From a virus: 64,000 bases of DNA. Where the stretch lies: the IMG/VR virus record IMGVR_UViG_3300036715_002535, positions 47,837 through 111,836 of that record, one strand, 5' to 3'. Every line of letters starts with the position of its first letter. Position 1 is the first letter of the stretch. The notes below the pieces were generated by a model. It had not been told where the DNA came from, made no database searches, and saw nothing but the letters and a program-made list of their open reading frames with translations. This document shows, piece after piece, positions 1 to 64,000 of the stretch. The translations under genes and the position numbers were made by a program.

Positions 1-555
1 TACCTCAGCATCACCATGCCAGATCGCATCCAACCATCCGAAGTTTTCAAGTAGGGCTTCTCCTACACCATGGACAAGTCCCGGTCCACCAAAGATGACC
101 TTGATACGAGGATTCAGCTCTTTGATTCTCTTCGCCAGAACCAGGGAAGCAACGAACTGAGCAAGCACTATTGTGAAGCCCACAATCTTAGGATTTGATT
201 CTACGATCTCAAGAGCCAGCTTCTCCACGAATTCCGGGGTTGCCGCTTTGATGTCGAAGTACAGATCAGGAAGAATCTGCTGAAGGGTCTCAGAGTCGTC
301 TATCCCTTTGAAGGTGGGGTTAGTGAAGACCCACTCCGCGTACTCCATGCTCTGACTGATCTCTAGGTACTGTAGCCTACTGGTTACAAGCTTTCGTTCG
401 TACAGGAAAGAGTAGTAATCCAGGTTCGCGGAAAGAGACCCAACCTTGAGACCCGCTTTACTTAGAACGGTATGAACGATTCCAAGTTGAATACTTGGGT
501 CCAGAGTAACCCACGGCATCGAAACCGTTAGGAAATCTAGATCCTTTGGGATCAT
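1..555 (-). CDS. Cobalamin (B12)-binding radical SAM protein, RiPP-maturation C-methyltransferase-like; N-terminal part, runs off window
   Basis: Not in ORF track. Manual translation from ATG 555 is open to base 1: MIPKDLDFLTVSMPWVTLDPSIQLGIVHTVL...YAEWVF...NPKIVGFTIVLAQFVASLVLAKRIKELNPRIKVIFGGPG...WLDAIWHGDAEV, a typical B12-binding domain of class B radical SAM enzymes. Confidence 0.8.
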   Translation of the reverse strand, partial: MIPKDLDFLTVSMPWVTLDPSIQLGIVHTVLSKAGLKVGSLSANLDYYSFLYERKLVTSRLQYLEISQSMEYAEWVFTNPTFKGIDDSETLQQILPDLYFDIKAATPEFVEKLALEIVESNPKIVGFTIVLAQFVASLVLAKRIKELNPRIKVIFGGPGLVHGVGEALLENFGWLDAIWHGDAEV

Positions 556-2035
556 TAGTAATCCTCGGATGGACCTATTGAAGGATGACCACCGAACTCA
601 ATAGTCGTTCCACCCTTTGGTTTGATGTCGGGGAACCGGTGTCGAAAGACTTCTGGAATTGCTACAAGCCGTTCAATACACTCAAAGCAAAGAAGGGCAT
701 GGCGCTCCGCGTCTCCGATCAAAACGACCCGAGACTCCTGATGGCACTCACTGCACCAACCTTCAGTTACTCTCAATCAACAATCCTTCTACTGGAAGCA
801 ATCTCGTGATGAATGGACCTCCACGCATTACCAAAGTTTACGAGCAGTTCTTCAAGTCTACCTTGCCGAACCCACCACATTTTGAAGTCGTCTTCTGTGA
901 GGGGTACATCGTTCTGAATGATTGTACGTTGATTGATTACCTCTGACTGAATAGGTTGGAAGCGATCCTGAGAATCTTTCCCAGAGCGCCTCACGACCCT
1001 CGATCTTATATTCGGCCATTGTTGGGCTCGAGTTCTAAGTTGAGGACTCCAGTGACCGGAAGACCCTTCCGAACCGCTTTACGATTGGCACGACGCTCTT
1101 CAGCACGCTGGCGCCTACGCTCCTGACGGTTGCCCTGATAGTGATCCAAGGGAACACGACGGGACAGGACATGACCTTCGATCTTTAGTTCCTCAAGTCT
1201 TGCATCCATGGCTTCCCGAAGGGCGGTTTCGTTCGCAGCGTGAAAGACTTCCTGAAGGACCTTCTGTCCTTCAGTTGTGGTGTAGTGTGTCTCTTGCATT
1301 ACTGTGCCTTTCCAAGGAAGCTGAGGATGCCCTTACGTGGTTTCTCTTGTTCGATATCAATCGTCTGAACCAGAGATCCGATCGAATTGAACTTGTAGTT
1401 TGGCTCCACACCCAGACACTCCTGAATGAGTGAAGGCACCGCGCCCCGAATCTCCTTCGGCATGTCCGCGAAATTGATGCAGTGAAGTGGATTCAGAATC
1501 CGATAGGCTTCGTTCTTGGGGTTGATATCTAGCATCGTAGCTACGCTATCGATTGTGCAGATACTGAAATGCCCCTTCGACATCATGTTGTTCAGTGCAG
1601 TTATTGCTACAAGTTTTTTGATGTCGTCTGCCATGATCCCCTCTAATTAGGGTTGAAACCCGGAAATATTCCGAGGTCCTACCAAAGTGCCTTGCGCATC
1701 TCGGTAGTAAACGAACGGCTGACCAGAATTTACGTAGCAGATCTCAAGGTTCTTGAGAGTCGCAGGGTCTGTTCCGGTTGCTTTCCACGTGTAAGGTGCA
1801 AGATCGAACATGAGAACCTCCTATCTTTCTAACCCATGATACCCTTGAGAGGCTCCTGAGGATTCTCAATATCATTGAGAATGAAAGTCAAGCGCTCGAT
1901 TTCCTTCAGGGGACTGAATTCTTCTAGGCTATCGTAGTCCACACCTTTCAAGGGAAGGGTGAAGATGTAACGGACCTCACCCTGAACCATACGAGGTCCA
2001 GACCAGTGTTTGGGGTCTAAGAAAGGATTTTCCAT
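555..2035 (-). other. Run of small minus-strand hypothetical phage ORFs (555-776, 773-994, 1006-1299, 1299-1634, 1829-2035)
   Basis: Abutting or overlapping start/stop codons; no recognisable family. Confidence 0.6.
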
Positions 2036-2051
2036 ACTGGAGTAACCAAAA

Positions 2052-2706
2052 TTACTTTCCTTTCAACCAAGAATCAAGAGGAAATTTCTGTCCTGTACGA
2101 TGATCCAGGATAAGATTGTCCTGAAACCGGTAAGTTCGGATCTTGTCTCCCCTTTGCCCAGAGCCAATCTTGTCTTTTCGTTCTCGATTGATGTCTGCGT
2201 GAGCATTATTCTTTACCAGCTCCTGAAGTTTCATCTCCAACAGCTCCAATGCAACTACACGATTCCGGATCTGAGACCTGCCATCGATCCGGACTTGAAG
2301 ACCGGTCGGCTTGTGGGTCGCAATAACACAGGATTCTACCTTGTTGCGGTGCTGCCCTCCAGGACCACTGCCCCGGGTAGTTCTAACGTCTATATCCCGC
2401 AAATTTAAAGATGCCGCGCGGTTCTGGAGCTCATAACAGGCCACGGTTATGGTAGAGGTGTGAACTCTACCCTTCTTCTCTGTAGGTGGAATACGCTGGA
2501 AGCGATGTCCTCCACTCCCTTGAAGAAATTCACCGGCGCTATCACCCTTGATGAGAAGGGAAGCGAAGCCAGGCGCCTCTTCTAAGAGTTCGGTCTCAAA
2601 GTCCCCTCCGCTCCGTCCGACGTAAATAGGCTTTCAGTTGATCCCTGACGAGTAGGACTGCATCGTCCCCACCCTCAGCAGCTCGAATCTCAAGAATGAG
2701 TTCCAT
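2052..2706 (-). CDS. Class I peptide chain release factor, RF1-like, lacking domain 1; needs a +1 frameshift (about 217 aa)
   Basis: ATG 2706 with SD AAGGAGG gives MELILEIRAAEGGDDA...ERRGL then TGA. The +1 frame continues ETELLEE...GGHRFQRIPPTEKKGRVHTST...GSGPGGQHRNKVES...GSGQRGDKIRTY, with GGQ and PxT motifs. Confidence 0.9.
2595..2609 (-). promoter_or_regulatory. Putative programmed +1 ribosomal frameshift site GGAGG-GGA-CTT-TGA-G
   Basis: Internal SD 3 nt upstream of CTT TGA, the same architecture as the prfB site, at exactly the point where the RF frame changes. Confidence 0.75.
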
Positions 2707-2751
2707 GCTGCACCTCCTTGAGCAATTATAACCCCAAGATCTAAGAATCCG

Positions 2752-2781
2752 CCTTGACAATTAAATCGTCAAGGGTATATT
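2752..2781 (+). promoter_or_regulatory. Palindromic promoter, class A
   Basis: ccttgacaattaaatcgtcaagggtatatt upstream of ORF 2800. Confidence 0.85.
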
Positions 2782-2799
2782 TGATAGTGGGAGGAACGA

Positions 2800-4133
2800 A
2801 TGCTGACCATAGTGAGCTCCATCATCTGCAGCGAATTCCGGAAGGAGTTTCAATCTCCGGAGCGTCAGAAGAATGAGGGTTTCTTGTCCGAGCCCAACAA
2901 GGCCATGATGGTTCGCTTCAAGCTGACTCCGGATTTCGAAGTCGAGGAAGGCTACCGCAATCTGAGCATCCTGATCTTCGGCGCCGGCAGAAACTACATC
3001 ACCGTGATGGCGAAGCTGGACTGGACCGTGATCCAGAACGAAGACATCAACGATGATGGTGAGGGGCTCAAGAAGGGCAAGGAATACACCGAGGGTGAAA
3101 CCCCTTGGGTGCACTTCAGTTGCCATGACTCCTGCTGGACCTCGGACGGCGTGGAATCCATCATCCAGATGTTCCGCAACCGGATCAACTGCATGGATTC
3201 GCGCTTCGATCGTTGGTACGAAACGATGACCCTGACTCCCGAACAGATCAAGGATTTCAATCAGATCACTCGCGACACTCGCGAAGGCAAGCTCACCCAT
3301 TCCCGCAAGTTCGAAACCCTCGAGTTCAAGTTCCCGGTGAAGAAATGAAGGCAGTCACCCGAGAAGCGGTCCACGCCTACCAAGAGAAGTATGGTTGTGG
3401 AATCGAAACCGCCAAGCGTGGGGTTGCACACCAGAATGCCATGGAAGCAATCGAATCCGCCACAACCGTAGAAGATCTGAAGGGTGTTCTACTTTTCCTT
3501 CTGGAGACGAAATGACCGCTCCCAAGTCGAACGAGCAGATCAGAACCAGGATCAAGAAGGTCTTCGAGAAAGTATGCCGGAACAATGGATGTACCATGGA
3601 CGGACTCAGATTTTACTCTCCCAAACAGTGGAAGGAGAGGGGTGAGCGATACGGGCAGAACTCCGTCATGTCCACCATTTTCGAAGAGCATCAGGGGATG
3701 TACTACACGATGAACGCTATCGGATCCTTCAAGCTTCAGAATGAACTGGTGGAAGAGCTCGCAAAAATTGGTTACTGGTTTGAGCTGGGAAATTCCTGGT
3801 ACCTGAGCATCTACGAACTGTAGGAGCGTTGTGGCAATCTTACCTCAGAGCGCCCCTTGGTTGGAGCAGTACTTTACGAATGGTCTTAAGGTGATTCGTC
3901 TGTACGCTCGTGCTTGGAAGACCGGGGAAGATCCTTACAAGGATGGTCTCTGGAGAGTCATTCTTCAACCGGTCAGCTCAAGTGGAGTGGTGCTTGCTGA
4001 ACAGGCACAAGACTTCGAGTGGACCAAGAAGGACGACGCGATTCCCTGGGCTCAGAGCCAACTAGGTCCCTCCTTCAGACCCACCCATCAAAGAGTTCTC
4101 GGAAGGGCAGATCATGGTAACCGTCACCGATAA
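2800..4133 (+). other. Hypothetical ORFs 2800-3348, 3345-3515, 3512-3823, 3831-4133
   Basis: Coupled ATGA overlaps and SD sequences downstream of a class A promoter. Confidence 0.65.
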
Positions 4134-4605
4134 AGAAAAAGCACTGGATCACTTCGATGAGTCGGATCTTTTCATTTCGATTCTCGATCCTGGTTTCAAG
4201 AAGTTTCCTCTCAAAGGATCTAAGGAGAAGCACTTTATTGCTCGATTCGAGGATACAGAACATCCCTCCGAACTAGAATGGATGAAGATGAACCGAGAGG
4301 TTCGATCAATTCTCTCATGGGTTCAACATAAGAAACCTTCTGTCGATACGAAAATTCTTGTACATTGTCACGCTGGGGTTTCAAGATCATCCGCAATTGC
4401 GTGGCTAATCCTTATCATGCAGGGAAGAGAACCTCTTGAAGCCTTCCAATCTCTTTTCAAATCGAGATCTCAAATTTGGCCGAACTTAGTTGTGCTGGGT
4501 ATAGGTTCCAAATTCCTGAACCTCGATCCCGGTTTCATGAAGCTCGCAATTCAGATCGATGAAGAAATTCGTGAAGGACGTGGTCAACTATTTGGATACT
4601 GCTGA
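4114..4605 (+). CDS. Protein tyrosine/dual-specificity phosphatase-like protein
   Basis: CX5R motif ILVHCHAGVSRSSA and C-terminal IWPN. Confidence 0.85.
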   Translation: MVTVTDKEKALDHFDESDLFISILDPGFKKFPLKGSKEKHFIARFEDTEHPSELEWMKMNREVRSILSWVQHKKPSVDTKILVHCHAGVSRSSAIAWLILIMQGREPLEAFQSLFKSRSQIWPNLVVLGIGSKFLNLDPGFMKLAIQIDEEIREGRGQLFGYC

Positions 4606-4634
4606 AGATTTCGGTTCAAAAATTTGGTAAACCA

Positions 4635-4664
4635 CCTTGACAATTTAATTGTCAAGGGTATATT
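4635..4664 (+). promoter_or_regulatory. Palindromic promoter, class A
   Basis: ccttgacaatttaattgtcaagggtatatt, a perfect 23-bp palindrome plus TATATT. Confidence 0.85.
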
Positions 4665-4684
4665 TTAAAGCCTGGAGGTAATCC

Positions 4685-4927
4685 ATGGCGCTACCAGTTG
4701 TTACCCGCCCTCGTCAGTCCGTTGCCTTACCGGACAACAGCCAGTACACCAACCGTTTCGAGATCCGCTCTGAGACTTCGAACCGGGTGTACCTCGTGGC
4801 GCAGCACAAAACCTCCCGTTGGTGGAGCTGCTCCTGCCCCGGTTGGATCCGGTTCCGCAAGTGCAAGCACCTCGCCGCCATTGGTCTTCCCGCCCAGCAG
4901 CGCCCCTACGAAGTGACGATGCGATGA
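4685..4927 (+). CDS. SWIM zinc-finger protein
   Basis: Y-x-V...WSCSCPGW...CKH. Confidence 0.75.
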   Translation: MALPVVTRPRQSVALPDNSQYTNRFEIRSETSNRVYLVAQHKTSRWWSCSCPGWIRFRKCKHLAAIGLPAQQRPYEVTMR

Positions 4928-5306
4928 ACTTTCTTCACTCCCCAATCCGCAGTTCAACAAGAGGAAGTAACATGAAAATCCCCGACGCCATCCGAACCCA
5001 GCACGATGCCATCATGAGCGTGAAACCCATCAGCTACCGCGGCTTCACCCTCAAGCCCCTGAGCCACATCAATCAGCCGCACTGGATCGAAGGCAAGTTC
5101 GTCTACTGGGGCTGGAACGTCTGCGATGCTTCCGGCTTCGTCAACATGGGACCTGGCTGTACCTGGGGTCGGACCATCGAGCAGGCCATGGAGATCGCTG
5201 ACTGCATCCTGGAAGCCGGCACCCATCCCACCGCGTACGAAGAACTGGATTCCTGGAACCGTCGTTTCTGGACCCTCATGCGCAACCCTTCTCTTCGGGC
5301 AGTCTA

Positions 5307-5654
5307 ATGGCTACCAAGAGCTGCTTCGCCGATCTGTTCGCCCAGTACAAGACCTACGATCCCAAGACGGAGGGTTACGGTAACGCCTCTGAGTGGTCCG
5401 AGACCTTTTATGAGCGGATGGGGTTCGAAGAGGCGGAAGAGATCCTGTTCCAGAACGATGGCACTCCTCGCGGTATCCTGGGTGTGGGTCCGAAAGCGAC
5501 CTGGCCTGAGATCAAGAAGGCTTTCCGCGCTCGGGTGATGGAAGTCCACCCTGACCGCTGCGCCATCACCGGCCTGGATCCCAAGAAGGCATCTGATGAG
5601 TTCAAGAAGGTCACCGCGGCATTCACCATTCTCCAGAGGGAGTTCAAGAAATGA
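5307..5654 (+). CDS. J-domain (DnaJ-like) protein
   Basis: ILGV...EIKKAFR...HPDR...EFKKVTAAFTIL. Confidence 0.85.
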   Translation: MATKSCFADLFAQYKTYDPKTEGYGNASEWSETFYERMGFEEAEEILFQNDGTPRGILGVGPKATWPEIKKAFRARVMEVHPDRCAITGLDPKKASDEFKKVTAAFTILQREFKK

Positions 5655-6091
5655 CGCACCCAAGCCATGACAGTACTTCCCAATACCCTCTGGAAAGACA
5701 AAGTGACCGGACGAATTGTCAGGGTTACTAAAGTCTACGTTCATACGTGGAACCGCTCTTCCTACGTACAGATGTTCAACCTCACCTCCAAACGTTCCAG
5801 TGCAAAACGGTACGATTGGTTCATCAAGGAATTCGAGGAGTACCATGATCGACCCACAGACGATGTCAGTGCAGGACTATCCTCAAGTCAAGGCTGAGCC
5901 CAAGAAGCACTTCCTGAACTTCTGCTTCTTGTTATACCATCCCTGGACTAAATGGACTTCACCCATTCCGCGTACCTGGGGACACGACGATCCGTTCACC
6001 GGCCAGAAGGCATCAAGTGCTGTGTATCCCACCCAATTCCGGATGTGCCCTAATTGTGGCAAGCAACAAGCTCGGAAGGTTCGCTAACCAT

Positions 6092-6121
6092 CCTTGACAT
6101 TTTAATTGTCAAGGGTATATT
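6092..6121 (+). promoter_or_regulatory. Palindromic promoter, class A
   Basis: ccttgacattttaattgtcaagggtatatt. Confidence 0.85.
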
Positions 6122-6500
6122 GGTAAGTGGGAGTTATCTTGAGCGAGCAAACGAGAACGAAGATTCTTCATACCCACGACCAACGGTTCGGCGGCTATCC
6201 AACCTACTGGAAGATCTACTTCAAGCTATGGGGAAAGATCTTCGACATCCCTTGGGAGACCCCTTGGAAGATGGCGAGGGTCCATTCCATCGTCGGTACG
6301 ATCCTGAAGACTCCCTGGTGGCTGCTTATCAAGCCGCTGGGATGTCTATTCAAGCAACGAACGGTTCGTGATGGTGAGCACCTGAAGCTCGATGGCAAGC
6401 TCACCTCGTGGGACATTCGCAAGACCATTACCTGGTTCCTGGTAGGAATACCAGTAATGTGGTATCGCTCGAAGATGACCGAGAAGGAGCTTGCGGAGCT

Positions 6501-6755
6501 ATGAAATGGTTCGTGTACTTGGCTCGATGTGCTGATGGAAGCATCTACTGCGGCATCTCGAATGATGTACCAGCCAGGATTGAAACGCACAATAAGGGTA
6601 AGGGAGCAAAATACACAAGAGCCCGGCTCCCCATTGAGTTAGTGTGGACGGAAGAACATCCGGATAAGATTGCAGCGATGCAAAGGGAATACGTAGTTAA
6701 GAATCTCACAAGAATCAAGAAATTAGAGATGATTAATGAAAAAGCCCTTTCCTAG
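6501..6755 (+). CDS. GIY-YIG nuclease, small UPF0213/YhbQ-like
   Basis: MKWFVYLARCADGSIYCGISND...RIETHNKGKGAKYTRARLP...A...E. Confidence 0.9.
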   Translation: MKWFVYLARCADGSIYCGISNDVPARIETHNKGKGAKYTRARLPIELVWTEEHPDKIAAMQREYVVKNLTRIKKLEMINEKALS

Positions 6756-7027
6756 AACCGTGAGTAGAGAAAATGAAAGAAGGTGAGAAATGATCACAAT
6801 GAACCTGAACGACACCATCTGGGTCAAGCCCACCAAGCATGGTCTGGAAGTCTACGTGAAGTATTGGGAGAATCAGGGTGTCAAAAATCCTTGTCCTCTT
6901 AAAGTGGACTTCGAAGGTTGGGCGAAGATGCAGCTTTGGGAAGTGATGCAGACCTTCGGCCATGCAATGTACAATGGCGGTAAGGTTCCAATCGAAACCG
7001 AAATTCGTCTTACGAATGTGTACTGAC

Positions 7028-7401
7028 ATGCTAGACATCGGAAGACTCCTCGATGAAGTTCCTACCCGGAATATGCCTGCAAGTACTGTGGACGTATTCG
7101 TAAAGATCGAACTACGAACTGCCTTTCATGTGGCGGACACCTAGCAGAGCTCTCAGAACCCTTCATCAAGTCCCCGGAACCCTTTTCCGTCTACAAGTAC
7201 ACGACGGTCTTTGGTGGGGATGGCAAGAAGGACTACCAGCTCTTTCACAATCTCAATACCTTCAATCTCCATTGGCAGATGAACTGTGAAGATGGTTCGA
7301 TCGCAATCGTGGATCATTCCATGGACAAAGTCGATATGAATTCAGTCAGCCTCCACTTTGCCGAGCCACCTCCCAGACTGAAGATTCTTCTGTTCGGCTA
7401 A
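7028..7401 (+). pseudogene. Zinc-ribbon protein broken by an apparent 1-nt frameshift near 7065
   Basis: MLDIGRLLDEVP in one frame; PEYACKYCG...NCLSCGG...LLFG* continues in another frame. Confidence 0.5.
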
Positions 7402-7861
7402 AAAAACGGGTTGGATCTGGATGGAGGACTGATGGCCTGTGATAAGAGATGTTTGCAATTGCAAATCTCACCTCCAGGACTTCCACCATTGCACAACAGT
7501 AGAAGGAAGAAAACCTTCCGAATGCTTTTGCGCGGATCCCAGAGGGTGGATCTGTACAACGGATGGTTCCAGAGCACACTCCGGTTGGAGTGAACATGGT
7601 GAATGCGAACTCCACGATTGGAAGGGGAAGGTATGAGCTCTCGCAAGGATCTTCAGAAGACCAAGAACCGTCGTAAACGTGGAACTTCTTGGTTCCGTAA
7701 GCACTACATAGTCGTCAAGAATCTCACGACACTGTCCTACGAAATCTCACGAAAAGATAATATTTTCACCCTCAAAAACCAGATGGGTGAAGTGACCTAC
7801 ACCACCACCGGACGAGCTCCTAGTCATCCGGAACTCCAGAATATCAAACCAGGAGAGTAAC

Positions 7862-8530
7862 TTGGCAAAGGCAGTCGTTATCCTATCCGGCGGAATGGAC
7901 TCAGTCGTTCTAGCCTACTTCCTCAAGAACCAAGGCTACGAACTCAGTTGCCTGTCGTTCAACTACGGTCAGCGCCACGCGAAGGAACTCGGGTTCGCGG
8001 AGCAGTGCGCGAAGGATGTCCGGTCCCCTTGGCACCTGGTCGATCTCAGCACCATCCAGGGTCTTCTGCCTGGTTCATCTCTCACTGACAGCTCGATCGA
8101 GGTTCCCGAAGGGCACTTCGAAGCGGAGATCATGAAGGCCACGGTAGTGCCCAATCGGAATGCGATCATGCTTTCGATTGCGTGGGGCCACGCAGTTGCC
8201 ATCGGAGCGGATGTGGTAGCCTTTGGCGCTCACGCGGGTGACCATGCTATCTACCCTGATTGCCGTCCAGAGTTCTGGGAGAAGATCGAAGCCGGGTTCA
8301 AGTCTGGCAACGAGGGCTTTGGCAATCCAGAACTTCGACTGTACCCACCTTTCATCAAGATCACCAAGGCGGATATCACCAAGCGTGGGTACGATCTGGG
8401 TGTCAACTACGCGTACACCTGGAGCTGCTACAAGGGTGGGGAGAAGCACTGTGGCAAGTGTGGAACTTGCGTGGAGCGGAAGGAAGCCTTCGAGCTGGCA
8501 GGTGTTCCTGACCCAACGGTGTACGAATGA
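7862..8530 (+). CDS. queC: 7-cyano-7-deazaguanine (preQ0) synthase
   Basis: SGGMDS, FNYGQRH, VVPNRNAIML, YPDCRPEF, TWSCY..G..HCGKCGTCVER. Confidence 0.95.
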   Translation: MAKAVVILSGGMDSVVLAYFLKNQGYELSCLSFNYGQRHAKELGFAEQCAKDVRSPWHLVDLSTIQGLLPGSSLTDSSIEVPEGHFEAEIMKATVVPNRNAIMLSIAWGHAVAIGADVVAFGAHAGDHAIYPDCRPEFWEKIEAGFKSGNEGFGNPELRLYPPFIKITKADITKRGYDLGVNYAYTWSCYKGGEKHCGKCGTCVERKEAFELAGVPDPTVYE

Positions 8531-8886
8531 TCCTGAAGATCCTGGTCGCAACAGATCTGATCTTGGTTCTATTGTTCCTTCTCTTCATGGTGGTGGCTTC
8601 CCTTTCACCTAAGATGCGTGCTGAGCAAGCGGACTTCAGCCTCAAAGGTCGTAAGGACTATCGACTAGCAAGACAGTTGCTGACTGCGTTCCTCCCTTGG
8701 GTTATGATCGGTACCCTGATCAGGGTCGCTGGAATTGCTCAAGCCAAACACCCAAGGTTCGTAGTTCCTCTCTATATTGCAGATGTTCTGATATCCATCT
8801 TGGTTCTATGCTGCTTGCTCTGGTCAATCTACTGCATCTACTACAACGCCAACCTTCGGATGAAGCATGCCACCGGTCCTAGTTAA
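8527..8886 (+). CDS. Membrane protein
   Basis: Three hydrophobic segments. Confidence 0.6.
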   Translation: MILKILVATDLILVLLFLLFMVVASLSPKMRAEQADFSLKGRKDYRLARQLLTAFLPWVMIGTLIRVAGIAQAKHPRFVVPLYIADVLISILVLCCLLWSIYCIYYNANLRMKHATGPS

Positions 8887-9333
8887 GTACATCGCAGTAG
8901 AAGACTATCAGGACGACATTGGTAACGGGGACTACCTCGATGCGGCAGAGTTCGATGAACTTGCCGCAGCAAAGGCTTACGCGAATGCAAATTCAAAGGT
9001 CACTCACCTCGATGCGATCAAAGTAGATGGTTGTCGCATCTACTACTGGAAGATCATCTGATGGGTAGAATGTACATGTGCGAGACCCACTCCTACGGTG
9101 GAAACCTTCCGTGCCCACTGTGCGCCCAACCCGTACACGTACCGTACATTCCCTACCAGCAGAACATTCTCCCAGATCCACGTATCAGTGAGTTCGAGGA
9201 TCTGTTCAATCAGATTAAGGATCGTCACAAACCCTACTGCTACATCTGCAAACGTTATGTGGAAGATGTCGAAAATGGTAAAGTAATTTACCCTGGAATG
9301 TCCCACGCGGAAGATTGCCTACTCAAGAAGTGC

Positions 9334-9356
9334 CCTTGACATTTTAATTGTATATT
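9334..9356 (+). promoter_or_regulatory. Class A promoter, internally deleted variant
   Basis: ccttgacattttaattg-tatatt, lacking tcaaggg. Confidence 0.6.
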
Positions 9357-9364
9357 GGACTTCT

Positions 9365-10105
9365 ATGAAACTTGGTTACTGCAGCGATGTTCACCTTGAA
9401 CATCTGGACTCCATCAAACAGGTCCAGGAATATCTTCTTGCCTTGAAGCCAGAAGAGAAGCTGGACGTGATGGTGTTCGCTGGTGACATCTGTAACATGA
9501 TGGAGAAGCGTACCCTCTCTGCCATCATCAAGATCATCAAGATCTTCGCAACAACGGTCATCTATGTAGATGGGAATCACGAATGGTATGGAACCAGTTC
9601 GGACTTGGATCGTTCAGTACATCTTCGACACCTCCAGAACCTTGGAGTTGTAGTTCTTTCTCGTTTCACGCAACCCGAGGTTACAATCTGTGGCCAGCAT
9701 TTCTGTGGCACGATGTTCTGGTATCCCTGCAACGACCGGACACGGCTCGCGGTAGAAACCTGGTCCGACAATCGTGCTATCGACAGTTTCAAGAAATGGT
9801 GGCCGGGTGAGTACGAGATCGAACTGAAGATCTTGAACCGGATCGTCACAGACCAAAGTATTGTGGTGACCCACTGTCTTCCCTGCTGGGAAGCGATCCA
9901 CCCAACCAAGGTTGCGAAACCTGACAACCACTTCTTCGTATCCCCTGCAATTGACATCATCCAGTGGAACGAACCCAAGGCGTGGATCTATGGGCACGCT
10001 CATACTCCCAACGAACAGACCGTCTTCAAAACGAATCTCCTGAGCAATCCCTTGGGGTACCCGAGCGAAGGGCAGGAAAGAAAGATCAAGGTGATTGAGC
10101 TATGA
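9365..10105 (+). CDS. Calcineurin-like metallophosphoesterase
   Basis: SDVH, AGD, GNHE, VVTH, GHAH, NPLGY motifs. Confidence 0.9.
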   Translation: MKLGYCSDVHLEHLDSIKQVQEYLLALKPEEKLDVMVFAGDICNMMEKRTLSAIIKIIKIFATTVIYVDGNHEWYGTSSDLDRSVHLRHLQNLGVVVLSRFTQPEVTICGQHFCGTMFWYPCNDRTRLAVETWSDNRAIDSFKKWWPGEYEIELKILNRIVTDQSIVVTHCLPCWEAIHPTKVAKPDNHFFVSPAIDIIQWNEPKAWIYGHAHTPNEQTVFKTNLLSNPLGYPSEGQERKIKVIEL

Positions 10106-10304
10106 AGAAGTTCAAGACCTTCGAACGATGGAGAGTATTCTCATTCAGGCCCTGAAGAATTCCGGTTGCCAAGGATCGACCGCGTCAAGAGTCTTTCGTG
10201 ATGGATCTCAAATACTCCCCTCTGGATGCGAAGTATACCTTCATGTCCATGTCAGTAGTCCACAATCCGAAAAATCTCAAGTAGAATTAAAGCTGGGGGT
10301 ATTC

Positions 10305-10694
10305 ATGGCTTTTATAGATTGGAATGACCGTTTTAGTGTAGGTCATGCTGAGATCGACAAACAGCACAAGAAACTCTTTAAGCTGGTCAACAACGTAGCT
10401 GACCTGGTGAAGATGGGAATTACTCCGGAACTGAAGAAAATTATCGCGGATCTTACCTCGTACACCCTGGAGCACTTTCGTTTCGAAGAAAAGGTCATGC
10501 GGGATTCCGGCTACAAGGATCTCGCATCGCACATAAAGAAGCATGAAGATCTTGTCAAGGAAGTCTCGGCCCTACAGCTCAAACTCAAAGCCGGTGAGCG
10601 TGTGAGCATGATGTCCGTAACAAGATTCCTAGCGGATTGGCTGACGAACCACATCATGAAAGAAGATATGGAGTACAAGCCTTTCCTGAAATAG
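10305..10694 (+). CDS. Bacteriohemerythrin
   Basis: W...FSVGHAEIDKQHKKL, HFRFEE, HIKKH, WLTNHIMKED; likely start ATG 10305 after a G-rich SD. Confidence 0.92.
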   Translation: MAFIDWNDRFSVGHAEIDKQHKKLFKLVNNVADLVKMGITPELKKIIADLTSYTLEHFRFEEKVMRDSGYKDLASHIKKHEDLVKEVSALQLKLKAGERVSMMSVTRFLADWLTNHIMKEDMEYKPFLK

Positions 10695-10723
10695 CCTCAG
10701 AAATCCAGGATTTCCAAATCTAC

Positions 10724-10753
10724 CCTTGACATTTTAATGGTCAAGGGTATATT
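10724..10753 (+). promoter_or_regulatory. Palindromic promoter, class A
   Basis: ccttgacattttaatggtcaagggtatatt. Confidence 0.85.
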
Positions 10754-10773
10754 TTTAATCCTGGGAGTTAGTA

Positions 10774-13700
10774 ATGAAAGCACTGAAGATCGAAAACGAA
10801 AAGTATTTCTTTGAGGTGGATGACTACGGTCTATTTTGCATGGATTCTAAAGGTGTAGTGTGCCCTGAGGAATCTGGCTTCCACGGTAGCATCCATAATC
10901 AATCAGATCGAATTGAACTGGCCCGCTTCCTCGCGGATGTTTCGTGTGCCTTGGCAACTCCTAAGAAGGGGAAATTAAATGTCTAACGATCGCGTTTTCG
11001 AATCGCACCCCTCGTACGGGATGATGGGTTTCTTTCGTACTCAGTCAAGCGGTCGTGGACCTCGGCTGTTCCAGTCGCATACCGACAACAGCACCTTCAT
11101 TCACCTGGTCATCAAGCAAGCCGAGGTGAGCCACTATCTCGGTCGAGACCGGGTCCACGGCAAGGAAGTGGTCGTGGACGTGGCTCTGTCGGCTTCTCAG
11201 TTCGCAGAGCTGCTCACCACCATGAACATGGGTGATGGAGTTCCCTGCACTATCACGAATATTGGTGGGAAGTCCATTCCGAATCCCCCGACCAGCGCTT
11301 CAGTGGCTGCGAAGGTTCGTTCCAACTTCCGTAAGGAAGTGCGGACCCAGATGGAAGGTCTGGAAAGTCTTCAGACCGAGATCGCTTCGATCTTGAGCAA
11401 GCCCAACATCCTGAAGACCGACAAGGAAAAGATCTCTTCGAAGATGACGGAGTTGATAAACCTGTTCAGCTCTCACGCTCCCTTCATGCTGGATTCGTTC
11501 GAGGAGGCTACGGAGAAGGTTGTCTCTTCTGGCAAGGCAGAGTTTGATGCCTTCCTGACTCACGCCATCAACAAGGCCGGTTTGGAAGCCTTCAAGAACA
11601 ATGCTCCTTCCCTGGCCATGGATGTGGAACCCATTCAGACCCTCGAGGAGAAGAAGTGAAGTGGTCTGTCTACTACCGAACACCAATTTCTTGGGGTTAC
11701 ATAGATGTCGTGGCCAGCTCGAAAGAAGCTGCCGAGGCTGAAGCCCTCAAGAAGAATCCCATGATCATCTACTCCAAGGCGTCTGAAGTATGAGGTTTCC
11801 AGTTGGGTGATCTATTCAATGCCGAACGAGGAGAAGGTCTCCTCATGAAAGTGGTTCGAAGCTTGATTGCGCTTTGCATCGCGATTTCTTTTGCAGGGGT
11901 GATGTCCTGCGTCCATTCTACTTTGGGGTTTCAATAATGCTTATCGAATCTCGCTTCGAACACAACCTTCCGGTAGGTCAGTGGAAGATGCTTCGCAAAC
12001 AGTTCTGTCACAATAATCCCAGGGTGACCGTTCGTATTGGGAGACGGTACGTCAATGTCTACGCGGACAACTTCGAAGCCTGCGAGGTTATGACCAATCT
12101 GATTCTGACTGCGCTTGCAGACTACACGAGGTAACAAATGAGAGATCTGGAATTCGAACTGAACATGGACCTCGTACGGCAGCGCGGGCTGACGGAGAAG
12201 GAGGTTCTTCATCTCTACGATCTGCACGAGGTTCGCGAGGAGCTATTCGAGCGCTTCGAGGCCACAGCCGATCGGGAAGAGCTACGGGAGTTGGTCAACA
12301 AGCTGGAGACCCTCGAGTTCGAGATGCAGGTCGCGTGGAGGTTCCCAGTGGACCGCAACTTCCACACCTGGTGGTACCGAGCGCCCAAGTGCCAGTGCCC
12401 TCAGATGGACAACATCGACGCCTTCGGCTCTGAACGCATCATCAACAAGCAGTGCCCTCTTCACGGGGATTGAAATGGAAATCGTTCGACCCACATCTGA
12501 CGACATCCAACGCGGTTGGGTCACCATGCCAGATGGCATCCACGCCTTCATTACCAGCGCCAGGGTGAAGTTCGATCGTTCGCAGAACACCTTCTGCAAG
12601 GAATGTGACTGCTACACCCTCCCGATCACTGCCATCTTCGAGAATGCTGACGGTACTGTGAATCCTCTCAACGGACGGTGAAGGTATGACCAAGAAACTT
12701 AACAACGATGTCATCGTCTACGTGAATGGAGTCATCTACAAACCCAGCGAGAACTACGCCTACCAGCTAATCTGTACGAAGACTAGTGGGTGGGAGCTAT
12801 TCACCCTGAAGGAGCTCAAGCACCTCGTGCGGCTCCTCGAACCCCTGGAAGAAGCTGGCACACTCAACGTCCCCGGCCTCGCGACCCTGAACGGCGCACG
12901 GAAGGCCATCACCGAGGCGGAGGCCAAGTAACTATGGCAAAATTGAAGTACATCAACTTCGAACACATCGGTCTGGTCATTTTCGAGACGGCCATCGGCC
13001 ACGATACCATGAAGCAGCTCGTTGGTCATACTGCCATCTCCGCGGGTTTCTGCCAGTTCCCTCATAAGGATGAATGCGGAAACGAAGCCTCGTGCTTTGG
13101 AGAATCTGTTTCCCTGAAACTCAAAGCAACAGACGAGGATACCAAGCTCCTCCAAAGGCGCCTCAACCCTTACGGTTGGTAGGAATTTCGGGTTTCCATT
13201 AAGAGGTGTTTATGGTCTGGCTGGAGCACGCATTCGATCTCGAAGATGCGAAGAAGAAGTTCTTCGAAGCTCGGGAAGCATACATCAAGGCCAAGGACTC
13301 TCCGGTCAACAAGCCCAACTACGTGCTGGATCTTCAGGAAACCGAAGAGAAGATGAAGCTGCAGTACGAAGAACTGCAGAAGTGGAAGAACAAGAAACCC
13401 CTGACCTTTGATGTCCTGGGTCAGCTTCGACAGAATGCCCTTTCGCACCCAGATCCCAAGGTTCGAGCCAACTGTCAGATGGCAATGGCAAGTGTGGCAC
13501 AAGAAATTCTGAAGTCCAAGCCTCAGAGCTTCCAGGACGCAATCAAGATCCGAACCGACATCGGAATGCTTCACCTGATGAACCTGGGCAAGACCTGGGA
13601 AGAGATCGAAGCCAGTGCAACCGAACCGAAAGACAAGATCCTCATATTCATACGTAACTTCATCGTGAAATGTTCGGAGGAGTTCAAGAAGGACGATCCG

Positions 13701-13790
13701 AACTTCGAACTGACACCTCCCCTTGAAATTGCAATCATCGAACGTATGGCAGCGGATCCAGAACTACTTCAAATCACCCTCAATCGCTAA
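10774..13790 (+). other. Operon of hypothetical phage ORFs (including 10979-11659, 12138-12473, 13206-13790)
   Basis: Coupled ORFs downstream of a class A promoter; no confident family. Confidence 0.6.
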
Positions 13791-13801
13791 AGGAGCGGAT
13801 C

Positions 13802-14179
13802 ATGAAGGTCTTTCTCATCATCCTCGGAGTGCTGGTTGCCCTCGTGGGTCTGCCCTGGCTGATCCAGGGAAACGACTTCTACCTCACCAAGATGTTCGCA
13901 CCCAAGATGGAACAGGTCCGGTACGACACCTTCAAGCAGAGCAAGAGCCACATCGAAGGCAACATAGATGATCTGCGCCAGGACTACCGCATCTGGATCA
14001 AGGGTGATGCCGAACAGCGTTCCATGATCCGGACCGGAGTGATCCAGAAGATGGACAAGATCGACGAGAAGACCCTTCCGTCTGATCTGTACGAGTGGGT
14101 CCAGAAGCTCCGTCAGGAACCCACCGGTCTCGGCCAGATCAAGCCGAACCCGGTCAAGCCTCTTCAGAAGGTGCAGTAA
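13802..14179 (+). CDS. Membrane-anchored protein
   Basis: N-terminal hydrophobic helix, SD AGGAG. Confidence 0.65.
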   Translation: MKVFLIILGVLVALVGLPWLIQGNDFYLTKMFAPKMEQVRYDTFKQSKSHIEGNIDDLRQDYRIWIKGDAEQRSMIRTGVIQKMDKIDEKTLPSDLYEWVQKLRQEPTGLGQIKPNPVKPLQKVQ

Positions 14180-14691
14180 TGCGTAAGGCCATTCCCCTTC
14201 GTTGCCTCACCTTCCTCCTGATCTATGGACTGGGTGTTCTGACCATCGGCTGTACCCAAACGGCAGATTCAAAAGAGCGGGACATTCAAGAAGACATCCA
14301 GGCCCAGCTCTCAGCCAAGATGGGTCTCCCCTCGGTCAAGAATGGCGCCGAGATGCGTCTGATGAATCGCATCATCGAACAGCGGGATCAGAACAAGGCC
14401 ACCTACACCTACGTGTGGTGCACCATGCAGGGCAAGTTCCGCTTCGTGGGCAATACGGTCGGCTTCCCAGTCCCCTATGCCACGCAGAGAACCAACCCCA
14501 TGAAAGCCAGTAGCAATGGGTATGCGCTCCCTCAAGCCGACCCCAGTGGCCTGTTTTACCCGGCTAGCGCCGAAGGAACCTGGATTCTGATGAAGGATCC
14601 CAACGGTAAAGATGTTGATCCTCAGTACTTCGAGGAACGGATGAACACCCTCACCTTCAAACTGCCTCCCCGGCTTGTCATTCAGGACTGA
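14179..14691 (+). CDS. Putative lipoprotein
   Basis: Signal peptide ending LTIGC (lipobox-like); PYATQRTNP...LPQADPSGLF..SAEGTW. Confidence 0.65.
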   Translation: MRKAIPLRCLTFLLIYGLGVLTIGCTQTADSKERDIQEDIQAQLSAKMGLPSVKNGAEMRLMNRIIEQRDQNKATYTYVWCTMQGKFRFVGNTVGFPVPYATQRTNPMKASSNGYALPQADPSGLFYPASAEGTWILMKDPNGKDVDPQYFEERMNTLTFKLPPRLVIQD

Positions 14692-14895
14692 TCCTGATGT
14701 CAAGAAGGTTCTGGACTTCAATCTGAATACCCCTGTCGAGCTAACTGAGGAAACGAAGTTGGTGGATCTGCAGATGGATAGTCTGGACGACTTGGAAATG
14801 GTCATGGCCCTCGAAGAGAGGTTCGACATTCAGGTAGACGATCGGGATATAGAGAAGTTCGGGACGTAGTGAACTGTCTTGCAAAACTCACTTGA
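14675..14895 (+). pseudogene. Acyl carrier protein, start and C-terminus disrupted
   Basis: LQMDSLDDLEMVMALEERFDIQVDD phosphopantetheine motif; final helix DVVNCLAKLT lies in another frame. Confidence 0.75.
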
Positions 14896-14909
14896 CAATT
14901 AAATTGTCA
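14891..14909 (+). promoter_or_regulatory. Class A promoter, truncated variant
   Basis: cttgacaattaaattgtca with no TATATT. Confidence 0.5.
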
Positions 14910-15382
14910 TCCGTGGAGGATCCAATCATGGTATCCAGCAACAAGCGTGGTGTGATCGTACTGAATGAGAAGTACGGCACACGTTACATCGAAGCGGATA
15001 CTCCGGAACAGAAAGGTGAGGCAGCTTGCCGAATCATTCGTGAACGCATCACCAACAAGTGGTACGATGAGCACGAAGTTGAAATGGCGAAGATGGTTCT
15101 TGACCTGGTCGATGTCGAGAAGCGCTATGCCCGTGCCTGGTCCTTCCTGAGCAAGCGAAATGGGTACGAGTACGAGGGAATCGAAATTGTTTTTCTCGAA
15201 ACGGCATCGGGGGAATGATGTATCCCATGACCAGATTCCAGCAACGGTTGCTCAAGCGCATCTGTCGGAGACTGGTCGTACAAGGACCGGACCATCAGAA
15301 GAACATCATCATCAGATCATGGACCAAGCTGCCAAAGAGCAGTTCACAGAAGACAATGTCCCCACCCTGAGAGGGTTCCTAC

Positions 15383-15829
15383 ATGAGTGTTTCATCCATA
15401 CGTGAGAAGGTCCTCGAAGTTCTGAAGGATGGTCGTTATCGAACCACCGCTGGAGTGTGGTACGATGGTAGGTTTCTCCCGCTCTTCCAACCAGCAGACA
15501 TTCGCATTGAATTAAATCTGATGGTTGATGAGGGACTAATCTCAAAGGTTCGGGATAACTTCATCGCCTACTTCTACATTCCCCAACCAGAGAAGCCCAA
15601 GAAAGTTCAGATCACCATCGCTGGCCTCACTGGATCCGGCAAGACCATCGTGGGGGCGATCATCGAGAAAGCACTCCGTGAAGCTGGGATCCAGGTTCAA
15701 CCTTTCGTTTCCAAGGATGGAGATCAGGACTTCAAGAGGGATCTCCTCGAGGATGAGAGGATGAAAGAAGTCCTCCCCACTATCTCTGTGGTTATCGAAG
15801 AGAATCAGCTTCATAAGGGTCCTCAGTGA
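15383..15829 (+). CDS. Possible winged-helix plus P-loop protein
   Basis: ITIAGLTGSGKT Walker A; N-terminal helix...LMVDEGLISKV. Confidence 0.5.
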   Translation: MSVSSIREKVLEVLKDGRYRTTAGVWYDGRFLPLFQPADIRIELNLMVDEGLISKVRDNFIAYFYIPQPEKPKKVQITIAGLTGSGKTIVGAIIEKALREAGIQVQPFVSKDGDQDFKRDLLEDERMKEVLPTISVVIEENQLHKGPQ

Positions 15830-16307
15830 ACAAGCACCTTTCCGCAGATGTAGTCTGGTGGCTACACGGAAAACCCATCTACGTTGATGGGGTTCAGATC
15901 GCGGAAGTGATTCGTAGTGCGGGTCACTTTACAATCCGTAACCTTCGTCCGAATGGTACAACTGGTGTCTGCTATACATCCAACACCAAGGAGGAGCTTC
16001 GTGGTTGGCTCGACAGCAACTATCCTGGTTGGAGTCAAGAGAAATGACCTTCGCAGAGTTAGTTACCACTCAAACCTGTTGTGGTTCCGCTCTCGAGGCC
16101 TAAGCGCTCTTCGACAACAGAGATCACTTTAGAACGAGATTCGTAAGGTCCAATCATCTTATCCTTCACGACCCCGAACCAGTTCCCATTCTTGAAGTTG
16201 ATCATCGCAACGGTATAGTTCTTGGTCATATCGACCAAGAATGAAATCGGTGCCCCGATGGAGTCGTTCCAACGATACCTCATAAATTCATTATAGCGGC
16301 ATTTCAT

Positions 16308-16337
16308 CCTTGACGATTAAATTGTCAAGGGTATATT
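16308..16337 (+). promoter_or_regulatory. Palindromic promoter, class A
   Basis: ccttgacgattaaattgtcaagggtatatt. Confidence 0.85.
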
Positions 16338-16751
16338 GGTAGGTGGGAGGTTCTACTTTGGATACCACAACAGATCTTGAAGTCATCCGCAAGAACGAGA
16401 ACGCTTTCACGTGGGGATACGTTCTGGAAATCTGGGACATGGGTCCCTACACGATCGTGAAGTATCGGGACCAGAAGAACGTTGCTGGCACCACGCCAAA
16501 GCTCGTTGCGAAATCCGTTAAGCATCAGCATCAGATCCTGTACGCACCTTACTTCGATGGCAAGCGGATTCCTTCTTCGTACGCCTGCCTCGAGGATGCA
16601 ATGATCGGTGCGATCTCCCACGTGCAGGGCTACGAGAGAACCTCGAACAGCGCCCAGCACTTCATTTCCAACATGCTTCAGCTCGACGAGAGACCTGTCG
16701 AATACGAGACCTGGTGATGTTGACCTTCCGCTTCCTTTACAAGGACTACAA

Positions 16752-16955
16752 ATGAGCAACCCTATCGTCACAGCAGATTCCCGTCGTCGTATCACCCTCG
16801 GCAACCTGGAGCCCAACAGCTTCGTGGAGATGGAGATTCTGGAAAACGGCCAGATCCACCTTACACCAGTTGAACTGATCCCCAAGCATCTGATTCAGAA
16901 GGGCCAGATGATCGAGGACGGCACTCCTTGCAGAATCATCCACGAGAAGTCTTGA
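16752..16955 (+). CDS. AbrB/MazE-like DNA-binding protein
   Basis: VTADSRRRITLG...ILENGQIHLTPV swapped-hairpin pattern. Confidence 0.55.
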   Translation: MSNPIVTADSRRRITLGNLEPNSFVEMEILENGQIHLTPVELIPKHLIQKGQMIEDGTPCRIIHEKS

Positions 16956-18136
16956 GGTATCTTCTGGCCTTTGGTCCTTTACAATTGAGGTTCCTATGCG
17001 GGTTAATACAACTACTTTGATGTTCGAAGACATAACTGCCCAGGAAGCCCTGTCGCTTCGTGAAGCGATTGTACCACTGATTCTGAATGGTACGATCTCA
17101 GAACAGGCCAGAATCTACTTTGAACATTGGCGAACCGAGCTTGGATACGATGATCGGCAGGGACTGCTCTTGATGTCCACCGCTTTTCCTCAGAGGGTCC
17201 TTCTCTCTCTTCTGCAATACCACGAGGGGATATGAACTACGCTTTTCGCATCAAGCTCAAAGGTAGTGATCAGTTCTCCTACCTTATGATTCCTTCTTTC
17301 TGCGATCGAGGAGTCAGTCCAGAACCTGGGGTGTTTATCGAAGCGGATCAAATCGAAGCGATCCAGTATCAAGATCTAGAAGTGCCCACGATCATGCGTA
17401 GAAAAATGGGAGAGTTGGCTTGGTCCGATATCTCCCTCGGAGAAATTGGAACGCTGTTCGAACAGCAAGCGGAACAAAGGAGACTTACTTCATGACCACA
17501 ACCAAGGACCCACAAGAGCAGTATCTCAAGCTCATTGGCATCATCGACCAGGCTCGGTACCCTGGAGAGTCTTCCATTGATTGCCTGAATCGAATCATCG
17601 TGGGTGATGGTTACAACATCAACGTTCGAATGAACAACAACATCTCCCAGGGGGAACTCCGTACAATGAAGGGGTGGCTGTGGCAGGCAATCGAGAAGGC
17701 GGATGCCCCTCAGGTTCCACCTCCAGTCCCGAACCCTCTCCGCGAGTCCCTCATCCTGGCTTACAAGCTTGGTTCAGATGGGATTCTTCCAACGGAAGAG
17801 ATTCTTCAGCGCTGGCTCAATCTCGTCAACCCCTGAGGTCCCAATGAACAAAGAAGCGATTGATGCCTTGGATGAATGCCACCAGTGCCGTCATAACCCC
17901 TTTGGCCTCTGCCCTCAAGGTGCTAAGCTGATCTTAGCCACGCAGAAAGAACCGGAGAAGAGGAAATGACCGCGGAACTTCTGAGCGACAAGGACTAAGA
18001 CGCCCTTCAAGTAATCGACATCGAGAACGCTGGCGCCCTAGCACAAATCTTCAATCGTAATGGAATGGCGATGGACCGTCTGCCCTCTGTGTCACGTGGA
18101 TGACTTTACTCACGTAGAAGGTTGCAAGCTCTACCG

Positions 18137-18520
18137 CTAGAATTTCTGGTTGTGAAGATACAAAGCGAAAGCTTTGTCTTCTTGATCAATGTGTTCAACC
18201 AACCACTCGATCAACCATTCAATCGTTTTCTCTTCTAGATTCTCTGTATGAATCAACGCGAGTTTTGCTTTCATTCCCTGATGCAGAAGAACATGTTTCG
18301 TTAAGTCCGGGAACTTAGCACGTTTCATCATTTCTTCTTCAAGAAGGAAATGTTCTTTTGTGTAGTCATTCAGAAATTTTAACAGTCCAGGAATATCCGT
18401 ATTTGCGTGAATATGGACTGCGTTGAATAATCTCTCGACATGACCAAATAATTCTCTATGTTGAGTATCGATATCCTCAATAAAAGTATCCCACTCTGGT
18501 CGCCAGGAGAGTTCAATCAT
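18137..18520 (-). CDS. Bacteriohemerythrin
   Basis: IDTQHRELF, HFLLEE, HVLLH, WLVEHIDQED. Confidence 0.9.
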   Translation of the reverse strand: MIELSWRPEWDTFIEDIDTQHRELFGHVERLFNAVHIHANTDIPGLLKFLNDYTKEHFLLEEEMMKRAKFPDLTKHVLLHQGMKAKLALIHTENLEEKTIEWLIEWLVEHIDQEDKAFALYLHNQKF

Positions 18521-18918
18521 ACCTTAAAGATCTTTCTGACAGCCTTTTGAACTGCCGTGGAAAGTTCCTTGGGAACCTTCAAGTCAATGAGGGCATCCAG
18601 GATCAGGGTATCCCACTCGTCCGGGCTACCATCAGTATCCCCGATGTGCTTCTCTACGCGCTCCACCACTTTCTTTGCCCAGACATCCGCAGGAGTAACC
18701 TTTGGAGTCTTGGGAGTGACTACGCGGAGGGTACCAGAGGGCATAGTGAACTCACCCAGTCCACCCTCAATAGGCTTCAATCGAAGCTTGCCATCTGGCT
18801 TGACTTCGAGAACCTCGTATTGTACTTTCGTACCTGGCTGGGAAACAATGTCACCCACCTCGAAAACTTCGGGACCGCGCTTCTTGGCGGCTACTTTTGC
18901 GATGACATGAATCTTCAT
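18517..18918 (-). CDS. KLRIxA-leader protein (MKIHVIAKVAAKK), SH3-like body possible
   Basis: Leader motif; upstream GGTTAAGAAATA. Confidence 0.6.
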   Translation of the reverse strand: MKIHVIAKVAAKKRGPEVFEVGDIVSQPGTKVQYEVLEVKPDGKLRLKPIEGGLGEFTMPSGTLRVVTPKTPKVTPADVWAKKVVERVEKHIGDTDGSPDEWDTLILDALIDLKVPKELSTAVQKAVRKIFKV

Positions 18919-19416
18919 TCGAACTACCCCTTATTTCTTAACCCCGTGGACCCTCAGATTTGATAGTCGTACCGTAGATGTTGAACTTCTCGCTCAACAC
19001 TGGAATCGTAGTTTTTCTTCGAAGCCTCATCTTATTCCCCGAAAGAAGGTCGTTGGTCTTTCCAGTAAGATTCCGGGATAGCATCAGGATCGCAATCACG
19101 ACCATTTCGAACCGCCGGCTCACCACAACCCTCCTCTTTACAAATAGAACTCGAGATCCGGAATTTCATAGTTCACCTTAGAAAATTATAAGGTCAACTC
19201 TTCTTTCTTATTTCGGTCCATCAACCACTTAATCACTCCAAAAAGAGCTGCCCAACCACCATACTCCTTCACCAAACGGGTGATTGAGATCTTCCTTGCA
19301 GAAGATCTCAGTTCCAATCACTACAGGGGTGATGGGTCGATCACGTTCAATGATTCGATGGGTGGCAAAAACTTGACCCAACGAACTCACTGCCACGTAG
19401 TCCCTTCGATGCTTGA

Positions 19417-20028
19417 TCACTTGCACCCTTCATCCGTCATGTCGCTAGACATGAAGTCGGAAAGAGTTCCATCATGTTCGATTGCTCGATTGACCAGGTA
19501 AGGACCTTCCAGTTCACGAATGGTGTTACGAAGGATGGTTTCGAGCTGACCGCCGATCTTAAATCTGGGTACGTGGACATCCAAACTCTTTCGGATGTCT
19601 CCATCTTTGTAACGCTTGGTAGAAGCCATCCAATCGCACATCATCTCGATCAGATCAATGAGGGACATCCCATCAATTCCATCCGTATAGTGTTCCGGAT
19701 GGTGAAGATTGCAGCGGTAGTGGTGATCTATGGCCGGCTTCATGGCGTCTAGGAACGCTTGATACTCTGGGGATCCGTATGACACACCGGAAGCCAGATG
19801 CGTGTATTTTGCGAAGTATGGGAGCTCTGGGTCGTAGAGTTTGGACCTGTCATGGGTCTGGGCACGAAAGTTCAGGCGCTCGGTCACATTGGCGATGAGA
19901 CCCTTTACCAGCTCGATGTGCTCGAGGGTAGCGCGGTTGGTGATCTTCTCCTCATGGATCAATTCGCGACCAACCGAAGATCTTGGAATGGTCTGAAAGT
20001 CCGGTCCGGTGCTATGAAGCTTCGCCAT
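19417..20028 (-). CDS. DUF5662-like (HD-related) protein
   Basis: H...HDRSK...HHYRCNLHHPEHY...LIEMMCDW. Confidence 0.7.
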   Translation of the reverse strand: MAKLHSTGPDFQTIPRSSVGRELIHEEKITNRATLEHIELVKGLIANVTERLNFRAQTHDRSKLYDPELPYFAKYTHLASGVSYGSPEYQAFLDAMKPAIDHHYRCNLHHPEHYTDGIDGMSLIDLIEMMCDWMASTKRYKDGDIRKSLDVHVPRFKIGGQLETILRNTIRELEGPYLVNRAIEHDGTLSDFMSSDMTDEGCK

Positions 20029-22219
20029 CACTGATCCTTCCAGAAGTAGTAGGTCATCGCGGAACCAAACCCCCAGAAGATCGTTGTGACCCACTGACGG
20101 AAGGTCCAGGCTCGATCCGTATAGGTACGACCGATCCAGTTTTCCAGATGGCGGAAGACCGGAAAGATCTTCCACATAAGCCATCCGAAGAGAAACCCAA
20201 GGAGTAACGCGATGATCTCGCGCTGGTAGCGCTTCAAGAAATTACTCCGCACAGACCCTCCACTTCTTCTCGAAGGTCTTCCAGGTAACCCAACCGGTCC
20301 AGAAGCCATAGTCCATGACCTTGACCTTGGTTCCCTTGACCTCGAGAACCTTACAGAGCCGACCATTCGGATTTCTCTGTACGTACTTACCCACCAGGTT
20401 TTTCATCTATTCCACTTGGCTTTCCAGTCACCTTTGAATTCCTCGACTTCCATCCTGGCGCCTTCGACCGCTCCATAAAAGAAGCGGAAGAAGATCACTG
20501 GTAAGTACCAGATGAGGAGCCAGACCAGATGGTGGACTTGAGAAAGTCTCCTCGAAGGATGTCACCCTTCTTGGGAATTTGTTCCTTCCAACCAGTCACG
20601 TGGAACTTGGTCTTGTCCGTGAGGTTGGCGAAGATTGTTTCATCGTTCCACTGGATTCGGTCACCCCAACCGCCACCGATTGTGAAAGGGTTTTCCATGG
20701 TTCCGAACATCAGAAGCCTCCAGTGATTATTTCTTCCGCCTGCTGATCTCCATGTTGCAATCGAACGGATGCGATTGCCTCAACCCATCTGGAAGGGTAC
20801 CTTTCTGGAACATCGTCGCACCGGGAGACCTTCTTCTCCGCTTCTTTTCGACCCATTTCATATTCGTCGATGCAGAGAAGTATGGCTTCTTCCTCGGTCA
20901 TTTCGAAGTGAGTGAAGTGATCCACAACTTCCGAAAATCTCGCGATCTTTCTGTTGGGTTGACGAACGAATCTCCAACCCATCAGAACCTCTTATCTTTC
21001 TTTTTGTCTTTCTTCTCTTTCTCTTTGTCCTTGAGGGCTTCTTGAATTGCAGCAGGACCAACGATGGTGGTGACCGCAGTCAACCCTTCAGCAACTGCGT
21101 AGAAAAGAGAAAGTAAGGGAAACGCCATGTTACTCCTCCACGATCATGAAGTAGGGCATACCACCAGGTAACGCAGACCACATCTCACGAGGCATGAGAA
21201 TCCTGGCTTGTCCAGAAGCAACTCCCAGACATAGGAGCTCATCCACATTGACATGCTCACCCCACTGCTCCTCGAACCGATCCACGCACGCCTGAAGGAA
21301 AGACCACCCACCACCGGACTTCTGGCGGAAGGTCTCAGGGAGCTCCATCAGTAGAGCTTTGATCTTGCCAGAGTTCTCCTTGAGACGGCCCGGATGAAAA
21401 CCCACGTGAGCCATCACCCCATGAGCTTCCACGAATCCTTCTGGTGGTTGACCATCGGTCAACTCCTCGTCACGGAACAGGCAGTCCATGAAAACGCTGT
21501 GAACGGCTTTAGCGGTTAGCTTTGGCATCGTTGGATTCTTCGATTGAGCATCTGCGAGGATCTGGGATTCAGTCAGTTCGTCGCTCATTTGACCTTCTCC
21601 AGAAACTCATCGACTATGACCATTAGCACGAGGGTGATGCCCACCCCGATCCAGCCATTGGCATCACTTCCGGTGTTGTGTCCAATGGCACAACTGATGA
21701 AGAGACCACCGAAGAAAAAGAGAAACTTGTTAAGGTCTGTCATTTCGCCTCCGAGACTTCGATAGAATCAACATACCAGGAATTCTTCTGCACTTCTGGG
21801 TGGAACTTCTCGAACAGGTCCGCAGCGCAATGCCGAGCGAAGTAGGTCTCAGAAGACTCCACTTCGTACTCAGCAAGGGTCTTCTTGGTCTCGCGATCAA
21901 TGACCACGCACAGGAACTTGATCACTTCTTCACCCGCAGATACTTGAACTCAGGATGCTGATCTTTCGCCTTCTGCACTAGAGGAAGACCGTTGGCCACC
22001 CGCAGGACCTCGTTCCGATCTTCCTCGGACATGGATTCCGGAAAACCGGGATCCCAGGAACCATCCGGGCGGGAAGAAGGCCACTCAGGGATTTGGTCGT
22101 ACCCACGCCTCTTGCATTCATCGCGGAAGCGCTTACGTGCATCCTTGTCCGGCATATCGATGTAAATGGTGCTCACTTGAGACTCCAACCGTAACCAGGT
22201 TCCTCGGGACGAAGGATGG

Positions 22220-22404
22220 TCAGACCATCCGAAGTTGTTTCCACTGCAGAGCCAGGAGATGAAGAAGGTCCTGTTCGTAGTGAATCTTGCACAGGAGATC
22301 GCAGAACTTATGCTCGCCTACCATCGAGCCACTTGCCGGGCATTCCTTGCCGCAGTAGGCGCATGGTCGACGGTCAGCTTGGCATCCCGCAGCACCTGTT
22401 CCAT
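22220..22404 (-). pseudogene. Small zinc-finger ORF with apparent 1-nt frameshift
   Basis: MEQVLRDAKLTVDH then CAYCGKEC...KFCDLLC in another frame. Confidence 0.45.
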
Positions 22405-22731
22405 GTTAGTTCCACACTTTCTGGATGGTACGACGAACGATTTCGGTCTGGCTCTGAGCGACGGCCAACTCCCTGCCATCCCAGAGGGAACGAGCGACCC
22501 AGCGGCAACGACCTTCGTGGTGAATGACCGCAGCGGTCCCATTGCTCGGAAGGGACAGACCTTTGTGGTTGTCAGGGTTCAGCCAGAGATTGAACGTGTT
22601 GGCGTCCCGGCTCGGCTTGAGCTTGTAGTTGACCTGCCTCTGGTGCATCACAAGGCGCAGAGTGATCTCCTCCTGCTCCGTGTTGCGGTTGTGAGGTCGA
22701 CTGGTTCCAAGCATAGTTCCCTCCACCTACC

Positions 22732-22761
22732 AATATACCCTTGACAATTAAATCGTCAAGG
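22732..22761 (-). promoter_or_regulatory. Palindromic promoter, class A
   Basis: aatatacccttgacaattaaatcgtcaagg on + strand. Confidence 0.85.
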
Positions 22762-22936
22762 TGGAATTCCGGATTACTTCCGATACCACCTAAGAAATTC
22801 TTCCTTCAGGCGACGCGGTATGATCCGAATGTGGGTGGCCGAAAGCCTCTTCCACCAGCTGAAGTGTCTTCGACGCTCTCTTCCAGAACGACGGTTCCAG
22901 ATATCGCAACGTTGAAGATGATCTTTCCCTTCGATA

Positions 22937-23197
22937 TCATGGATGGATCTGAGTGTGGGTGAAAATACAAGTACCAGGTTTCAGCAAACTGGAGTCCTCA
23001 TTGTTCATCACATATAGGATGGTGACCGGTCCGCAGGAACGTCCTGTTAGCTTGCCGCCTGGATCGCACTCATGGAAGGTGACCTGATCCCCCGCGGTAA
23101 ACGCTCGGTCCGCAGTAGAGCGAAGCTCCCACGGCTTGAGGTCCGTCGCCTTCATATCGTACCACTTGGGATGAACTCTCAGTTGATGGTGAAGCAT
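22937..23197 (-). CDS. ASCH/DUF3850 domain protein
   Basis: HQLRVHPKWY...KPWELR..DRAFTAGD...LTGR. Confidence 0.75.
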   Translation of the reverse strand: MLHHQLRVHPKWYDMKATDLKPWELRSTADRAFTAGDQVTFHECDPGGKLTGRSCGPVTILYVMNNEDSSLLKPGTCIFTHTQIHP

Positions 23198-24715
23198 TTC
23201 AACTCCTGCGCAGGATCGTCTTCGTAGGCTACACGACAGACTGCTTTCTGAGCGATGGATCTGGGATCTGTTAAAGGATCCTGATAGATTTGAAGTAGTG
23301 CTTCTTGGTAGATAACACGGTGTCTCGAAGCCTCACTCCACTCATGTCTGGCACGAAGGGTATCGTACACCAGAAAGATGATAACGAGAATCAGTAATGC
23401 GTAGATCATTTCTTTCGATCCTTGAGGAACTGGATCAGCTCTGCGCAACCATTGAGATGATCGACCAGGGATTCCGCGATTTGATCTTGGCTCTTTTTGG
23501 TATTCAGACCTTTGTGATAGAGGGATACCTTCTTGCACTCCGCACGAAGCGTTTCACTAAGAGGTCCTCCAAAAGCAATCTTCGAGGGAGCTGGTGTGAT
23601 GTGAATTGTGGAGAAGGGTTCAAAGTCCAATTCAGGAATGATAGTGATTACTCCATCTTGGTAGGAGAAGATAGAAAAATCTGGGTCAGTGATGTAAGAC
23701 TTCTTCCAGGGCATCAGGACCTCCCGAGGAGTTCTAACGGCATGTACTTGTTCGTGGTGAGGTCCGCCGCCAGCTCATCTCTCGTGGAACCTTTACCATT
23801 GGAGATCAGACCATCGCTAAGGGAGATGGAGAAGTAGGCTTGGGGACGAAGAGGGTCGTACCCAATGATCCACACCTCGTTCAGACCATCCTTAGAATAT
23901 CGACGGCCAGCTCGAATGTCGTTTGCCTCCCAGAGAACTTTCATACCCTCACCTCCCTTTCGAGTGCCGTCAGAAATAACTGATGCATATCCTCCAGCCA
24001 GCGGAGGGTGACAGTATTCTGATCAAAGTTGACCCCTTTACTGCAGGTCCAGAATAGATCCATCGTCTTGTAGACTAGAGCGCCCAAGAGAGGATCCACT
24101 TCCTCTACAGCACGAATGGTGTCGTAGGTGCCCTCAGTCAGAGCCCCCTCCGGAAGTGGGAAGTTAGAACGAAGATTGTCCAAACTATCCTTGAAGATAT
24201 TCAAGACCTTCTGAGTGTTGGATCGGTTCATGCTTCCTCCAGTTCATCTTCCCAATGGGACTGAATGTCCCGTTCGAGTCCATCGTTGCTTGCCTGCTTG
24301 AGGATTTCTAACCACTTGAGAAAGGCAGCGGCATTCGATCGTGAAGCTTTCCTTGGAAATTCCTTACGACGAGTGTCAGTCAAGAACCGAATCCGACCCA
24401 GCTCATGAACCGCAGCTCGAACTGCAAGGTTTTCCTTCGAGTGAAGCCAGTTGTCCCGGATCAGTCGTAGAAAGATCTTCTCGTAAATGACCAGGGCGGT
24501 GAGGAGCGGGTAACTATAAGAGTCCTTTAAGAAGTTCCGCTGATCCGAATTGAGTCCACGACGAAACTTCCCCCAGTTCTTCCGCTTTTCCAACTTGTAG
24601 GTGTAAATCGCACAAGCCTTCGCAGCACGGGCCTGGACGGTTACGTAGTGCTCATCGGTGACATAATGAATCATAGAGCATCCACAGCTTTTTACCCTTG
24701 CTCTCGCACCAAGGT

Positions 24716-25351
24716 TCATTTGGACCTCAAAAGTTCTGCGAGTTGGCGACCCATGTTTGACTGGGCTCGGGAATCCATTTCTGGATCGTGGTTGAAGATC
24801 TTGGGAAGGGAAAGCATCCTCACGAGGAAGTCCCTGCGACCCTCGATCATCTGGGATTCGAGGAACCTGCTGCTATACTCTTCGAACAAGAGCTTTCCAT
24901 GGTAGGTGTATTCGTCGTAGGGCAATGCGAGTGTAGCCAGATCCAGGTCACCCAGATCGTTTACAGAACCCTGGGTTTCGTAGTAGGCGGTGGAGAGGAT
25001 CATTTCACTGATTAGGGCGGCGGATCCTACAAGAGGATCAACATCCAACGCCTTGCAGTCCTCCTCGAAAAAGATCTTGCTCTGCATCTCATTGTCCGAA
25101 GCACCTGGACTGTAGATGTAATCATGATAGAAGATAGCAAGCTGAAGGTTCGACTTTCGCACCTTGGAAAGAGTGAGTTCTTCCAAATCCTGAAGCATCC
25201 GCTGAATGTGGAACAGATTGTGGTAGTGCCGACCCAACTTGCTATATTGATGAATCAGCGCCAGATACTTTCTGCGAGTCACTTCTTTGTCCGCAGAACC
25301 TTGGGAAACGACTGTCCATGCGCTATAAAAAAGATCCCACATGTCCATCAC
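24716..25351 (-). CDS. HD-superfamily metal-dependent phosphohydrolase
   Basis: RHYHNLFHI, LAIFYHDYIY, NE..S, DLDLATL. Confidence 0.85.
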   Translation of the reverse strand: MMDMWDLFYSAWTVVSQGSADKEVTRRKYLALIHQYSKLGRHYHNLFHIQRMLQDLEELTLSKVRKSNLQLAIFYHDYIYSPGASDNEMQSKIFFEEDCKALDVDPLVGSAALISEMILSTAYYETQGSVNDLGDLDLATLALPYDEYTYHGKLLFEEYSSRFLESQMIEGRRDFLVRMLSLPKIFNHDPEMDSRAQSNMGRQLAELLRSK

Positions 25352-25713
25352 AGAACTCCTATCGGTACGGATGAAGCGTAGCTTTACTACTTCATACGGG
25401 GTTGTATTCTTCTTCGTATTTGAAGGTATCAGGATCCATCGCAGCTAAGGCCATTGTTCCAGCCCATCTTCGGAACTTGTCATCAGTTCCTTTGAATGTA
25501 GCACTCAAGACTTGGATGCTCTCTAAGGCTTTCGTGTATCTAGTGGCTAGGTTGGTGTTGTTGTAGACGGCTTGAATGAGTGTAGTGCATTCTGCTTGTT
25601 GTATAGGATCATCTGACCACATATAGGCTCCTACATTACTTACTTGATCCCGAAAGTGATGGCGTCTGTGTTTGGGTGAGTATAAGATCTACGGTCAATT
25701 TGCACCTCAGACT

Positions 25714-25742
25714 AATATACCCTTAATAATTAAAAAATCAAG
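25714..25742 (-). promoter_or_regulatory. Class A promoter, degenerate
   Basis: aatatacccttaataattaaaaaatcaag. Confidence 0.5.
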
Positions 25743-26922
25743 AGCGGTTTTGCTTGTGTAGCTGATCCAGTTCGCGTCGTTCAAGGCCTCGCTTCATTGT
25801 ACCGTTTGAAAAGATTTGCCCACTCCCGCTTGGCGAATTCGTACAGCTCCGAAGGAGTCATACCCTTCGTTCGAAGATTGACATTGCAGAACCGCATATC
25901 CCTACGACGGTCCTCGAGTGTGAAAGTTCGATCGTTAAAGGTCACGGAGACCATATCGAATACGCGGGTTTGAGTCATTTCGCACCAAAGGCTTCAAGGA
26001 CTGGATGGAGGAGCTGCCACTTATTACCATCCGAGATGGCCTGAACGGTGGAGTCGATGAAGGCAGTTTCTGGATCCCCTTCAATCCACACCGCCACGAT
26101 CTGATCCCCAGTCTGCTCAGCTGCGAGCTTGAAAGCCTGAACAGCCTTCTGGCGATCGGAAAGATCCATTTCACCCTTGAAGGCCAGCTTGTAGGTCTTG
26201 CGAGCAGCGAGCCGCTTGGAAGATTCGAAGACATCGAAGGCGTGCATCATCGAATCCATCTGCTTGGACCCAGAGATCACGTGGATGGTTACGGGACTGG
26301 GAATCTTCATGCTACCTCCGTGGGTCCTTCTTGGAAAGTTTTCTTGCAGACAGCATCCAGGGTTCGGGTATTGTACACCGCTACCCAAACATCCCCGATT
26401 GCTTTCTCCCAGCAACCATTGGTGGAACGGCGGTAGAGGAACATGTCGTTTCCCTCGAAGAACTGGTAGGTGCCATCTCCTCTGTAGTGATCGAACTCGA
26501 AAGCAACCTTCGACTTGGTCATCACCTTGGGAAGCTGTTCGCAGTAGAAGCAACCCTCCCGAAAATCCAGATGCGCGGAACACGCACCAGCAACTTCTGT
26601 TTGGGGATCCAGGTCATTTCAACCCCTTTCGGGTAAGGTCTTCCAGAATAGTGGCACGCTGACGAACGAGCTCTTCCAGGATGCTTCCCTGCAAAGGACG
26701 GGAAGTTGTATTGAATTCCGTTTTGAAATTGTCGATGGCAAGCTCGATACGGAACAGCTTGAGCAGATCCTTGATCGTGGCATCTGCGGTCTTGCACTCT
26801 TCCAAGAGACGATCCCGTTCGTCGACCACATGGTCTAGCTCGTTATTCAAACGATCGATCTCTGACATTTCTACCTCAGGGTTTTAGCGAATCTTTCCAC
26901 GCGGAAAAACCACTTCATTACA

Positions 26923-26953
26923 AATATACGGTTGACGAATTAAAATGTCAAGG
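26923..26953 (-). promoter_or_regulatory. Palindromic promoter, class A
   Basis: aatatacggttgacgaattaaaatgtcaagg. Confidence 0.75.
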
Positions 26954-27675
26954 GTGATAGTAGTATTTCCCCACGAGGGCAATTCCACCCACGACAAGGG
27001 GAACTCCCAGTCCTAGGTGGAGCCAGATCGTATTCCGTGTACGACCTGCCTTGAGTCCGAAGTACCATCCCCAGACCCACATTAAGATGTAGAGCCAATC
27101 GAAGTAGAAAACTCCAAACTTGTGCAGGTATGTCGCCATGGATCCTCTAACCGAAAATTAAGCGAGCTTCAGCTCGTTGCGGGTCTTACCATGGAACTGA
27201 GCTTCCCCGCGCTCGGCATTGAAGGTGGTGAAGGGCAAGTTCACCCCACGTTCCTTCAACAGCTCGCAGAACTCGAAGTCGCAGGCTTCCGGGTACAGGC
27301 GCTTGTCTGGCACGTACTCGGTATTCTGTCGAACGTACTGCTCATCCTCGAAAGAAAGGATGTCATCTCCGAAGCCGTACATCACCTTGTAGATGATGCC
27401 ATCTTCGAGGTACACGTGCCATGAATGACGCTCGCATGTGTAACCCCACAGGAGGGTCCGGTCGGACTGGTTCTTCAGGTCTTCACCCTTGAGAACCACT
27501 TCCGGGATACGACGAACCTGCTGAAGTTCCTTGTACTGATCGAGCTGCATTACTTCCTCCAGGGAGCAGAGATGGGTGCTTGCACATTGATCTTGGCGAT
27601 GGTGACCTCACGACCACTCTTCAAACGGATCACAAAATCCACTTGAGTGTTCTTCATAAGATCCTCCACCTAACC

Positions 27676-27705
27676 AATATACTGTTGACAATTAAATCGT
27701 CAAGG
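27676..27705 (-). promoter_or_regulatory. Palindromic promoter, class A
   Basis: aatatactgttgacaattaaatcgtcaagg. Confidence 0.8.
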
Positions 27706-28108
27706 CACAATTTCTAAAATCGGTGGTTAAATATTCATGTTCGAAAAACTGAAAGCCTATAAACGTGAGAAGAAAATCCTGAAAGCCTGTGGCTGCGTTT
27801 GCTACTGCCCAAGCTGCAAGGAGCCCTTAAATGATGCATCCGAATGGGCAGGGGACAAAGAAGGTCTCGGAACCTATATTTGCCAGGTGTGCCGCTTTAA
27901 GAGTACATGGCACTTTGGGATTGCTCCGGTCCCCATCTGCCTGAGTGAGCCTGGGAGTGAAGAAACCGTTCGCAGATGTCCACATTGCCACAAGCCTTGG
28001 GATCGGTTGGACATTCCGGTTTCATCCTGGTGGCTGAAAATGACATTCCGACCGCACATGGCAATCATCTGCCGTTCGTGTAAAGAAATTGTAGGGTACG
28101 AGTAACCG

Positions 28109-28138
28109 CCTTGACAATTAAATTGTCAATCGTATATT
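28109..28138 (+). promoter_or_regulatory. Palindromic promoter, class A
   Basis: ccttgacaattaaattgtcaatcgtatatt. Confidence 0.8.
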
Positions 28139-28892
28139 GGTAATCCGAGGTCCTTATGTGCATTGAATGCGCTCACATCGCTCAGCTCACAGTTGCAGCC
28201 GCTCCAGTGGGAATCTACTGGTGCTTGAAGAAGTTCAAGATCAAACTGCCCAGTAAGAAGAAGCAGGAGGCAAAGTGAAGTTCGTACATCGCAAGTCCAG
28301 TTGGACTGACATCAACTGGTGCCACTGTGGAACTGATCTCTCAGTGCCAGGTCGAACATGGGCGGTTTGAGTGGACGGAAACGATCCATAGCTTCCCAGT
28401 TCGAGTACTTCGTGCCATGGTTGGGCTCTCTCGTCCTTCGACTCCAAAGATCTGGGTCAAGTGGAAGGAGTGCTCTAATCCCTCGGGGCACCAATGAGTG
28501 TAGATGTTGAGAAATTACAATTGTTGATTATCGCTGTTGCCGAAGGTCGTGCAACAGTTCCCTTGGATGAAGAGACTCCAGGGTGCCTGCGAGCTGTTCA
28601 GAAGCTACGGCAGGTCGCAGATCAAGCCAGGATGGATCTAGCTAATCTTCTTCGGTAAAGACGTGGGGGGAAACCTTCATCCACCCATCGTAAGACCCAC
28701 CGAAGTTTTCACCTTGTGGATCATCTGAATCATTGACAAGCATCTTACGTAGCTTGTCCTCGAACTGTTCGAGTGAAAGCTTCTTCTGATTGTAGATCAC
28801 CACTGTCCAACCAGTAGAGCTTTCATCCGTGTAACCGGACATATCGCATTCGCAACCACAAAGTTTCTCTACCGCCTGCTTGAGCTGCTTCC

Positions 28893-29225
28893 TCAACCCT
28901 GGAGCATATCTACACGGATGTACTGAGGTGCCTTGGGCTTGGCAGCTTTCTTAGAAGTTTCCTTCAACCTAGCTTGCTTCGCTTTCTTGTCGTGCTGTAT
29001 TGCCATCTTGGTGTGGTGAGACATTTCTGAATCTTTACCAATTTTCTCGTAAAGGGTTGCTGCAATTCTATGTAGGTGGGCAGCTTTGACATGGTCCTCA
29101 AACGAATTCTCTTTATCGGCTTTAGTTGTAGCTTCATTCGCTTTGATGGTAGCAGCCGCAGCTTTGTCCTTGTAGGTACCAGAGGTCAATTTTTCCGGCA
29201 CGGTTGCTTTGACATGGAGCTTCAT
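28893..29225 (-). CDS. KLRIxA-leader protein (MKLHVKAT), Ala/Lys/His-rich
   Basis: Leader motif; upstream GGTTAGAATAGAATAG; opposite strand to neighbours. Confidence 0.65.
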   Translation of the reverse strand: MKLHVKATVPEKLTSGTYKDKAAAATIKANEATTKADKENSFEDHVKAAHLHRIAATLYEKIGKDSEMSHHTKMAIQHDKKAKQARLKETSKKAAKPKAPQYIRVDMLQG

Positions 29226-29245
29226 CTGCCACCTCTATTCTATTC

Positions 29246-29266
29246 TAACCGACATTCGTGAGGTTA
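29246..29266. promoter_or_regulatory. Back-to-back TAACC-N11-GGTTA motif, class B
   Basis: Between divergent genes 29225(-) and 29283(+). Confidence 0.6.
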
Positions 29267-30632
29267 AATCTTTGAGGGCAAAATGAAGCGTGTAATCATA
29301 GTTGCACTTCAGCAATACCTGAACAATGGACACGAACCTCGCCAGTCTGGAGCCCTCTGCAAGAACTGGCGCCAGGTACGAGAGATCCTGAGGAATGAAT
29401 ACAAAGACTGCAAGGTAACCATCTTCCGCCAGAAGTGGGCTCTACCTTACAAAGACTTCTGGGTCAAATCTGCGAGGAAGGAAGTTACCATCTATCTCAA
29501 AGGATTCAAGAAGTGAGAGCATGGTTTCGTAGACTCGGATGTTCTTTGGGATTTCATTCTTATTGTTTCCACATGGAATACTATCCTTATGAAGAGGGTG
29601 GAATCCAAGGAACATGTGCTTGGTGGATCCACTCTTGTTGCGACACTCCCCTAGAACCTGTTGAGTACAAGGTGACCAATGATTCTGACGCCTGAAGTAA
29701 AAGCTGAAATCGATAAGCTATCCATCTACCAGCTACTCCAAAGGAACCGCTTCGCACCTGCAGGAGACGAAATCTTCGAAGGTGAATCTGGTACCTACTT
29801 TCTGAAACGTATGTGCGAACTGCGTGATGCAAACCCTGCAGCGTACTCTCGTGCATCCCGAGACTTGGGTTGGGGATGAAACCACTTCCAATGATGATAA
29901 TCTGGATTCTGTGCGGTCTAGGCATTGCCGCGATGAGCATGGCCATCCTTATGCTGCATCGAAATCGCCTGGTGTATCAATGGAGAACTAGAGCAAATTG
30001 TTCGTGGGCAGCTCGTTCCCAACTTGTAAGTGATCTCCTGAAACAGAACCCCTACATGTGGGCTCACTTCCCGGAAGACTTTAACTGGATCCTGCAAACA
30101 AGTAGTAAGTTCTGTTGTGAGATCTATGGTACACTTCCTTCGCACTCAGCCATGATAAATAATCTCCGTGCCTGGAACTACGAACAAGCGACTGGAGACT
30201 ACGAAGTTCAACTTGAACTCACTCTCCAAACGATTCTTGATCGAGTTCACGAGGTCGAGGACAAGTACGAGTTCCTAAAACAGAGATATCTATGAGTTCC
30301 TATGAATGTCCGGTTTGCGAGTCCAAGGGATTCGAACCCAGTCGAACTGGTTATGGTTGCGCCTTCTGTGATGGAACTGAAGGCGGCAACCCACCTAGAA
30401 ACTCCCGCGAGGAACTGGAAGCCCTACTCCAAGAAGCCAAGATCAAACTCCACCGCTGTCAGCACGAACTGAACAATCTAGTTCAGGGAGTGAAAATGAT
30501 CGAGGAACTCCTTGAAGTTGGTTATGGCGTGAAACAGAATTTACCGGAGTTTCCTGCCCCTTGGACTTGTACGGACTGCCAACAACTGGTCCCTTCTGGT
30601 CAGTACCATGATTGTAAAGGTGGAACACTGTA

Positions 30633-30833
30633 ATGCCCCTGTACGTGTATACCTGCGATCATTGCCATGCTAGTCACGAACTCCTAGAATCCCTCTCAGC
30701 TCCAGTACGACACGACTGCCCTTTCTGCAACTCCCAGGATTCTATGACACGTACTATCTCCCTCCCATCTTTTACATTGAATGGTGAAGGATGGTACAAG
30801 GATGGCTACTCGAAAGGTAAGGTGAAGGAATGA
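30633..30833 (+). CDS. FmdB-family zinc-ribbon protein
   Basis: MPLYVYTCDHC...CPFC...ISLPSF.LNGEGWYKDGY. Confidence 0.85.
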   Translation: MPLYVYTCDHCHASHELLESLSAPVRHDCPFCNSQDSMTRTISLPSFTLNGEGWYKDGYSKGKVKE

Positions 30834-32611
30834 GTCTGACCTACATCCTCATGCCTAGTATCTTAGCCTTTGGAACCTACAGCACATTTCCTATTCCGCT
30901 TCCGAGCAGGCGCTGAAGTGACATCGAAACAAGATCGCAAACGCTTGACCAAGTCTTCACGAAGATTCTTTCGTAGAATGATCCGCAAGGGTGTTTTGAT
31001 CAAGGTTAATTCCTTGAAGCTTGGATCCGTACGGGGAGTGAACTTCGCATGAGCAACGATCAAAAAGAGTTTCTCCTCAAGCTAAATATTCTGCTTCGTG
31101 AGTACAATGTCACACTCGCCACGTGTAGAGATACTGACGGCATCTCCATCATTATGGGTGGAGAAGAGTTTGCTTGCCCCATGGAACTTCCCACTGAATT
31201 CGAATCACCTGTGAAGGGTCATCTGTGAAAGAGCTACGGAAGTCCGTTTTCATCAAATTTGATCCACTTGCACCGGACCCCACCCGAACCTTCGAGAAGA
31301 TGGAAACTGAGCACCCTGAGGTTGCCTTGAAGTGGATCGAGGAGATGGCAAGGGAAGAGGATGAACGCATCATCCAACACTGGGTACGCAAGTGTGATCG
31401 TAAATTCCGCAAGCAGGACTATCGCACTTGGAAGTCCCTCCAGAACCTACCCATCAAAGCACGTGTTATCAAGATGTCCACGGAGAAAGGATCCTAATGG
31501 TTTTTGATTCCACTATCCACAAGGACTCTCGTACCCACGAGATCGATATCCTCTTCAATGAAGAAGATACCGTGAATGTACCTGAGCTGATCAATCAGTT
31601 CCACCTTATTGCACTTCTCCTCAAACCAAATACGAAGAAATCTATTAAGTATCAAAATCAATTCGTACTGACCGTCCGCGCCAAGAAGAACTTCACCCCA
31701 GCAGCCTTTCTGTCCGAACATAAATCCTTCTTAGACGAACTTGCAGTACGTGGTCACATAAGGGAAAACTGATGAGAACCCTTCGTGAGGTTTCGATTGA
31801 ACTCTATGAACTCCTGACAGAGGGAATAGATGATCCACTCAACTGGGAATCTTACGAAGATCCCAAGATGGGACCTCTCCTCCAGGAACTGCGTGCTAAT
31901 CTTTCCACCGCTTCCACGAACACCCTTGCCATTGAAGATGTGGAAGCCCTCCAAGAACAAAGATGCCGAATCAATGCGCTCCCCCTGGAATCCATCACTT
32001 GGACTGAGAAGGGATGCATCATACCAGTCACCCAACAGCAAATCGAAGATTTCAAATTCACTGGCCTGAGCAACCTGGACTTCGTTAAACTTCGATGGTG
32101 GACGGTGACCCTATGATCGAACTCATCCAAAGATTACTCATTGGTCATGCCCACCAGTATACCACAATCAAAGAGGTGGAGTACAAAGCCTCCACGATCT
32201 ATCCCACGAGGTTCGTGTACGTGATGCAATGCACCCATTGTGGCAAGATCAAATCCAAGACGGTGACACCATGAGCGGCGGTCACTACGATTATGCCTAC
32301 AGCAGGATCAATCAGCTCGCAACTGATATCCGAGCGGATGTCATCAAGCGCTCCCAACCTTACAAAGAAGGTTACGGCGAGTACATCGTCGAACCCCTCC
32401 CTCCGGATATCCTCGCCCACATGACCCACCTTGCCCAGTTCCTTGATCAAGCTGGAGAATCCGCAAGGGACCTCGAATGGTTCCTGTCCGGAGATTATGG
32501 CGAAGATACCCTACGCGACTGCCCCTCCTGGAAATTGAGCGAAGCCCAAAGAAAGGTGGATGTCTAGTCTACCCTTCGACTTCCTTCCTGAACTGATTCC
32601 AAACGAGTACT

Positions 32612-32776
32612 ATGACCGATTATAAAGTCCTATTCTCCCAAACCGTAGAGGATCTCCAAGAACAAGTCAAGACCCACCTGAACGATGGCTACCAGCTCGT
32701 GGGCGGCCTGAGTGTGGATGGCTCCGGTCAGCCAAACATGTTCTATCTATACCAAGCAGTTGCCAAGCTAGCCTGA
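32612..32776 (+). CDS. DUF1737-like small protein
   Basis: Manual translation MTDYKVL...LQEQVKTHLNDGYQLVGGLSV...YQAVAK. Confidence 0.6.
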   Translation: MTDYKVLFSQTVEDLQEQVKTHLNDGYQLVGGLSVDGSGQPNMFYLYQAVAKLA

Positions 32777-33826
32777 AGCGCGCGGTCCTATCTACCTTTT
32801 GATTGTTATTCGTGCCGGGCGAAAAATGCCTTTTCCCCTCTACTAGCAATACGAACAAGTTGGCCCTTCCCCCTACTTCAGTCGAGGTTCCCATGAATGA
32901 CTTCTGCCCCACCAAGATCGTATCCCTCGAAGTCCAAGAAAATGGAATCATACGCACGCTGGATGGCAATATCTGTGCACGCCTCGTAGATGACTTTGAA
33001 TATGCACAACTCCCTCTACCCTCTAAGATAAACTATCCTGGCACCGTCATTAATGAGAAGCTGACACCCCCGCAGGGAACCCCCACTACTGCGCATGAAC
33101 TTGCCGCCCTACTCCTCCAATGCCCCGAGGGTACCCTAGTCAATGTCATTGCGAATAACTATGCCTACCCCTTCACTATCACTTATGGAGGAGGAGGAGA
33201 TAGTGAAGGCCGCTCTACCTACACCACAATCAGTTTGTACGTGGATGCCCTGAATGGCTTTGAAAAGTTGCAAAAGGTGATCGAAGAAGTAAAATCCTCT
33301 CGTACCGAGAGATTACATCTCCTGGGAGATCATCCCAGAGATCTCAAAGAGTAACACTTCGTGCTTGGGTTACCAAGCACCCCGGAGAATCCACGTGAAA
33401 AAAGAGACATCTTCTCGTAGCTGGGGCAGGTAATGGTGATCCGCTTAGGTGGTATCAAACCCTACGAGTGTCCCTGCTGTGGGGTCAAAACCCATACTAC
33501 CACGAATAGTGAGGGCGCCATGGTAACCTATCATGGAGATCCGCGCTGCCCCTTTTATAGTAAGAAGGAGAGGACCGATGAGGGATTGCTGCCTACGCAA
33601 CCATTGCCCCCTCTGTAGAGGGGAGACCCATATTGATAGTTACGTTTGTCCCTGCCATAAGCAAATTACTGATGATAATTTGCCGTTAATTGAAAGTGCG
33701 CATGAGGGTAAAAATTCGGTGTCGGCGAAAAACGGCATGAGGGCAATTATACGACCTGCGCAGGATTTTCGCCGGTAGACGATATTTAGAAACACGGGGG
33801 TGGCGAAGTTTTTATAGGGTTCAACG

Positions 33827-33975
33827 GGGCACCCCCGTGTAGGGAACTAGGGGGTGGGCAGTCTCTAGGGCACCCCCGTCCGGAGAGCCTAGTCTCCTCG
33901 TGCCCCACTAGTCTCCTAGCTCTACTCTCTAGTCTCTCTAGTCTCCTAGCTCTAGTCTCCTAGCTCTAGTCTCTG
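33827..33975. repeat. CTAG-rich repeat block: six CTAGTCTC copies plus two GGGCACCCCCGT
   Basis: CTAGTCTC at 33889, 33908, 33929, 33938, 33952, 33966; 12-mers at 33827 and 33868; at a point of convergent transcription. Confidence 0.85.
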
Positions 33976-34836
33976 CCCAGTGAGCCAGGTGGGGAAGCAG
34001 GGAGCTCCCTGGTCCTCGTGGAGTTTGATACAGGTAGGACAGTAGGGACCCTCGCCACAGTAGTGGCACAAGGCTAAGAGACTGGAGGGGCAGGAGCACT
34101 TACAGCCAGGGCACTCTACTGTGAGAGGTACCTCAGGTCCACGCAGAGGGGTACTAGTCATACTCATACTCCCCAGGAGGGAAGGGAGGGTGCCACGTGC
34201 TGGAGGTCATCGTCCATCTCCCAGGGTCAGGGAACCATAGGCACGCTGACGGAGCTCAAGGATCCTCTCTAGGTCCTCTGGCTTGTAGTCGAGGGACTCG
34301 AGGTGGGTACGGAACTGTAGGTCCTGAGGATCATCTAGAGGGATAGGGTTGGTCATACTTCCACTTCTTCGATGGTGAACTCGTTGTAGGTGAACGCCAC
34401 GATGTCCCAAAAGAACTGCTCGTGCTCGTGAACGCGGGAGATAGATTTGGACCCCCACTCGGAGGAGTTACGGGCTTCCTGGGTGGCGAACTTCAGGTCG
34501 AACACCGTGGAGCAGAGATCCTTGCTGTCGTAAACCTCCGACACACGGCGCTTGGTGGCGGGCAAGTCCACAGTACTTGGGCGACCCTTGAAGGCGTCGG
34601 CAGGAAGTTTCCACTTCTCGACCCACCAGTTGATGTCCTCCTGGGCAGGGTCGATCATGCTGAGACGCTGGATCTCCGCGACCTGCTCGTCGTAGCCGGC
34701 GGTGAACCCCAGCAGGTTCTTGAAGCGTGCCCACTTGGAGGGTTCCTGCTTCGTGGCAGGGAACTCTTCCCACTTGGGACAGATGTGGTTCTGACAGAAG
34801 ATGGCGTATCCCATGTCGTCAGGCTCCTGGACAGGA

Positions 34837-35067
34837 TCAGGCGGGTTCATAGGTGGCGGCGAAGATGTCGGGTTTGATCGGATAGAAATGCACTCCATCC
34901 GGTTCTGGCACAATCCAATCCCCTGCCTGGATGTAGCAGCGTTGCCCATGGATCGTGACAACATAGGGGGCGAGGTCTTCTTCCCTACGCCACACACCTG
35001 CGGGGTCGTTCATACCGTCAAACTGAACCGCTTCGATCTCAACAGGGATCTTTCGGAATCTCGGCAT
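34837..35067 (-). CDS. Conserved phage protein (PGDYG-like)
   Basis: FRKIPVEIEAVQF...T.HG......GDWIV.......YPIKPDIFAATYE. Confidence 0.7.
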   Translation of the reverse strand: MPRFRKIPVEIEAVQFDGMNDPAGVWRREEDLAPYVVTIHGQRCYIQAGDWIVPEPDGVHFYPIKPDIFAATYEPA

Positions 35068-35072
35068 GGCGT

Positions 35073-35348
35073 CCTTTCGAGGGTCGTGCAGCTGGATATT
35101 AGCAATCATCCATGTATGCCTTGCAGCAGACTCACGCCTGGGGTTTCGAGAGGATGTAGACATCAATTTGCTCGGGCGTCAGATTGTCGTGATCCCACAG
35201 TTCCTTCGATGCCCTGTTCCGGCGCTCCTCACAGGTGCACAGGTAGGCGCGGCTAGGGTGCGCCCCAAGGTAGGGGCAGTTGGCGAGATGAGTGTAGGGC
35301 TGTTGGTCGAGGTTCATTGAAAGCCCTTTCGAGGGTCGTGCAGCTGGA
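35073..35348. repeat. 24-bp direct repeat cctttcgagggtcgtgcagctgga (35073-35096, 35325-35348)
   Basis: Identical copies, each just upstream of a minus-strand start codon. Confidence 0.9.
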
Positions 35349-35354
35349 CAGGTG

Positions 35355-35579
35355 CTATATGTTGAGGAAGACGATGCGTCGTGACAGGATTTTCTCGTAT
35401 TGCTCCATGACCAGTTCCTGTTTGCACAGGAGGGATTTGTTCTCTCTGTCCAGCGAGTCGAACTCCTTGGTGTCAATGAAACTCCTGAGTTTCTCCAAGC
35501 GCTCACGCAGCTCTGTGCGCTCATTGAGGAGTCGGGCCTTCACATCCTCTTCCATCTTGTTTCCTTGAGGGTTGGTCAT
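35355..35579 (-). CDS. Small phage coiled-coil protein (crAss001_48-like)
   Basis: RL..E..EL.ERLEKL..FI....F..L......LL..Q...M..Y..IL.RRI. Confidence 0.6.
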   Translation of the reverse strand: MTNPQGNKMEEDVKARLLNERTELRERLEKLRSFIDTKEFDSLDRENKSLLCKQELVMEQYEKILSRRIVFLNI

Positions 35580-35956
35580 TTGGTTTTCTCCTGTACGGTC
35601 TTGTAGGAGTAGTGGACTGGTGTGAGCATGACTTGTACCTTGAGGGCGCCCACCTTGAAGGTGAAGCCAAAGGGGCGCTTGATCATTTTGAGGAAGGTGC
35701 CACCAGAGGCTTCCACGACTGGCTTGAGCTGCGCACTGAAGGTCTGAACATCCTGGGAAGGATCCTTATCCCAGGACTTGAGGGCATTGTTGATGTGCCA
35801 GCGTGCATCCTGATAGACCTTGTTGGCTACCTCTCTTTGTTCCAGCGTGGGTGCTTCCATAGTGGCTCTCTCCTGTTAGGGATAACCCTAAGGATGGTTC
35901 TTCGTGATAGGTATATCTCCCAACCCCTTGAGAATCCTCCCAGATCCTATTATTGC

Positions 35957-35986
35957 CCTTGACAATTAATATGTCAAGGGTATATT
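35957..35986 (+). promoter_or_regulatory. Palindromic promoter, class A, in a divergent gap
   Basis: ccttgacaattaatatgtcaagggtatatt. Confidence 0.85.
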
Positions 35987-37034
35987 TATAGCTGGGACAA
36001 CCATGGCACGCACGCTACCGCCTATCCCGAGGAGGAACAAAGTGCTAAAGAGTAACTTCAATAAGCTCAAGCCTGGAATCTATTCAGTTTACTGGAGAGG
36101 TCTTCTTGGAACGATGAGAGAACAAGATTGCTTGGCTGCCGTTGGAATCTCTGAGGATGGTACCCGCTGGATCGCTCCTACAGATAGCACTCGGCCAATG
36201 GTAGATGGAGCTCATAAAAAGATCGAAAAGATCACTAGGATCTTATAGTCCACGAGTACGATTGGGATTGCACAGGAATCGTTCTCATACAATCACCGCC
36301 TTCACTATGGCACTCTGACCTTCAGCTCGGTCGGTATGGGTGATAGAAGTCACCTTAGCAAACTTAGCTCCACCCAACTTAGCTGAATCCTCTTTGGTCA
36401 AACGAATCATCTCTCCAGCGATAGGGACTCGTGATAATTTAATAAAGGTGGTTAATGTCTTCGTGTCGATCTTATTCTTCGCCATGGTATTTCCTTTGAG
36501 GGTGTAGGGTGTGAGGTCGGGATCCAGCAGTGGTTCGAACATGTCTTAATGTTCGTAGTCCTTCTCGATCCGTTGGAGGGTATCGTTTTTGAATTTGCAA
36601 CCTTTCAACGTGAGGAAGGCACGGATATGTTGTTTGTAGTGTTCAGGAACTTGGGGATCGATGAGGTACAAGCGTGCTCGCATTGTTTCCATCTCATCGT
36701 CCGGATCAACTTCCTTCTTCACCTGGCTGAGGGTGTAGGCTTCATTCTCCTCGCGATACTCATCTGGGAAGGGATTGGTTACCATACCCAGGTCAGCAAG
36801 ATCATCTGTCACGCAGGAGGCTTCGAATCCATCGATGGCGAGGAACTGCATGGTGCGTTTGTAGTTGGCTTCGAGGGTGGATCTTGTCTGTAGGTTCATT
36901 ACCATAGCCTAGTCCACCACAAGGAGATGTGCGTGTACCAAGGGATAACCGGTTTAAGATCCTCTTTCCGGATAGCTTTACGAGGTTGTCGAACAACTGG
37001 GCTCTGCACGAGTGCCTCCACATACCAATATTGC

Positions 37035-37064
37035 CCTTGACGAATTAAATGTCAAGGGTATATT
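37035..37064 (+). promoter_or_regulatory. Palindromic promoter, class A, in a divergent gap
   Basis: ccttgacgaattaaatgtcaagggtatatt. Confidence 0.85.
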
Positions 37065-37885
37065 TATAGCTAAGAGGTAACTATGGCACGCAAGCTACCG
37101 CCTACAAGATACTCCAAGGTATCGGATGCAGGGTTGGAGTACATCATCAAGGATGCAACTGAGGCGCTGCGTGCCATCGAATCCTTCGAGGATCCCAAGC
37201 ATCCCAGTCTGGCAAAGTACACAGATCAGGTGAACGATGCTTGTACTGAGAAGTATAGGAGAAGCCAACGTCCAAAAGTCTGAAAGCTTAATGGTGGGAG
37301 GCAGATTTGGAAACCTACACGGATCGGCTTGCAGGGCATCGTTCGAAGTTAGCGCTCTTTCAGAAGCAGATGTCCAATCCAGCTACCAAGCCGGAGAGGT
37401 TAGAGAAATTGAAAGTGTGGTGTAGGAAGCATGAACGTAGCATCCGCATCATTGAAATCCTTTTGGATATCAAACCCTAGGAGGAACGATGTACGATTAT
37501 GATCTGAAGTTCAAGGACGCTCAGGGGAAGGTGGTCAAGTCCATCTCCTACCAAAGTCTCATCACCCTCCTGATGGTAAGGGATGAAATGGTACAGGGTA
37601 GACCCCTCTCCGAAGGCGGTACCCCTCAGGTGGCTATGATCTCCGAAATGGTACGCAACAAGCTAGGCGCTTCGTCCGTGGATGTCTTCTTCAATGGCAA
37701 CCAGATTCTGTAAAGGGAGAATTTATGAATGGCTGGAAACTCTATATTGAAGATTCATTGAATAATGAAAAGGTGGTTCAGAATCCAGATGGGCAGTCCC
37801 TCAGAGCTTAGACTCTAGAAAGAAAGGAATCTGTCATGGCTAAGCTTGAAGATCAATTTGAACTTAATTTGTAAGAGGCACAACC

Positions 37886-38089
37886 ATGCATCACAACACC
37901 AAATCCTTCTTAGCTCCCGGCTTCGTACCGGCAGGAACTCCCATCCTCACATCTACTGGCTATATCCCAGTCGAACTCCTGAAGGTTGGAGATGTTGCTA
38001 TTGGACTCGACGAGCATACCCTCGAACCCATCCTTGTGACCATCACTGCAATGAGTGAAGAAATGACGCACAAGCCCGAAATCGAATAA
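37886..38089 (+). CDS. Stand-alone N-terminal Hint/intein-like fragment
   Basis: FVPAGTPILTSTGYIPVELLKVGDVAIGLD matches Hint block A pattern but has no Cys1. Confidence 0.55.
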   Translation: MHHNTKSFLAPGFVPAGTPILTSTGYIPVELLKVGDVAIGLDEHTLEPILVTITAMSEEMTHKPEIE

Positions 38090-38211
38090 GGACTAGTGCC
38101 TCCAAGAAGTTCATCCACGCGCAGCATGCCATCGACCTGAAGAAAGATGGCCTCTACTACCTCTACCATCGCAACGAGCGCTAATTATCCTAACTATCCA
38201 CATCACACCCA

Positions 38212-38420
38212 GTGATATACTTCCTAACCTGGGAAGTATATCACGGATTAAGATTTATTTTAGTATCCGAAATACGTAAATTTTCCCAAGATTTCCACAC
38301 CACCCCGTGAGGTAATCCCTTGCCGAATGAAGAAGCCTGGGAAGTATATCACGGATTAAGATTTATTTTAGTATCCGAAATACGTAAATTTTCCCAAGAT
38401 TTCCACACCACTCCGTGAGG
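38212..38420. repeat. 13-bp inverted repeat (38212-38244) and 85-bp direct repeat (38228-38312, 38336-38420); origin-like
   Basis: GTGATATACTTCC/GGAAGTATATCAC; two AT-rich copies differing at one base. Confidence 0.9.
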
Positions 38421-38705
38421 CGCTACAGTGCGCAGACAAACTGTACGGTCAAAGCCTAAGACCAAGCTGCCCAGAGAATGATCTCGAACTACTATGCCGT
38501 TTTCCTTAGGGGTTTCTTTCGAACTATTCCTTGATGAGATAGGCGAAATCTTATTCTGCGTACTAAGATCTAACTTCTTTTTGGTATTACGTGAAGTTGA
38601 TTCTAAATCATTTAACTGAGAAGGGGAATTCACCAGGGTAGTATCCTCAGATGAGTCCGAGGAGTAGGATGGGCTTTTTCCAGGGGTTTTGATAGAAGGA
38701 ACTGC

Positions 38706-41531
38706 TTACAGTGCGCAGATAAACTCCAATCCCTCCGGTACAAGATCGAAGCCCAAGATCAAGCGCTGCCCAGAGGGATTGACACAGAAGTTCGAAGCAC
38801 CCAAGCTGAATACTGATCCATCCAACCTAGCACGCTGCTTGATATCCGTGACCTTCCCGCCTACATAGAGAAAGCCCTTGTGTGCCCGGTAAATCGTCTT
38901 GATGCCTACCTTGTGACCCAAGAGCCTGTCCTTCCAACCTACCGCTACCCTAACCGTACTCTTCTTAAGCAATTCCTCGTAGGTATGCACGAGGATCCTA
39001 CCATTGTCGAATTGTACCACTAACTTATCCGTGGGCTCCACGCAAACTGCCGTTTTAAGTGGCACCCTACTGAAAGCCCTCCTACCATTAGGACCTTCAT
39101 CCTGCAACCGGCATATCAGCGTGCCATCGCTCCCCAACCCCACCACCACCTGATCCCTATCTGGCACAACTAATAAACACTCCTGCTGCTCCCGCTCATA
39201 CCCTAACCGCTTACCTGGCGCATATACCGATACCGCTTCCATATACCCACCAGAGTCCACGAATGAAAAATAATCCTTACATTCCCCTACTAACTTACCC
39301 GTGAACCCTCTTCCTCGTATAGGCTGATCCTGAGATAACTCCCATCCCTTATCTGTCACCACTACCCAATTACTCCTGGACTCTAACTTCTTGAATTGTG
39401 GCAAATCACTCTTATCGCAATACTTGGTTGTACGTGGTAGGTCCGCTGCCTTATAAAACTCTACTAACTCATCCACCTGCTTCTTCAATTCAAATAGAGG
39501 AGAGGTCCCTTTCCAATAGATATACTTCTCCCTACTGCTTGCGTACTTGAGCTTCAACTGCTCCTCGTTCAATTTCAAGATCTGCGATACCTTCAATGAC
39601 AAAGCATAATCTACCATCCGCGGCACGATGAACTTCGCTAATTCTTTTTTCACCAACTCCAAGGTTTCAGAACTAAGCGCCTTCAAGAACTTGGCGTGGT
39701 TCTGAATGATCTTGATCTGCGTATCCAACTCTAACGACTCTTGTTCATAGGTGGCTACGAGATCCGTAATACGTAGATCCCATAGTCCCAACCTATGCTG
39801 TGTCCAATAAGAGAGAATGTCTACCAGCGAGCACATCTTGATTTCGAATGAGCTTTCTTCACCACTCCGTGAGGCATCCTCGTTCGATGCGCCTTTTCGT
39901 AAGGGTTTCTTAGACTCGGAGGGCACTACCACGTGGAACTGATAGCTCTCACGCTTGATCAGAGCAGGTAGGATCCTCGTGCTGAACAAACGTGGATCTT
40001 TCATCACTACCTGCACGCTGACCGCTTCCGTCGAAAAGTCCGCGAGCTCGATCATCTCTTTCTCTACGAGATCAGCCCACGCAGAGCTCAGAGTCGAATA
40101 GGTGACTAGGGGTGCGAACCCAGTGATGGTCACCTTAGACTGCTTGAGATCGAGCTCATATGCGCAGCAGTACGCTAGAGAGCCGACCCCAGTGCGGTAT
40201 ATCTCGGCTATCTCGTCGTGCCCACTCAAGCAATAACACTTATTTTCGAGCTGAGGCCCCTCCATCAACGCAAAATAACTTTTTTCAGTTTTACTTATCT
40301 CACGGGAGTGGTTCGGGGAAACTTCTAAATTCCCTGGAACCCCATCTTCCACATCAACAACACCGGAAACCGGTGTGGAGGGATCATTATCGGGGGTAGG
40401 GTTACCCTTAGTCTTCTTACCACCAATAGGGGACTTAGAGTCATCCAGGGTGCTAATGCGTTCCTTTGCGAGGATCTTTTCGTACTGATCATTGATATAG
40501 GCTTGGGATGTTTTGGCTACGGACAGGATATGATGGGAGGGGATACTTCCAGAGAAGCCCATGGAGATGCCAGAGTAGCCATTGACAAGGATCAGGGGGA
40601 GGAGGGAGGAGAGGACTTCAGGTTCCTTTTCTTTGCCATCAAAGTTGGGTACAAAGTGGAGATATTTTTTATCCAGGAAGTGGGAGAAGCCCAGGTCAGT
40701 GATGCCGGATTCGGTATAGCGATAGGCAGCTGGGGGGTGGCCTTTGATAGATCCATAGTTGCCCACGCTTTGGATAAGGGGGTATTTGATAGTCCAGGGG
40801 GTGGCAAGGGCAACGAGGGCTTCGTATGCGGAGGAGTTATGGGTTACGAGGAGTTGGTCACCGCTTACGATGAGGGCATTTTCATAGTCATTGACGGTAA
40901 AGTCATACATAGGTTCAGGGGAGGGGAGTTCTTCAATTTGGATTGACTTGATATAGAGGGGATGGGGGAGGGAGGATTTATCTAGGACAAGTTTATCGGA
41001 TTGAAGGAGGGAGGGGTAGTGTTGGATAACTTGGTAGGGTTTCAGGTCTTCAGCTTTTATCCAGCGTTGATTTACAAAGAAGGGGTGATTAGAGGTGCAG
41101 CGTACAGTTTGCCCATTACTTAGGTGCAGGTTGTAGATTTTGGTTGAGTATTGACCAATGCGGAAGGAGTGGGCAATAGAGGGAACTAAGCGACCTTCTT
41201 TGTTGAGGGATAGGACTTCAAGTTGGGGGGTATGGGATTCGATGAGTTGGGGGATAGTTTTGGGGATTCCATCCAGGCTGAACAGTTTGGTGTTACCCTC
41301 GAGGCAATCTCCATGGGGATTGTAGCTTCCGATTACATGTCCAATGATCTTCGCGCACTTGAGGGAGCCACGATCTGGTTTGAGGCCCATTTCGTAGGCG
41401 GACCAGAGGATGCGTCGTTGTACAGGTTTGAGGCCATCACGGATATCGGGGAAGGCGCGATTGAGGGAGATATAGTGGCCATACTCCAGGAGGTTGGTTT
41501 TGATCAGTTGTTCAGCGACTACGTGGGACAT
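38706..41531 (-). CDS. gyrA: Type IIA topoisomerase subunit A (GyrA/ParC-like) with intein
   Basis: RAFPDIRDGLKPVQRRIL, PHGD, GNYGS...PAAYRYTE, VPNFDG..EPEVL..LLP.ILVNG.SGI.MG. Confidence 0.9.
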   Translation of the reverse strand: MSHVVAEQLIKTNLLEYGHYISLNRAFPDIRDGLKPVQRRILWSAYEMGLKPDRGSLKCAKIIGHVIGSYNPHGDCLEGNTKLFSLDGIPKTIPQLIESHTPQLEVLSLNKEGRLVPSIAHSFRIGQYSTKIYNLHLSNGQTVRCTSNHPFFVNQRWIKAEDLKPYQVIQHYPSLLQSDKLVLDKSSLPHPLYIKSIQIEELPSPEPMYDFTVNDYENALIVSGDQLLVTHNSSAYEALVALATPWTIKYPLIQSVGNYGSIKGHPPAAYRYTESGITDLGFSHFLDKKYLHFVPNFDGKEKEPEVLSSLLPLILVNGYSGISMGFSGSIPSHHILSVAKTSQAYINDQYEKILAKERISTLDDSKSPIGGKKTKGNPTPDNDPSTPVSGVVDVEDGVPGNLEVSPNHSREISKTEKSYFALMEGPQLENKCYCLSGHDEIAEIYRTGVGSLAYCCAYELDLKQSKVTITGFAPLVTYSTLSSAWADLVEKEMIELADFSTEAVSVQVVMKDPRLFSTRILPALIKRESYQFHVVVPSESKKPLRKGASNEDASRSGEESSFEIKMCSLVDILSYWTQHRLGLWDLRITDLVATYEQESLELDTQIKIIQNHAKFLKALSSETLELVKKELAKFIVPRMVDYALSLKVSQILKLNEEQLKLKYASSREKYIYWKGTSPLFELKKQVDELVEFYKAADLPRTTKYCDKSDLPQFKKLESRSNWVVVTDKGWELSQDQPIRGRGFTGKLVGECKDYFSFVDSGGYMEAVSVYAPGKRLGYEREQQECLLVVPDRDQVVVGLGSDGTLICRLQDEGPNGRRAFSRVPLKTAVCVEPTDKLVVQFDNGRILVHTYEELLKKSTVRVAVGWKDRLLGHKVGIKTIYRAHKGFLYVGGKVTDIKQRARLDGSVFSLGASNFCVNPSGQRLILGFDLVPEGLEFICAL
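40836..41306 (-). mobile_element. Mini-intein (157 aa, no homing endonuclease) in gyrA
   Basis: PHGD|CLEGNT...CTSNHPF...MYDFTV...VTHN|SSAY. Confidence 0.9.
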
Positions 41532-41617
41532 GGGGGGACCTCAGGGGTATAACCGGAGTGGAGAGGGTTTTCGCCTTGAACGAATAAAGAGAGGAGAAGG
41601 TAGACCTTGGATCGTTT

Positions 41618-41656
41618 GGAGTAACCCCTTTGAAAGTGGGGATGCCTGGTTATAAT
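41618..41656. promoter_or_regulatory. Class B promoter/cassette header, variant
   Basis: ggagtaacccctttgaaagtgggg-atgcct-ggttataat. Confidence 0.7.
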
Positions 41657-41673
41657 ATGGGATGGAGGGTTCG

Positions 41674-42159
41674 ATGACCAAGATGCGTATTCAGGCAGCA
41701 GTAGTCAAGACCAAAACATTCAACTACAAGGATGAGGAACAGGAGGCAAAGGCTTGGGCTACGAAGATGAAGGAAAAGGGTAACGTTGTCTTCGAGGATG
41801 ACAAGGGTTCCGATACCTACTGCTTGTACGCTGCACCTTCCAAGAAGGATATTCAGGATTGGTGCGAGGAGCAGGAGCAGGAGGTCAAGTTAGTTTCTTT
41901 CACGGCTAGGGTCCAGGTTGCCTCCAACACCTCCATCTGGGCAATCTTACGGCAGGATGCTTTCGGGCAGGGGGATGCCATTACTCTAGTAACTGCGTTG
42001 AACGAGCAGGAAGCATTTTCAATCTACGCTATTGAGAGTGCAGGAAGCATAGCGCCCTCAAACGTTTCTGAGGAACAAAACAGGGCGGTGCTGGAAGAAT
42101 TTTATGGGGACTACAAGGATGGTTACTACAAAGTTCTACCAACGGAAATGATTGGGTAG
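41674..42159 (+). CDS. KLRIxA-leader protein (MTKMRIQA)
   Basis: Leader motif, SD GGAGG, second motif-like ARVQVA mid-protein. Confidence 0.7.
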   Translation: MTKMRIQAAVVKTKTFNYKDEEQEAKAWATKMKEKGNVVFEDDKGSDTYCLYAAPSKKDIQDWCEEQEQEVKLVSFTARVQVASNTSIWAILRQDAFGQGDAITLVTALNEQEAFSIYAIESAGSIAPSNVSEEQNRAVLEEFYGDYKDGYYKVLPTEMIG

Positions 42160-42538
42160 TCGGCTCGTTTGGAGTATATGCTAGAGGGTTTCGCCCAAGA
42201 AGAACCTACCTTCATCGCGGGAGAGGTTCAGGAAGAACTTCTGGCCATCTTTTCGTTGGAAGCCAAGGAGGTAGCGTGCTTCGCCGGGGGTTGGTCAGTA
42301 GGGACCTGGAGTAGCTTCCGATCAAGGGATACGTGGATCAGTTCGAAGGGTCCGCCGTTCATGTTTAGTTCCTTTGTTCAGGGTGCGATCAGTTGGGTCC
42401 TAGGCTTTCAGTGCCCTTGCCAGGTTTGACGACGAGCTTGGATTCCAGCCACGCATCAAACTTTGGGAATCGTTCGCATAACTTCTCAAGAATCCAGATG
42501 AGGGGTGTTGCGAAGTTCTCTTCCATGGGGACCTCGTG

Positions 42539-42592
42539 GGGAGTAACCCTTTTGAAAGTGGGGTTACAATTACTTATGGTGAAGCTACGTAT
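42539..42592 (+). repeat. 54-bp promoter-plus-leader cassette header, copy 1
   Basis: gggagtaacccttttgaaagtggggttacaattacttATGgtgaagctacgtat, identical to 43740-43793. Confidence 0.95.
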
Positions 42593-43028
42593 TGCATCCC
42601 AAGGTGAGATTAATAGGATCATGTGGACCCTCGGTCATCTGCGGAAGGCAGTGAGGGGGCTTCACAAGTACGAGTCGTCTGTCAATGTGGAGGGGAAGGT
42701 AGCTCTCAAGGCAGCGATGGGAGTTTTGTTGGAAGTAATCAAGCAGGAAGAGGGTAAGATCGAGAAATTAAAGTTCGAGGGTGAAGAACATCCTCGAACC
42801 TGGAGCATTCGGAAAACGGTAAAGAGTCTGAGTTGGACCCTTCGGAAGTTGAAGTTTGCTTCCAACGATCTACAGATCTATCTGGGTCCACACCTTCTGG
42901 GTAAGACCACGATAGGTAAGGATGCCATTCTGCGTGCGAAGGCCATCATAGATCAAGCTGTGAATGAGATGCAGGAGAAGGTTAAGGCTCTCGAGGGTGA
43001 GCTGTGGAGAGAAGTCTTTCCTGATTAG
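42576..43028 (+). CDS. KLRIxA-leader protein (MVKLRIAS), two helical repeats
   Basis: Leader motif; WTL..LRKA / WTLRKL internal repeat. Confidence 0.7.
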   Translation: MVKLRIASQGEINRIMWTLGHLRKAVRGLHKYESSVNVEGKVALKAAMGVLLEVIKQEEGKIEKLKFEGEEHPRTWSIRKTVKSLSWTLRKLKFASNDLQIYLGPHLLGKTTIGKDAILRAKAIIDQAVNEMQEKVKALEGELWREVFPD

Positions 43029-43076
43029 TAGGTGCAGGTGTAGCACGAGAACAGTTGGTAATCGTTCTTCAGTAGC

Positions 43077-43116
43077 TGAAAGTGGGGTTACTATTACTTA
43101 TGGTGAAGCTACGTAT
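43077..43116 (+). repeat. Partial cassette header
   Basis: tgaaagtggggttactattacttATGgtgaagctacgtat. Confidence 0.9.
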
Positions 43117-43666
43117 TCAAGCAAGTGTCAAGGCGAACATGTGGGATGATGCTTATCACCCAAGTAAGCTTGGTCCCTCTTTGACCATCAACCCTTGGCA
43201 GGAAGATCAGTTCTGGGTGGCGCCAAAGGATCCAGGTATTCCCGAGGAAACGAAGCAGCATCTGAGGGAGTGGTTGCAATACAACAACAAGAGTTTGACA
43301 GGCGAGGATCTCAATTTCTTGATGCGTAAGTACTCTTACTCCGGGACGATGTTTCGAGGGGTGGGGTTTCAGACCATGGAAGAGATGGAGGAGTTTCTAT
43401 CCACGTTAGGGAATGAGAGGCATCCTACCTCGTGGTCCAAGTCTTTTGAGGTAGCCAAGGAGTTCGCTTCGGAGGGGCAGACTCAATCCTCCCTTCCCAA
43501 TCATTGGTTGGTTCTGAAGTATAAGGGCAAGGCATTCGACTTGCACAAAATGCATTTGAAGCTCTCTCCACCCAGTCAGAAGAAGAAAGATCGTGGGGTG
43601 GTGAGGGAGCAGGAACTAGTGATCCCTGCAGGATCCTACAGCTTCGAAGTAGTGGATAAGGGTTAG
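43100..43666 (+). CDS. KLRIxA-leader protein; putative R-S-E ADP-ribosyltransferase
   Basis: MVKLRIQA; MFRG, PTSWSKSFEVAKEFA, REQELVI motifs. Confidence 0.7.
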   Translation: MVKLRIQASVKANMWDDAYHPSKLGPSLTINPWQEDQFWVAPKDPGIPEETKQHLREWLQYNNKSLTGEDLNFLMRKYSYSGTMFRGVGFQTMEEMEEFLSTLGNERHPTSWSKSFEVAKEFASEGQTQSSLPNHWLVLKYKGKAFDLHKMHLKLSPPSQKKKDRGVVREQELVIPAGSYSFEVVDKG

Positions 43667-43739
43667 TCCTGCGTGCAGGTAGGGCAATATATTGCAGCCA
43701 GGGGTGGAGCCGCATGTGGTGCAGGCGCCTTGGAGGGTT

Positions 43740-43793
43740 GGGAGTAACCCTTTTGAAAGTGGGGTTACAATTACTTATGGTGAAGCTACGTAT
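43740..43793 (+). repeat. 54-bp promoter-plus-leader cassette header, copy 2
   Basis: Identical to 42539-42592. Confidence 0.95.
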
Positions 43794-44367
43794 CAAAGCC
43801 GGTCTATCTAATAGGGTCTACCATTTCACAACTCTTTCCTCGAAAGCATCTCAATTAGTTGTGGTGGATGTTCAGCCAGTACATCGTGGGTTCATTCACT
43901 TTGATGTTCCTAGTTTGATGAAGAAGTTCGAGGACTATGGACGGGTGCTCATTGTCTATAATGGGGCAGAGTTAGGTTACGAGGATAGTCCAAATACCAT
44001 TCAAGAGTGGTATTTGGAGGAGGGTATGAACGAAGAGGTTCATTTAGAGTTTAAAGATAAGGCTTACGGTTTTCTTCGTGGGGCAATGGATACTGGAGTT
44101 GCTGACGAGAACATCGTTGGAGCAATCAAGGTAATGCTCGAAGAAGACTTATCAGATAGCAGGGAATTATCTACCGAGATGCAAGAGCAGTTTGGTTTGA
44201 GTGAAGATACAGCTATCAGCATTCCGGATGATCTGATAGATGCCTTGAAGGATTTCAATGGGGCAGATATTTGCGGTGGTGGAGATAACGATTGTTTAAG
44301 AGAAGTGGAGTTGCTAGCTGAAGGTGCTGGCTTAAGATTCAATCGTTTGTATCGATTTGTTTATTAA
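43777..44367 (+). CDS. KLRIxA-leader protein; isochorismatase/cysteine-hydrolase-like
   Basis: MVKLRIKA; LVVVDVQP, K..GF, ICGGGDNDCL. Confidence 0.55.
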   Translation: MVKLRIKAGLSNRVYHFTTLSSKASQLVVVDVQPVHRGFIHFDVPSLMKKFEDYGRVLIVYNGAELGYEDSPNTIQEWYLEEGMNEEVHLEFKDKAYGFLRGAMDTGVADENIVGAIKVMLEEDLSDSRELSTEMQEQFGLSEDTAISIPDDLIDALKDFNGADICGGGDNDCLREVELLAEGAGLRFNRLYRFVY

Positions 44368-45776
44368 ATACGCGGTTCCTCGTGCCCTTTACGATTGGGG
44401 TGGTACGAATCCCACCGAGCCAGCTTCTTGATATGCATCTGCGAGCATAGCAACAGCTTTTTCAATTTTCTCTTTGAGTGAAGGGATTGCTTCTACAAGA
44501 GGGTGGCTAGTTACATGTTCCTCAATCGTGCAAATGATAACGTGTAGACGATCCACAACCTCGTGGACATGACCGTCATCTAGACCTTCAGGCAGGGGAG
44601 GGAAGGGTGGCATCATCTGAGTCCTACAATAACTGCGTATAAGTATCGGGGTTCTGGATCATAGTAGGTCGTGCTCTTGGCAATACTCTAGAGCAGCGAA
44701 TACGGGGCCAGTGATCCACGCTTGTTCAATTTCCTGGGAGGTCCATACTCTTCCAGCATTGTCTGGTTTGTCTCCCAGGTTCTTCATGGCTTCGCAGATA
44801 GGGCAATAGTCTCCAGTCAGGAGATAGGGTCCACCCAGTTCCACAGCTCGATTGGTGATCATCCAATGGCAAGACATCAGGGGATCGTAGGGTGCCTCAC
44901 CTCCTTTCAGTTCTGTCTGTAGGCGTGCTGCAGCTTCGCTACCACCTTGGGCTACGAGGTGTGACATACCGGTGGTTTCGATTGACTGGCGTAGGGCGGT
45001 CCAATGATATTCACAGATCTTCATGTGTTGATCCTTTAATCGTTGCTGGAGGACGATGATCGCGACTAGAGCTTCTCGATAGCATCACGAAGATCAGTTA
45101 CAGGATTCGAAATTTCAGTATTCTTGATCCCCTCGGTTTCAATCTTCATGCCAATGCTGATGGCCAGAGCCGCAAGTCCAAACCACCCTTCAGGGGATGT
45201 GGGTTGAACTGGGTAAATGCGTTGTTGCCAGAAGTCTGGTGTTCCACTATCAAGGATATGCAGTGGAACGTATTTTTCTAGGCTTCGAATGCAGTCTTGC
45301 AAGCCAAGGGTTACATCCTCAGTTTGATAGTCTCCAAAGAAGATATTGTAGGTACTTCCAAAGCCTATCTTTCGACCATCGAAGATCTGTCGGTACAACC
45401 TCGTCCAAGAATCGTGGGAGTACTGATTGTCCGGCATGCCTGGAATGATCAACTGTTCTACCAAGTTCGCAGGGAAACCCAGTCCCAGAAGAATCGTTTT
45501 GGCTAGCAGGTCCGGGTACTGGGTTACCAGAACGCATTCATCGCGTTCGAACCTTACTTCGTACCCATTGCCTACCTTCTTGATGTGAACGAATCGAAAC
45601 ACTTCATCGTTTGGTAGTCCGTGGATTCCACATTTTGGCGGAACCCAGCTTTCGCTGCGCTTCATAGTAACTCCATACGATAGTTTAAGGGTCCGTCGTG
45701 TCAGACCTGAATAGTTAACCCTACGTTCCTTGTTCTAGCAGGAGGGTTCTAATGGGTACCTCACGGTTGTAGGGAT

Positions 45777-45800
45777 TAACCTTGAAAGAGGGGTTACAAT
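45777..45800. promoter_or_regulatory. Class B motif taaccttgaaagaggggttacaat
   Basis: Same TAACC...GGTTACAAT architecture, in a divergent gap. Confidence 0.75.
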
Positions 45801-45823
45801 AGATAGATAGATGGAGGATTCCA

Positions 45824-46414
45824 ATGGGTAAGCTCAATTGTAGCAGGGAAGAAGGACCGGGTGTAAAGAAGCTTCGTATCCGTGCTGGTGTGCCTAAGAA
45901 GGCGGCACTCGTGGGCATGCCAGTCCCAGGCTGGTTCATCTTCTACAATCTGGGAAGCGGTAACTGGGAGGTCGAGGCAGCGCCCAATCCAAATACTGCG
46001 AGCCGGGAAGAACTGCAGAAGGTGATGGAAGACTTCAAGGAGTTTGGGTACAATGACAATATCAAACGGCACGGTCATAGCCGTACCTTCTATGTAGAGA
46101 TTACACCAGAGATGGTTCAGGATTGGGCTTCGGAAGGTGTGGAGAGCTGGGAAGATGATATGGTCACAGATGCCATTCAAGGACTTCCAAACACGGATAT
46201 TCGAAGAATTTTAAAGCAGAAGGGCTCCAAGAAGGCATCTGAGCTCAGGATTGTATCTGGGAAGAAGGACCAGCCCAAGAAGCGTGAAACCTTTGAGGAA
46301 GCAGTCGAGCGCGGGTACAAGGAATCCAAAGAGGTATTCGAGAAGCTTCAAAAGAAGCCGGTCCTGGTATCCGATGGGTCTACTACTTCGGACTTGGGAT
46401 CTCAGCAATCCTAA
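45824..46414 (+). CDS. KLRIxA-leader protein (MGKL...KKLRIRA)
   Basis: Leader interrupted by a 13-codon insertion; plus-strand island. Confidence 0.7.
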   Translation: MGKLNCSREEGPGVKKLRIRAGVPKKAALVGMPVPGWFIFYNLGSGNWEVEAAPNPNTASREELQKVMEDFKEFGYNDNIKRHGHSRTFYVEITPEMVQDWASEGVESWEDDMVTDAIQGLPNTDIRRILKQKGSKKASELRIVSGKKDQPKKRETFEEAVERGYKESKEVFEKLQKKPVLVSDGSTTSDLGSQQS

Positions 46415-48448
46415 AGAATGCGCAAATAAGACTTGCCACGGAAAGAGGTGGAATCCTGTAGCCAGGAAGGTCCTACGATGATCAGGTCTGTGCGGTTCAG
46501 GGTCTTGGCTAGTTGCTTGGGGTACTCGAGGTCATGGTTGGGCCACACATAGATGGCACGTTGTGGGGCTTTAAGCATTTGTTTTGTGGTACGGCCTGTT
46601 TGGTTCATGGTGGATCTGCGTAGAAGATCTTGCGTATGGTGCAGTTACCAAAGTCGAGGGTGCCTTCGATGAAGGTGGGTTGTCCTTCGAGGGCCACGAT
46701 CAAGCAGATCTTGCCTTCACGGTAGGTGGTCCACTGTTGCAGCCTCAGGAATCGTTTAGGGTGTAGGAGATAGAAATGGCAATGGATCTGAGCCTTGAGG
46801 ATGTGGAGTAGTCTTCTCATCTTACCATTCATTTTAGTGATTTCGTGATGAAAGTCTGGGTTCGAGATCATGATTCGCTCCGAGGGAAGTAACCCACTAA
46901 AGATCCTGAAAGAGACTTCTATCCCTCACATCGCTAAGGGGGCTTCGCGTGGTGGGTTCGTTGTAGCTGGGTTCCTTCTGATCCGTGATGGTCAGATGGG
47001 CAGGGTTGTCGCCTGTTATACCCCAAGGGCCTTCTTTCAGGACAGCGAACGCAGGCCACGTGCTATTTGAGCCAGATCGAATCCAGATCGCAGTATCTCC
47101 AGGGAGAGGGGAGTTCTGAAGTAATTCGATCAAACGGTCTTTGGTCAGTACAGGGCGGTCACTCATTCGTCCAGCTTCCTTTTTAAGGGTGTCCCAGTTC
47201 TTCACTAGATTCACCAGATGGTTGGCTTTCGCCTTTTGCTGTTCGGGACTACCATAGGTTGCGCAGCACATGCATCCACCTGACAGGAGGGCGTTACGGC
47301 AGGTGCAGTTCTAGTGGCAGGGCTGGTCAGCGAGGAGGCAGGGACAGGTCATATTTTTCCTCCCTTCGGGATCACTGCAGAGCAGGGTATTGGGCGCTCT
47401 CCATGACTCGATCAAACACTTTCCAGGCTAGACCAGGGTTCTTCTCACCTTCGAGATAGCGCTTGGCGTAGCCCAGGGCAGTACCTTTGTCTATTCTGCG
47501 TGAGGACCATCTGACTAGGGCTTCTGCGAGGGTATCTGCTGCGAGGTTCTCTGCTGGGGTCATAGTTTCACCGGAGCAGCCTTTTGATCCTCTTCGGATC
47601 CCCAAGCGGTACGCTTTACCGTTACTTCCCAGGAGCCAGCACGAGGTCCCAGCTCTAATGGAAAGACTGAGAGGGTAGCTTCGGGGTTGAGGTTCTTCAC
47701 GAAGGAAACCAGAAAGTCCTTCCACTTCTGGGCGCACTCCGCGTCCATTTCAGCAACTCGTTTCAGGAAGAACTCTGGTAGCTGAGTGTTCATGTTGGCT
47801 CCTAGTAATGATAGAGGTTCCCTTGCTGGGGGGATTCTGCCTACGTGTTTGGGTTCACTTGCTTCGAAGTTCATTTTCTAGCTTCTCGACACGTTCATGG
47901 CACTGGCGAGGGACATATCGATGAACGTCAGTGCCAGAGTGGTTCCTCAATCATCCTGCCAGTTCTTCTGGAAGGCATCGAGCTCCTCCTTGGACTTGGC
48001 TACATATTCCTGAATTGTCATGTTAGTTCCAATACACTAATTGAGGTGAATTCTTGACACCACAGTAAGGGCATCGAGGTTTTCCAAAGAAAGCGAATCG
48101 ATGGAAGTCTTTGTCACATCTTCCGCAACGAAGACCCCAGGTTCGGAACCATGAGATGGTCACGATCGTTGGGTAGTAGAGTTTCGTGGGTAACGCCTTA
48201 CCATCCATCTCCATCAATCCCTCTTGATAGAAAATATAACGTTTCTTTCTTTGATTGCTTCGATAGATTTTAGGATGTCCTCGTCCGAAGGGGCGGTCTT
48301 GGGGAGGTACTCCGGTCGATAAACCTTCAGATCGAATGCTTCAAGAGCCGAATGAATGATCCGAGCGATGGTGGTGCCACCATGACTACCTGGGCCTGAA
48401 ATCGTGATGGTCACGTGGATGGGTTCGGACATGTGGATACCTCCCATT

Positions 48449-48476
48449 GGTAACCTTCGATGAAGAGGGTTACAAT
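48449..48476. promoter_or_regulatory. Class B motif ggtaaccttcgatgaagagggttacaat
   Basis: Between divergent genes. Confidence 0.75.
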
Positions 48477-48494
48477 AGAATATTGGAGCAATTC

Positions 48495-48728
48495 ATGGTC
48501 AAGCTTCGTATTCAGGCAAACGTACCTGGATTCATGGAAGATGATGCGATCATCCGTGATTTTGTGGGTACTGGCTTGAACGATCGTATGTTATATGAGC
48601 ACATCGTACAGCAGACTGCGAGCCATCAGATTGCCAGGTACGTGGACAAACGCCTGAAGGAGTTGAAAGAGACCCTTGGAGAAGAAGGACTTTGGAACCG
48701 TCATCTACAATTGAAAGGGACGAAATGA
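48495..48728 (+). CDS. KLRIxA-leader protein (MVKLRIQA)
   Basis: Leader motif, SD GGAG. Confidence 0.7.
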   Translation: MVKLRIQANVPGFMEDDAIIRDFVGTGLNDRMLYEHIVQQTASHQIARYVDKRLKELKETLGEEGLWNRHLQLKGTK

Positions 48729-48961
48729 CCAAGCATAAGATCACTTCTGGTAAGAAAGCGGAGTTGTTCAACGAAGGCAACTGGCAGGATCATCTAGTGC
48801 AGTTCGTCGAGTCCTGGGCACACGATCAGATCAATGCTGACGGTACAGGTCCTACGTGGAAGATGGAAATCGAAAGGGCTAAGCAGGAGCTCTTGGAGAA
48901 GCTTGAAACCACCTGCACGGAAATAGAAGAGAACCTTCACAATGGCGAGTACTACGTTTAA
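48725..48961 (+). CDS. Acidic protein with weak leader (MTKHKITSGKKA)
   Basis: Coupled ATGA overlap within the leader-gene operon. Confidence 0.6.
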   Translation: MTKHKITSGKKAELFNEGNWQDHLVQFVESWAHDQINADGTGPTWKMEIERAKQELLEKLETTCTEIEENLHNGEYYV

Positions 48962-48972
48962 GGAGAAAGACC

Positions 48973-49158
48973 ATGGGTAAGCTACGTATCCGAGCCACCT
49001 TCAAGGCATTGAAGTTGCCCAAACGACTTCTGGAAGAACAGAAGAAGATGGAGAAGGACAACTCCGACATGCATTGGGTGCAGGATAAGATGAAGAACGA
49101 TACAACTCTGGAACAGCAGGAAGAAGCTACTCCAGGGGACAACGAAGGAACAGATTGA
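48973..49158 (+). CDS. KLRIxA-leader protein (MGKLRIRA)
   Basis: Leader motif, SD AAGGAG. Confidence 0.65.
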   Translation: MGKLRIRATFKALKLPKRLLEEQKKMEKDNSDMHWVQDKMKNDTTLEQQEEATPGDNEGTD

Positions 49159-49850
49159 TGAAACTCCACATCAAAGCATCTCTCAAGCGTGCAGTTCTCA
49201 CGATCACCACGCTTGAGGATGTGCTGATGGCGCGTCAGTTCATCACAGAACGGGATGGTCAGTTCCAGGAAGGTGGAGCGATCATTGCACCTGAAATCAT
49301 CAAGCAGATGCAGGATCAAGGTTTGATCCACTTGCGTTGGCAGGGGAATGATTACTCTAACTGGGAGCTTACTCCTGAGGGATTGAAGGCCAAGGAAGCT
49401 CTGACCAAGAAAGTGAAGTACAAGAAAGGTGATGAGATCTGGTACTTCCAGCCCACCCAATTTCTAGATATGCCACGTGTACCCAATTCCTTTTCAGGTA
49501 TCTACGTCGCTTGCATCCTCTGTACAGTCAAGAGTTGCGGTATGAAGCAGATGACCCTTGAGCGCAAGGTGGGTGGCAAGATGATGCAATACTTCATCAA
49601 GCCAGAACTTTACAAGAAATGGGCGGTACCTGCTACTCAGTTTCATTCCGAAGCTGAAGTAGTTGCCTATGGGACAAAGCTCAGTGCAGATGAACTAGAT
49701 CGTGTGATAGAGTGGGACGAATCCCGTTGGCGAAATGCTCAGAAGAAGTACGCAGAAGATCCCAAGGGTCTAGCGTTTGAACAGAAGGTTTACGATGATC
49801 ATAGGACACTCCTTGATCTGGTGAAGCCCTTCGCAAGGATCGTAGACTAA
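49155..49850 (+). CDS. KLRIxA-leader protein (MKLHIKA)
   Basis: Leader motif. Confidence 0.7.
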   Translation: MMKLHIKASLKRAVLTITTLEDVLMARQFITERDGQFQEGGAIIAPEIIKQMQDQGLIHLRWQGNDYSNWELTPEGLKAKEALTKKVKYKKGDEIWYFQPTQFLDMPRVPNSFSGIYVACILCTVKSCGMKQMTLERKVGGKMMQYFIKPELYKKWAVPATQFHSEAEVVAYGTKLSADELDRVIEWDESRWRNAQKKYAEDPKGLAFEQKVYDDHRTLLDLVKPFARIVD

Positions 49851-51785
49851 ATCCTGACGGTATTCTTCTCCGTCCTGGATTGGATCAGAGCTGCTGCCTG
49901 CTTCAAGGAGCCTTCGGTCCATAGATCGAATCCTTGTGCGCGAAAGAGGGAATCTCTGCAGGTATCCCCTTCAGTTGCAAGGGTGACCCCTCCAACCTCA
50001 AGATGTAGCTTACCAGACTGGGCACCCTGGTAGAGTTTGATCATCAACTCCCGGTTACGAATCCGTTTCGTAATTCGTTGACATAGTTCGATTGCTGTGG
50101 AGTAAGGGGAATGAGCTTCACTACTTGACCAACAGCGAACATTTTCTTGCAGTTGGGACACTCTACGTTGTAACAGAATTCCGCATCTACGTGGCTGTGG
50201 TGACCACATAGGCAGTGCAGATCCATGCACACACTTGTGCCCTTCCACTGTATCCAACCATGAGCGATGCCCTCAGTTGAGGTATCCTGACCATACACCG
50301 CATTGTAGTGTTCAGCCCAACTATCGGTCATGCTCTCACCTTAGTAGATTCTTTGTGATACCACAAGAACGCGCAGTAGTTAGAAACATCCAAAGGATCA
50401 CCCTTCTCTAGATGCACCCTCAGATGTTCTCTGCACTCGTCCATCCAGTCATCTCTTGACCAGTCAGCTTCGTACCCATACTTGTCTTGAGCCTTCTTCA
50501 ACTTCTCTGCCATTGCCTGAGCAAATCCCAGGATCAGGGAAGCGGTCTTAGGGTTGAGCTCAGCAGGGATCTGTACAATCCACTGCTTCTGTAGAACTGG
50601 GCACCATTCAGGTGTAATGTAGGAATCTCCGATTGATTTTCGTTCAGGGAAGTCTGGGTGCTTGCAATAGTGATCGAATCCCGAGTCTCCCTGGCACTGA
50701 TACCTTTCCTGTTCGTGGCACTCACAACCCATGCAGTGATGTTTGATCTTAGGTCCAATCATGCCAACCTCGAATGTAACCAGTCAGCGTACTCCTGCAT
50801 ACGAAGCAGGAGGATCGCGAGCAGGGGATTGTCGGTGATAGTAACTTCCCAGTGCTTTGTTTTCAGTAGGACCTTATGAGGTGTACGATCACCTTCCCAG
50901 AATACGAAGACACTGGTTCCATTGAGAACAACGTCTAAGATCTCTCGACCATAGTAGTAGTAGAAGATATCGTTCAAGTTCGATCCGTGAATGTTTGAAG
51001 AAACTCTTTCTTCTTCCTTGGTCCAAAGGTGACTCCGGTTAGAGTCCAGCACTGGTAACGGTCTTCCATGAAAGTGGAATCCTGGGAATTGAGTTCCTCT
51101 CTTGTGGCTACGAACTTGTTCTGATTCGAGGCCCAGATCCCATACTTGTTCCGTACGATCTCGTAGTGTTCGAGTTGCAGGATACGAAGATCCTCCTCGT
51201 ACGCATCGGATAGTTCAAGGGTTGGGAAGTGAAGGGAGAAGCCATCCGAGCCGAAGGTAACTTGCATTTTGAACCTCATTTTAGATAACCGAAAGAGCCT
51301 GTATCTCAATAGTGGGGGTGACCTTGAAAGGGAGATGCTAGGCACCCTACTAGGGATGAGCGTAGAGCCCACTCCTTTGAAAGTTTCTCCGCCGTTCCGC
51401 TTACATTCGCAGCAGATGAGGGGTGCGATATCGTGGGTGTTAACTGGAACTGGGTTGGTCATCCAGCACCTGTGTATCGAGTGGAAAATCCACGTTTGGA
51501 AAGTCTGATGTTTCCGTTGGGAATGGTGTATCAAGTGGAAGGGGTCCGGAATAGAACATCCCAAGTTTGATGCACGCAGCACGAGCCTTGGCCTGCTCTG
51601 TGTAGATGCCCTCGAGTTCCCATCCCTTGTTCACAAAGGACTGACCTACGATCCAGACTTCCATTACTTCTTCTCCGGGTAAGCTCGTTGTTCTGAGAAC
51701 GAATAGATTGAACAGAAGGCAAGATCCTGAAAGAGCTCTTGAAGTACCTTGTGGGTCTTCTGTTCGGGAGTCAGTTTGACTTTCA

Positions 51786-52103
51786 TTAGTTCAACTCGTT
51801 TTCCGCGAGATTGATCAGTCCTTGAAGAAGTTCCGGATCCTGATGGTGAAGATATTCGACGACCTTCTTGGACTTCTCCAGTTCTTTAACAAGGATTGTT
51901 ATCTCGCTCAGATCCTTCGATGAGGTCATTAGACGAACTGCGTAGAAGATATCCGCAACTTCCTTCTCGAGATCTTTACGGTTCTCCCAACTGTCGTACC
52001 CATGCCGAAGGATCTTACCAGCGGCCTGGACAGCCTCCCCACACTCCTCAATGAAGAGTGCTAGTCGTTCAGCTTCTGCAGGAGATAGCTTGTTGGAGAA
52101 CAT
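51786..52103 (-). CDS. MazG-like nucleotide pyrophosphohydrolase
   Basis: EECGEAVQAAGKILRHG...LEKEVADI. Confidence 0.75.
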   Translation of the reverse strand: MFSNKLSPAEAERLALFIEECGEAVQAAGKILRHGYDSWENRKDLEKEVADIFYAVRLMTSSKDLSEITILVKELEKSKKVVEYLHHQDPELLQGLINLAENELN

Positions 52104-53233
52104 TATCGCCTCAGAACGATTGCAGCAATGTCAGGAAAGTGTTCCGTGTAGTCCCCGAAGATCTGAATCCCAAAGGAGTCCGGCTCGACCTTGCTCCAGG
52201 TAATCTTCTCCTTAAAACCTGCGCCAGAATACGATCCAAAGCTCATAGGTGAAGAGTGGATTTCGATGAAGCCCGCCCAAGGCTTAATGAATGCTTCTTG
52301 AGCTTTGATAGAAAGGTCAGCTAAATAGTCTTTCTTGAGGTGCGGAACTACGCAGATTGGGAAGTCTCCTGCAATGCCACCACCCAGCTGTAAGAAAGCC
52401 AAAGAGGTAGTTTGAGTAGTTTCTTGATACCACTCAGCAAGCTTGTGCATGTAGCGGAAAGAGTGAGCAACCACTTCGGGACTGATGGGGTGGTCTTGAG
52501 CATACTGAGAGAGGAAAGGATGTTTGCCATTGTAGGAATAGTAAGCGAAGATGTTGCCCATTGTGGAATCTTCGACTCCACCCACAATGATCTCAACTTG
52601 ATTCTTCCAGGCCCAGTAGAGCCAGCAGTCGTGGAGTTCTTCCGTTCCATGGTACTTGGACTCGATCTCCTCCAAGACCTTGAAGAAGTATTCGTGCCAG
52701 AAAGGCGCCTTGTAAGGTTTCTCTGAAACTTGATGAAACTTGGCATCTTCTTCGCGCCAGAACTTCTCGAAGAGGGGCAGAAGTACGCGAGTAGATTCAT
52801 CTTCAGGCAGGAAGGTATCGGTGATACGGCGGAAGCCCTTATGATCGAGTTCCTTCTCCTGCTCGGAGGTCAGTTCAACGTAGTCAGGAATGTAAGCGTA
52901 GTGCTCGTTTGCGACCAGACGATAGAGGGATTCTTCCAGATTGGCGCCCGTGACCGAGATGCCTGAGATCTTGCCTGCGCGGATCAGATCACTGATGATG
53001 ACCCCTTGCTGGAACGAAGAACCCGCACCAGACATGGACAGGAAGATCTTGCCGCGATGGACGCAGTGGTCACGAAGCCAGAGGCCAGCGTCTATCGTCT
53101 TGCCACCATTACAGTGACGCTTGGTATGTACGAGATAGTTCGTGACTGGAGTGAGATGAGATGGGATATACTTACGTTCTCCCAGGAAGATCTTCTTCCG
53201 GAGTTCCGGGGAAAGGGTATCGAGCTTGTTCAT
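52103..53233 (-). CDS. Deoxyhypusine-synthase-like (homospermidine synthase type) protein
   Basis: KIFLSMSGAGS, VTGANLEE, RRITDT, EDSTMGN, GGGIAGDFPICVVP, GSYSGA..EKITW.K; likely start ATG 53233. Confidence 0.88.
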   Translation of the reverse strand: MNKLDTLSPELRKKIFLGERKYIPSHLTPVTNYLVHTKRHCNGGKTIDAGLWLRDHCVHRGKIFLSMSGAGSSFQQGVIISDLIRAGKISGISVTGANLEESLYRLVANEHYAYIPDYVELTSEQEKELDHKGFRRITDTFLPEDESTRVLLPLFEKFWREEDAKFHQVSEKPYKAPFWHEYFFKVLEEIESKYHGTEELHDCWLYWAWKNQVEIIVGGVEDSTMGNIFAYYSYNGKHPFLSQYAQDHPISPEVVAHSFRYMHKLAEWYQETTQTTSLAFLQLGGGIAGDFPICVVPHLKKDYLADLSIKAQEAFIKPWAGFIEIHSSPMSFGSYSGAGFKEKITWSKVEPDSFGIQIFGDYTEHFPDIAAIVLRR

Positions 53234-53276
53234 TGAGAACTCCCAGGTTGACTTTCGTGAATGGATTGGATACCCA

Positions 53277-54254
53277 TCAGTATGGTTTGTCCGACTTTCC
53301 AGCAAATCCAAGAGCAGGGGCATCAGTTGGATTAAACTTCTTCTTGTGCATGGACTTCATACGATCGACTGTTTCGTTGATGTCTTTACCGTAGCACTTG
53401 ATGGAGATGATCATTTCCTTGAGGTGGGGAATGGTCAGGCCATCGGAGAACTCAACCCACTGATCCAACTCTTCTGGAGTGAGGGAAGGTTCCTTCTTTT
53501 CGAGGTAGAAGCGGCGAGCAGCGTCAGACGGCATCCCAATGTAACGAATGAGATCAAATCGACTGGGACGGTCAATAAAGCGAGCATCAAGCCGTTCTGG
53601 GTAGTTGGTGGTTGCTAGGTGAACGATGTTGTTCACCTGGGACTCTCCATCGAGTAGGGAGAGGAAACCATTCTCATCGTACCTACGGACCAAGCTATCC
53701 AGATCCTCGAAGATGGCAATAACCGGGCGGTTGGGCTCGATCTTGCGAATCATCTTCAGACCATCATCACCCAGTCCAGGGTGTTCGACCATGAGAACAA
53801 TACCATCCAAATCTTTGATTACTGACCGAATGATTAGTTGGATCGTGGAAGTCTTACCAGAACCCGGAGGACCCCACATGAGAATTCCACGCTTGTGTAG
53901 GAATCCACGTTTTAGGAACTCATCCTTGAGAGCCCAGAACTGTGTGAAGTCCTCAAGAATTCTTTTGGAAGAATCGTCTGGTAGAACTAAAAGGTCATCC
54001 GTGATAAGGGGGATGGCTTCGAGATAGGGACCGGTGTTGGATGATTGTGCCCGGTAGCATTGAGAAGGAAGCGATTGAAAGGTCTTTCCGATGCCCCAGT
54101 AATTGTCACCGGTGTTGGCCCAGCAACTAAGGTTCTCCACTTTTTTGGCATTAGATGTATCAGACCCCTCGATGGGAGTGCAATCTGGAGGTGGATGAGG
54201 TAAGGGGGATTCCACCTGAGTGCCGATCACTTCGGAAATGTTTGGTTCACTCAT
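53277..54254 (-). CDS. AAA+ ATPase
   Basis: KRGILMWGPPGSGKT, IFEDLD, TTNYPERLD...RPSRFD. Confidence 0.9.
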   Translation of the reverse strand: MSEPNISEVIGTQVESPLPHPPPDCTPIEGSDTSNAKKVENLSCWANTGDNYWGIGKTFQSLPSQCYRAQSSNTGPYLEAIPLITDDLLVLPDDSSKRILEDFTQFWALKDEFLKRGFLHKRGILMWGPPGSGKTSTIQLIIRSVIKDLDGIVLMVEHPGLGDDGLKMIRKIEPNRPVIAIFEDLDSLVRRYDENGFLSLLDGESQVNNIVHLATTNYPERLDARFIDRPSRFDLIRYIGMPSDAARRFYLEKKEPSLTPEELDQWVEFSDGLTIPHLKEMIISIKCYGKDINETVDRMKSMHKKKFNPTDAPALGFAGKSDKPY

Positions 54255-54620
54255 ACCGCACCAACCTTGAGGCGCTCTGCAAGATCCTTTGCGTACTTGG
54301 TGATGTAGCCGTTGCAGAACGGTTCAGTTTCAGTTCGTTCTCCTATGGTAGGGACTGTGTCTCTTTCCGAGCTGATACCCCATCTCAAGAGATAAATTGG
54401 TTTTCCATCTTGAAGGATTTCAGTCATTCGTTCGATTTTCCACTTGGGGTGTACGTTTGTTGTCTTCTTGGTCAGATCGTACTTGAAGCGATACCACTTG
54501 CCCCTACAACCTACGATTGTACCTGGGCATCCATCGACTAGAACTCTCGCACCCTTCTTGAATGAGATGCCATAATTTAGGATGATGTATTTCTGATCCA
54601 TGAATTCTCCACAGTAAGAG

Positions 54621-54647
54621 TAACCTCACAACAAGTCGGTTTATAAT
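54621..54647. promoter_or_regulatory. Class B motif taacctcacaacaagtcggtttataat
   Basis: Between divergent genes 54601(-) and 54666(+). Confidence 0.6.
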
Positions 54648-54665
54648 TGAATGAGGGGATTGTAT

Positions 54666-54911
54666 ATGAAGCACAAGATCGCACGTCGCCCACGTCCCAT
54701 GAAGCAGATCATTCTGAATGTGATCGACGATGAAGATTCTCTTGAGAGAATGTTGAACGCAATCAAAGAGTGTTCCGACCCTGGACATTCCTTCGATGTG
54801 GTAGTCGATCCAGATGGAACAGAGGAGGAAGGTGGCAATCTATCCTTCGGGATTGATGGTGATGGTGCCTTCCGACTCGTAGACATCAAGATCAAAGAGG
54901 TGGTAGCATGA
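54666..54911 (+). CDS. Acidic protein with basic N-terminus (MKHKIARR)
   Basis: Plus-strand island, weak leader match. Confidence 0.6.
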   Translation: MKHKIARRPRPMKQIILNVIDDEDSLERMLNAIKECSDPGHSFDVVVDPDGTEEEGGNLSFGIDGDGAFRLVDIKIKEVVA

Positions 54912-55201
54912 AGCTCAGAGTCAAGGCCAACCTACGAAAAGCTACCCCAGTAGAGTTCTCCCGCGAATACGAAGTCGAGACTGGCTCCTACGAGCGAGAT
55001 GAGGACTCTGGAGATCTTTATGAGATCAAGCTAGACCTGCAGTTCACTGCGTTCCAGGAAGCAGATGGCAAGTGGTACGCAGATGTTGAAGGCGGCTACC
55101 ACTCTGACTACGACTTCGGAAGCATCGTTGAAGAGTACAAGGGTACCTTTGCCCAGGATCTTCAGGAAGCTTTCCCCGGCGCCGTAATCGTCTGGGCTTA
55201 A
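54908..55201 (+). CDS. KLRIxA-leader protein (MKLRVKA), highly acidic body
   Basis: Leader motif; 21 D/E versus 5 K/R after residue 12. Confidence 0.7.
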   Translation: MKLRVKANLRKATPVEFSREYEVETGSYERDEDSGDLYEIKLDLQFTAFQEADGKWYADVEGGYHSDYDFGSIVEEYKGTFAQDLQEAFPGAVIVWA

Positions 55202-55373
55202 AGTCCTGCCACGGTTTCTGCTACCATCTTAAGCTTCACGCAGATGATCTCGGACGTATTGACTCCTGCGCCTTGGGCATTCTGGAGTGCGCTGAGCATG
55301 TCATTCCCCATGATTTCCTTTGTCTGAATCTTGGGTGTCATGTAGGAGCTGAAGGTATAGACAATGAACGTAT

Positions 55374-55769
55374 TCACTTGGGCTCCCTGAAGAGGCGAAG
55401 GTCTACTAGTCCCAGAGCGCTTCGAGGACCATCGTGAAGTTTGTTTGCAGAAGTCTGCTGCTGGATCTGAAAGTCGATTGGAAGTCCAGTCATCTGTTTA
55501 CCCAATGAGGAAAAGGCTAGGCACATTGCAACCCACTTCCCATTCCGGTGTGCGTCTTTGGGATCCCCGAATCCTTGATTCGCATATTCATTGTCGTCGA
55601 GGATAAGACGAACATCTATATCTCTCCAACCTTTGCCATAGAGAGCAGAACCCACTAGGTAAGGTGGGCATCCAAAGGCGGACCAGACAGTGGAGCCGAA
55701 CTCATCCAAGAGGAGAGCTGCAGGCATTCCAACCCCTGGATTGATCTGTCGACCTTTTTTGGTTATCAT
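55374..55769 (-). CDS. Pol-beta-like nucleotidyltransferase-fold protein
   Basis: YLVGSAL....WRDIDVRLIL, PIDFQIQ. Confidence 0.65.
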   Translation of the reverse strand: MITKKGRQINPGVGMPAALLLDEFGSTVWSAFGCPPYLVGSALYGKGWRDIDVRLILDDNEYANQGFGDPKDAHRNGKWVAMCLAFSSLGKQMTGLPIDFQIQQQTSANKLHDGPRSALGLVDLRLFREPK

Positions 55770-58089
55770 CAGTAGAACCTGAATTGAATTTTGTAGTTGA
55801 GGTCATAGATTGGGTACGAACGAAATACAACTTTCAGAACGTACTGCAACAAGGAAGGGTAGATACTTGTAGAACGGAATCACAAAGATAACTTCGTCAT
55901 CAAAGATGAACAAGTTGAAGTATTTCCACTTGAACTTCAATCGGGTTCTCCCCTTTGGAAGTACTCGATTGCATCCTCAACCTGATCCCTAGTGAAGACA
56001 GGTTCTCCCTTGGGATTTCGTTGGGTGGATTTCTTACCCTTCATCACGTGGTATCCGAGGAGCTTCCATTCCTCGTAGGTCTTCATCTTCATGGATTATC
56101 AACTCCCTCAACAAGAGTCACCGGACCCTCAAACTGGAAAGGGATTTTCTTGAAGTGAATGATTGCATCGCACAGATCGTTGATTCCCACAACGATTTCG
56201 ATTCTCTGAACAAGTCCGATCAAGGAACCATCCGGTCCAATGACTCTAGTACCTTCAGAAGTACCATCGGACTCAATTCGAAGGGTGGATACAGCACTCT
56301 GGGTCATGGAAACTCCTTCTAGTTATAACCTCTATCTTGAAGTCCAAAGAAGATCTTGGCATGTTCCTTGGTAATGTAGATCGCACCTTCTTCGGTTCCA
56401 ATCACCATGCAGTGACCAAGATCTATCATGTGACCATGAACAACTTGGATGGTCCAGTCTACCTCACCTTGGCAGACTGCTTTGAACTCTTCGTGCTCTT
56501 TGGTCGGTACGCTATGTTTATTTGAAGTGTGAGACCTGCAGGAACCAGAACTTGGAACCACTCTTGAATTCTTGCGAGATTTCCCAGTTTACGAAGCATC
56601 TTCGTGTACATGTAGAAGTCGTAGGGTACCTTCAGATCTGAATGCATACGAAGCAATAGAACATTGTTCATATGCTCATCTACCGAAATACCTAGGTATG
56701 TCGACTCACGTTCCATTTTCTCCCATAGGAGAGGTGGAAGTCTTACAGGAAGATCAACAAAACCCTTCGGGCACCGTTTTGGTTTACCGACTCTAATGCT
56801 TTTCTCGAGATCGCTTAGCTTTTTCGTCATAGTTTCCTCAGAATGTCCTGAAGGTCGTAAATCCGTCTAGCGTGTACATCTATATTATCGCTAGGTTCTA
56901 GTGCCCAGTTGCAACAAACTTTTAATCCACGTCGCTCTGTTCTCCAGATGGTCATCACGAACCCCGCAACTCTTCGTTTTGTTCCAGCAGGTGGACGAAA
57001 CCACTCTAGAGATTCTAGCTGACAACCAAACCAACCCGACCAGCGATAGGTCACACCATCGATCCGATATTGGACGTGGTCTCTCATGGCTTGGAGAAGA
57101 AGAACTGTGGAGCCACTGCAAACTCCATTCTAAGGATACTCGGATCATCTTCCTTAGCGGTCATCACAGTATAGCCCCACAAGGTGCCTAGCACCCCTTG
57201 GTTTCGAAGAAGGGCGGAAGACTCTGGATCGAATCCAGAGTTCAGGTTGTAAAGGTGTAGCATTCGAATTGTATGCCCATTGGACTTCAGAATCATTTGT
57301 TCTGGAGTCCAGTCCGGGTTTTCCATCTCATGAGATACTTGCTTGAGAATCTCTTGAAGTTCGTGCTTCACTCCGTTGCTCATGTACCCTCTCAAATTTG
57401 TGCTTTGACTCGTTGAAACGTGATTCTTGAACTTTGATCCTGTATCCCAATAGGGAACCTCTCCAACCAGCATCAAGGGCTTCCTGCTTAGTTTCAGGAT
57501 CGATCATTCCGGGAGTATGTTCATGAATGAGATCGATCAAAGACTGGGTCAAACGAAGGATATGTGTTGTTGGATTCCAATCCCCTTTCCAAGCGGCAAT
57601 CTCGAGAGAAATATGGTGAAGATACACTTCAACTTCATTCTTCCAGAATGCTTCTTGAGTCATGCCTTCTCCCGAGCTTCTTTGAACGCAAGGATCTTTT
57701 CAATCGGAATCACCTCTTTGCCAAGAATTCGTTCTGCTTCGAGTGAAAGTGGCACGCATGATGGTTTGCTTCGAGACCTTCAAAAAAATCTTGAAGCCTG
57801 AGACTGGATCAAATGTGAGGGGAGTTCCATAATTTATTAACCCACGTTTAAATCGTTTTTACGTGGCGATTTTTCTTGACAGACCCTTGATAGGGCATCG
57901 AGGGATCAAACGAACCAAAGGCCCAGTAGCCAACGACTCCACATACCGGACAGTAAACTTCATATTCAGAAACTACATGATCCCCTTCAAACGACTTAAT
58001 AGTTTCTCGAACATTCCGTTCGTGACAGATGGGACAATCTCCAAGTGGAAACCAGTATCTCCACACTCTCTTGATGACTTGCCAGAAGG

Positions 58090-58290
58090 TCATAGCTGTT
58101 TCCACGAATGAATATCCTGCATTGCGAAGTCTCTGGTGTCATTCTTCTCCGCGTCAGTCGCCTTGAGGAAGAATTGGGCACCCAGATGATGTGCAGTCTC
58201 TCCCCACCATAGGAACTGAGGGTAAATTCCCCGGATTCTTCGTTCCCCTCTCCAGTTCGTGTAGTCGATCTCCACTAGGACTCGTTCCAT
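58090..58290 (-). CDS. Stand-alone WYL domain protein
   Basis: IDYTNWRGERRIRGIYP...QFFLKATD..K...RDFAMQDI. Confidence 0.75.
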   Translation of the reverse strand: MERVLVEIDYTNWRGERRIRGIYPQFLWWGETAHHLGAQFFLKATDAEKNDTRDFAMQDIHSWKQL

Positions 58291-59597
58291 TCGAGACTCC
58301 ACTGATATTCCCACCAGCGAACAGATCCGGATGGGTGGGGTTACCACAGGTGCAGGAGAAGGGTTCGCATCTTACGCAGGCCATCAGGGCTTCGTGAAGA
58401 AATCTGCAACTTCACGATTGAGAATTCCTCTCATTTGCTCCAAGAGCTGTTCGATCTCCGCATTTGTTCTCTGCAGATCTAGCAGGCTAGGAGCACCCTC
58501 ATATTGAGGATCTTTCCGAGCATGGTCGGAGGGTCTGAACATCTCTCCGTAGTGCAGCTTCATGCAACGCTCACACATGGGAAGGTGTTCTCTTCCCCAG
58601 AGCATTTTCAGGTTGCTATGGCAGTTTGGACACACTAGGCTCATGTTGAGATAACCTCTTCTCTCGGTACTCTTCGAGGGCTTTAATTGCTTCGGTACGA
58701 TTGAGGAATGGTCCAAGCTTGTTCTTCATGTTCAGCTCTTCAGGGTGGGCGAACCAATCGAACTTGAACTTGTGACCAGCAGCGACCTTCCGAACGATCC
58801 CTAGCTTGGGGTGAATCCAAGACCCATCGAGCAGGTTCTCCCAACGATCGTAGTTCCTCTTGTTCCCACCACCAGTTCCTTTTTCTTTGTGGGTTTCAAG
58901 AAGGGTTGGCATCTGCGTCATATTTTCAGACCTTTCCACCTTTGCGTTATGAATCTCAATGTGGTTAGGCCAAACATCTGTCAGGTCCCTCAAATCCCCT
59001 GTTTACGATTACTCAGAGCGAAGGGGAAGTTCTCGATCAAGGTGATCCGAGGATCAGAATCACCATAGCAATTCCAAAGATCCACATGAACCCAGGATTA
59101 CCTTGCTTGAGGTTGATGTAGGCTACTGCGAAGTGGCAACCAAAAGCGATGGGCGCCAACACTGCGTAAGACCTAGAAGAGGTCTAGTTTCTTTGGGAGC
59201 CTGGGACCAGATCTTACGAAGGAGATTCATGCTTCATCACTTTACATTGTGGGCAGTTGGAATCCTTCTCCAGTGAAGCTAAGCACATCTGGCAGATTGC
59301 GACTCCAAAGTTTGAAAGACCAACCTCACCCTTGAGGATGTGCTTACCACAGAGGAGGCATCCTGGAAGATGGCTCTCCATGAATGCTTCGTGGGTTTTA
59401 CTCTTGACTGAAGGGACTTCACGATACTCGTAGTTGATACACCCTTCACGGCAGTCGCATGCCCTTCGCTCCATCCACTCCCACCAGACCATCTTCTGAC
59501 CTTCACGAAGAGGGTAGGTTCCGACTGGACGAGGCTTCCAAGCGAAGTAACGCTTCCATTCCTTGTCAGGTGGTTCCGAGTGAAACCAGAACATTAG

Positions 59598-59883
59598 TGC
59601 TCCTGCTTGTCCAGACGAAGTTTGGCGTGCTCGTTGGTGTAGCCACCAGGGTAACGCTTCATCAACTTAGTCATGTTCGCTTTCGATGACTTGCTTGGAA
59701 TCGATCTTTCATCTGAATGCAGCTTTCTTTGAATGTCAAACCACCCTCGTGCACCAACCTAGGCTTAGGCGGAGCAGGAGGTTCAGGAGCATGCTCCTGT
59801 TTATCAAGACGAAGTTTCGCGTGCTCGTTGGTGTAGCCACCAGGGTAACGCTTCATCAACTTAATCATGTTAGCTTCAATGAC
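59598..59883. repeat. About 92-bp imperfect direct repeat (59598-59690, 59792-59883)
   Basis: Both copies encode VIE.NM.KLMKRYPGGYTNEHAKLRLDKQEH on the minus strand. Confidence 0.9.
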
Positions 59884-60315
59884 CTGCTCATCAGTTACGT
59901 TGAACCTGCGACACATTTCTTCGTAGTGGATGCCAATGTTGTAGAATTTGCGACGAATCTCCTCCCTTGAAGACTTTTCGTCTACGGTTTGATGCGTCAA
60001 AGAAAGAGCTGCTGCCGTTCGAAGAAACAACTTCAAGTTATCCCATCCGGAGAAGTAGATAGAAAGATTCTTAGGATCCACAGACTCGAAGATCTGGTTC
60101 AGTTCAGTGAGCCCAACCTGGAGATAGAAACGGAAATCCCCAAGCTCCTCGAGGATGTTCTTCTTGTCGAGAGGCTGCTCGTAGATGGTATGCTTCTTCC
60201 AAGCATCTGCGAGCTCACCAAGCTCTCCCAGCATGCCAATGAACGAATGATCCATTCGCTCACGATAGGTTGATTGTGGCTTTGCAAGGGTAGCAACAAA
60301 GTCTGGATAGTTCAT
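59671..60315 (-). CDS. MazG-like nucleotide pyrophosphohydrolase
   Basis: GELGELADAWKK...ILEELGD...N..KL.KRYP.G. Confidence 0.85.
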   Translation of the reverse strand: MNYPDFVATLAKPQSTYRERMDHSFIGMLGELGELADAWKKHTIYEQPLDKKNILEELGDFRFYLQVGLTELNQIFESVDPKNLSIYFSGWDNLKLFLRTAAALSLTHQTVDEKSSREEIRRKFYNIGIHYEEMCRRFNVTDEQVIEANMIKLMKRYPGGYTNEHAKLRLDKQEHAPEPPAPPKPRLVHEGGLTFKESCIQMKDRFQASHRKRT

Positions 60316-60347
60316 TAGTCCCTCATGGTCTAATGAGTAACCCTTGT

Positions 60348-60710
60348 CTAGTCAGCTTTCCAGGTAAAGTAAGCTTCATCCCAAGTCAGAATGTGCTGCA
60401 AGAAGTTGGTTCGAATGAATTCCAGAATCTTCTCAGAATTATCGTTCAGAACGCACTTCAAAGCGTGATCAACCATGAATTGAAGAATTCTTTGATGCTC
60501 GTTCTTGTGGGATTCGTAGAGAGGATACTTCGAATCCTTCATCTCCTGCTCTTCCTTGAAGAAGTGAGCAGTACAGTAGTCGATCAAGCGCCGAGAGAAA
60601 TCCCTTCGAATCCGAAGGTCCAACTCTTCTCCAACGTGTACCTTCGAACGGAGATCTTCGTACAAACGAAAGATCCCTTCATGGTCCTGAATCAGTTCAA
60701 TCCTACTCAT
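60348..60710 (-). CDS. Hemerythrin-like protein
   Basis: DHE, HFFKEE, HKNEH, HILTWD. Confidence 0.8.
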   Translation of the reverse strand: MSRIELIQDHEGIFRLYEDLRSKVHVGEELDLRIRRDFSRRLIDYCTAHFFKEEQEMKDSKYPLYESHKNEHQRILQFMVDHALKCVLNDNSEKILEFIRTNFLQHILTWDEAYFTWKAD

Positions 60711-60827
60711 TTCTCACCTCTATCTGCACAAAGGATCTCTCAACAGTTAGAGGTATCGCACATTCCATTATAGCCGTTCGGGAACACAAAAGGAAGTCCT
60801 TTCATATAATAGAAGGGAGGTATTTCC

Positions 60828-61247
60828 ATGAGCAACCTGAAACAAAAACCATGGTGGCTTCCAATTTACGGCAGATGGGTAACGATGTATCCTTACATCT
60901 ACTACCCTTCAAGTGTGAACGGTGAAGAGTACGCACTCAAGTACCCTTGGGTGATCGCACACGAAACAGTTCATCTTCGCCAGCAGAAAGAGTACAGTGG
61001 TGGTTTAACCAAGTGGTACATCAAGTACCTCACGGACAAGAAATTCCGTTTGGCAGCAGAGGTAGAAGCCATTGCGGTTGAATTGAACTACAATCTGGCT
61101 CGAGATCCTCGTTGGGTTGAAACTACCCTGATGCAGTACGCAGACGAGCTTTCCGGCTCCTCCTACTCCCACGCTGCGGATTCGAAGAATGAGGCAGTTC
61201 ATCTTCTCCGGACGGAACTGGGTAGAATTTCTGGAACTGTAATATAA
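60828..61247 (+). CDS. HExxH metallopeptidase-like protein
   Basis: AHETVHLRQQ...EVEA. Confidence 0.65.
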   Translation: MSNLKQKPWWLPIYGRWVTMYPYIYYPSSVNGEEYALKYPWVIAHETVHLRQQKEYSGGLTKWYIKYLTDKKFRLAAEVEAIAVELNYNLARDPRWVETTLMQYADELSGSSYSHAADSKNEAVHLLRTELGRISGTVI

Positions 61248-61266
61248 TTGATCAATGGGGGATGGC

Positions 61267-61575
61267 ATGGCTAAGCTAAAGATCATCGCAAGAATCCTAG
61301 AGCCTTCAGACTATCTCTGGCACGCTTACGATTCGGATCAACCGATGTCTCTGACAACACGCAATGGTCACAAGACCATTTCGATGCGGAAGGGAACCAA
61401 ATACGGAATTAGACCATCAACTAGTGGTTCTGCAATCCGAATGATAACGGAGATGTATGGACCAACCATCGTCTTTACCCTCACGATGGATGAGAAGCGT
61501 GCCCTTCTAGCTAAGTCCGTTCCCGCTCCCAAAGGGACTCTTCAGCAGGTGGCCCGGGTTCGAGCAGGTAAATGA
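61267..61575 (+). CDS. KLRIxA-leader protein (MAKLKIIA)
   Basis: Leader motif; upstream TATAATTG. Confidence 0.6.
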   Translation: MAKLKIIARILEPSDYLWHAYDSDQPMSLTTRNGHKTISMRKGTKYGIRPSTSGSAIRMITEMYGPTIVFTLTMDEKRALLAKSVPAPKGTLQQVARVRAGK

Positions 61576-63647
61576 CCTCTGAAGAACAAGAACGTGCTGA
61601 AAGAGCAAGCCATCTGCAGCTATCTACGGATATGCTTCGTGAGCAGCGGCATTGCCTGGCTATTCAATTTCAGATGATGAAGGATGCCCAGGAAAGACTA
61701 GAGCATCTGTCCACTTTCGCAGAGAACGTTGAAATCCTTCTGCCAACACTACAAATGAAGATTGTTAATCTGATCGGAATGATAGATGATTTAGAGGATG
61801 AGGTCAAGAAGAAAGGTCTCCTTCAACAAGAGAAAAAGACTTTTCTTTCTAAGCTCAGATCACTCTTTCGGTAACATTACAGTTTGACCTCGGAAGTCTT
61901 CCAAGAGTCTCTTCCAGAAGAGCATGTCCGAGACCTTACCACTGGTCTCCCAAGTCTTGTACCAGGGCTTAAGAAGATTTGCAAGCTGGGAGATATCAAT
62001 GTTCTCGAACTTACGAACTAGGAGTCGATTGTAAAGTTCTTCAATCTCTTTGTTCATAAATCCCCAGAGTAGCTTGTTGCGGATCTACGGATAGAATTTT
62101 GTTGATAGCTGGACAAGCGCTCATGCTTCTAATGATGGCGTCAAGCTTACAGTCTGGCTTGTGACCGGCAGATCCCTTGTAAGCCTCTACCAGTTCAGGA
62201 AGAGCTGCGTTTGGATCGTCCGGATCAAGACCACTGCAGACTGGGCAGTTGCTCAGAAGCATGATTGGACCTCTCCCCGTGATCAAAGAGAGCTTACCAA
62301 ACCATTCGAAGTAGAGCAGCATGTCTAGAGGAGTATGCACATCCTCGATGTTCATTTCCTTCTTACGGTCCTTGAGAAAGACCATCCCATCCTGAACTGT
62401 TGGTCTGCCCTCGGAGATATGTCTTAGCTTTTGGTTCATCAGCTCAACCTTCCGACTTCGAGGAGTCGAACGAAGACTCTAGGAATTGGTTCCTTGCGAA
62501 CTAGCTCAGCCGCAACAGTCATCACGTTCACATCAACCGAGACGCTTACATTCGTAGCTTCACAAACACGAATGCAAGGATCTGGATCCTTTGGAAAGTT
62601 GATGGAATACTCCACACCCTTTACTGGGAAATGATCTAATTCAACGTCCCGATAAAGTATGTACTTTTCTTTTGAAAGCATGAACCGAACAAGCATTAAT
62701 CCTCCACCTTATACGCAGTCTCGAACAGATTCCGAATTTCTTGGTCGCCTTCGAATTCAATCTCACGAGTCTTTGGATTGACATGGAGCAGGCAATGCTT
62801 CCAGTCGTTCGTGTACTTAGCGGAGCTAATTTTGAGGTATTCGAAGTGCTTGATGACATATTCTACGAAGATCTTCGCGGATTCGTCAGCTTCTCCCTCG
62901 AATTTCGCAGGAATAGTTCCAAAGTCAAATGAACCAACCTTCTGGTTGTTGGCTCCAAAGAACGTGAGGTTACCATAGGAAGCAACCTCTGAGTGGAACT
63001 CGTAACCTGTGTTGTCTCCCACCAAGTTGCTCTCATGCAGCTTGACGAGTTGGAGAGCTTCCCTCAGGTACTTGGGTAGATGAGGAGCATCTAGAATATC
63101 GTTGGTGAGTGCCGTGTTGAGATGTTGCCAAAGTAAGCGAGCAGTCTCTAGGCGGTTGTCGAAGCTAGCCATCTTCAACACCTGCAGGGCATTTACAATT
63201 CCTTCATATGCTACAAAGTCCCAGATTGGTTCTTTACGAAGGGACTGGGTAAACAACTCCAAGACCCTCTCTTTGTGATTTTCAAGTTTGAGAGGGGAGA
63301 CCATCGAGTGCCGCAAGTCAGAGTCCCATTCCCAGATTGCTCCTTCTTTCGTGGTACCAGAACTAGAGAAGGCACAAGAGGTACAACTTGCAATCCAGAT
63401 TTCTCCCTCCTGAGAGACCTTACCAGGCATTCCGCATGTTGGGCAGTTTTTCATGATAGTAGTTTCCTTAGATCGTCTTCGTTGAGTCTATGAAGCTCTG
63501 CACCAAGTTCGGTCAAAAGTACCTGTAGGATCCGTTCCCTCTCTGCTTTGGGTGCGCAGACCCAGCATAAACATTCCCCGGAAATGTTAACATTTCCCAT
63601 GGACTCCTGCGTCCACTTCCTGAAGCAAACAGGGCACTTCAGGCTGA

Positions 63648-64000
63648 TCATGTCAGGCTCACCCTGGACTGCCAGAAGTCTACCAGCGTCCAAGTGGGAG
63701 GGGCACCAACTTCTCTCAGCCTATGCTCTTCGGTTGTAGCGTCCACAAGGTCTTCGATCATCAAACCCTGTGGCATAGAATGGGTGAAGATATCGTAGTG
63801 CCCTTCGTACTTGTGGGCGATGTAGGTAATGGTCACAGGACCCATGAACCGACCAGTGTATTCTTCGCGAAGGTGGTCATACTCTCTGAAAGTGACCAGA
63901 TCCCCTTCACTGAAGGTTCGATCGTGGGTATCTCTCCACTCCCAGGGTTTGATACCCTTGAGTTTCGCTTCGAAGTAGACCGGCCAGATCTTAAGTTCGT
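63648..64000 (-). CDS. ASCH/DUF3850 domain protein, 5' end outside window
   Basis: Manual translation ELKIWPVYFEAKLKGIKPWEWR..DRTFSEGDLVTFREYD...YTGR. Confidence 0.8.
   Translation of the reverse strand, partial: ELKIWPVYFEAKLKGIKPWEWRDTHDRTFSEGDLVTFREYDHLREEYTGRFMGPVTITYIAHKYEGHYDIFTHSMPQGLMIEDLVDATTEEHRLREVGAPPTWTLVDFWQSRVSLT

Follow-up and report, generated by a model that had tools for sequence, protein, structure and literature searches.

Why should so many proteins of one uncultured giant phage begin with nearly the same ten residues? The locus lies in a 64,000-nt stretch of DNA (the window) belonging to a 111,836-bp contig, and we followed the peptide through the whole contig and into related genomes. 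An earlier note had proposed that it is an addressing and cleavage tag that loads late-made effectors into the virion for injection. We believe the evidence supports a portable address tag acting at the level of the protein, and the best reading, to which we would give an even chance, is that it serves head loading and injection much as the capsid-targeting sequence (CTS) of T4 does. The genes and promoter elements concerned are collected in Table 1.

Table 1. Tagged genes and associated promoter elements in the window, followed by the tagged genes upstream of it
Feature	Positions	Strand	Length (aa)	N-terminus or element	Basis
Tagged gene	18517..18918	(-)	133	MKIHVIAKV	translation, BLASTP
Tagged gene	28893..29225	(-)	110	MKLHVKATV	translation, BLASTP
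Palindrome	29242..29266	(-)		TAACC-N11-GGTTA, arm running into −10-like GTTAGAAT 17 nt upstream of gene 29225	
−10-like element (class B)	41649..41656	(+)		GTTATAAT, precedes gene 41674	
Tagged gene	41674..42159	(+)	161	MTKMRIQAAV	translation, BLASTP
Palindrome (class B promoter)	42544..42570	(+)		TAACCC..GGGGTTA + CAAT, before gene 42576	
Tagged gene	42576..43028	(+)	150	MVKLRIASQ	translation, BLASTP
Tagged gene P0070	43100..43666	(+)	188	MVKLRIQASV; ADP-ribosyltransferase-like body	
Palindrome/promoter cassette	43745..43771	(+)		second, near-identical copy	
Tagged gene	43777..44367	(+)	196	MVKLRIKAGL	translation, BLASTP
Palindrome	45777..45800	(+)		TAACC..GGGGTTA + CAAT, precedes gene 45824	
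Gene with inward-displaced tag	45824..46414	(+)	196	ORF starts MGKLN; tag KKLRIRAG	
Palindrome	48451..48476	(+)		with GTTACAAT, heads operon 48495-49850	
Tagged gene	48495..48728	(+)	77	MVKLRIQANV	translation, BLASTP
Weak match	48725..48961	(+)	78	MTKHKITS, start uncertain	
Tagged gene	48973..49158	(+)	61	MGKLRIRATF	
Tagged gene	49158..49850	(+)	230	MKLHIKASLKRA	
Palindrome	54621..54647	(+)		TAACC..GGTTT + ATAAT, heads genes 54666-55201	
Weak match	54666..54911	(+)	81	MKHKIARR	
Tagged gene	54908..55201	(+)	97	MKLRVKANLRKA	
Tagged gene	61267..61575	(+)	102	MAKLKIIARI; KMPT-N-like body	
Tagged genes upstream of the window (n = 5)	contig 3037, 30973, 36100, 36486, 41158	(-) for 3037			

The copies share the consensus M-(x)-K-L-[RH]-[IV]-x-A-x-φ-K-K, a 10-residue basic peptide whose first 8 positions are free of acidic residues. 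The Ala is invariant in 43 of 45 copies and conservation spans all 10 residues, through the φ-K-K tail. Hydrophobic and basic residues alternate, so the tag probably forms an extended, amphipathic and strongly basic strand. All 14 N-termini listed in the earlier note translate as it wrote them; the KKLRIRA of gene 45824 is present too, but sits 14-15 residues into the ORF and hence not at the extreme N-terminus. The motif K[LMI][RHK][IV].[AS] has 19 matches in the six frames of the whole contig, 15 of them no more than two codons away from a start codon (ORFs of at least 59 aa). With our own gene calls it stands at the N-terminus of 13 of 256 called proteins, a count that leaves out 3 further copies behind mis-called starts, against a mean of 0.03 and a maximum of 1 in 300 residue shuffles, so the enrichment that the note had expected of such a scan is there. 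The contig, which covers 56% of the genome, holds at least 17 tags, and about 7% of proteins are tagged in this phage and in its distant relative G001 alike.

The synonymous codons of the tag vary almost freely, so selection acts on the protein. Tag positions with the same residue share a codon at a frequency of 0.35 in G001, where 0.34 is expected, and of 0.44-0.46 in this phage, where 0.36 is expected. Homologues in other phages are without the tag, which makes it modular as well. The tagged protein at 3709 in G001 can be aligned, from residue 10 onward, with an untagged homologue in another relative, G002. One G001 protein of 98 aa seems to consist of hardly more than the tag and the start of an ART-PolyVal domain (Pfam match from residue 26), a domain also found internally in an untagged 842-aa protein. 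The homologues of 49158..49850 at 87% and 80% identity retain the tag. The addressing part of the earlier proposal is supported by free codons, by untagged homologues outside the clade and by conservation within it.

The relatives tell us more about how such a tag might be read. G001 is a 307-kb genome with a terminase 45% identical to that of this phage and 18 of the 256 proteins in common, and about 28 of its 431 proteins bear a variant of its own, MKLHLKAFVKK. The fourth position of the tag is I or V in 17 of 17 copies here versus L or F in 27 of 28 in G001 (P = 1.6e-11). This genome-specific switch points to a co-evolving reader, and the sequences fit a factor that has changed together with the tag in each genome. 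In G001 the tight terminase-portal operon encodes three small acidic tagged proteins (69-93 aa), and four more tagged genes end a co-directional cluster holding a tail-fibre gene. Tagged genes also adjoin the terminase on two 5-kb contigs (terminase 51% identical). No tag was found in G002 (terminase 36% identical), which serves as a built-in negative control. The terminases of the closest cultured phages are about 30% identical, and there is no cultured relative.

What the tag carries is best seen in P0070. Its body matches PHROG phrog_832, 'RNA polymerase ADP-ribosylase' (E 9.6e-6), and has the R-S-E motifs in order (FRG 85-87, TSWS 110-113, EQE 170-172), conserved in P0073, P0075, P0077 and P0079. 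A search of Pfam and PDB sequences gave no match for it, and the AF2 model (pLDDT 38) is unusable for judging the fold; from its motifs the body looks like an ADP-ribosyltransferase (ART). Two homologues about 30% identical carry the tag, and three longer relatives, gp337 of Ralstonia phage RsoM2USA among them, are untagged. ART-PolyVal (PF18760), for which Pfam's curated cut-off is 31.2 bits, is found in the tagged G001 proteins L011:8377-9729 (51.3 bits) and L014:18515-18811 (32.5 bits), while two more tagged proteins fall below it at 19.7 and 26.0 bits; another tagged G001 protein has a NUDIX domain. The families among tagged bodies are the R-S-E ART-like, ART-PolyVal, NUDIX, KMPT-N-like, ExoX-like_C and helical acidic proteins, and the bodies are not unusually basic, a point against head loading. 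The product of 61267..61575 is paralogous to that of a gene at contig 12357, and that of 18517..18918 has no Pfam or PHROG match. T4 Alt is an ART that is packaged and injected, and the ARTs of polyvalent proteins are predicted to be injected (PMC5512222).

Tagged genes have a promoter type in common with structural genes. When the count is limited to genes whose spacer is 25 nt or longer, a −10-only TTAnAAT lies upstream of 7 of 9 tagged, 4 of 9 structural-region and 5 of 112 other genes, an enrichment over the others of P = 4e-7 for the tagged genes and P = 0.0016 for the structural region. In this set, class A promoters, the σ70-like type, are absent upstream of the tagged genes and of the structural-region genes alike. 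Palindromes of the form TAACC..GGTTA number 8 where 1.4 are expected, all 8 adjoin tagged genes, and one such element is shared by a tagged gene and the terminase diverging from it. The ATG of gene 42576 follows its element by 5 nt, so its mRNA is probably leaderless. Inspection of the surroundings of the tagged genes agrees with the earlier description of islands on the strand opposite their neighbours, behind a GGTTA/TAnAAT motif. Its statement that none follows a class A promoter holds within the window; outside it, 36100 and 36486 lie inside an operon headed by one.

We infer a reader, late timing, a head destination, injection and any cleavage as follows. The tag would be fused to the N-termini of fast-turning-over accessory proteins and read by a trans-acting phage factor. 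Promoter resemblance and gene neighbourhood suggest that tagged proteins are made alongside the late structural proteins. Their most likely address would be the assembling prohead; they would dock on its core, be enclosed with the DNA and then be injected into the next host, where they may act as first-minute effectors such as ADP-ribosyltransferases. The circumstances that favour this part of the earlier proposal are the ART-like cargo, the tagged genes of the G001 terminase-portal operon and the −10-only promoters common with structural genes. The proposed cleavage after the Ala finds no support, since conservation continues past the Ala to φ-K-K and no protease motif follows at a fixed distance. 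A head maturation protease is encoded (phrog_18299, E 1.7e-40), and both G001 and G002 have an orthologue of it. Counted from the Lys of the tag, the first Glu comes 9-52 residues later and in no fixed motif, a distance not clearly unlike that in untagged proteins after allowing for the acid-free tag. We sought the major capsid protein and the scaffold and identified neither, and no tag was found on the structural proteins that were identified and checked (portal, terminase, fibres, protease). Some 30 clients per genome are many for a head, and we counted this against head loading. The heads of giant phages contain more than 50 proteins (PMC5694885).

The alternative that survives best, unlikely as we judge it, is that the tag is a short linear motif for a hub other than the prohead: an AAA+/ClpXP-type degradation or unfolding tag limiting effector lifetime, a peptide binding the sliding clamp or another hub, or the signal for another intracellular site. 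N-terminal ClpX recognition motifs may resemble the Met-basic-φ-basic-φ form of the tag, and clamp-binding peptides its x-L-x-L-x-[AF] form. The concerted variation between genomes demands a reader without saying which, and 36100 and 36486 are in an early-like operon. A Cdc48/p97-like AAA+ ATPase at 53277-54254 even adjoins tagged genes, but it has no homologue in G001, though G001 is tagged. Three tagged genes within the G001 terminase-portal operon, the promoter type in common with structural genes and the parallel of ART cargo with T4 Alt all argue against another hub. A reader encoded by the host is hard to square with a G002 that has lost the tag or with the switch from I/V to L/F, unless the hosts differ.

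We find it distinctly less plausible that the tag is an expression device whose first codons or residues aid initiation or early elongation, likened to a translational ramp or to SKIK-type N-terminal peptides, in a regulon that includes leaderless mRNAs. The position of the tag right at the start of the protein, its Lys at codon 2-3, its link to one promoter class and the copies only 5 nt past a −10 element, which are probably leaderless, would all suit this idea. However, ramp effects concern roughly codons 3-5, and the conservation of the tag, with its nearly invariant Ala and its φ-K-K tail, is longer. Free codons leave no motif at the level of the RNA, and most G001 copies have ordinary Shine-Dalgarno sequences. 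The portal, terminase, fibres and protease do without the tag, one copy sits 14 residues inside its ORF (45824), and the ribosome hardly explains a switch of residue between genomes.

It is very improbable that the similarity is just the first β-strand of a shared fold in one very diverged paralogue family, even though alternating hydrophobics are typical of β-strands and some of the tagged G001 proteins form true sets of paralogues. All-against-all BLASTP aligns N-termini only, as the earlier claim of unrelated bodies would have it, except that a few pairs resemble remote paralogues with weak similarity past the tag: 43777/49158 (27% over 101 aa, E 0.005), 41674/45824 (E 0.001) and 43100/48495 (54% across the first 28 aa). 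Against one fold stand the different families of the bodies, the untagged homologues of these same bodies and the spread of lengths, 61 to 450 aa. Least credible of all is a gene-capture scar left behind a mobile promoter-plus-leader cassette, shared codons with no function of their own, since although two copies of the cassette match almost perfectly and a third in part, with identity into the first codons (98% over 57 nt), and the palindromes all adjoin tagged genes, DNA identity runs through the shared codons in 2-3 copies only and not in most, codon sharing elsewhere exceeds expectation only slightly in this phage and equals it in G001, many tagged genes are internal to operons that have no cassette, and the amino acids of a scar would decay rather than stay conserved between genomes with so few proteins in common.

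Head loading by a CTS-like tag has to be set beside the systems already known. In T4 the CTS is an acidic peptide with an x-x-E Glu cleavage site at its end. Its sequence appears unrelated to this basic, β-strand-like tag, which no fixed cleavage motif follows, and homology between the two is unlikely. The clients here are also far more numerous, at least 17 in 56% of the genome and about 28 in G001. The likeness lies in the design: IPI-III, Alt, gp67 and gp68 are diverse proteins that likewise begin with a short common peptide, the CTS, of 10-20 residues in T4, some of its clients are anti-defence or host-takeover effectors, including an ADP-ribosyltransferase as in the ART-like cargo here, and both phages have a head maturation protease. 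The internal proteins of T-even phages are diverse with the conserved CTS as their only common part (PMC3012670), and the pattern of hypervariable clients under a conserved tag (PMC3012670, PMC5694885, PMC5512222) is the one seen here.

In P1 the N-terminal signal of DarB, an anti-restriction protein, is sufficient for head entry of that protein and of a reporter (PMC9024508). No consensus has been found among the Dar proteins, whereas here one strict consensus is present on dozens of proteins. SPN3US gp53 and gp54 have identical N-terminal 15 residues, suggested to be CTS-like (PMC5694885). SPN3US and φKZ are likewise jumbo phages with many internal head proteins, but the propeptides of their ejection proteins are mostly longer than 100 residues, cleaved at A/S/G-x-E and limited to paralogues, while the tag here is 10-11 residues long and found on non-homologous proteins. 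The promoter stem-loop (PeSL-type) cassettes of T4-type phages are repeated promoter-plus-hairpin elements beside ORFans in plastic regions, and a repeated element of this kind is present here as well; the cassette covers at most 2-3 recent copies, however, and the peptide stays conserved even where the DNA varies. Polyvalent proteins share an effector domain, ART-PolyVal, with the four tagged G001 proteins, the two below the cut-off included. They string numerous domains together in a single giant polypeptide, frequently attached to a MuF or portal module, whereas the tagged proteins are single domains, each with its own small tag. Small tags on single domains would be an alternative way of delivering weapons of the polyvalent type.

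The N-terminal tag, M-(x)-K-L-[R/H]-[I/V]-x-A-x-φ-K-K, is concentrated at the starts of proteins on this contig, as the earlier note had proposed. The N-termini it listed all translate exactly as written there, and 13 of the 256 called genes match the motif at the N-terminus against a mean of 0.03 and a maximum of 1 in 300 shuffles. A six-frame scan of the entire contig gives 19 matches to K[LMI][RHK][IV].[AS], 15 of them no further than two codons from a start codon whose ORF has 59 aa or more; another, in gene 45824, is 14 residues inward. Five more tagged genes lie on the same contig outside the window. The idea that the bodies behind the tag are unrelated holds in the main: all-against-all BLASTP aligns the N-termini only, except for a few weak pairs that extend further. 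Pfam and PHROG searches with the tagged window proteins left nearly all of the bodies without a match.

We aligned 45 curated tags, 17 from the contig and 28 from G001, the genome of a relative. Counted from the Lys, the consensus is K (41/45), L (41/45), H/R, L/I/F/V, K/x, A (43/45), x, V/L/I, K, K. None has an acidic residue in its first eight positions, which is true of 37% of untagged N-termini. Hydrophobic and basic residues alternate along the peptide, a pattern that suggests a basic, amphipathic strand, extended and about 10-11 residues long. Gene 45824 seems to have gained about 11-13 codons within what was first an MGKLRIRA leader. Some genes inside or beside the head module have N-termini that resemble the tag more loosely (MTKLTIRIAA, MKFKVV, MKFHVA, MKIFVKT).

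The contig is 111,836 bp long, the window being its bases 47,837-111,836, and CheckV puts its completeness at 56%. It encodes a terminase, portal, tail fibres and head maturation protease, along with an intein-containing topoisomerase II, QueC, MazG and a deoxyhypusine-synthase-like protein. The terminases of cultured jumbo myoviruses such as Dickeya JA11, Erwinia Yoloswag and Vibrio GR7B are only about 30% identical to its own, and 12 kb of the window, used as a nucleotide query, matched nothing in a cultured-phage collection. The source, we conclude, is an uncultured jumbo phage whose genome has roughly 200-300 kb.

A single terminase sequence matched nothing as a query, and relatives were reached with a terminase alignment. 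Two complete or nearly complete IMG/VR genomes were examined whole. G001 (307 kb, terminase 45% identical) has only 18 of the 256 contig proteins in common, and about 28 of its 431 proteins have their own form of the tag at the start, MKLHLKAFVKK being typical. The tag is absent from G002 (263 kb, terminase 36% identical), where a loose motif has 0 N-terminal matches against 0.76 expected. Tagged genes adjoin the terminase on two metagenome contigs of 5 kb whose terminase identity is 51%. Relatives with terminases 47-74% identical are also known from long contigs, and the contigs of closer relatives include those of P0004 (55% identical, 118 kb), P0010 (328 kb) and P0068 (23 kb).

Similar bodies occur with and without the tag. 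A 306-aa tagged protein of G001 aligns from residue 10 on with a G002 protein whose N-terminus is different and shorter. A 98-aa G001 protein seems to consist almost wholly of the tag and the beginning of an ART-PolyVal (ADP-ribosyltransferase) domain, with the Pfam match starting at residue 26; that domain is also found inside an 842-aa protein that is untagged, and in another tagged protein it follows a spacer of 290 residues. An exhaustive search with P0070, the tagged protein of window gene 43100, gave two homologues of about 30% identity that are tagged (MKLKLKAKV, MKLSLNAHIKK) and longer homologues that are untagged, as is their relative from a cultured phage, gp337 of Ralstonia phage RsoM2USA. 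Close homologues of the gene 49158 protein, 87% and 80% identical, retain the tag.

The constraint on the tag acts at the protein level. Where tags have the same residue, codon sharing in G001 is 0.35 observed against 0.34 expected from codon usage. In the contig it is 0.44-0.46 against 0.36, a small excess due to a few recent duplications such as the 57-nt promoter-plus-leader cassette, which is repeated at 98% identity. On these statistics we reject an RNA-level motif and gene conversion as explanations of the tag. Position 4 is I/V in 17 of 17 contig tags and L/F in 27 of 28 G001 tags (P = 1.6e-11). Dozens of unrelated genes have switched together in each genome, with their codons independent, which argues for a common reader that co-evolves with the signal. 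We believe it probable that the peptide is an address tag, recognized at the protein level and in trans. The alternative that survives best keeps a reader and changes its kind, making the peptide a tag for degradation or unfolding or a hub-binding motif. Each of three others, namely an N-terminal peptide that enhances expression, the first β-strand shared by one diverged family, and a scar of cassette-mediated gene capture, conflicts with at least one of our tests, be it on the range of cargo families, on homologues without the tag, on codon statistics, or on the motif's length and genome-specific switch.

The contig has two promoter-like classes. Class A promoters are σ70-like (TTGAC-N17-TATATT), strongly conserved, present in more than 20 copies on the contig and placed at the heads of small-gene clusters; they carry an internal TTGAC/GTCAA palindrome. 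The earlier note saw no tagged gene directly behind one, and neither do we, nor is any structural-region gene so placed; an operon upstream of the window, with two tagged genes in it, does have a class A promoter at its head. The other class, B, is a −10-only element, (G)TTAnAAT, 5-25 nt ahead of the start codon. Where the spacer before a gene is 25 nt or longer, class B precedes 7 of 9 tagged, 4 of 9 structural-region and 5 of 112 other genes. The GGTTA/TAnAAT motif described earlier is real: where a tagged gene of the window has a class B site, that site is the 3' arm of a TAACC-N-GGTTA palindrome. As TAACC-N3-16-GGTT[AT] it occurs 8 times in the contig against 1.4 expected, always in divergent intergenic regions, and 7 of the 8 copies directly adjoin a tagged or weak-match gene; from one of them a terminase gene and a tagged gene diverge. 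Since the loop varies from 6 to 13 nt, a hairpin fits better than a dimer operator.

The tight terminase-portal operon of G001 includes the genes of three small acidic tagged proteins (69-93 aa). In the same genome a co-directional cluster with a tail-fibre gene closes with four tagged genes, of which two are ART-like, and five tagged genes, with a sixth hidden by a mis-called start, lie within a block of large genes that are presumably structural. Promoter class and gene neighbourhood together fit late expression with the head genes. Several genes of hemerythrin-domain paralogues (PF01814, E 2e-9 to 6e-17; four in the phage, one in G001) directly adjoin tagged genes, and the G001 copy heads an operon of four tagged genes.

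Coordinates of features on the contig and in G001
Feature	Location	Remark
Gene 45824	window 45824-45886	ORF begins MGKLN; full tag KKLRIRAG 14 residues inward
Looser tag-like genes	L004:11652-12356, 12357-12659, 14098-14553, 2178-2687(-)	first directly after protease gene
Class A sites, 3' ends	window 2781, 4664, 6121, 10753, 16337, 22732(-), 26923(-), 27676(-), 28138, 35986, 37064
Palindrome copies	window 29246-29266, 41550-41570, 42544-42566, 43745-43767, 45777-45796, 48451-48472, 54621-54642; contig 3059-3074
Hemerythrin genes	window 10305-10694(+), 18137-18520(-), 60348-60710(-); L005:9932-10315; G001 L015:413-844(-)
Topoisomerase II / GyrA-like gene	window 38706-41531 (-)	split by intein; Intein_splicing domain at residues 88-232
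AAA+ operon	window 52103-54254 (-)	Cdc48/p97-like classical AAA+ ATPase (325 aa) and deoxyhypusine-synthase-like protein (PF01916); diverges from tagged-gene island
GIY-YIG-like homing endonuclease gene	L004:10274-10939	within head module, portal on one side, protease on other
IS200/IS605-type transposase	L005:8356-9534(-)	phrog_506, E 5e-128; adjoins 994-aa tail protein
P0070 gene	window 43100-43666(+)
Neighbour of P0070 gene	window 43777-44367	FLRG ... S-x-S-like ... REVELL, R-S-E ART order (by eye and loose regular expression)

As to cargo, P0070 matches PHROG 832, 'RNA polymerase ADP-ribosylase' (E 9.6e-6), and it and its homologues have [YF]RG, S-x-W-[ST] and E-x-E-φ-φ-x-P in the R-S-E order of ARTs. 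Pfam, PDB sequence searches and AlphaFold2 gave no confirmation, so we call it ART-like only. AlphaFold2 models were unusable both for this family (6-sequence alignment, pLDDT 38) and for the gene 49158 protein alone (pLDDT 43), and an ESM Atlas search with the latter found nothing above chance. Two G001 tagged proteins exceed the Pfam cut-off for ART-PolyVal and two further ones match weakly; its tagged cargo also includes a NUDIX protein and one with an ExoX-like C-terminal motif. By analogy with the T4 internal proteins we tested the basicity of the tagged bodies and saw no difference. T4 Alt is an ART that is packaged in the head and then injected. Three metagenomic proteins, P0074 (2242 aa), P0076 (1058 aa) and P0078 (938 aa), have up to six repeated stretches matching P0070 and resemble multi-ART polyvalent proteins, for whose ARTs injection along with the DNA is predicted (PMC5512222).

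The interior of the head is the best-supported candidate for the tag's destination. It is favoured by the precedents of the T4 capsid-targeting sequence (CTS) and P1 DarB, by the ARTs among the cargo, by some clients being encoded in head operons and by the promoter type shared with structural genes. Cleavage after the Ala, as the earlier note expected, finds no support, since conservation continues beyond that residue and no fixed protease motif follows. Nor did we find a Glu cleavage site at a fixed position after the tag. The head proteases of T4 and φKZ cut after Glu (PMC5694885); if the contig's protease does too, its sites would lie at variable distances downstream. A Cdc48-like AAA+ ATPase is rejected as the reader because G001 has no homologue. 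The head genes that the contig shares with G001 include those of the portal, the protease, and proteins of 139 aa and 184/146 aa. The major capsid protein was not found by PHROGs on 10 large G001 proteins or by tblastn of the gene following the protease; Pfam Peptidase_S77 and Gp23 searches matched nothing anywhere, control genomes included, and are uninformative.

On the boldest reading, tag and reader would form a new high-capacity protein-sorting system of an uncultured jumbo phage clade. In each genome a 10-residue basic strand would send about 30 unrelated effectors, which are exchanged rapidly, to one common destination, the head interior or another phage-built structure. Each genome would have its own co-evolving pair of tag and receptor, with I/V or L/F at position 4. 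As one joint reading this is tentative, and we think it rather unlikely that every part is right. If it is, sequence alone would reveal which effectors are injected or sorted. Even with another destination, about 7% of a phage proteome would share a terminal motif that co-evolves, and this would mark an undescribed hub.

If the tag does load the head, the proteins that this clade injects with its DNA could be listed from sequence, and they are probably its first weapons, aimed at the host's defences and its transcription machinery. Most of them are ORFans beyond annotation by homology search. Natural variants would make the tag-receptor code testable, and so portable a 10-residue tag could serve for packaging foreign proteins. 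The T4 CTS is the only well-studied short N-terminal peptide common to diverse phage proteins (PMC3012670, PMC5694885); P1 DarB, too, has an N-terminal signal that targets the head (PMC9024508). A head-loading tag would be a second, independent answer to the problem that T4 met with its CTS, and on a far larger scale.

Follow-up and report, generated by a model that had tools for sequence, protein, structure and literature searches.

The gyrA homologue of this phage and the spacer downstream of it share short sequence motifs, and the locus therefore raises the question of why a motif of intergenic DNA should recur inside the coding sequence of a topoisomerase. An initial annotation of the window (the whole stretch of DNA analysed, 64,000 nucleotides in length) proposed that sites for replication initiation or packaging are overprinted on gyrA and tolerated as protein loops. 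The model behind such a proposal is the origin of phage lambda, which lies inside gene O and whose iterons and AT-rich region are coded as the linker of the O protein; there, a cis element in coding DNA is tolerated as a flexible segment, and in-frame deletions within it are viable (PMC6022878). Based on the sequence comparisons described below, we put a probability of about 0.6 on a different answer, in which the motifs are common to gene and spacer by descent and not by function, the spacer probably containing debris from gyrA. One half of the proposal survives, in that in-frame insertions of the gene are indeed tolerated as disordered surface loops, whereas a role for them as cis sites finds little favor. 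The features are collected in Table 1.

Table 1. Features of the gyrA locus and the adjoining spacer (positions are those of the window)
Feature	Position	Strand	Remarks
HINT-region fragment, 128 nt	37924..38051	+	93% identical to its parent, inverted; self-BLAST E 5e-48
Perfect 13-15-bp hairpin	38212..38244		Inverted repeat I6; RNA fold z-score -5.4
85-bp direct repeat, copy 1	38228..38312		Left end is the right arm of the strong hairpin
85-bp direct repeat, copy 2	38336..38420		Right 48 nt hold gyrA-like pieces B (38373-38389) and A (38397-38421)
P0122, low-complexity ORF	38349..38633	-	94 aa; inside a 118-codon stop-free run, in frame onward from the gyrA stop
Mosaic block, 148 bp	38373..38520	-	Four gyrA-derived pieces; order in the direction of the gene K, E, A, B
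Spacer piece E	38424..38476, up to ~38490	-	Decayed copy of the gyrA 3′ end including the stop codon, last ~70-90 bases
gyrA (DNA gyrase / topoisomerase IV A subunit homologue)	38706..41531	-	941 aa, single open frame
Insertion 2 of GyrA	39849..39923	-	Residues about 537-561; predicted disordered loop ahead of the coiled-coil helix
A′, gyrA copy of the repeat end	39851..39875		Contains the 13-mer; codes ASRSGEES; 22/25 vs 38397-38421
K′, gyrA copy of the second motif	39887..39911		Codes KKPLRKGA; 21/24 plus 2 gaps vs 38494-38518
Insertion 1 of GyrA	40272..40469	-	Residues about 355-420; predicted disordered linker joining the conserved N-terminal core to the tower domain
Sharp change-point in third-codon-position G/C usage	40449..40494		At the start of insertion 1; G3/(G3+C3) 0.13 to 0.53
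Mini-intein	40836..41306	-	Residues 76-232, directly after the HGD motif of GyrA; Pfam Intein_splicing, E 1.3e-12

The product of gyrA matches the Pfam family DNA_topoisoIV (E 2.7e-62) and the GyrA chains of the PDB (E 1e-40), and its full-length relatives are 89–93% identical. No gyrB was found in the record. The mini-intein is absent from one relative, P0003, and in another, P0009, a bigger intein with an HNH domain occupies the same site. Searches for the DNA of the relatives gave a sole tblastn match, to a Vibrio phage at 22% identity; megablast against phages returned no match, and scans for related loci in viral contigs (P0001, P0005, A1) and metagenome contigs (A2, A1) found none.

The two intragenic motif sites had been placed within in-frame insertions that do not look like topoisomerase, and an alignment of homologues bears this out, as both segments are lineage-specific. 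Insertion 1 occurs only in P0001, P0125, P0124, and P0003, and is lacking in P0005–P0009; insertion 2 is lacking in P0005–P0008 and varies among close relatives, with 8 residues missing in P0003. AlphaFold predicts that both are disordered loops (pLDDT of 28–42 for insertion 1 and 39–48 for insertion 2), and in the comparison with P0125 they are ~80% identical, versus about 94–95% in their flanks. The peptides across both intragenic sites are changed or deleted in P0125, P0126, P0004, and P0003. At the 13-mer site of insertion 2, relatives that are 89–95% identical read ATRS-DEG or GTRS-DEG, or have the site deleted, and at the insertion 1 site they read HPRE or HVGE. The closest relatives thus do not preserve the DNA motif, as judged from the altered or missing peptide over the 13-mer. 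Both insertions are linkers at domain junctions, predicted to be disordered, that evolve fast, are prone to indels, and tolerate such events, and they show the disordered linkers of this essential phage enzyme to be places where indels and small exchanges of sequence concentrate.

In the spacer, the intergenic 85-bp direct repeat is as described: its copies are identical at 84 of 85 positions, the sole difference falls within the 13-mer, and the 111.8-kb record holds no copies beyond these two. The motif at the repeat end, CCAC(C/T)CCGTGAGG, occurs three times in the window, with 0.18 occurrences expected, and all three lie within 1.6 kb; a search of the entire record located it nowhere else. 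Its recurrence in gyrA at 39862 had been correctly recognized, and the match in fact comprises 16 exact bases (38406–38421 = 39860–39875). Spacer piece A and its gene copy, A′, align with a local score of 35, as compared to a null maximum of 30, and the BLAST E-values for piece A are 0.002–0.012. The reported resemblance between a second spacer motif and gyrA stands only in part. Its score of 23 is at the level of the best hits under the null, and the match is credible solely because it is adjacent to, and collinear with, the stronger one; in the spacer, this piece (K) translates as KKPLRKTA. The inverted near copy thought to lie in insertion 1 (40298–40311) does not hold up, since it is a two-edit match, and chance alone should give about 6.8 ± 2.6 of these per record. 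The record contains nothing with significant DNA similarity to insertion 1, neither insertion has further copies elsewhere in it, and a DNA search of viral contigs with the repeat end found none.

The gene–spacer matches belong to a mosaic block whose four pieces derive from gyrA residues 541–549 (K), about 912–941 plus the stop codon (E), 553–561 (A), and 585–590 (B). K and A are successive parts of insertion 2, E comprises the final ~25–30 codons with the stop, and B comes from ~70 nt beyond A. When aligned with a four-piece gyrA mosaic, the block shows 124 matches and 17 mismatches (88%), giving a score of 126 versus 13 ± 7 (maximum 58) for random gyrA mosaics. The pieces occupy three different frames, and identity is even over them (85–90%), with no additional conservation of the 13-mer. 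Piece E, which was absent from the initial annotation, lies between the two spacer motifs. Its local-alignment score is 40, versus 22.4 ± 2.4 (maximum 30–33) for shuffled sequences, and its core has a BLAST E-value of 0.046. It differs from its parent by indels of 2, 2, and 12 nt and by five mismatches, all of which are transitions (G/A, A/G, T/C, C/T, and G/A). Because piece E includes the gyrA stop codon and conserved C-terminal residues, at least this piece moved from gene to spacer, and the pseudo stop-codon end is what gives away the gene debris here. Apart from self-matches, the two highest-ranking hits of the spacer across the record are both in gyrA, and they are 2 nt apart in the spacer. 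Pieces B (score 24) and K score above the null for third-best hits and lie <100 nt from A′ in the gene, but they are marginal individually. The block has the properties of a decayed partial duplicate, namely significant similarity to a parent in the same genome, together with loss of frame, indels, and no independent homologues.

Two other accounts of this DNA were rejected. One treated the whole spacer (38423–38705) as a collinear copy of GyrA residues 534–941 that had undergone internal deletion; similarity at the protein level was not significant (p = 0.14–0.63). The mismatches between piece E and its parent are not confined to template adenines and are accompanied by three indels, which excludes the template and variable repeat of a diversity-generating retroelement.

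The low-complexity ORF P0122 hit only itself among 5.8 billion proteins, and the stop-free run that surrounds it has a p value of 0.013. A fragment of a second, unrelated gene (the HINT-region fragment) lies 170 nt to the left; it was copied from the HINT region at the C terminus of a 994-aa gene located 60 kb away (Pfam Hint_2 and PT-HINT, both sub-threshold); the first Cys of the parent is Phe in the copy. Together, the gyrA mosaic and the adjoining 93% copy from another gene indicate that the spacer collects gene debris. In addition, the segment 38421–38705 interrupts the local domain of negative skew, which fits young DNA. The hairpin at the left end of repeat copy 1 may serve as a terminator for the plus-strand genes running toward gyrA; a canonical terminator scan did not score it. 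No canonical terminators and no sigma-70 promoters were found in the spacer, and Rfam matched no known RNA family.

We envisage that the spacer, positioned downstream of gyrA and between convergent gene blocks, gathers short copied gene fragments, and that the 148-bp mosaic would have been stitched together by illegitimate recombination, or by template switching as the DNA was replicated or repaired by recombination. One difficulty for this proposed history is that the order K-E-A-B is unobtainable by one simple rearrangement. Duplication of the 85-bp stretch that holds pieces A and B would be a later step. The 16-base identity may be an ordinary mismatch-free run at ~88% identity, or else may have been left by a recent gene conversion over a short patch. 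Piece A is closer to this phage's own allele (ASRSG) than that allele is to the orthologues of its relatives, as would be predicted by concerted evolution and, equally, by a co-evolving functional site. For the 24-nt A segment, capture by the gene from the spacer is equally possible, because this segment is exactly the part that is missing in P0003. Under descent from gyrA, the motifs would probably have no cis function, and a motif common to a gene and a nearby spacer need not be a binding site.

In several respects, the spacer resembles the partial gene duplicates and pseudogene fragments found at the mosaic junctions of tailed phages: pieces of the neighboring gene with its stop end, decayed and out of frame, lie between convergent blocks, and next to them is another fragment whose parent gene is distant. 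Unlike such fragments, the pieces here are unusually short (17–70 nt) and scrambled in order, one of them lies inside a recent 85-bp duplication, and one of the breakpoints falls at an indel boundary of a relative's live gene. There is also a likeness to the Rickettsia palindromic elements, a many-copy family inserted in frame into many protein genes, in that DNA from a repeat is translated into a surface peptide that the protein tolerates. However, there are only three copies here, in one gene, with no palindromic structure in the shared part, and the record contains no multi-copy family spread over several genes, as an in-frame mobile repeat would.

Also counting against the origin of the motifs as gene debris is an origin-polarity skew switch in the same gene, which that reading leaves unexplained. 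Within the 112-kb record, the GC skew is most extreme in two zones, both of them in gyrA and with origin-type polarity; the 300-nt skew reaches -0.53 at 38865–39664 and +0.55 at 40465–41414 (record mean 0, sd 0.118), and the cumulative skew of the whole record has its minimum at ~40.2 kb, where the polarity changes from minus to plus. A fit with one change-point, located at the start of insertion 1, gains 70 units of log-likelihood, and a second transition, near residue 615, is gradual. GC3 skew within the gene ranges from -0.88 to +0.81. The skew acts at silent sites and extends into non-coding DNA (+0.45 at 41532–41661), with no imprint at the amino-acid level, where values resemble those of bacterial GyrA. 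As the AT/TA skew of gyrA is ~0, this is not the usual signature of single-strand deamination. The skew zones contain no G-quadruplex motifs, their G-runs are accounted for by base composition alone, and the promoter motif of the phage's cassettes is absent within gyrA. We consider the silent-site G/C flip a more valuable lead than the motifs; if shared by the relatives, it would point to an intragenic origin, or to a local, strand-asymmetric substitution process that has no accepted mechanism.

One idea, which we hold tentatively and regard as doubtful, would join the two sets of observations. The central part of gyrA, with its insertions, might be the fixed point of repeated outward opening or re-copying, either as an intragenic origin or through recurrent break-and-copy repair, which would write the mirror-image silent G/C bias and shed fragments into the spacer.

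The skew switch also keeps open, as a minority reading and independently of the motifs, the idea of an initiation zone inside gyrA. Here, the middle of the gene (about 39.7–40.5 kb, including both insertions) would be a start zone for replication, or for strong divergent transcription or R-loops, the insertions would stem from a cis role, and the motifs would be incidental. The position of the cumulative minimum, the two flanking extremes, the continuation of a silent-site effect into non-coding DNA, the sharp change-point where insertion 1 begins, and the precedent of the lambda origin inside gene O (PMC6022878) all speak for such a zone. Nevertheless, we judge it unlikely. The minus-to-plus switch is local (about 1–4 kb) and not replichore-wide, and lacks an AT skew, the second transition near residue 615 is gradual, and the adjacent plus-strand cassette genes are G-rich, maybe for a different reason. 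Neither is there an iteron array, given that 39650–40550 has only two-copy repeats of chance size and the spacer just the two 85-bp copies, nor a clear AT-rich unwinding element (the lowest 300-nt GC is 0.42 versus 0.49 for the record, with a ~30-nt AT-rich patch at 40262–40299); sigma-70-like promoters were not found, and gyrA is not an initiator gene.

It is decidedly unlikely, in our view, that gyrA has undergone repeated recombination or gene conversion whose scars include the skew zones, the hypervariable linkers, and the debris alike, with the sharing of motifs as one by-product. The candidate processes are intein homing with co-conversion of the flanks, or a recoding akin to that of GRINS, which are duplicated regions of >500 bp and >80% identity with correlated GC and TA skews (PMC8256042). 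The C-rich zone (40465–41814) is roughly centered on the intein, identity to P0003 is lowest at residues 321–380, where the change-point lies, and both P0003 and the spacer mosaic have a breakpoint immediately ahead of the A segment. GRINS tie intense third-position skews to gene conversion (PMC8256042), and in gyrA, as in GRINS, the skews are intense, change sign abruptly, and are concentrated at the third codon positions of a functional gene, in association with signs of gene conversion. However, a self-BLAST of the record finds no repeat of >500 bp involving gyrA, and the TA skew is about 0. Moreover, there is no skew flip at the intein site, the intein-less P0003 has the same protein, and the C-terminal G-rich zone lacks a mobile element. 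Profiles of protein identity gave no evident sign of mosaic recombination.

We think it very unlikely that the 13-16-mer is a cis element (a putative replication, packaging, or regulatory protein site, or a site of RNA pairing) that is kept identical in the repeats and the gyrA loop. Its confinement to three copies near an origin-polarity skew switch, the exact run of 16 bases, and the closeness of piece A to the phage's own allele would suit such a site. Set against these are its lack of conservation among the closest relatives, the single mutation separating the 85-bp copies, which strikes the motif itself, and the placing of the match in a mosaic that has a pseudo stop-codon end and the same ~88% identity throughout. 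Only insertion 2 is similar to the spacer, the insertion 1 copy being at chance level; the insertions change faster than their flanks, no Rfam family fits, and the terminase and portal genes are about 80 kb away. The locus differs from the lambda origin in that there is no array of 3–4 iterons, no clear unwinding element, and no conservation of the motif in close relatives, and in that gyrA is not the initiator gene.

Chance similarity between low-complexity sequences is hardly credible, for although simple counting predicts about three exact 16-mer pairs per 112-kb record, pieces K and B are marginal, and the remaining spacer ORF has no significant protein similarity to GyrA, the E-values of piece A and the core of piece E both point to the adjacent gene, and the extended E alignment and the joint mosaic exceed every null score (maxima of 30 and 58, respectively).

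The silent-site G/C flip also misled automated gene calling: gyrA was split, and an ORF was called on the opposite strand at 40503–40946. We rejected this antisense ORF as a genuine gene, since it hit only itself; its frame opens as a by-product of C-ending codons.

The record is a 111,836-bp IMG/VR virus with an estimated completeness of 56%, and the window forms its right-hand 64 kb. Terminase, portal, and tail-fibre proteins are encoded in the left part of the record, and no near relatives were found among the deposited phages searched. We took as the locus under study gyrA and the ~520 bp behind it, up to the last plus-strand ORFs (see Table). No gyrB homologue (PF00204) was found within the 112-kb record. 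At the site of the mini-intein, the GyrA of relative P0009 has a larger intein that includes an HNH domain, and that of P0003 has no intein.

Features of the gyrA locus and related elements (window coordinates)
Feature	Position	Strand	Details
gyrA	38706-41531	minus	941 aa; Pfam DNA_topoisoIV E 2.7e-62; PDB GyrA chains E 1e-40
Mini-intein	40836-41306		157 residues, after GyrA HGD motif; Pfam domain search
gyrA third-position (G-C)/(G+C)	residues 1-340		-0.6 to -0.9
gyrA third-position (G-C)/(G+C)	residues 380-600		about 0
gyrA third-position (G-C)/(G+C)	residues 720-820		up to +0.8
gyrA third-position (G-C)/(G+C)	residues 860-941		about 0
Long antisense ORFs over gyrA N-terminal part	40503-40946, 41223-41552	plus	one called as a gene (P0131)
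Stop-free run, in frame from gyrA stop	38349-38705		118 codons; p = 0.013
128-nt fragment ("orphan Hint fragment" ORF)	37924-38051		copied in inverted orientation from a 994-aa tail-like gene (C-terminal HINT region), 93% identity
Intergenic repeat family	2752, 4635, 6092, 10724, 16308, 22761, 26954, 27705, 28109, 35957, 37035		plus six sites left of the window

When the spacer 3′ of gyrA was compared with the whole record, its two best non-self matches both fell in gyrA and lay two bases apart in the spacer. They are a 16-mer and, overlooked in the initial annotation, the last 19 bases of gyrA including the stop codon. With gaps allowed, the match to the 3′ end covers the terminal ~70-90 bases of gyrA (score 40 vs 22.4 ± 2.4 for shuffles, maximum 30-33); this copy, piece E, has three indels, and all 5 of its 5 mismatches are transitions. 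After masking, the next matches were to piece A, which holds the 13-mer at the core of the shared motif (score 35), to codons 585-590 (15/17, score 24), and to piece K (score 23), all less than 100 nt from one another in spacer and gyrA alike. As a whole, the 148 bases at 38373-38520 align to a four-piece gyrA mosaic (K, 3′ end, A, and B) with 124 matches, 17 mismatches, and ~88% identity, scoring 126 vs 13 ± 7 (maximum 58) for size-matched random gyrA mosaics. The translated pieces (KKPLRKTA, LVLGFD, VQFVCAL-stop, and ASRSGVE) fall in three different frames. Identity is even across the pieces, and a 16-base run free of mismatches is unremarkable at ~88%. The 94-aa ORF called in the stop-free run is low-complexity, hit only itself among 5.8 billion proteins, and was not significantly similar to GyrA outside the mapped pieces.

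The 85-bp direct repeat described in the initial annotation is real (38228-38312 vs 38336-38420, 84/85 identical), with no other copies in the record. Recurrence of CCAC(C/T)CCGTGAGG was likewise confirmed by a record-wide motif search, which found three occurrences in the window vs 0.18 expected and zero elsewhere in the record, and the gyrA copy of the repeat end is longer than had been claimed (16 exact bases; 22/25 over 38397-38421 vs 39851-39875). A second proposed motif does match (38494-38518 vs 39887-39911, 21/24 with two gaps), but alone it is at noise level. The supposed near copy in inverted orientation, at 40298-40311, matches only with two edits, and ~6.8 ± 2.6 such matches per record are expected by chance. 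Insertion 1 of GyrA gave no significant DNA match in the whole record; the real link to the spacer is with insertion 2 only.

Alignment of eight family members, and then of seven further close relatives drawn from 90% clusters, placed insertion 1 (~residues 355-420) and insertion 2 (~residues 537-561) in the nearest clade only, with insertion 2 variable within the clade and eight residues missing in P0003. In an AlphaFold model of residues 233-941, the surrounding domains are confident and residues 365-411 and 540-559 have pLDDT <50, whilst identity to P0125 is 80-81% in the insertions vs ~94-95% in the flanks. Homologue alignment, low pLDDT, and divergence faster than that of the flanks thus bear out the view that these are real insertions "tolerated as protein loops", since they are fast-evolving disordered linkers.

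The sharing with insertion 2 is real, and its best explanation, to which we give a probability of about 60%, is gene-derived debris together with indel-prone linkers. The spacer motifs are read as debris because of the even identity, the position of the single mismatch between the 85-bp copies within the 13-mer, the nearby HINT fragment, and an interruption of the skew. The HINT fragment, in which the first Cys has become Phe, lies 170 nt to the left and 60 kb away from its source (window -22195 to -22068); the skew interruption, at 38421-38705, breaks the local negative-skew domain and fits a recent arrival. A 392-aa transposase-like gene (phrog_506) adjoins the 994-aa HINT-bearing gene. As the order K-E-A-B is not obtainable by one simple event, we infer that template switching or repeated illegitimate recombination would have assembled it. 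The gene must be the source of piece E, which has valines at positions where relatives carry them (LVLGFD, FVCAL) and is therefore either older than the present allele of this phage or from a relative. Piece A is exactly the part absent from P0003, and its copy in the spacer is similar to the allele that this phage itself carries, so that, for this piece, spacer-to-gene capture or short-patch gene conversion is as likely as transfer from gene to spacer.

The GC skew is independent of the motifs. The two most extreme zones of the record are both in gyrA, -0.53 (38865-39664) and +0.55 (40465-41414), against a record mean of 0 (sd 0.118), and the record-wide cumulative minimum is at ~40.2 kb. The skew is located at third codon positions on the coding strand (see Table): at four-fold sites, C is 0.60 and G 0.08 in residues 1-340, and G is 0.42 and C 0.09 in residues 600-840, a change from strongly C-ending to strongly G-ending codons. 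Maximum-likelihood segmentation gave a sharp change-point at residues 346-361 (40449-40494), where insertion 1 starts, and a softer one near residue 615. The amino-acid composition resembles that of bacterial GyrA. Because the skew extends to non-coding DNA upstream of gyrA (+0.45), it is a property of the DNA strand and not of codon selection. The C-rich zone is roughly centred on the mini-intein, with no flip at the intein. On a minority reading, which draws on this skew and not on the motifs, the central part of gyrA may be a fixed site at which DNA is opened or copied anew. The skew has origin polarity, but its extent is local, and no clear unwinding element, iterons, or promoter was found. 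The nearest described phenomenon is GRINS (PMC8256042), but gyrA shows neither the long repeats nor the correlated TA skew that define it. An AT skew of ~0 across the zones rules out the usual deamination signature.

The proposal that the motifs are replication or packaging sites overprinted on gyrA is unsupported. The residues over the 13-mer are A-S-R-S-G here, ATRS-DEG in P0125, P0124, and P0004, and GTRS-DEG in P0126, the segment being absent in P0003, and the insertion 1 site reads HSRE here vs HPRE or HVGE in relatives; phages with GyrA 89-95% identical to this one therefore cannot carry the motif intact in their DNA. The refuting outcome named beforehand, conserved protein segments in homologues that lack the motif, was thus seen in part, the sites in insertions 1 and 2 being different or missing in relatives. 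Nor were iteron-like repeats found within 39650-40550, any Rfam family matched, or canonical promoters or terminators found in the spacer.

Gene callers are misled at gyrA: the record's own call (P0002) starts only at Met324, and an antisense ORF is called over the N-terminal part (P0131). Such antisense ORFs occupy a frame opened as a by-product of C-ending codons. Across a ~10-kb domain (40165-50165), plus-strand G-run density is twice the usual (asymmetry 0.5-0.6). Its drivers are the N-terminal part of gyrA and the plus-strand cassette genes, whose coding strand is G+T-rich. A perfect 16-nt inverted repeat with GGATCC at its centre also lies in gyrA (38987-39002 and 39967-39982); its arms are separated by 964 nt and each encode R-I-L, and ~1.5 such pairs per record are expected by chance. 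A strong hairpin at 38212-38244 may terminate the converging plus-strand genes. A partly palindromic intergenic repeat of 30-50 nt, with ~20 copies across the record and absent from the gyrA spacer, is probably a phage regulatory element. Further direct repeats occur at 59598-59695 and 59792-59888 (98 nt, 91% identity) and at 35940-36024 and 37018-37104 (88 nt, 85% identity).

Follow-up and report, generated by a model that had tools for sequence, protein, structure and literature searches.

Genes of the locus

The locus lies at 41.6-44.4 kb of a 64,000-nt window (IMGVR_UViG_3300036715_002535:47837-111836), the whole stretch of DNA analysed here and itself part of a 112-kb contig from an uncultivated tailed phage. 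CheckV places the completeness of the contig at about 56%, so the full genome would be roughly 200 kb. The portal protein shares about 30% identity with the portals of jumbo phages of the phiRSL1 type, with phiRSL1, Rhizobium RHEph12 and Rctr197k as the best matches; the phage is a jumbo phage and, judged from these portal matches, not a T4-type myovirus. The locus itself appears to be a hyperplastic region of small orphan genes.

The first of these genes (41674..42159, plus strand) is an ORFan of 161 aa whose first residues, MTKMRIQA, form the N-terminal tag treated further on; it is absent from the arrangement of a relative seen through the gene call P0004. Two small ORFs follow on the minus strand. 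One, of 44 aa (42228..42362), is called as a gene on three contigs, and the other, of 45 aa (42389..42526), diverges from the repeat unit described below as header A and is conserved in relatives, which differ only at T7A and V32I/L. An initial annotation of this DNA had placed short or decayed minus-strand ORFs between repeat units; these two exist, with the end given as 42527 off by one. The remnants it saw near 43030 and 43670 are antisense ORFs overlapping plus-strand genes and give no sign of decayed genes.

Three plus-strand genes, referred to as payloads A, B and C, complete the locus. Payload A (42576..43028) is an ORFan of 150 aa (MVKLRIAS...) present only in near-identical contigs. 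Payload B (43100..43666; 188 aa) is predicted to be an R-S-E mono-ADP-ribosyltransferase (ART)-like protein: R86 lies in FRG, S-W-S at 110-113 and E-Q-E at 168-170, in R-S-E order, and R86, W112 and E170 are invariant in an alignment of its homologues (alignment A2). The protein matches phrog_832 (E 1e-5) but nothing in Pfam, and a PDB sequence search with alignment A2 gave nothing meaningful. Its structural neighbours in the Atlas are ModB/ART proteins (TM about 0.56, residues 40-188), and an AlphaFold model built from a shallow alignment has a pLDDT of 38. Payload C (43777..44367; 196 aa) belongs to a phage family with a Rossmann-like fold. Its Atlas structure aligns with phage hypothetical proteins at TM 0.76-0.81 (residues 17/22-196), its AlphaFold model, also from a shallow alignment, has a pLDDT of 41, and its relatives P0001 and P0021 are 94% identical.

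None of the payloads has a Pfam match above the curated cut-off, and their PHROG matches are weak or lacking. Between payloads, BLAST gives no more than a weak alignment of the first 10-70 residues, at E 0.04 or worse. By their structural neighbours B and C also have different folds, ART-like in B and Rossmann-like in C. An origin as tandem paralogues was rejected on these grounds, and the claim of the initial annotation that a duplicated regulatory-plus-leader cassette precedes unrelated payloads, is supported by them.

Downstream on the same strand, a gene for a protein of 196 aa (45824..46414) has the sequence VKKLRIRA at residues 14-21, which is a displaced form of the N-terminal tag discussed below. 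A 39-nt in-frame insert separates ATGGGTAAGCT from TCGTATC in this gene and is kept in the relative P0026. Beyond it, an operon of three tagged genes and one weakly tagged gene spans 48495..49850. Its members lie at 48495-48728 (MVKLRIQA), 48725-48961 (the weak tag MTKHKITS), 48973-49158 (MGKLRIRA, with MKLWINA in the relative P0028) and 49158-49850 (MKLHIKA), all on the plus strand.

A repeated header that enters the coding sequence

Payloads A and C are preceded by two 57-nt plus-strand copies of a common sequence, header A (42536-42592) and header C (43737-43793), which are 98% identical. The 54-bp unit of the initial annotation (42539-42592 and 43740-43793) falls within them, and the rest of its description of the repeat also held on re-examination. 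A partial copy at 43077, header B (43077-43116, plus strand), matches from TGAAAG onward with one mismatch and without the left arm, and identity among the three close copies ends inside the leader codons, after ATG GTG AAG CTA CGT AT. The diverged copies it had placed at 41618, 45777 and 48449 are homologues in alignment A1, where they begin at about 41602, 45776 and 48449; the same alignment carries the header homology about 25 nt further upstream than had been recognised. The 18-mer TGAAAGTGGGGTTACAAT occurs four times at up to three mismatches, against 0.05 expected, and ATGGTGAAGCTACGTAT occurs seven times against 0.08 expected.

Every copy follows the same plan, in which the right arm of a palindrome (GTAACCC-N11-GGGTTAC) overlaps a -10-like GGTTAnAAT box and is followed by an ATG and the codons of the tag. 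In header A the arms lie at 42543-42549 and 42561-42567, TACAAT at 42565-42570 and the ATG at 42576, with tag codons running to 42592. In header C the arms lie at 43744-43750 and 43762-43768, TACAAT at 43766-43771 and the ATG at 43777. Header B has TACTAT at 43089-43094 and its ATG at 43100; the idea that it marks a breakpoint at the palindrome centre was rejected, since alignment A1 reveals a decayed left arm with the upstream flank conserved. The diverged headers, all on the plus strand, read GTAACCCC-TTTGAAAGT-GGGG with an extra GGTTATAAT box and a GGAGGG leader before the ATG (41602..41673), TTAACC-TTGAAAGAGG-GGTTACAAT with GGAGG in the leader (45776..45823), and GGTAACCTTC-GATGAA-GAGGGTTACAAT with GGAG in the leader (48449..48494).

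The copies differ in what separates the box from the start codon. In the diverged copies the box stands 17-24 nt ahead of the ATG and a leader with GGAGG is retained. Copies A, B and C have lost this Shine-Dalgarno leader, so that TTACTT precedes the ATG and the ATG sits 5 nt past the TACAAT-type box, a geometry that had been noted from the outset. These three are identical even at synonymous sites, and thus have been recently copied or homogenised. Gene calls on further contigs (P0013, P0016, P0017, P0001 and P0023) contain the header and its flanks too, so the repeat is not a misassembly of the 112-kb contig, a concern raised in the initial annotation.

Promoter-like classes and leaderless geometry

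Two palindromic promoter-like classes occur in the contig, and the header belongs to class II, in which the -10-like TAnAAT is conserved as GGTTAnAAT. Of the 13 class II sites, 10 are followed by tagged ORFs. No tagged ORF follows a class I site; these have the form CCCTTGAC-N9-10-GTCAAGGG-TATATT and occupy at least 13 loci (Fisher p = 1e-4, from a hand count). The tag thus goes with a single promoter-like class, and its first codons lie within the repeated DNA cassette itself. Class II boxes also adjoin the terminase and portal genes (genome 3055 and 6020).

From site to site the palindrome arms stand 6 to 12 nt apart, a variable spacing which favours a hairpin and led to the rejection of a dimer operator of fixed spacing. 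The 7-8-bp palindrome, which overlaps the -10 box, probably forms such a hairpin: the centroid fold of header A is a hairpin of 8 bp, although folding energies do not stand out from those of shuffled sequences (z -0.45 to -1.4). Because the left arm is 12-18 nt away from the -10 box, no consistent -35 box is present. The header may act as a promoter.

A scan with the sigma-70 consensus did not report the GTAACC...TACAAT configuration of copies A and C, and returned TTGAAA-17-TATGGT in its place. If this were the promoter of copies A-C, transcription would start inside codon 4-5, the tag would be untranslated and downstream ATGs (for example 42621 and 43139) would be used. The match has 9 of 12 consensus positions and a 17-nt spacer, and in-frame ATGs with AGGA- or AAGG-like boxes are indeed present downstream. 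However, the region holds about as many promoter-like matches as chance would give (9 found, 7.8 expected), and payload C has no nearby downstream start. The tag codons are also intact in the relatives P0016, P0020 and P0021 (94-99% identity), and the same tag stands at the ordinary Shine-Dalgarno starts of 12 other genes. Altogether this promoter assignment is very improbable.

With the class II box as the -10 element, copies A-C would give leaderless mRNA. Leaderless transcripts are known for lambda cI from PRM and for many middle and late genes of phiYS40. Headers A-C resemble them in having the start codon 5-6 nt past the -10 box, no Shine-Dalgarno sequence and T-A at the predicted -1/+1 position. 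They differ in that sister copies of the same cassette carry a normal GGAGG leader, and in that the geometry here is read from sequence alone. Relatives keep this geometry, with ...GLQLLMVKL in P0001 (94% identical), P0013, P0017 and P0023.

The N-terminal tag

The tag has the form (M)x?-K-L-[RH]-[IV]-x-A-x-hydrophobic and heads 15-16 unrelated ORFs of the 112-kb contig, or about 7% of its ORFs. The pattern K[LIM][RHK][IV].[AS] is found 15 times with its K at residue 2 or 3 and only twice internally over 32,176 residues, one of the internal cases being the displaced tag of the 45824 protein. A K at residue 3 is always preceded by V, G, T or A, which permits removal of the initiator Met and would leave the K as second residue of every mature protein.

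Across the copies the tag is written with four Leu codons, four Ala codons and three Arg codons. By this measure the tag is under selection at the protein level, being conserved through synonymous changes. An RNA-level translational operator was rejected as the cause of its conservation because the choice of synonymous codons varies freely in all but the three young copies. The tag also lies outside the payload folds, since structural neighbours align only from about residue 40 in the ART-like protein and from residues 17-22 in payload C.

A tag of this kind is also borne by distant homologues of the ART-like protein, about 30% identical (MKLKLKAKV in P0006, MKLSLNAHIKKS in P0008), whereas longer ART homologues have none. 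P0006 itself has no match in INPHARED. Pfam and PHROGs give nothing for the tagged proteins beyond the ART hint and a KMPT-N-like domain. Charge was rejected as a hallmark of the tagged proteins, as their pI does not differ from that of the rest.

Variation among relatives

Variants in related metagenome contigs were read through gene calls, and hence at the level of protein rather than contig DNA. A blastn search of INPHARED phages for DNA of the relatives gave no match, nor did scans of viral contigs with the GyrA-like protein and with P0002. A 17-nt header pattern returned single chance matches only from the viral contigs, and a pattern scan of a metagenome gave one chance match, in unrelated DNA rich in AT.

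Relatives do not all share one payload set, as P0002, P0004, P0023 and P0028 show. In P0023, flank A (MGTSFGV) is joined through the header to payload C, and recombination between headers A and C would give exactly this product. The P0023 contig is 1,224 nt long, and the junction could also be an assembly chimera at the 57-nt repeat. P0004 maps to 41557-41592, 42384-42557 and 43523-43663; one of its junctions falls within the header A loop, and its other breakpoints lie outside headers (about 41594/42383, and 43523). P0002 and P0024 carry the header and 26 codons of payload C followed by a different body starting MRLRF, and the P0002 breakpoint, at codon 26, is outside the header. P0028 is nearly identical to the 48973 protein apart from a different tag, and header C of P0001 carries the A-type left edge GTGGGGAG. 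The earlier proposal that payloads are swapped or deleted at the header draws support from the P0023 junction and from the P0004 deletion that starts inside header A, while several breakpoints lie elsewhere.

Such a record could arise without any role for the header in gene flux. The identical headers would then record nothing more than a recent event, a local duplication or a gene conversion, that affected a good promoter and start region, and the variants of relatives would be ordinary illegitimate deletions together with assembly chimeras. Most mapped breakpoints do lie outside headers, the sole precise header-to-header junction is on a contig of 1.2 kb, and near-identical copies number only three. 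Against this account, header identity ends within codon 6 and the bodies that follow are unrelated, which already calls for two or more joins at the 3' edge of the header. The A-type left edge of header C in P0001, the changed tag on an unchanged body in P0028 and the deletion that begins in the loop of header A also speak against it, and we consider duplication without gene flux unlikely.

A proposed portable header for accessory genes

Probable, though not by much, is the reading that the locus is an array of tag-bearing headers akin to the PeSL (promoter-early stem-loop) cassettes of T4-type phages, in which recombination at headers moves genes and delivers expression class and tag together. 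Plus-strand genes of the region would be headed by a composite cassette of the PeSL kind, made up of a palindrome, an overlapping -10-like box and a translation start, and the class II form of this cassette would be tied to genes whose products begin with the tag on unrelated bodies. Identical headers of 40-57 nt may serve as portable homology, making the header a likely substrate for recombination. Genes flanked by headers would be deleted or exchanged when those headers recombine, and any gene that comes to lie behind a header would acquire an expression class along with the N-terminal tag. The region would also undergo ordinary illegitimate deletions.

PeSL cassettes were described by Arbiol et al. 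2010 (PMC2839356) and Comeau et al. 2014 (PMC4122927). Like them, the header is a short, repeated intergenic cassette in which a promoter-like box is paired with a stem-loop that can extend over the -10 box, and it lies directly upstream of orphan genes in hyperplastic regions. Copies are numerous (13 in class II and at least 13 in class I). In T4-type phages, indels and replacements that separate close relatives go with the cassette, and the protein-level variants seen here may do so as well. Terminator activity and mini-circle formation are further marks of the PeSL class. Class I, written CCCTTGAC-loop-GTCAAGGG-TATATT, matches the PeSL layout with its stem between -35 and -10. Unlike PeSL cassettes, the present ones belong to a phage that is not T4-type, the class II header has no convincing -35 box, three header copies have no Shine-Dalgarno leader, and the repeat enters the coding sequence to carry the first codons of an N-terminal tag.

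What the tag does for its protein may be considered separately from how the header moves. In one account, for which we would claim only tentative standing, the tag is a capsid-targeting sequence (CTS). The prohead would take up tagged proteins, the ADP-ribosyltransferase-like enzyme among them, perhaps with trimming behind [IV]-x-A by a head protease, for injection alongside the DNA, and the header array would form a cargo library. The precedent is T4, where a CTS is carried by the internal proteins IPI-III and Alt and where the internal-protein genes of T-even phages are diverse (PMC3012670, PMC5694885). As in T4, a peptide of about 8-12 residues stands strictly at the N-terminus of unrelated, fast-changing small proteins and outside their folded domains, and the tagged set includes an Alt/ModB-like ART; the class II boxes beside the terminase and portal genes are also in keeping with such a role.

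Several observations weigh against a capsid destination. The T4 sequence (MKTYQEFIAE) differs from the basic, strand-like K-L-R-I-x-A found here, which has no L/I-x-E cleavage motif and reads [IV]-x-A with no conserved Glu. The tag is borne by about 7% of the contig's ORFs rather than by a handful, the tagged proteins have mixed pI values, and no recognised structural protein has the tag. In the 56% fragment, no prohead protease, scaffold or capsid gene, and none of the T4 type, was found. Models of S77 (PF03420, gp21-type) and S78 prohead proteases had no match in it, PF03420 giving none in control genomes either, and the proteins adjoining the portal had no protease, scaffold or capsid match. 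The tag pattern is also absent from phiRSL1, RHEph12, Rctr197k and vB_PpuM-SKa-4.

A second account, held just as tentatively, has the tag read by a partner outside the capsid, such as a protease adaptor recognising an N-terminal degron, a chaperone, a modifying enzyme or a docking partner, with the header coupling that property to one expression class. The constant distance of the K from the mature N-terminus suggests recognition of a free end, and the alternating L-x-[IV]-x-A-x-hydrophobic pattern resembles that of an amphipathic edge strand. No gene was identified as a candidate partner, and direct support for this account is as small as for the capsid one.

The header-array reading can be extended to a more specific proposal, which is decidedly speculative and rather doubtful as a whole. 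The header would be an "express-and-address" element of a lineage of jumbo phages, in which a hairpin promoter with a single temporal class leads straight, without a leader in the youngest copies, into the codons of a sorting tag. By one homologous exchange at the header a cargo gene would be installed, removed or swapped and given both timing and destination, most plausibly the capsid. The locus would then be a cassette library of injected effectors, among them the ADP-ribosyltransferase.

Implications

The header would carry the PeSL idea past the T4-type phages and on into coding sequence. Its three copies of leaderless geometry, side by side with sister copies that have a Shine-Dalgarno sequence, form a test set for leaderless initiation in phage. 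Practical value is limited for now, as the phage is uncultivated. Should the header prove to serve at once in recombination, as its substrate, and in bearing an N-terminal signal, this would account for the turnover of small accessory genes in large phages with correct expression and routing preserved, and one class of accessory or effector proteins would become recognisable from sequence alone in uncultivated phages.

Genomic setting

The source record is 111,836 bp in length (CheckV completeness about 56%), with the window comprising its bases 47837-111836. The contig carries genes for a large terminase, a portal, tail fibres and a CCA-adding enzyme. At about 30% identity, the portal resembles those of phiRSL1, Rhizobium phage RHEph12, virus Rctr197k and 200-kb Pseudomonas putida phages, and blastn against INPHARED gave no relative at the DNA level. 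The contig is therefore part of the genome of an uncultivated jumbo myovirus outside the T4 type. Directly left of the array of repeated headers lies a minus-strand gene (38706-41531) for a GyrA/topoisomerase IV-A-like protein of 941 amino acids. Phage homologues of this protein match two separate pieces with a coverage of only 44-57%; an insertion or additional domain may be present.

Repeated headers and promoter-like boxes

The repeated unit proposed in the initial annotation is real. Headers A (42536-42592) and C (43737-43793) share 98% identity across 57 nt, while at header B (43077-43116) the right-hand 40 nt are common to A and C with one mismatch. The two halves of the unit gave 4 and 7 matches against 0.05 and 0.08 expected by chance, respectively. 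An alignment of six copies identifies the units near 41618, 45777 and 48449 as diverged homologues, as had been claimed, and extends the homology upstream, past the palindrome by about 25 nt. Header B had been described as a partial copy; the repeat is indeed present, but the alignment reveals a decayed left arm, ruling out truncation. In header A (plus strand), the arms GTAACCC (42543-42549) and GGGTTAC (42561-42567) enclose an 11-nt loop, and TACAAT (42565-42570) overlaps the right arm. TTACT follows, leading to the ATG at 42576 and then GTG AAG CTA CGT AT. A, B and C diverge from within codon 6 onwards.

The headers belong to a class of GGTTAnAAT-type boxes (class II) found at 13 intergenic sites contig-wide. 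The diverged copies have 17-24 nt containing GGAGG between the box and the ATG. Only in headers A, B and C does the ATG stand 5 nt after the box without a Shine-Dalgarno sequence, and here T-A occupies the predicted -1/+1 position, as would suit a leaderless transcript. The geometry is kept exactly in P0001, P0013, P0017 and P0023, predicted proteins from related metagenome contigs, where upstream read-through translates as ...GLQLL-M-VKL; a 1-nt indel in the G-run of P0001 shows that the sequence upstream of the ATG is non-coding. Since the gap between the left arm (TAACC) and the right arm varies from 6 to 12 nt, a hairpin is a better fit than a -35 box or a dimer site of fixed spacing. Folding returns the expected hairpin at a level not better than shuffled sequence. 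The class II configuration does not stand out in a generic sigma-70 scan, which scores A and C as TTGAAA-17-TATGGT, a proposal that occurs at the chance frequency for the region. On the minus strand of the header at 48448-48494, the left arm reads GGTTACCAAT and leads into GGGAGG and the ATG that starts a divergent gene (48214-48447), so this one copy could be a bidirectional promoter.

A second palindromic promoter-like class (class I) has the form CCCTTGAC-N9-10-GTCAAGGG-TATATT, its left arm containing a consensus -35 box, and occupies at least 13 loci in the contig: window positions 2775, 4658, 6115, 9333, 10723, 16331, 22738, 26954, 35956 and 37034, with further sites left of the window at genome 32208-44690. 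At every locus a leader comes next, with a Shine-Dalgarno sequence and an ATG usually about 20 nt on. Class I has the classical PeSL layout, in which a stem-loop sits between a consensus -35 box and a -10 box (PMC2839356); putative hairpin-promoter cassettes are therefore in general use in this phage.

An N-terminal tag shared by unrelated proteins

ORFs behind class II boxes begin with a common peptide, (M)x?-K-L-[RH]-[IV]-x-A-x-hydrophobic. As a regular expression, this tag matches 15 starts among 236 crude gene calls and only two internal positions in 32,176 residues, one of the latter being the displaced tag of the protein starting at 45824. A tagged ORF lies behind 10 of the 13 class II sites versus none of the class I sites (Fisher p = 1e-4, hand count). 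Of the remaining tagged genes, some occupy the second or third place in such operons and others start from an ordinary Shine-Dalgarno sequence; the tag is therefore independent of the leaderless arrangement. The tag is conserved at the protein level; its codons comprise CTA, CTC, CTG and CTT for leucine, all four for alanine, and CGT, CGA and AGA for arginine. Identity at synonymous sites, confined to A, B and C, marks these as young copies. Where lysine is the third residue, the second is V, G, T or A, each compatible with removal of the initiator methionine. Lysine would then be second in every mature protein, a hint that recognition is of the free N-terminus. The tag's DNA pattern was not found in four sequenced jumbo phages with related portals.

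The tagged bodies are unrelated by BLAST with the exception of one KMPT-N-like pair. These paralogues (61267-61575 and genome 12357-12659) have Pfam E-values of 4e-5 and 4e-6, below the curated cut-off, and match each other at E 3e-17, with leads of different length before the domain. The first starts with the tag (MAKLKIIA), and the second starts with MKFKVV, outside the tag pattern. Elsewhere, neighbouring tagged genes of 129 and 116 amino acids (genome 36100-36836, left of the window) are fused in the relative P0037 (6 contigs, up to 34 kb) into a 237-amino-acid ORF with the second tag internal. In the head region, a GGTTAGAAT box (genome 6012-6026) lies 3 nt before the ATG of a 139-amino-acid ORF just upstream of the portal gene, and a tagged gene (genome 2684-3037, minus strand) adjoins the terminase gene; class II boxes are therefore also present in the head module.

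The gene behind header A (payload A, 42576-43028) is an orphan found only in near-identical contigs. Payload C (43777-44367) is a member of a phage family of Rossmann-like fold, with structural neighbours that align from residue 17-22. Payload B (43100-43666) hits phrog_832, annotated as RNA polymerase ADP-ribosylase, with E 1e-5, and an exhaustive HMMER search gave seven more distant homologues. Aligned with four of these seven and the close relative P0003, it keeps the R-S-E signature: R86 in [YF]-R-G, S-W-S/T at 110-113 and E170 in [QE]-x-E. For this exact protein, the ESM Atlas model finds its structural neighbours among ModB, ART and exotoxin-type ADP-ribosyltransferases (TM about 0.56), which align from about residue 40. 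For both B and C, the shared fold excludes the tag. Two ART homologues of only about 30% identity bear the same kind of tag (MKLKLKAKV... and MKLSLNAHIKKS...) and two longer ones lack it, making the tag old, portable and separable from the domain.

One explanation for the tag is capsid targeting as in T4 (PMC3012670, PMC5694885), which it resembles in being a short N-terminal peptide on unrelated small proteins that include an Alt/ModB-like enzyme. However, the tag lacks the L/I-x-E motif and occurs on no structural protein, and a search of this about 56%-complete fragment identified no protease, scaffold or capsid genes. By analogy, then, capsid targeting is possible but rather doubtful; some other N-terminal recognition function is a comparably tentative proposal. 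The gene at 45824 offers a natural test of whether the N-terminal position is required: it carries ATGGGTAAGCT, then a 39-nt in-frame insert and then the rest of a tag, an arrangement kept in P0026. In this stretch (45824-45900) the insert is flanked by AAGCT repeats and pushes the tag to residues 14-21.

Variation among relatives

Relatives were compared through the gene calls of related contigs in a protein collection, some of which span junctions. P0023, from a 1,224-nt contig, begins MGTSFGVTLLKVGLQLL-MVKLRIKAGLSNRVYHF, that is, the upstream flank of header A, then the header, then payload C. This flank reads MGTSWGV in our contig and has an F variant in P0023 and P0004. P0023 would be the product expected of recombination between headers A and C, with removal of 1,201 bp and both intervening genes. 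Chimeric assembly across the 57-nt repeat could also account for it. In P0001 (94% identity), the payload C header has an A-type left edge, GTGGGGAG. P0004, a spurious plus-strand ORF from 3 contigs of up to 8 kb, has pieces that map to 41557-41592, 42384-42557 and 43523-43663. This relative is missing header 41618 with its gene, as well as the span that opens in the loop of header A (...GTAACCCCTTTG / TATAAGG...) and closes at codon 141 of the ART-like gene. In P0002 and P0024 (contigs up to 45 kb), the tag and first 26 residues of payload C are joined to a different body that starts MRLRF, contains a DGHHR motif and has no homologue in our contig. P0028 corresponds to the protein starting at 48973 with MKLWINA for MGKLRIRA and only 3 changes in the other 52 residues. 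An invariant payload set among relatives, named in the initial annotation as a refutation, is therefore not what these contigs show, and the locus is plastic. Its proposed breakpoints in the header apply to P0023 and to the header A loop of P0004, but other breakpoints lie elsewhere.

A probable composite cassette

The observation behind the initial annotation is confirmed, and its interpretation is supported in part. On balance, we lean towards a PeSL-like composite cassette in a non-T4-type phage that reaches into the codons of a protein-level N-terminal signal. Within this hyperplastic region, header-to-header recombination would turn over small genes, as would illegitimate deletions. The components are of known kinds, a PeSL cassette and a CTS-like tag, and what gives the finding some interest is that one repeat joins a regulatory element to a peptide tag. 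With three leaderless copies and natural variants at hand, the cassette is directly testable.
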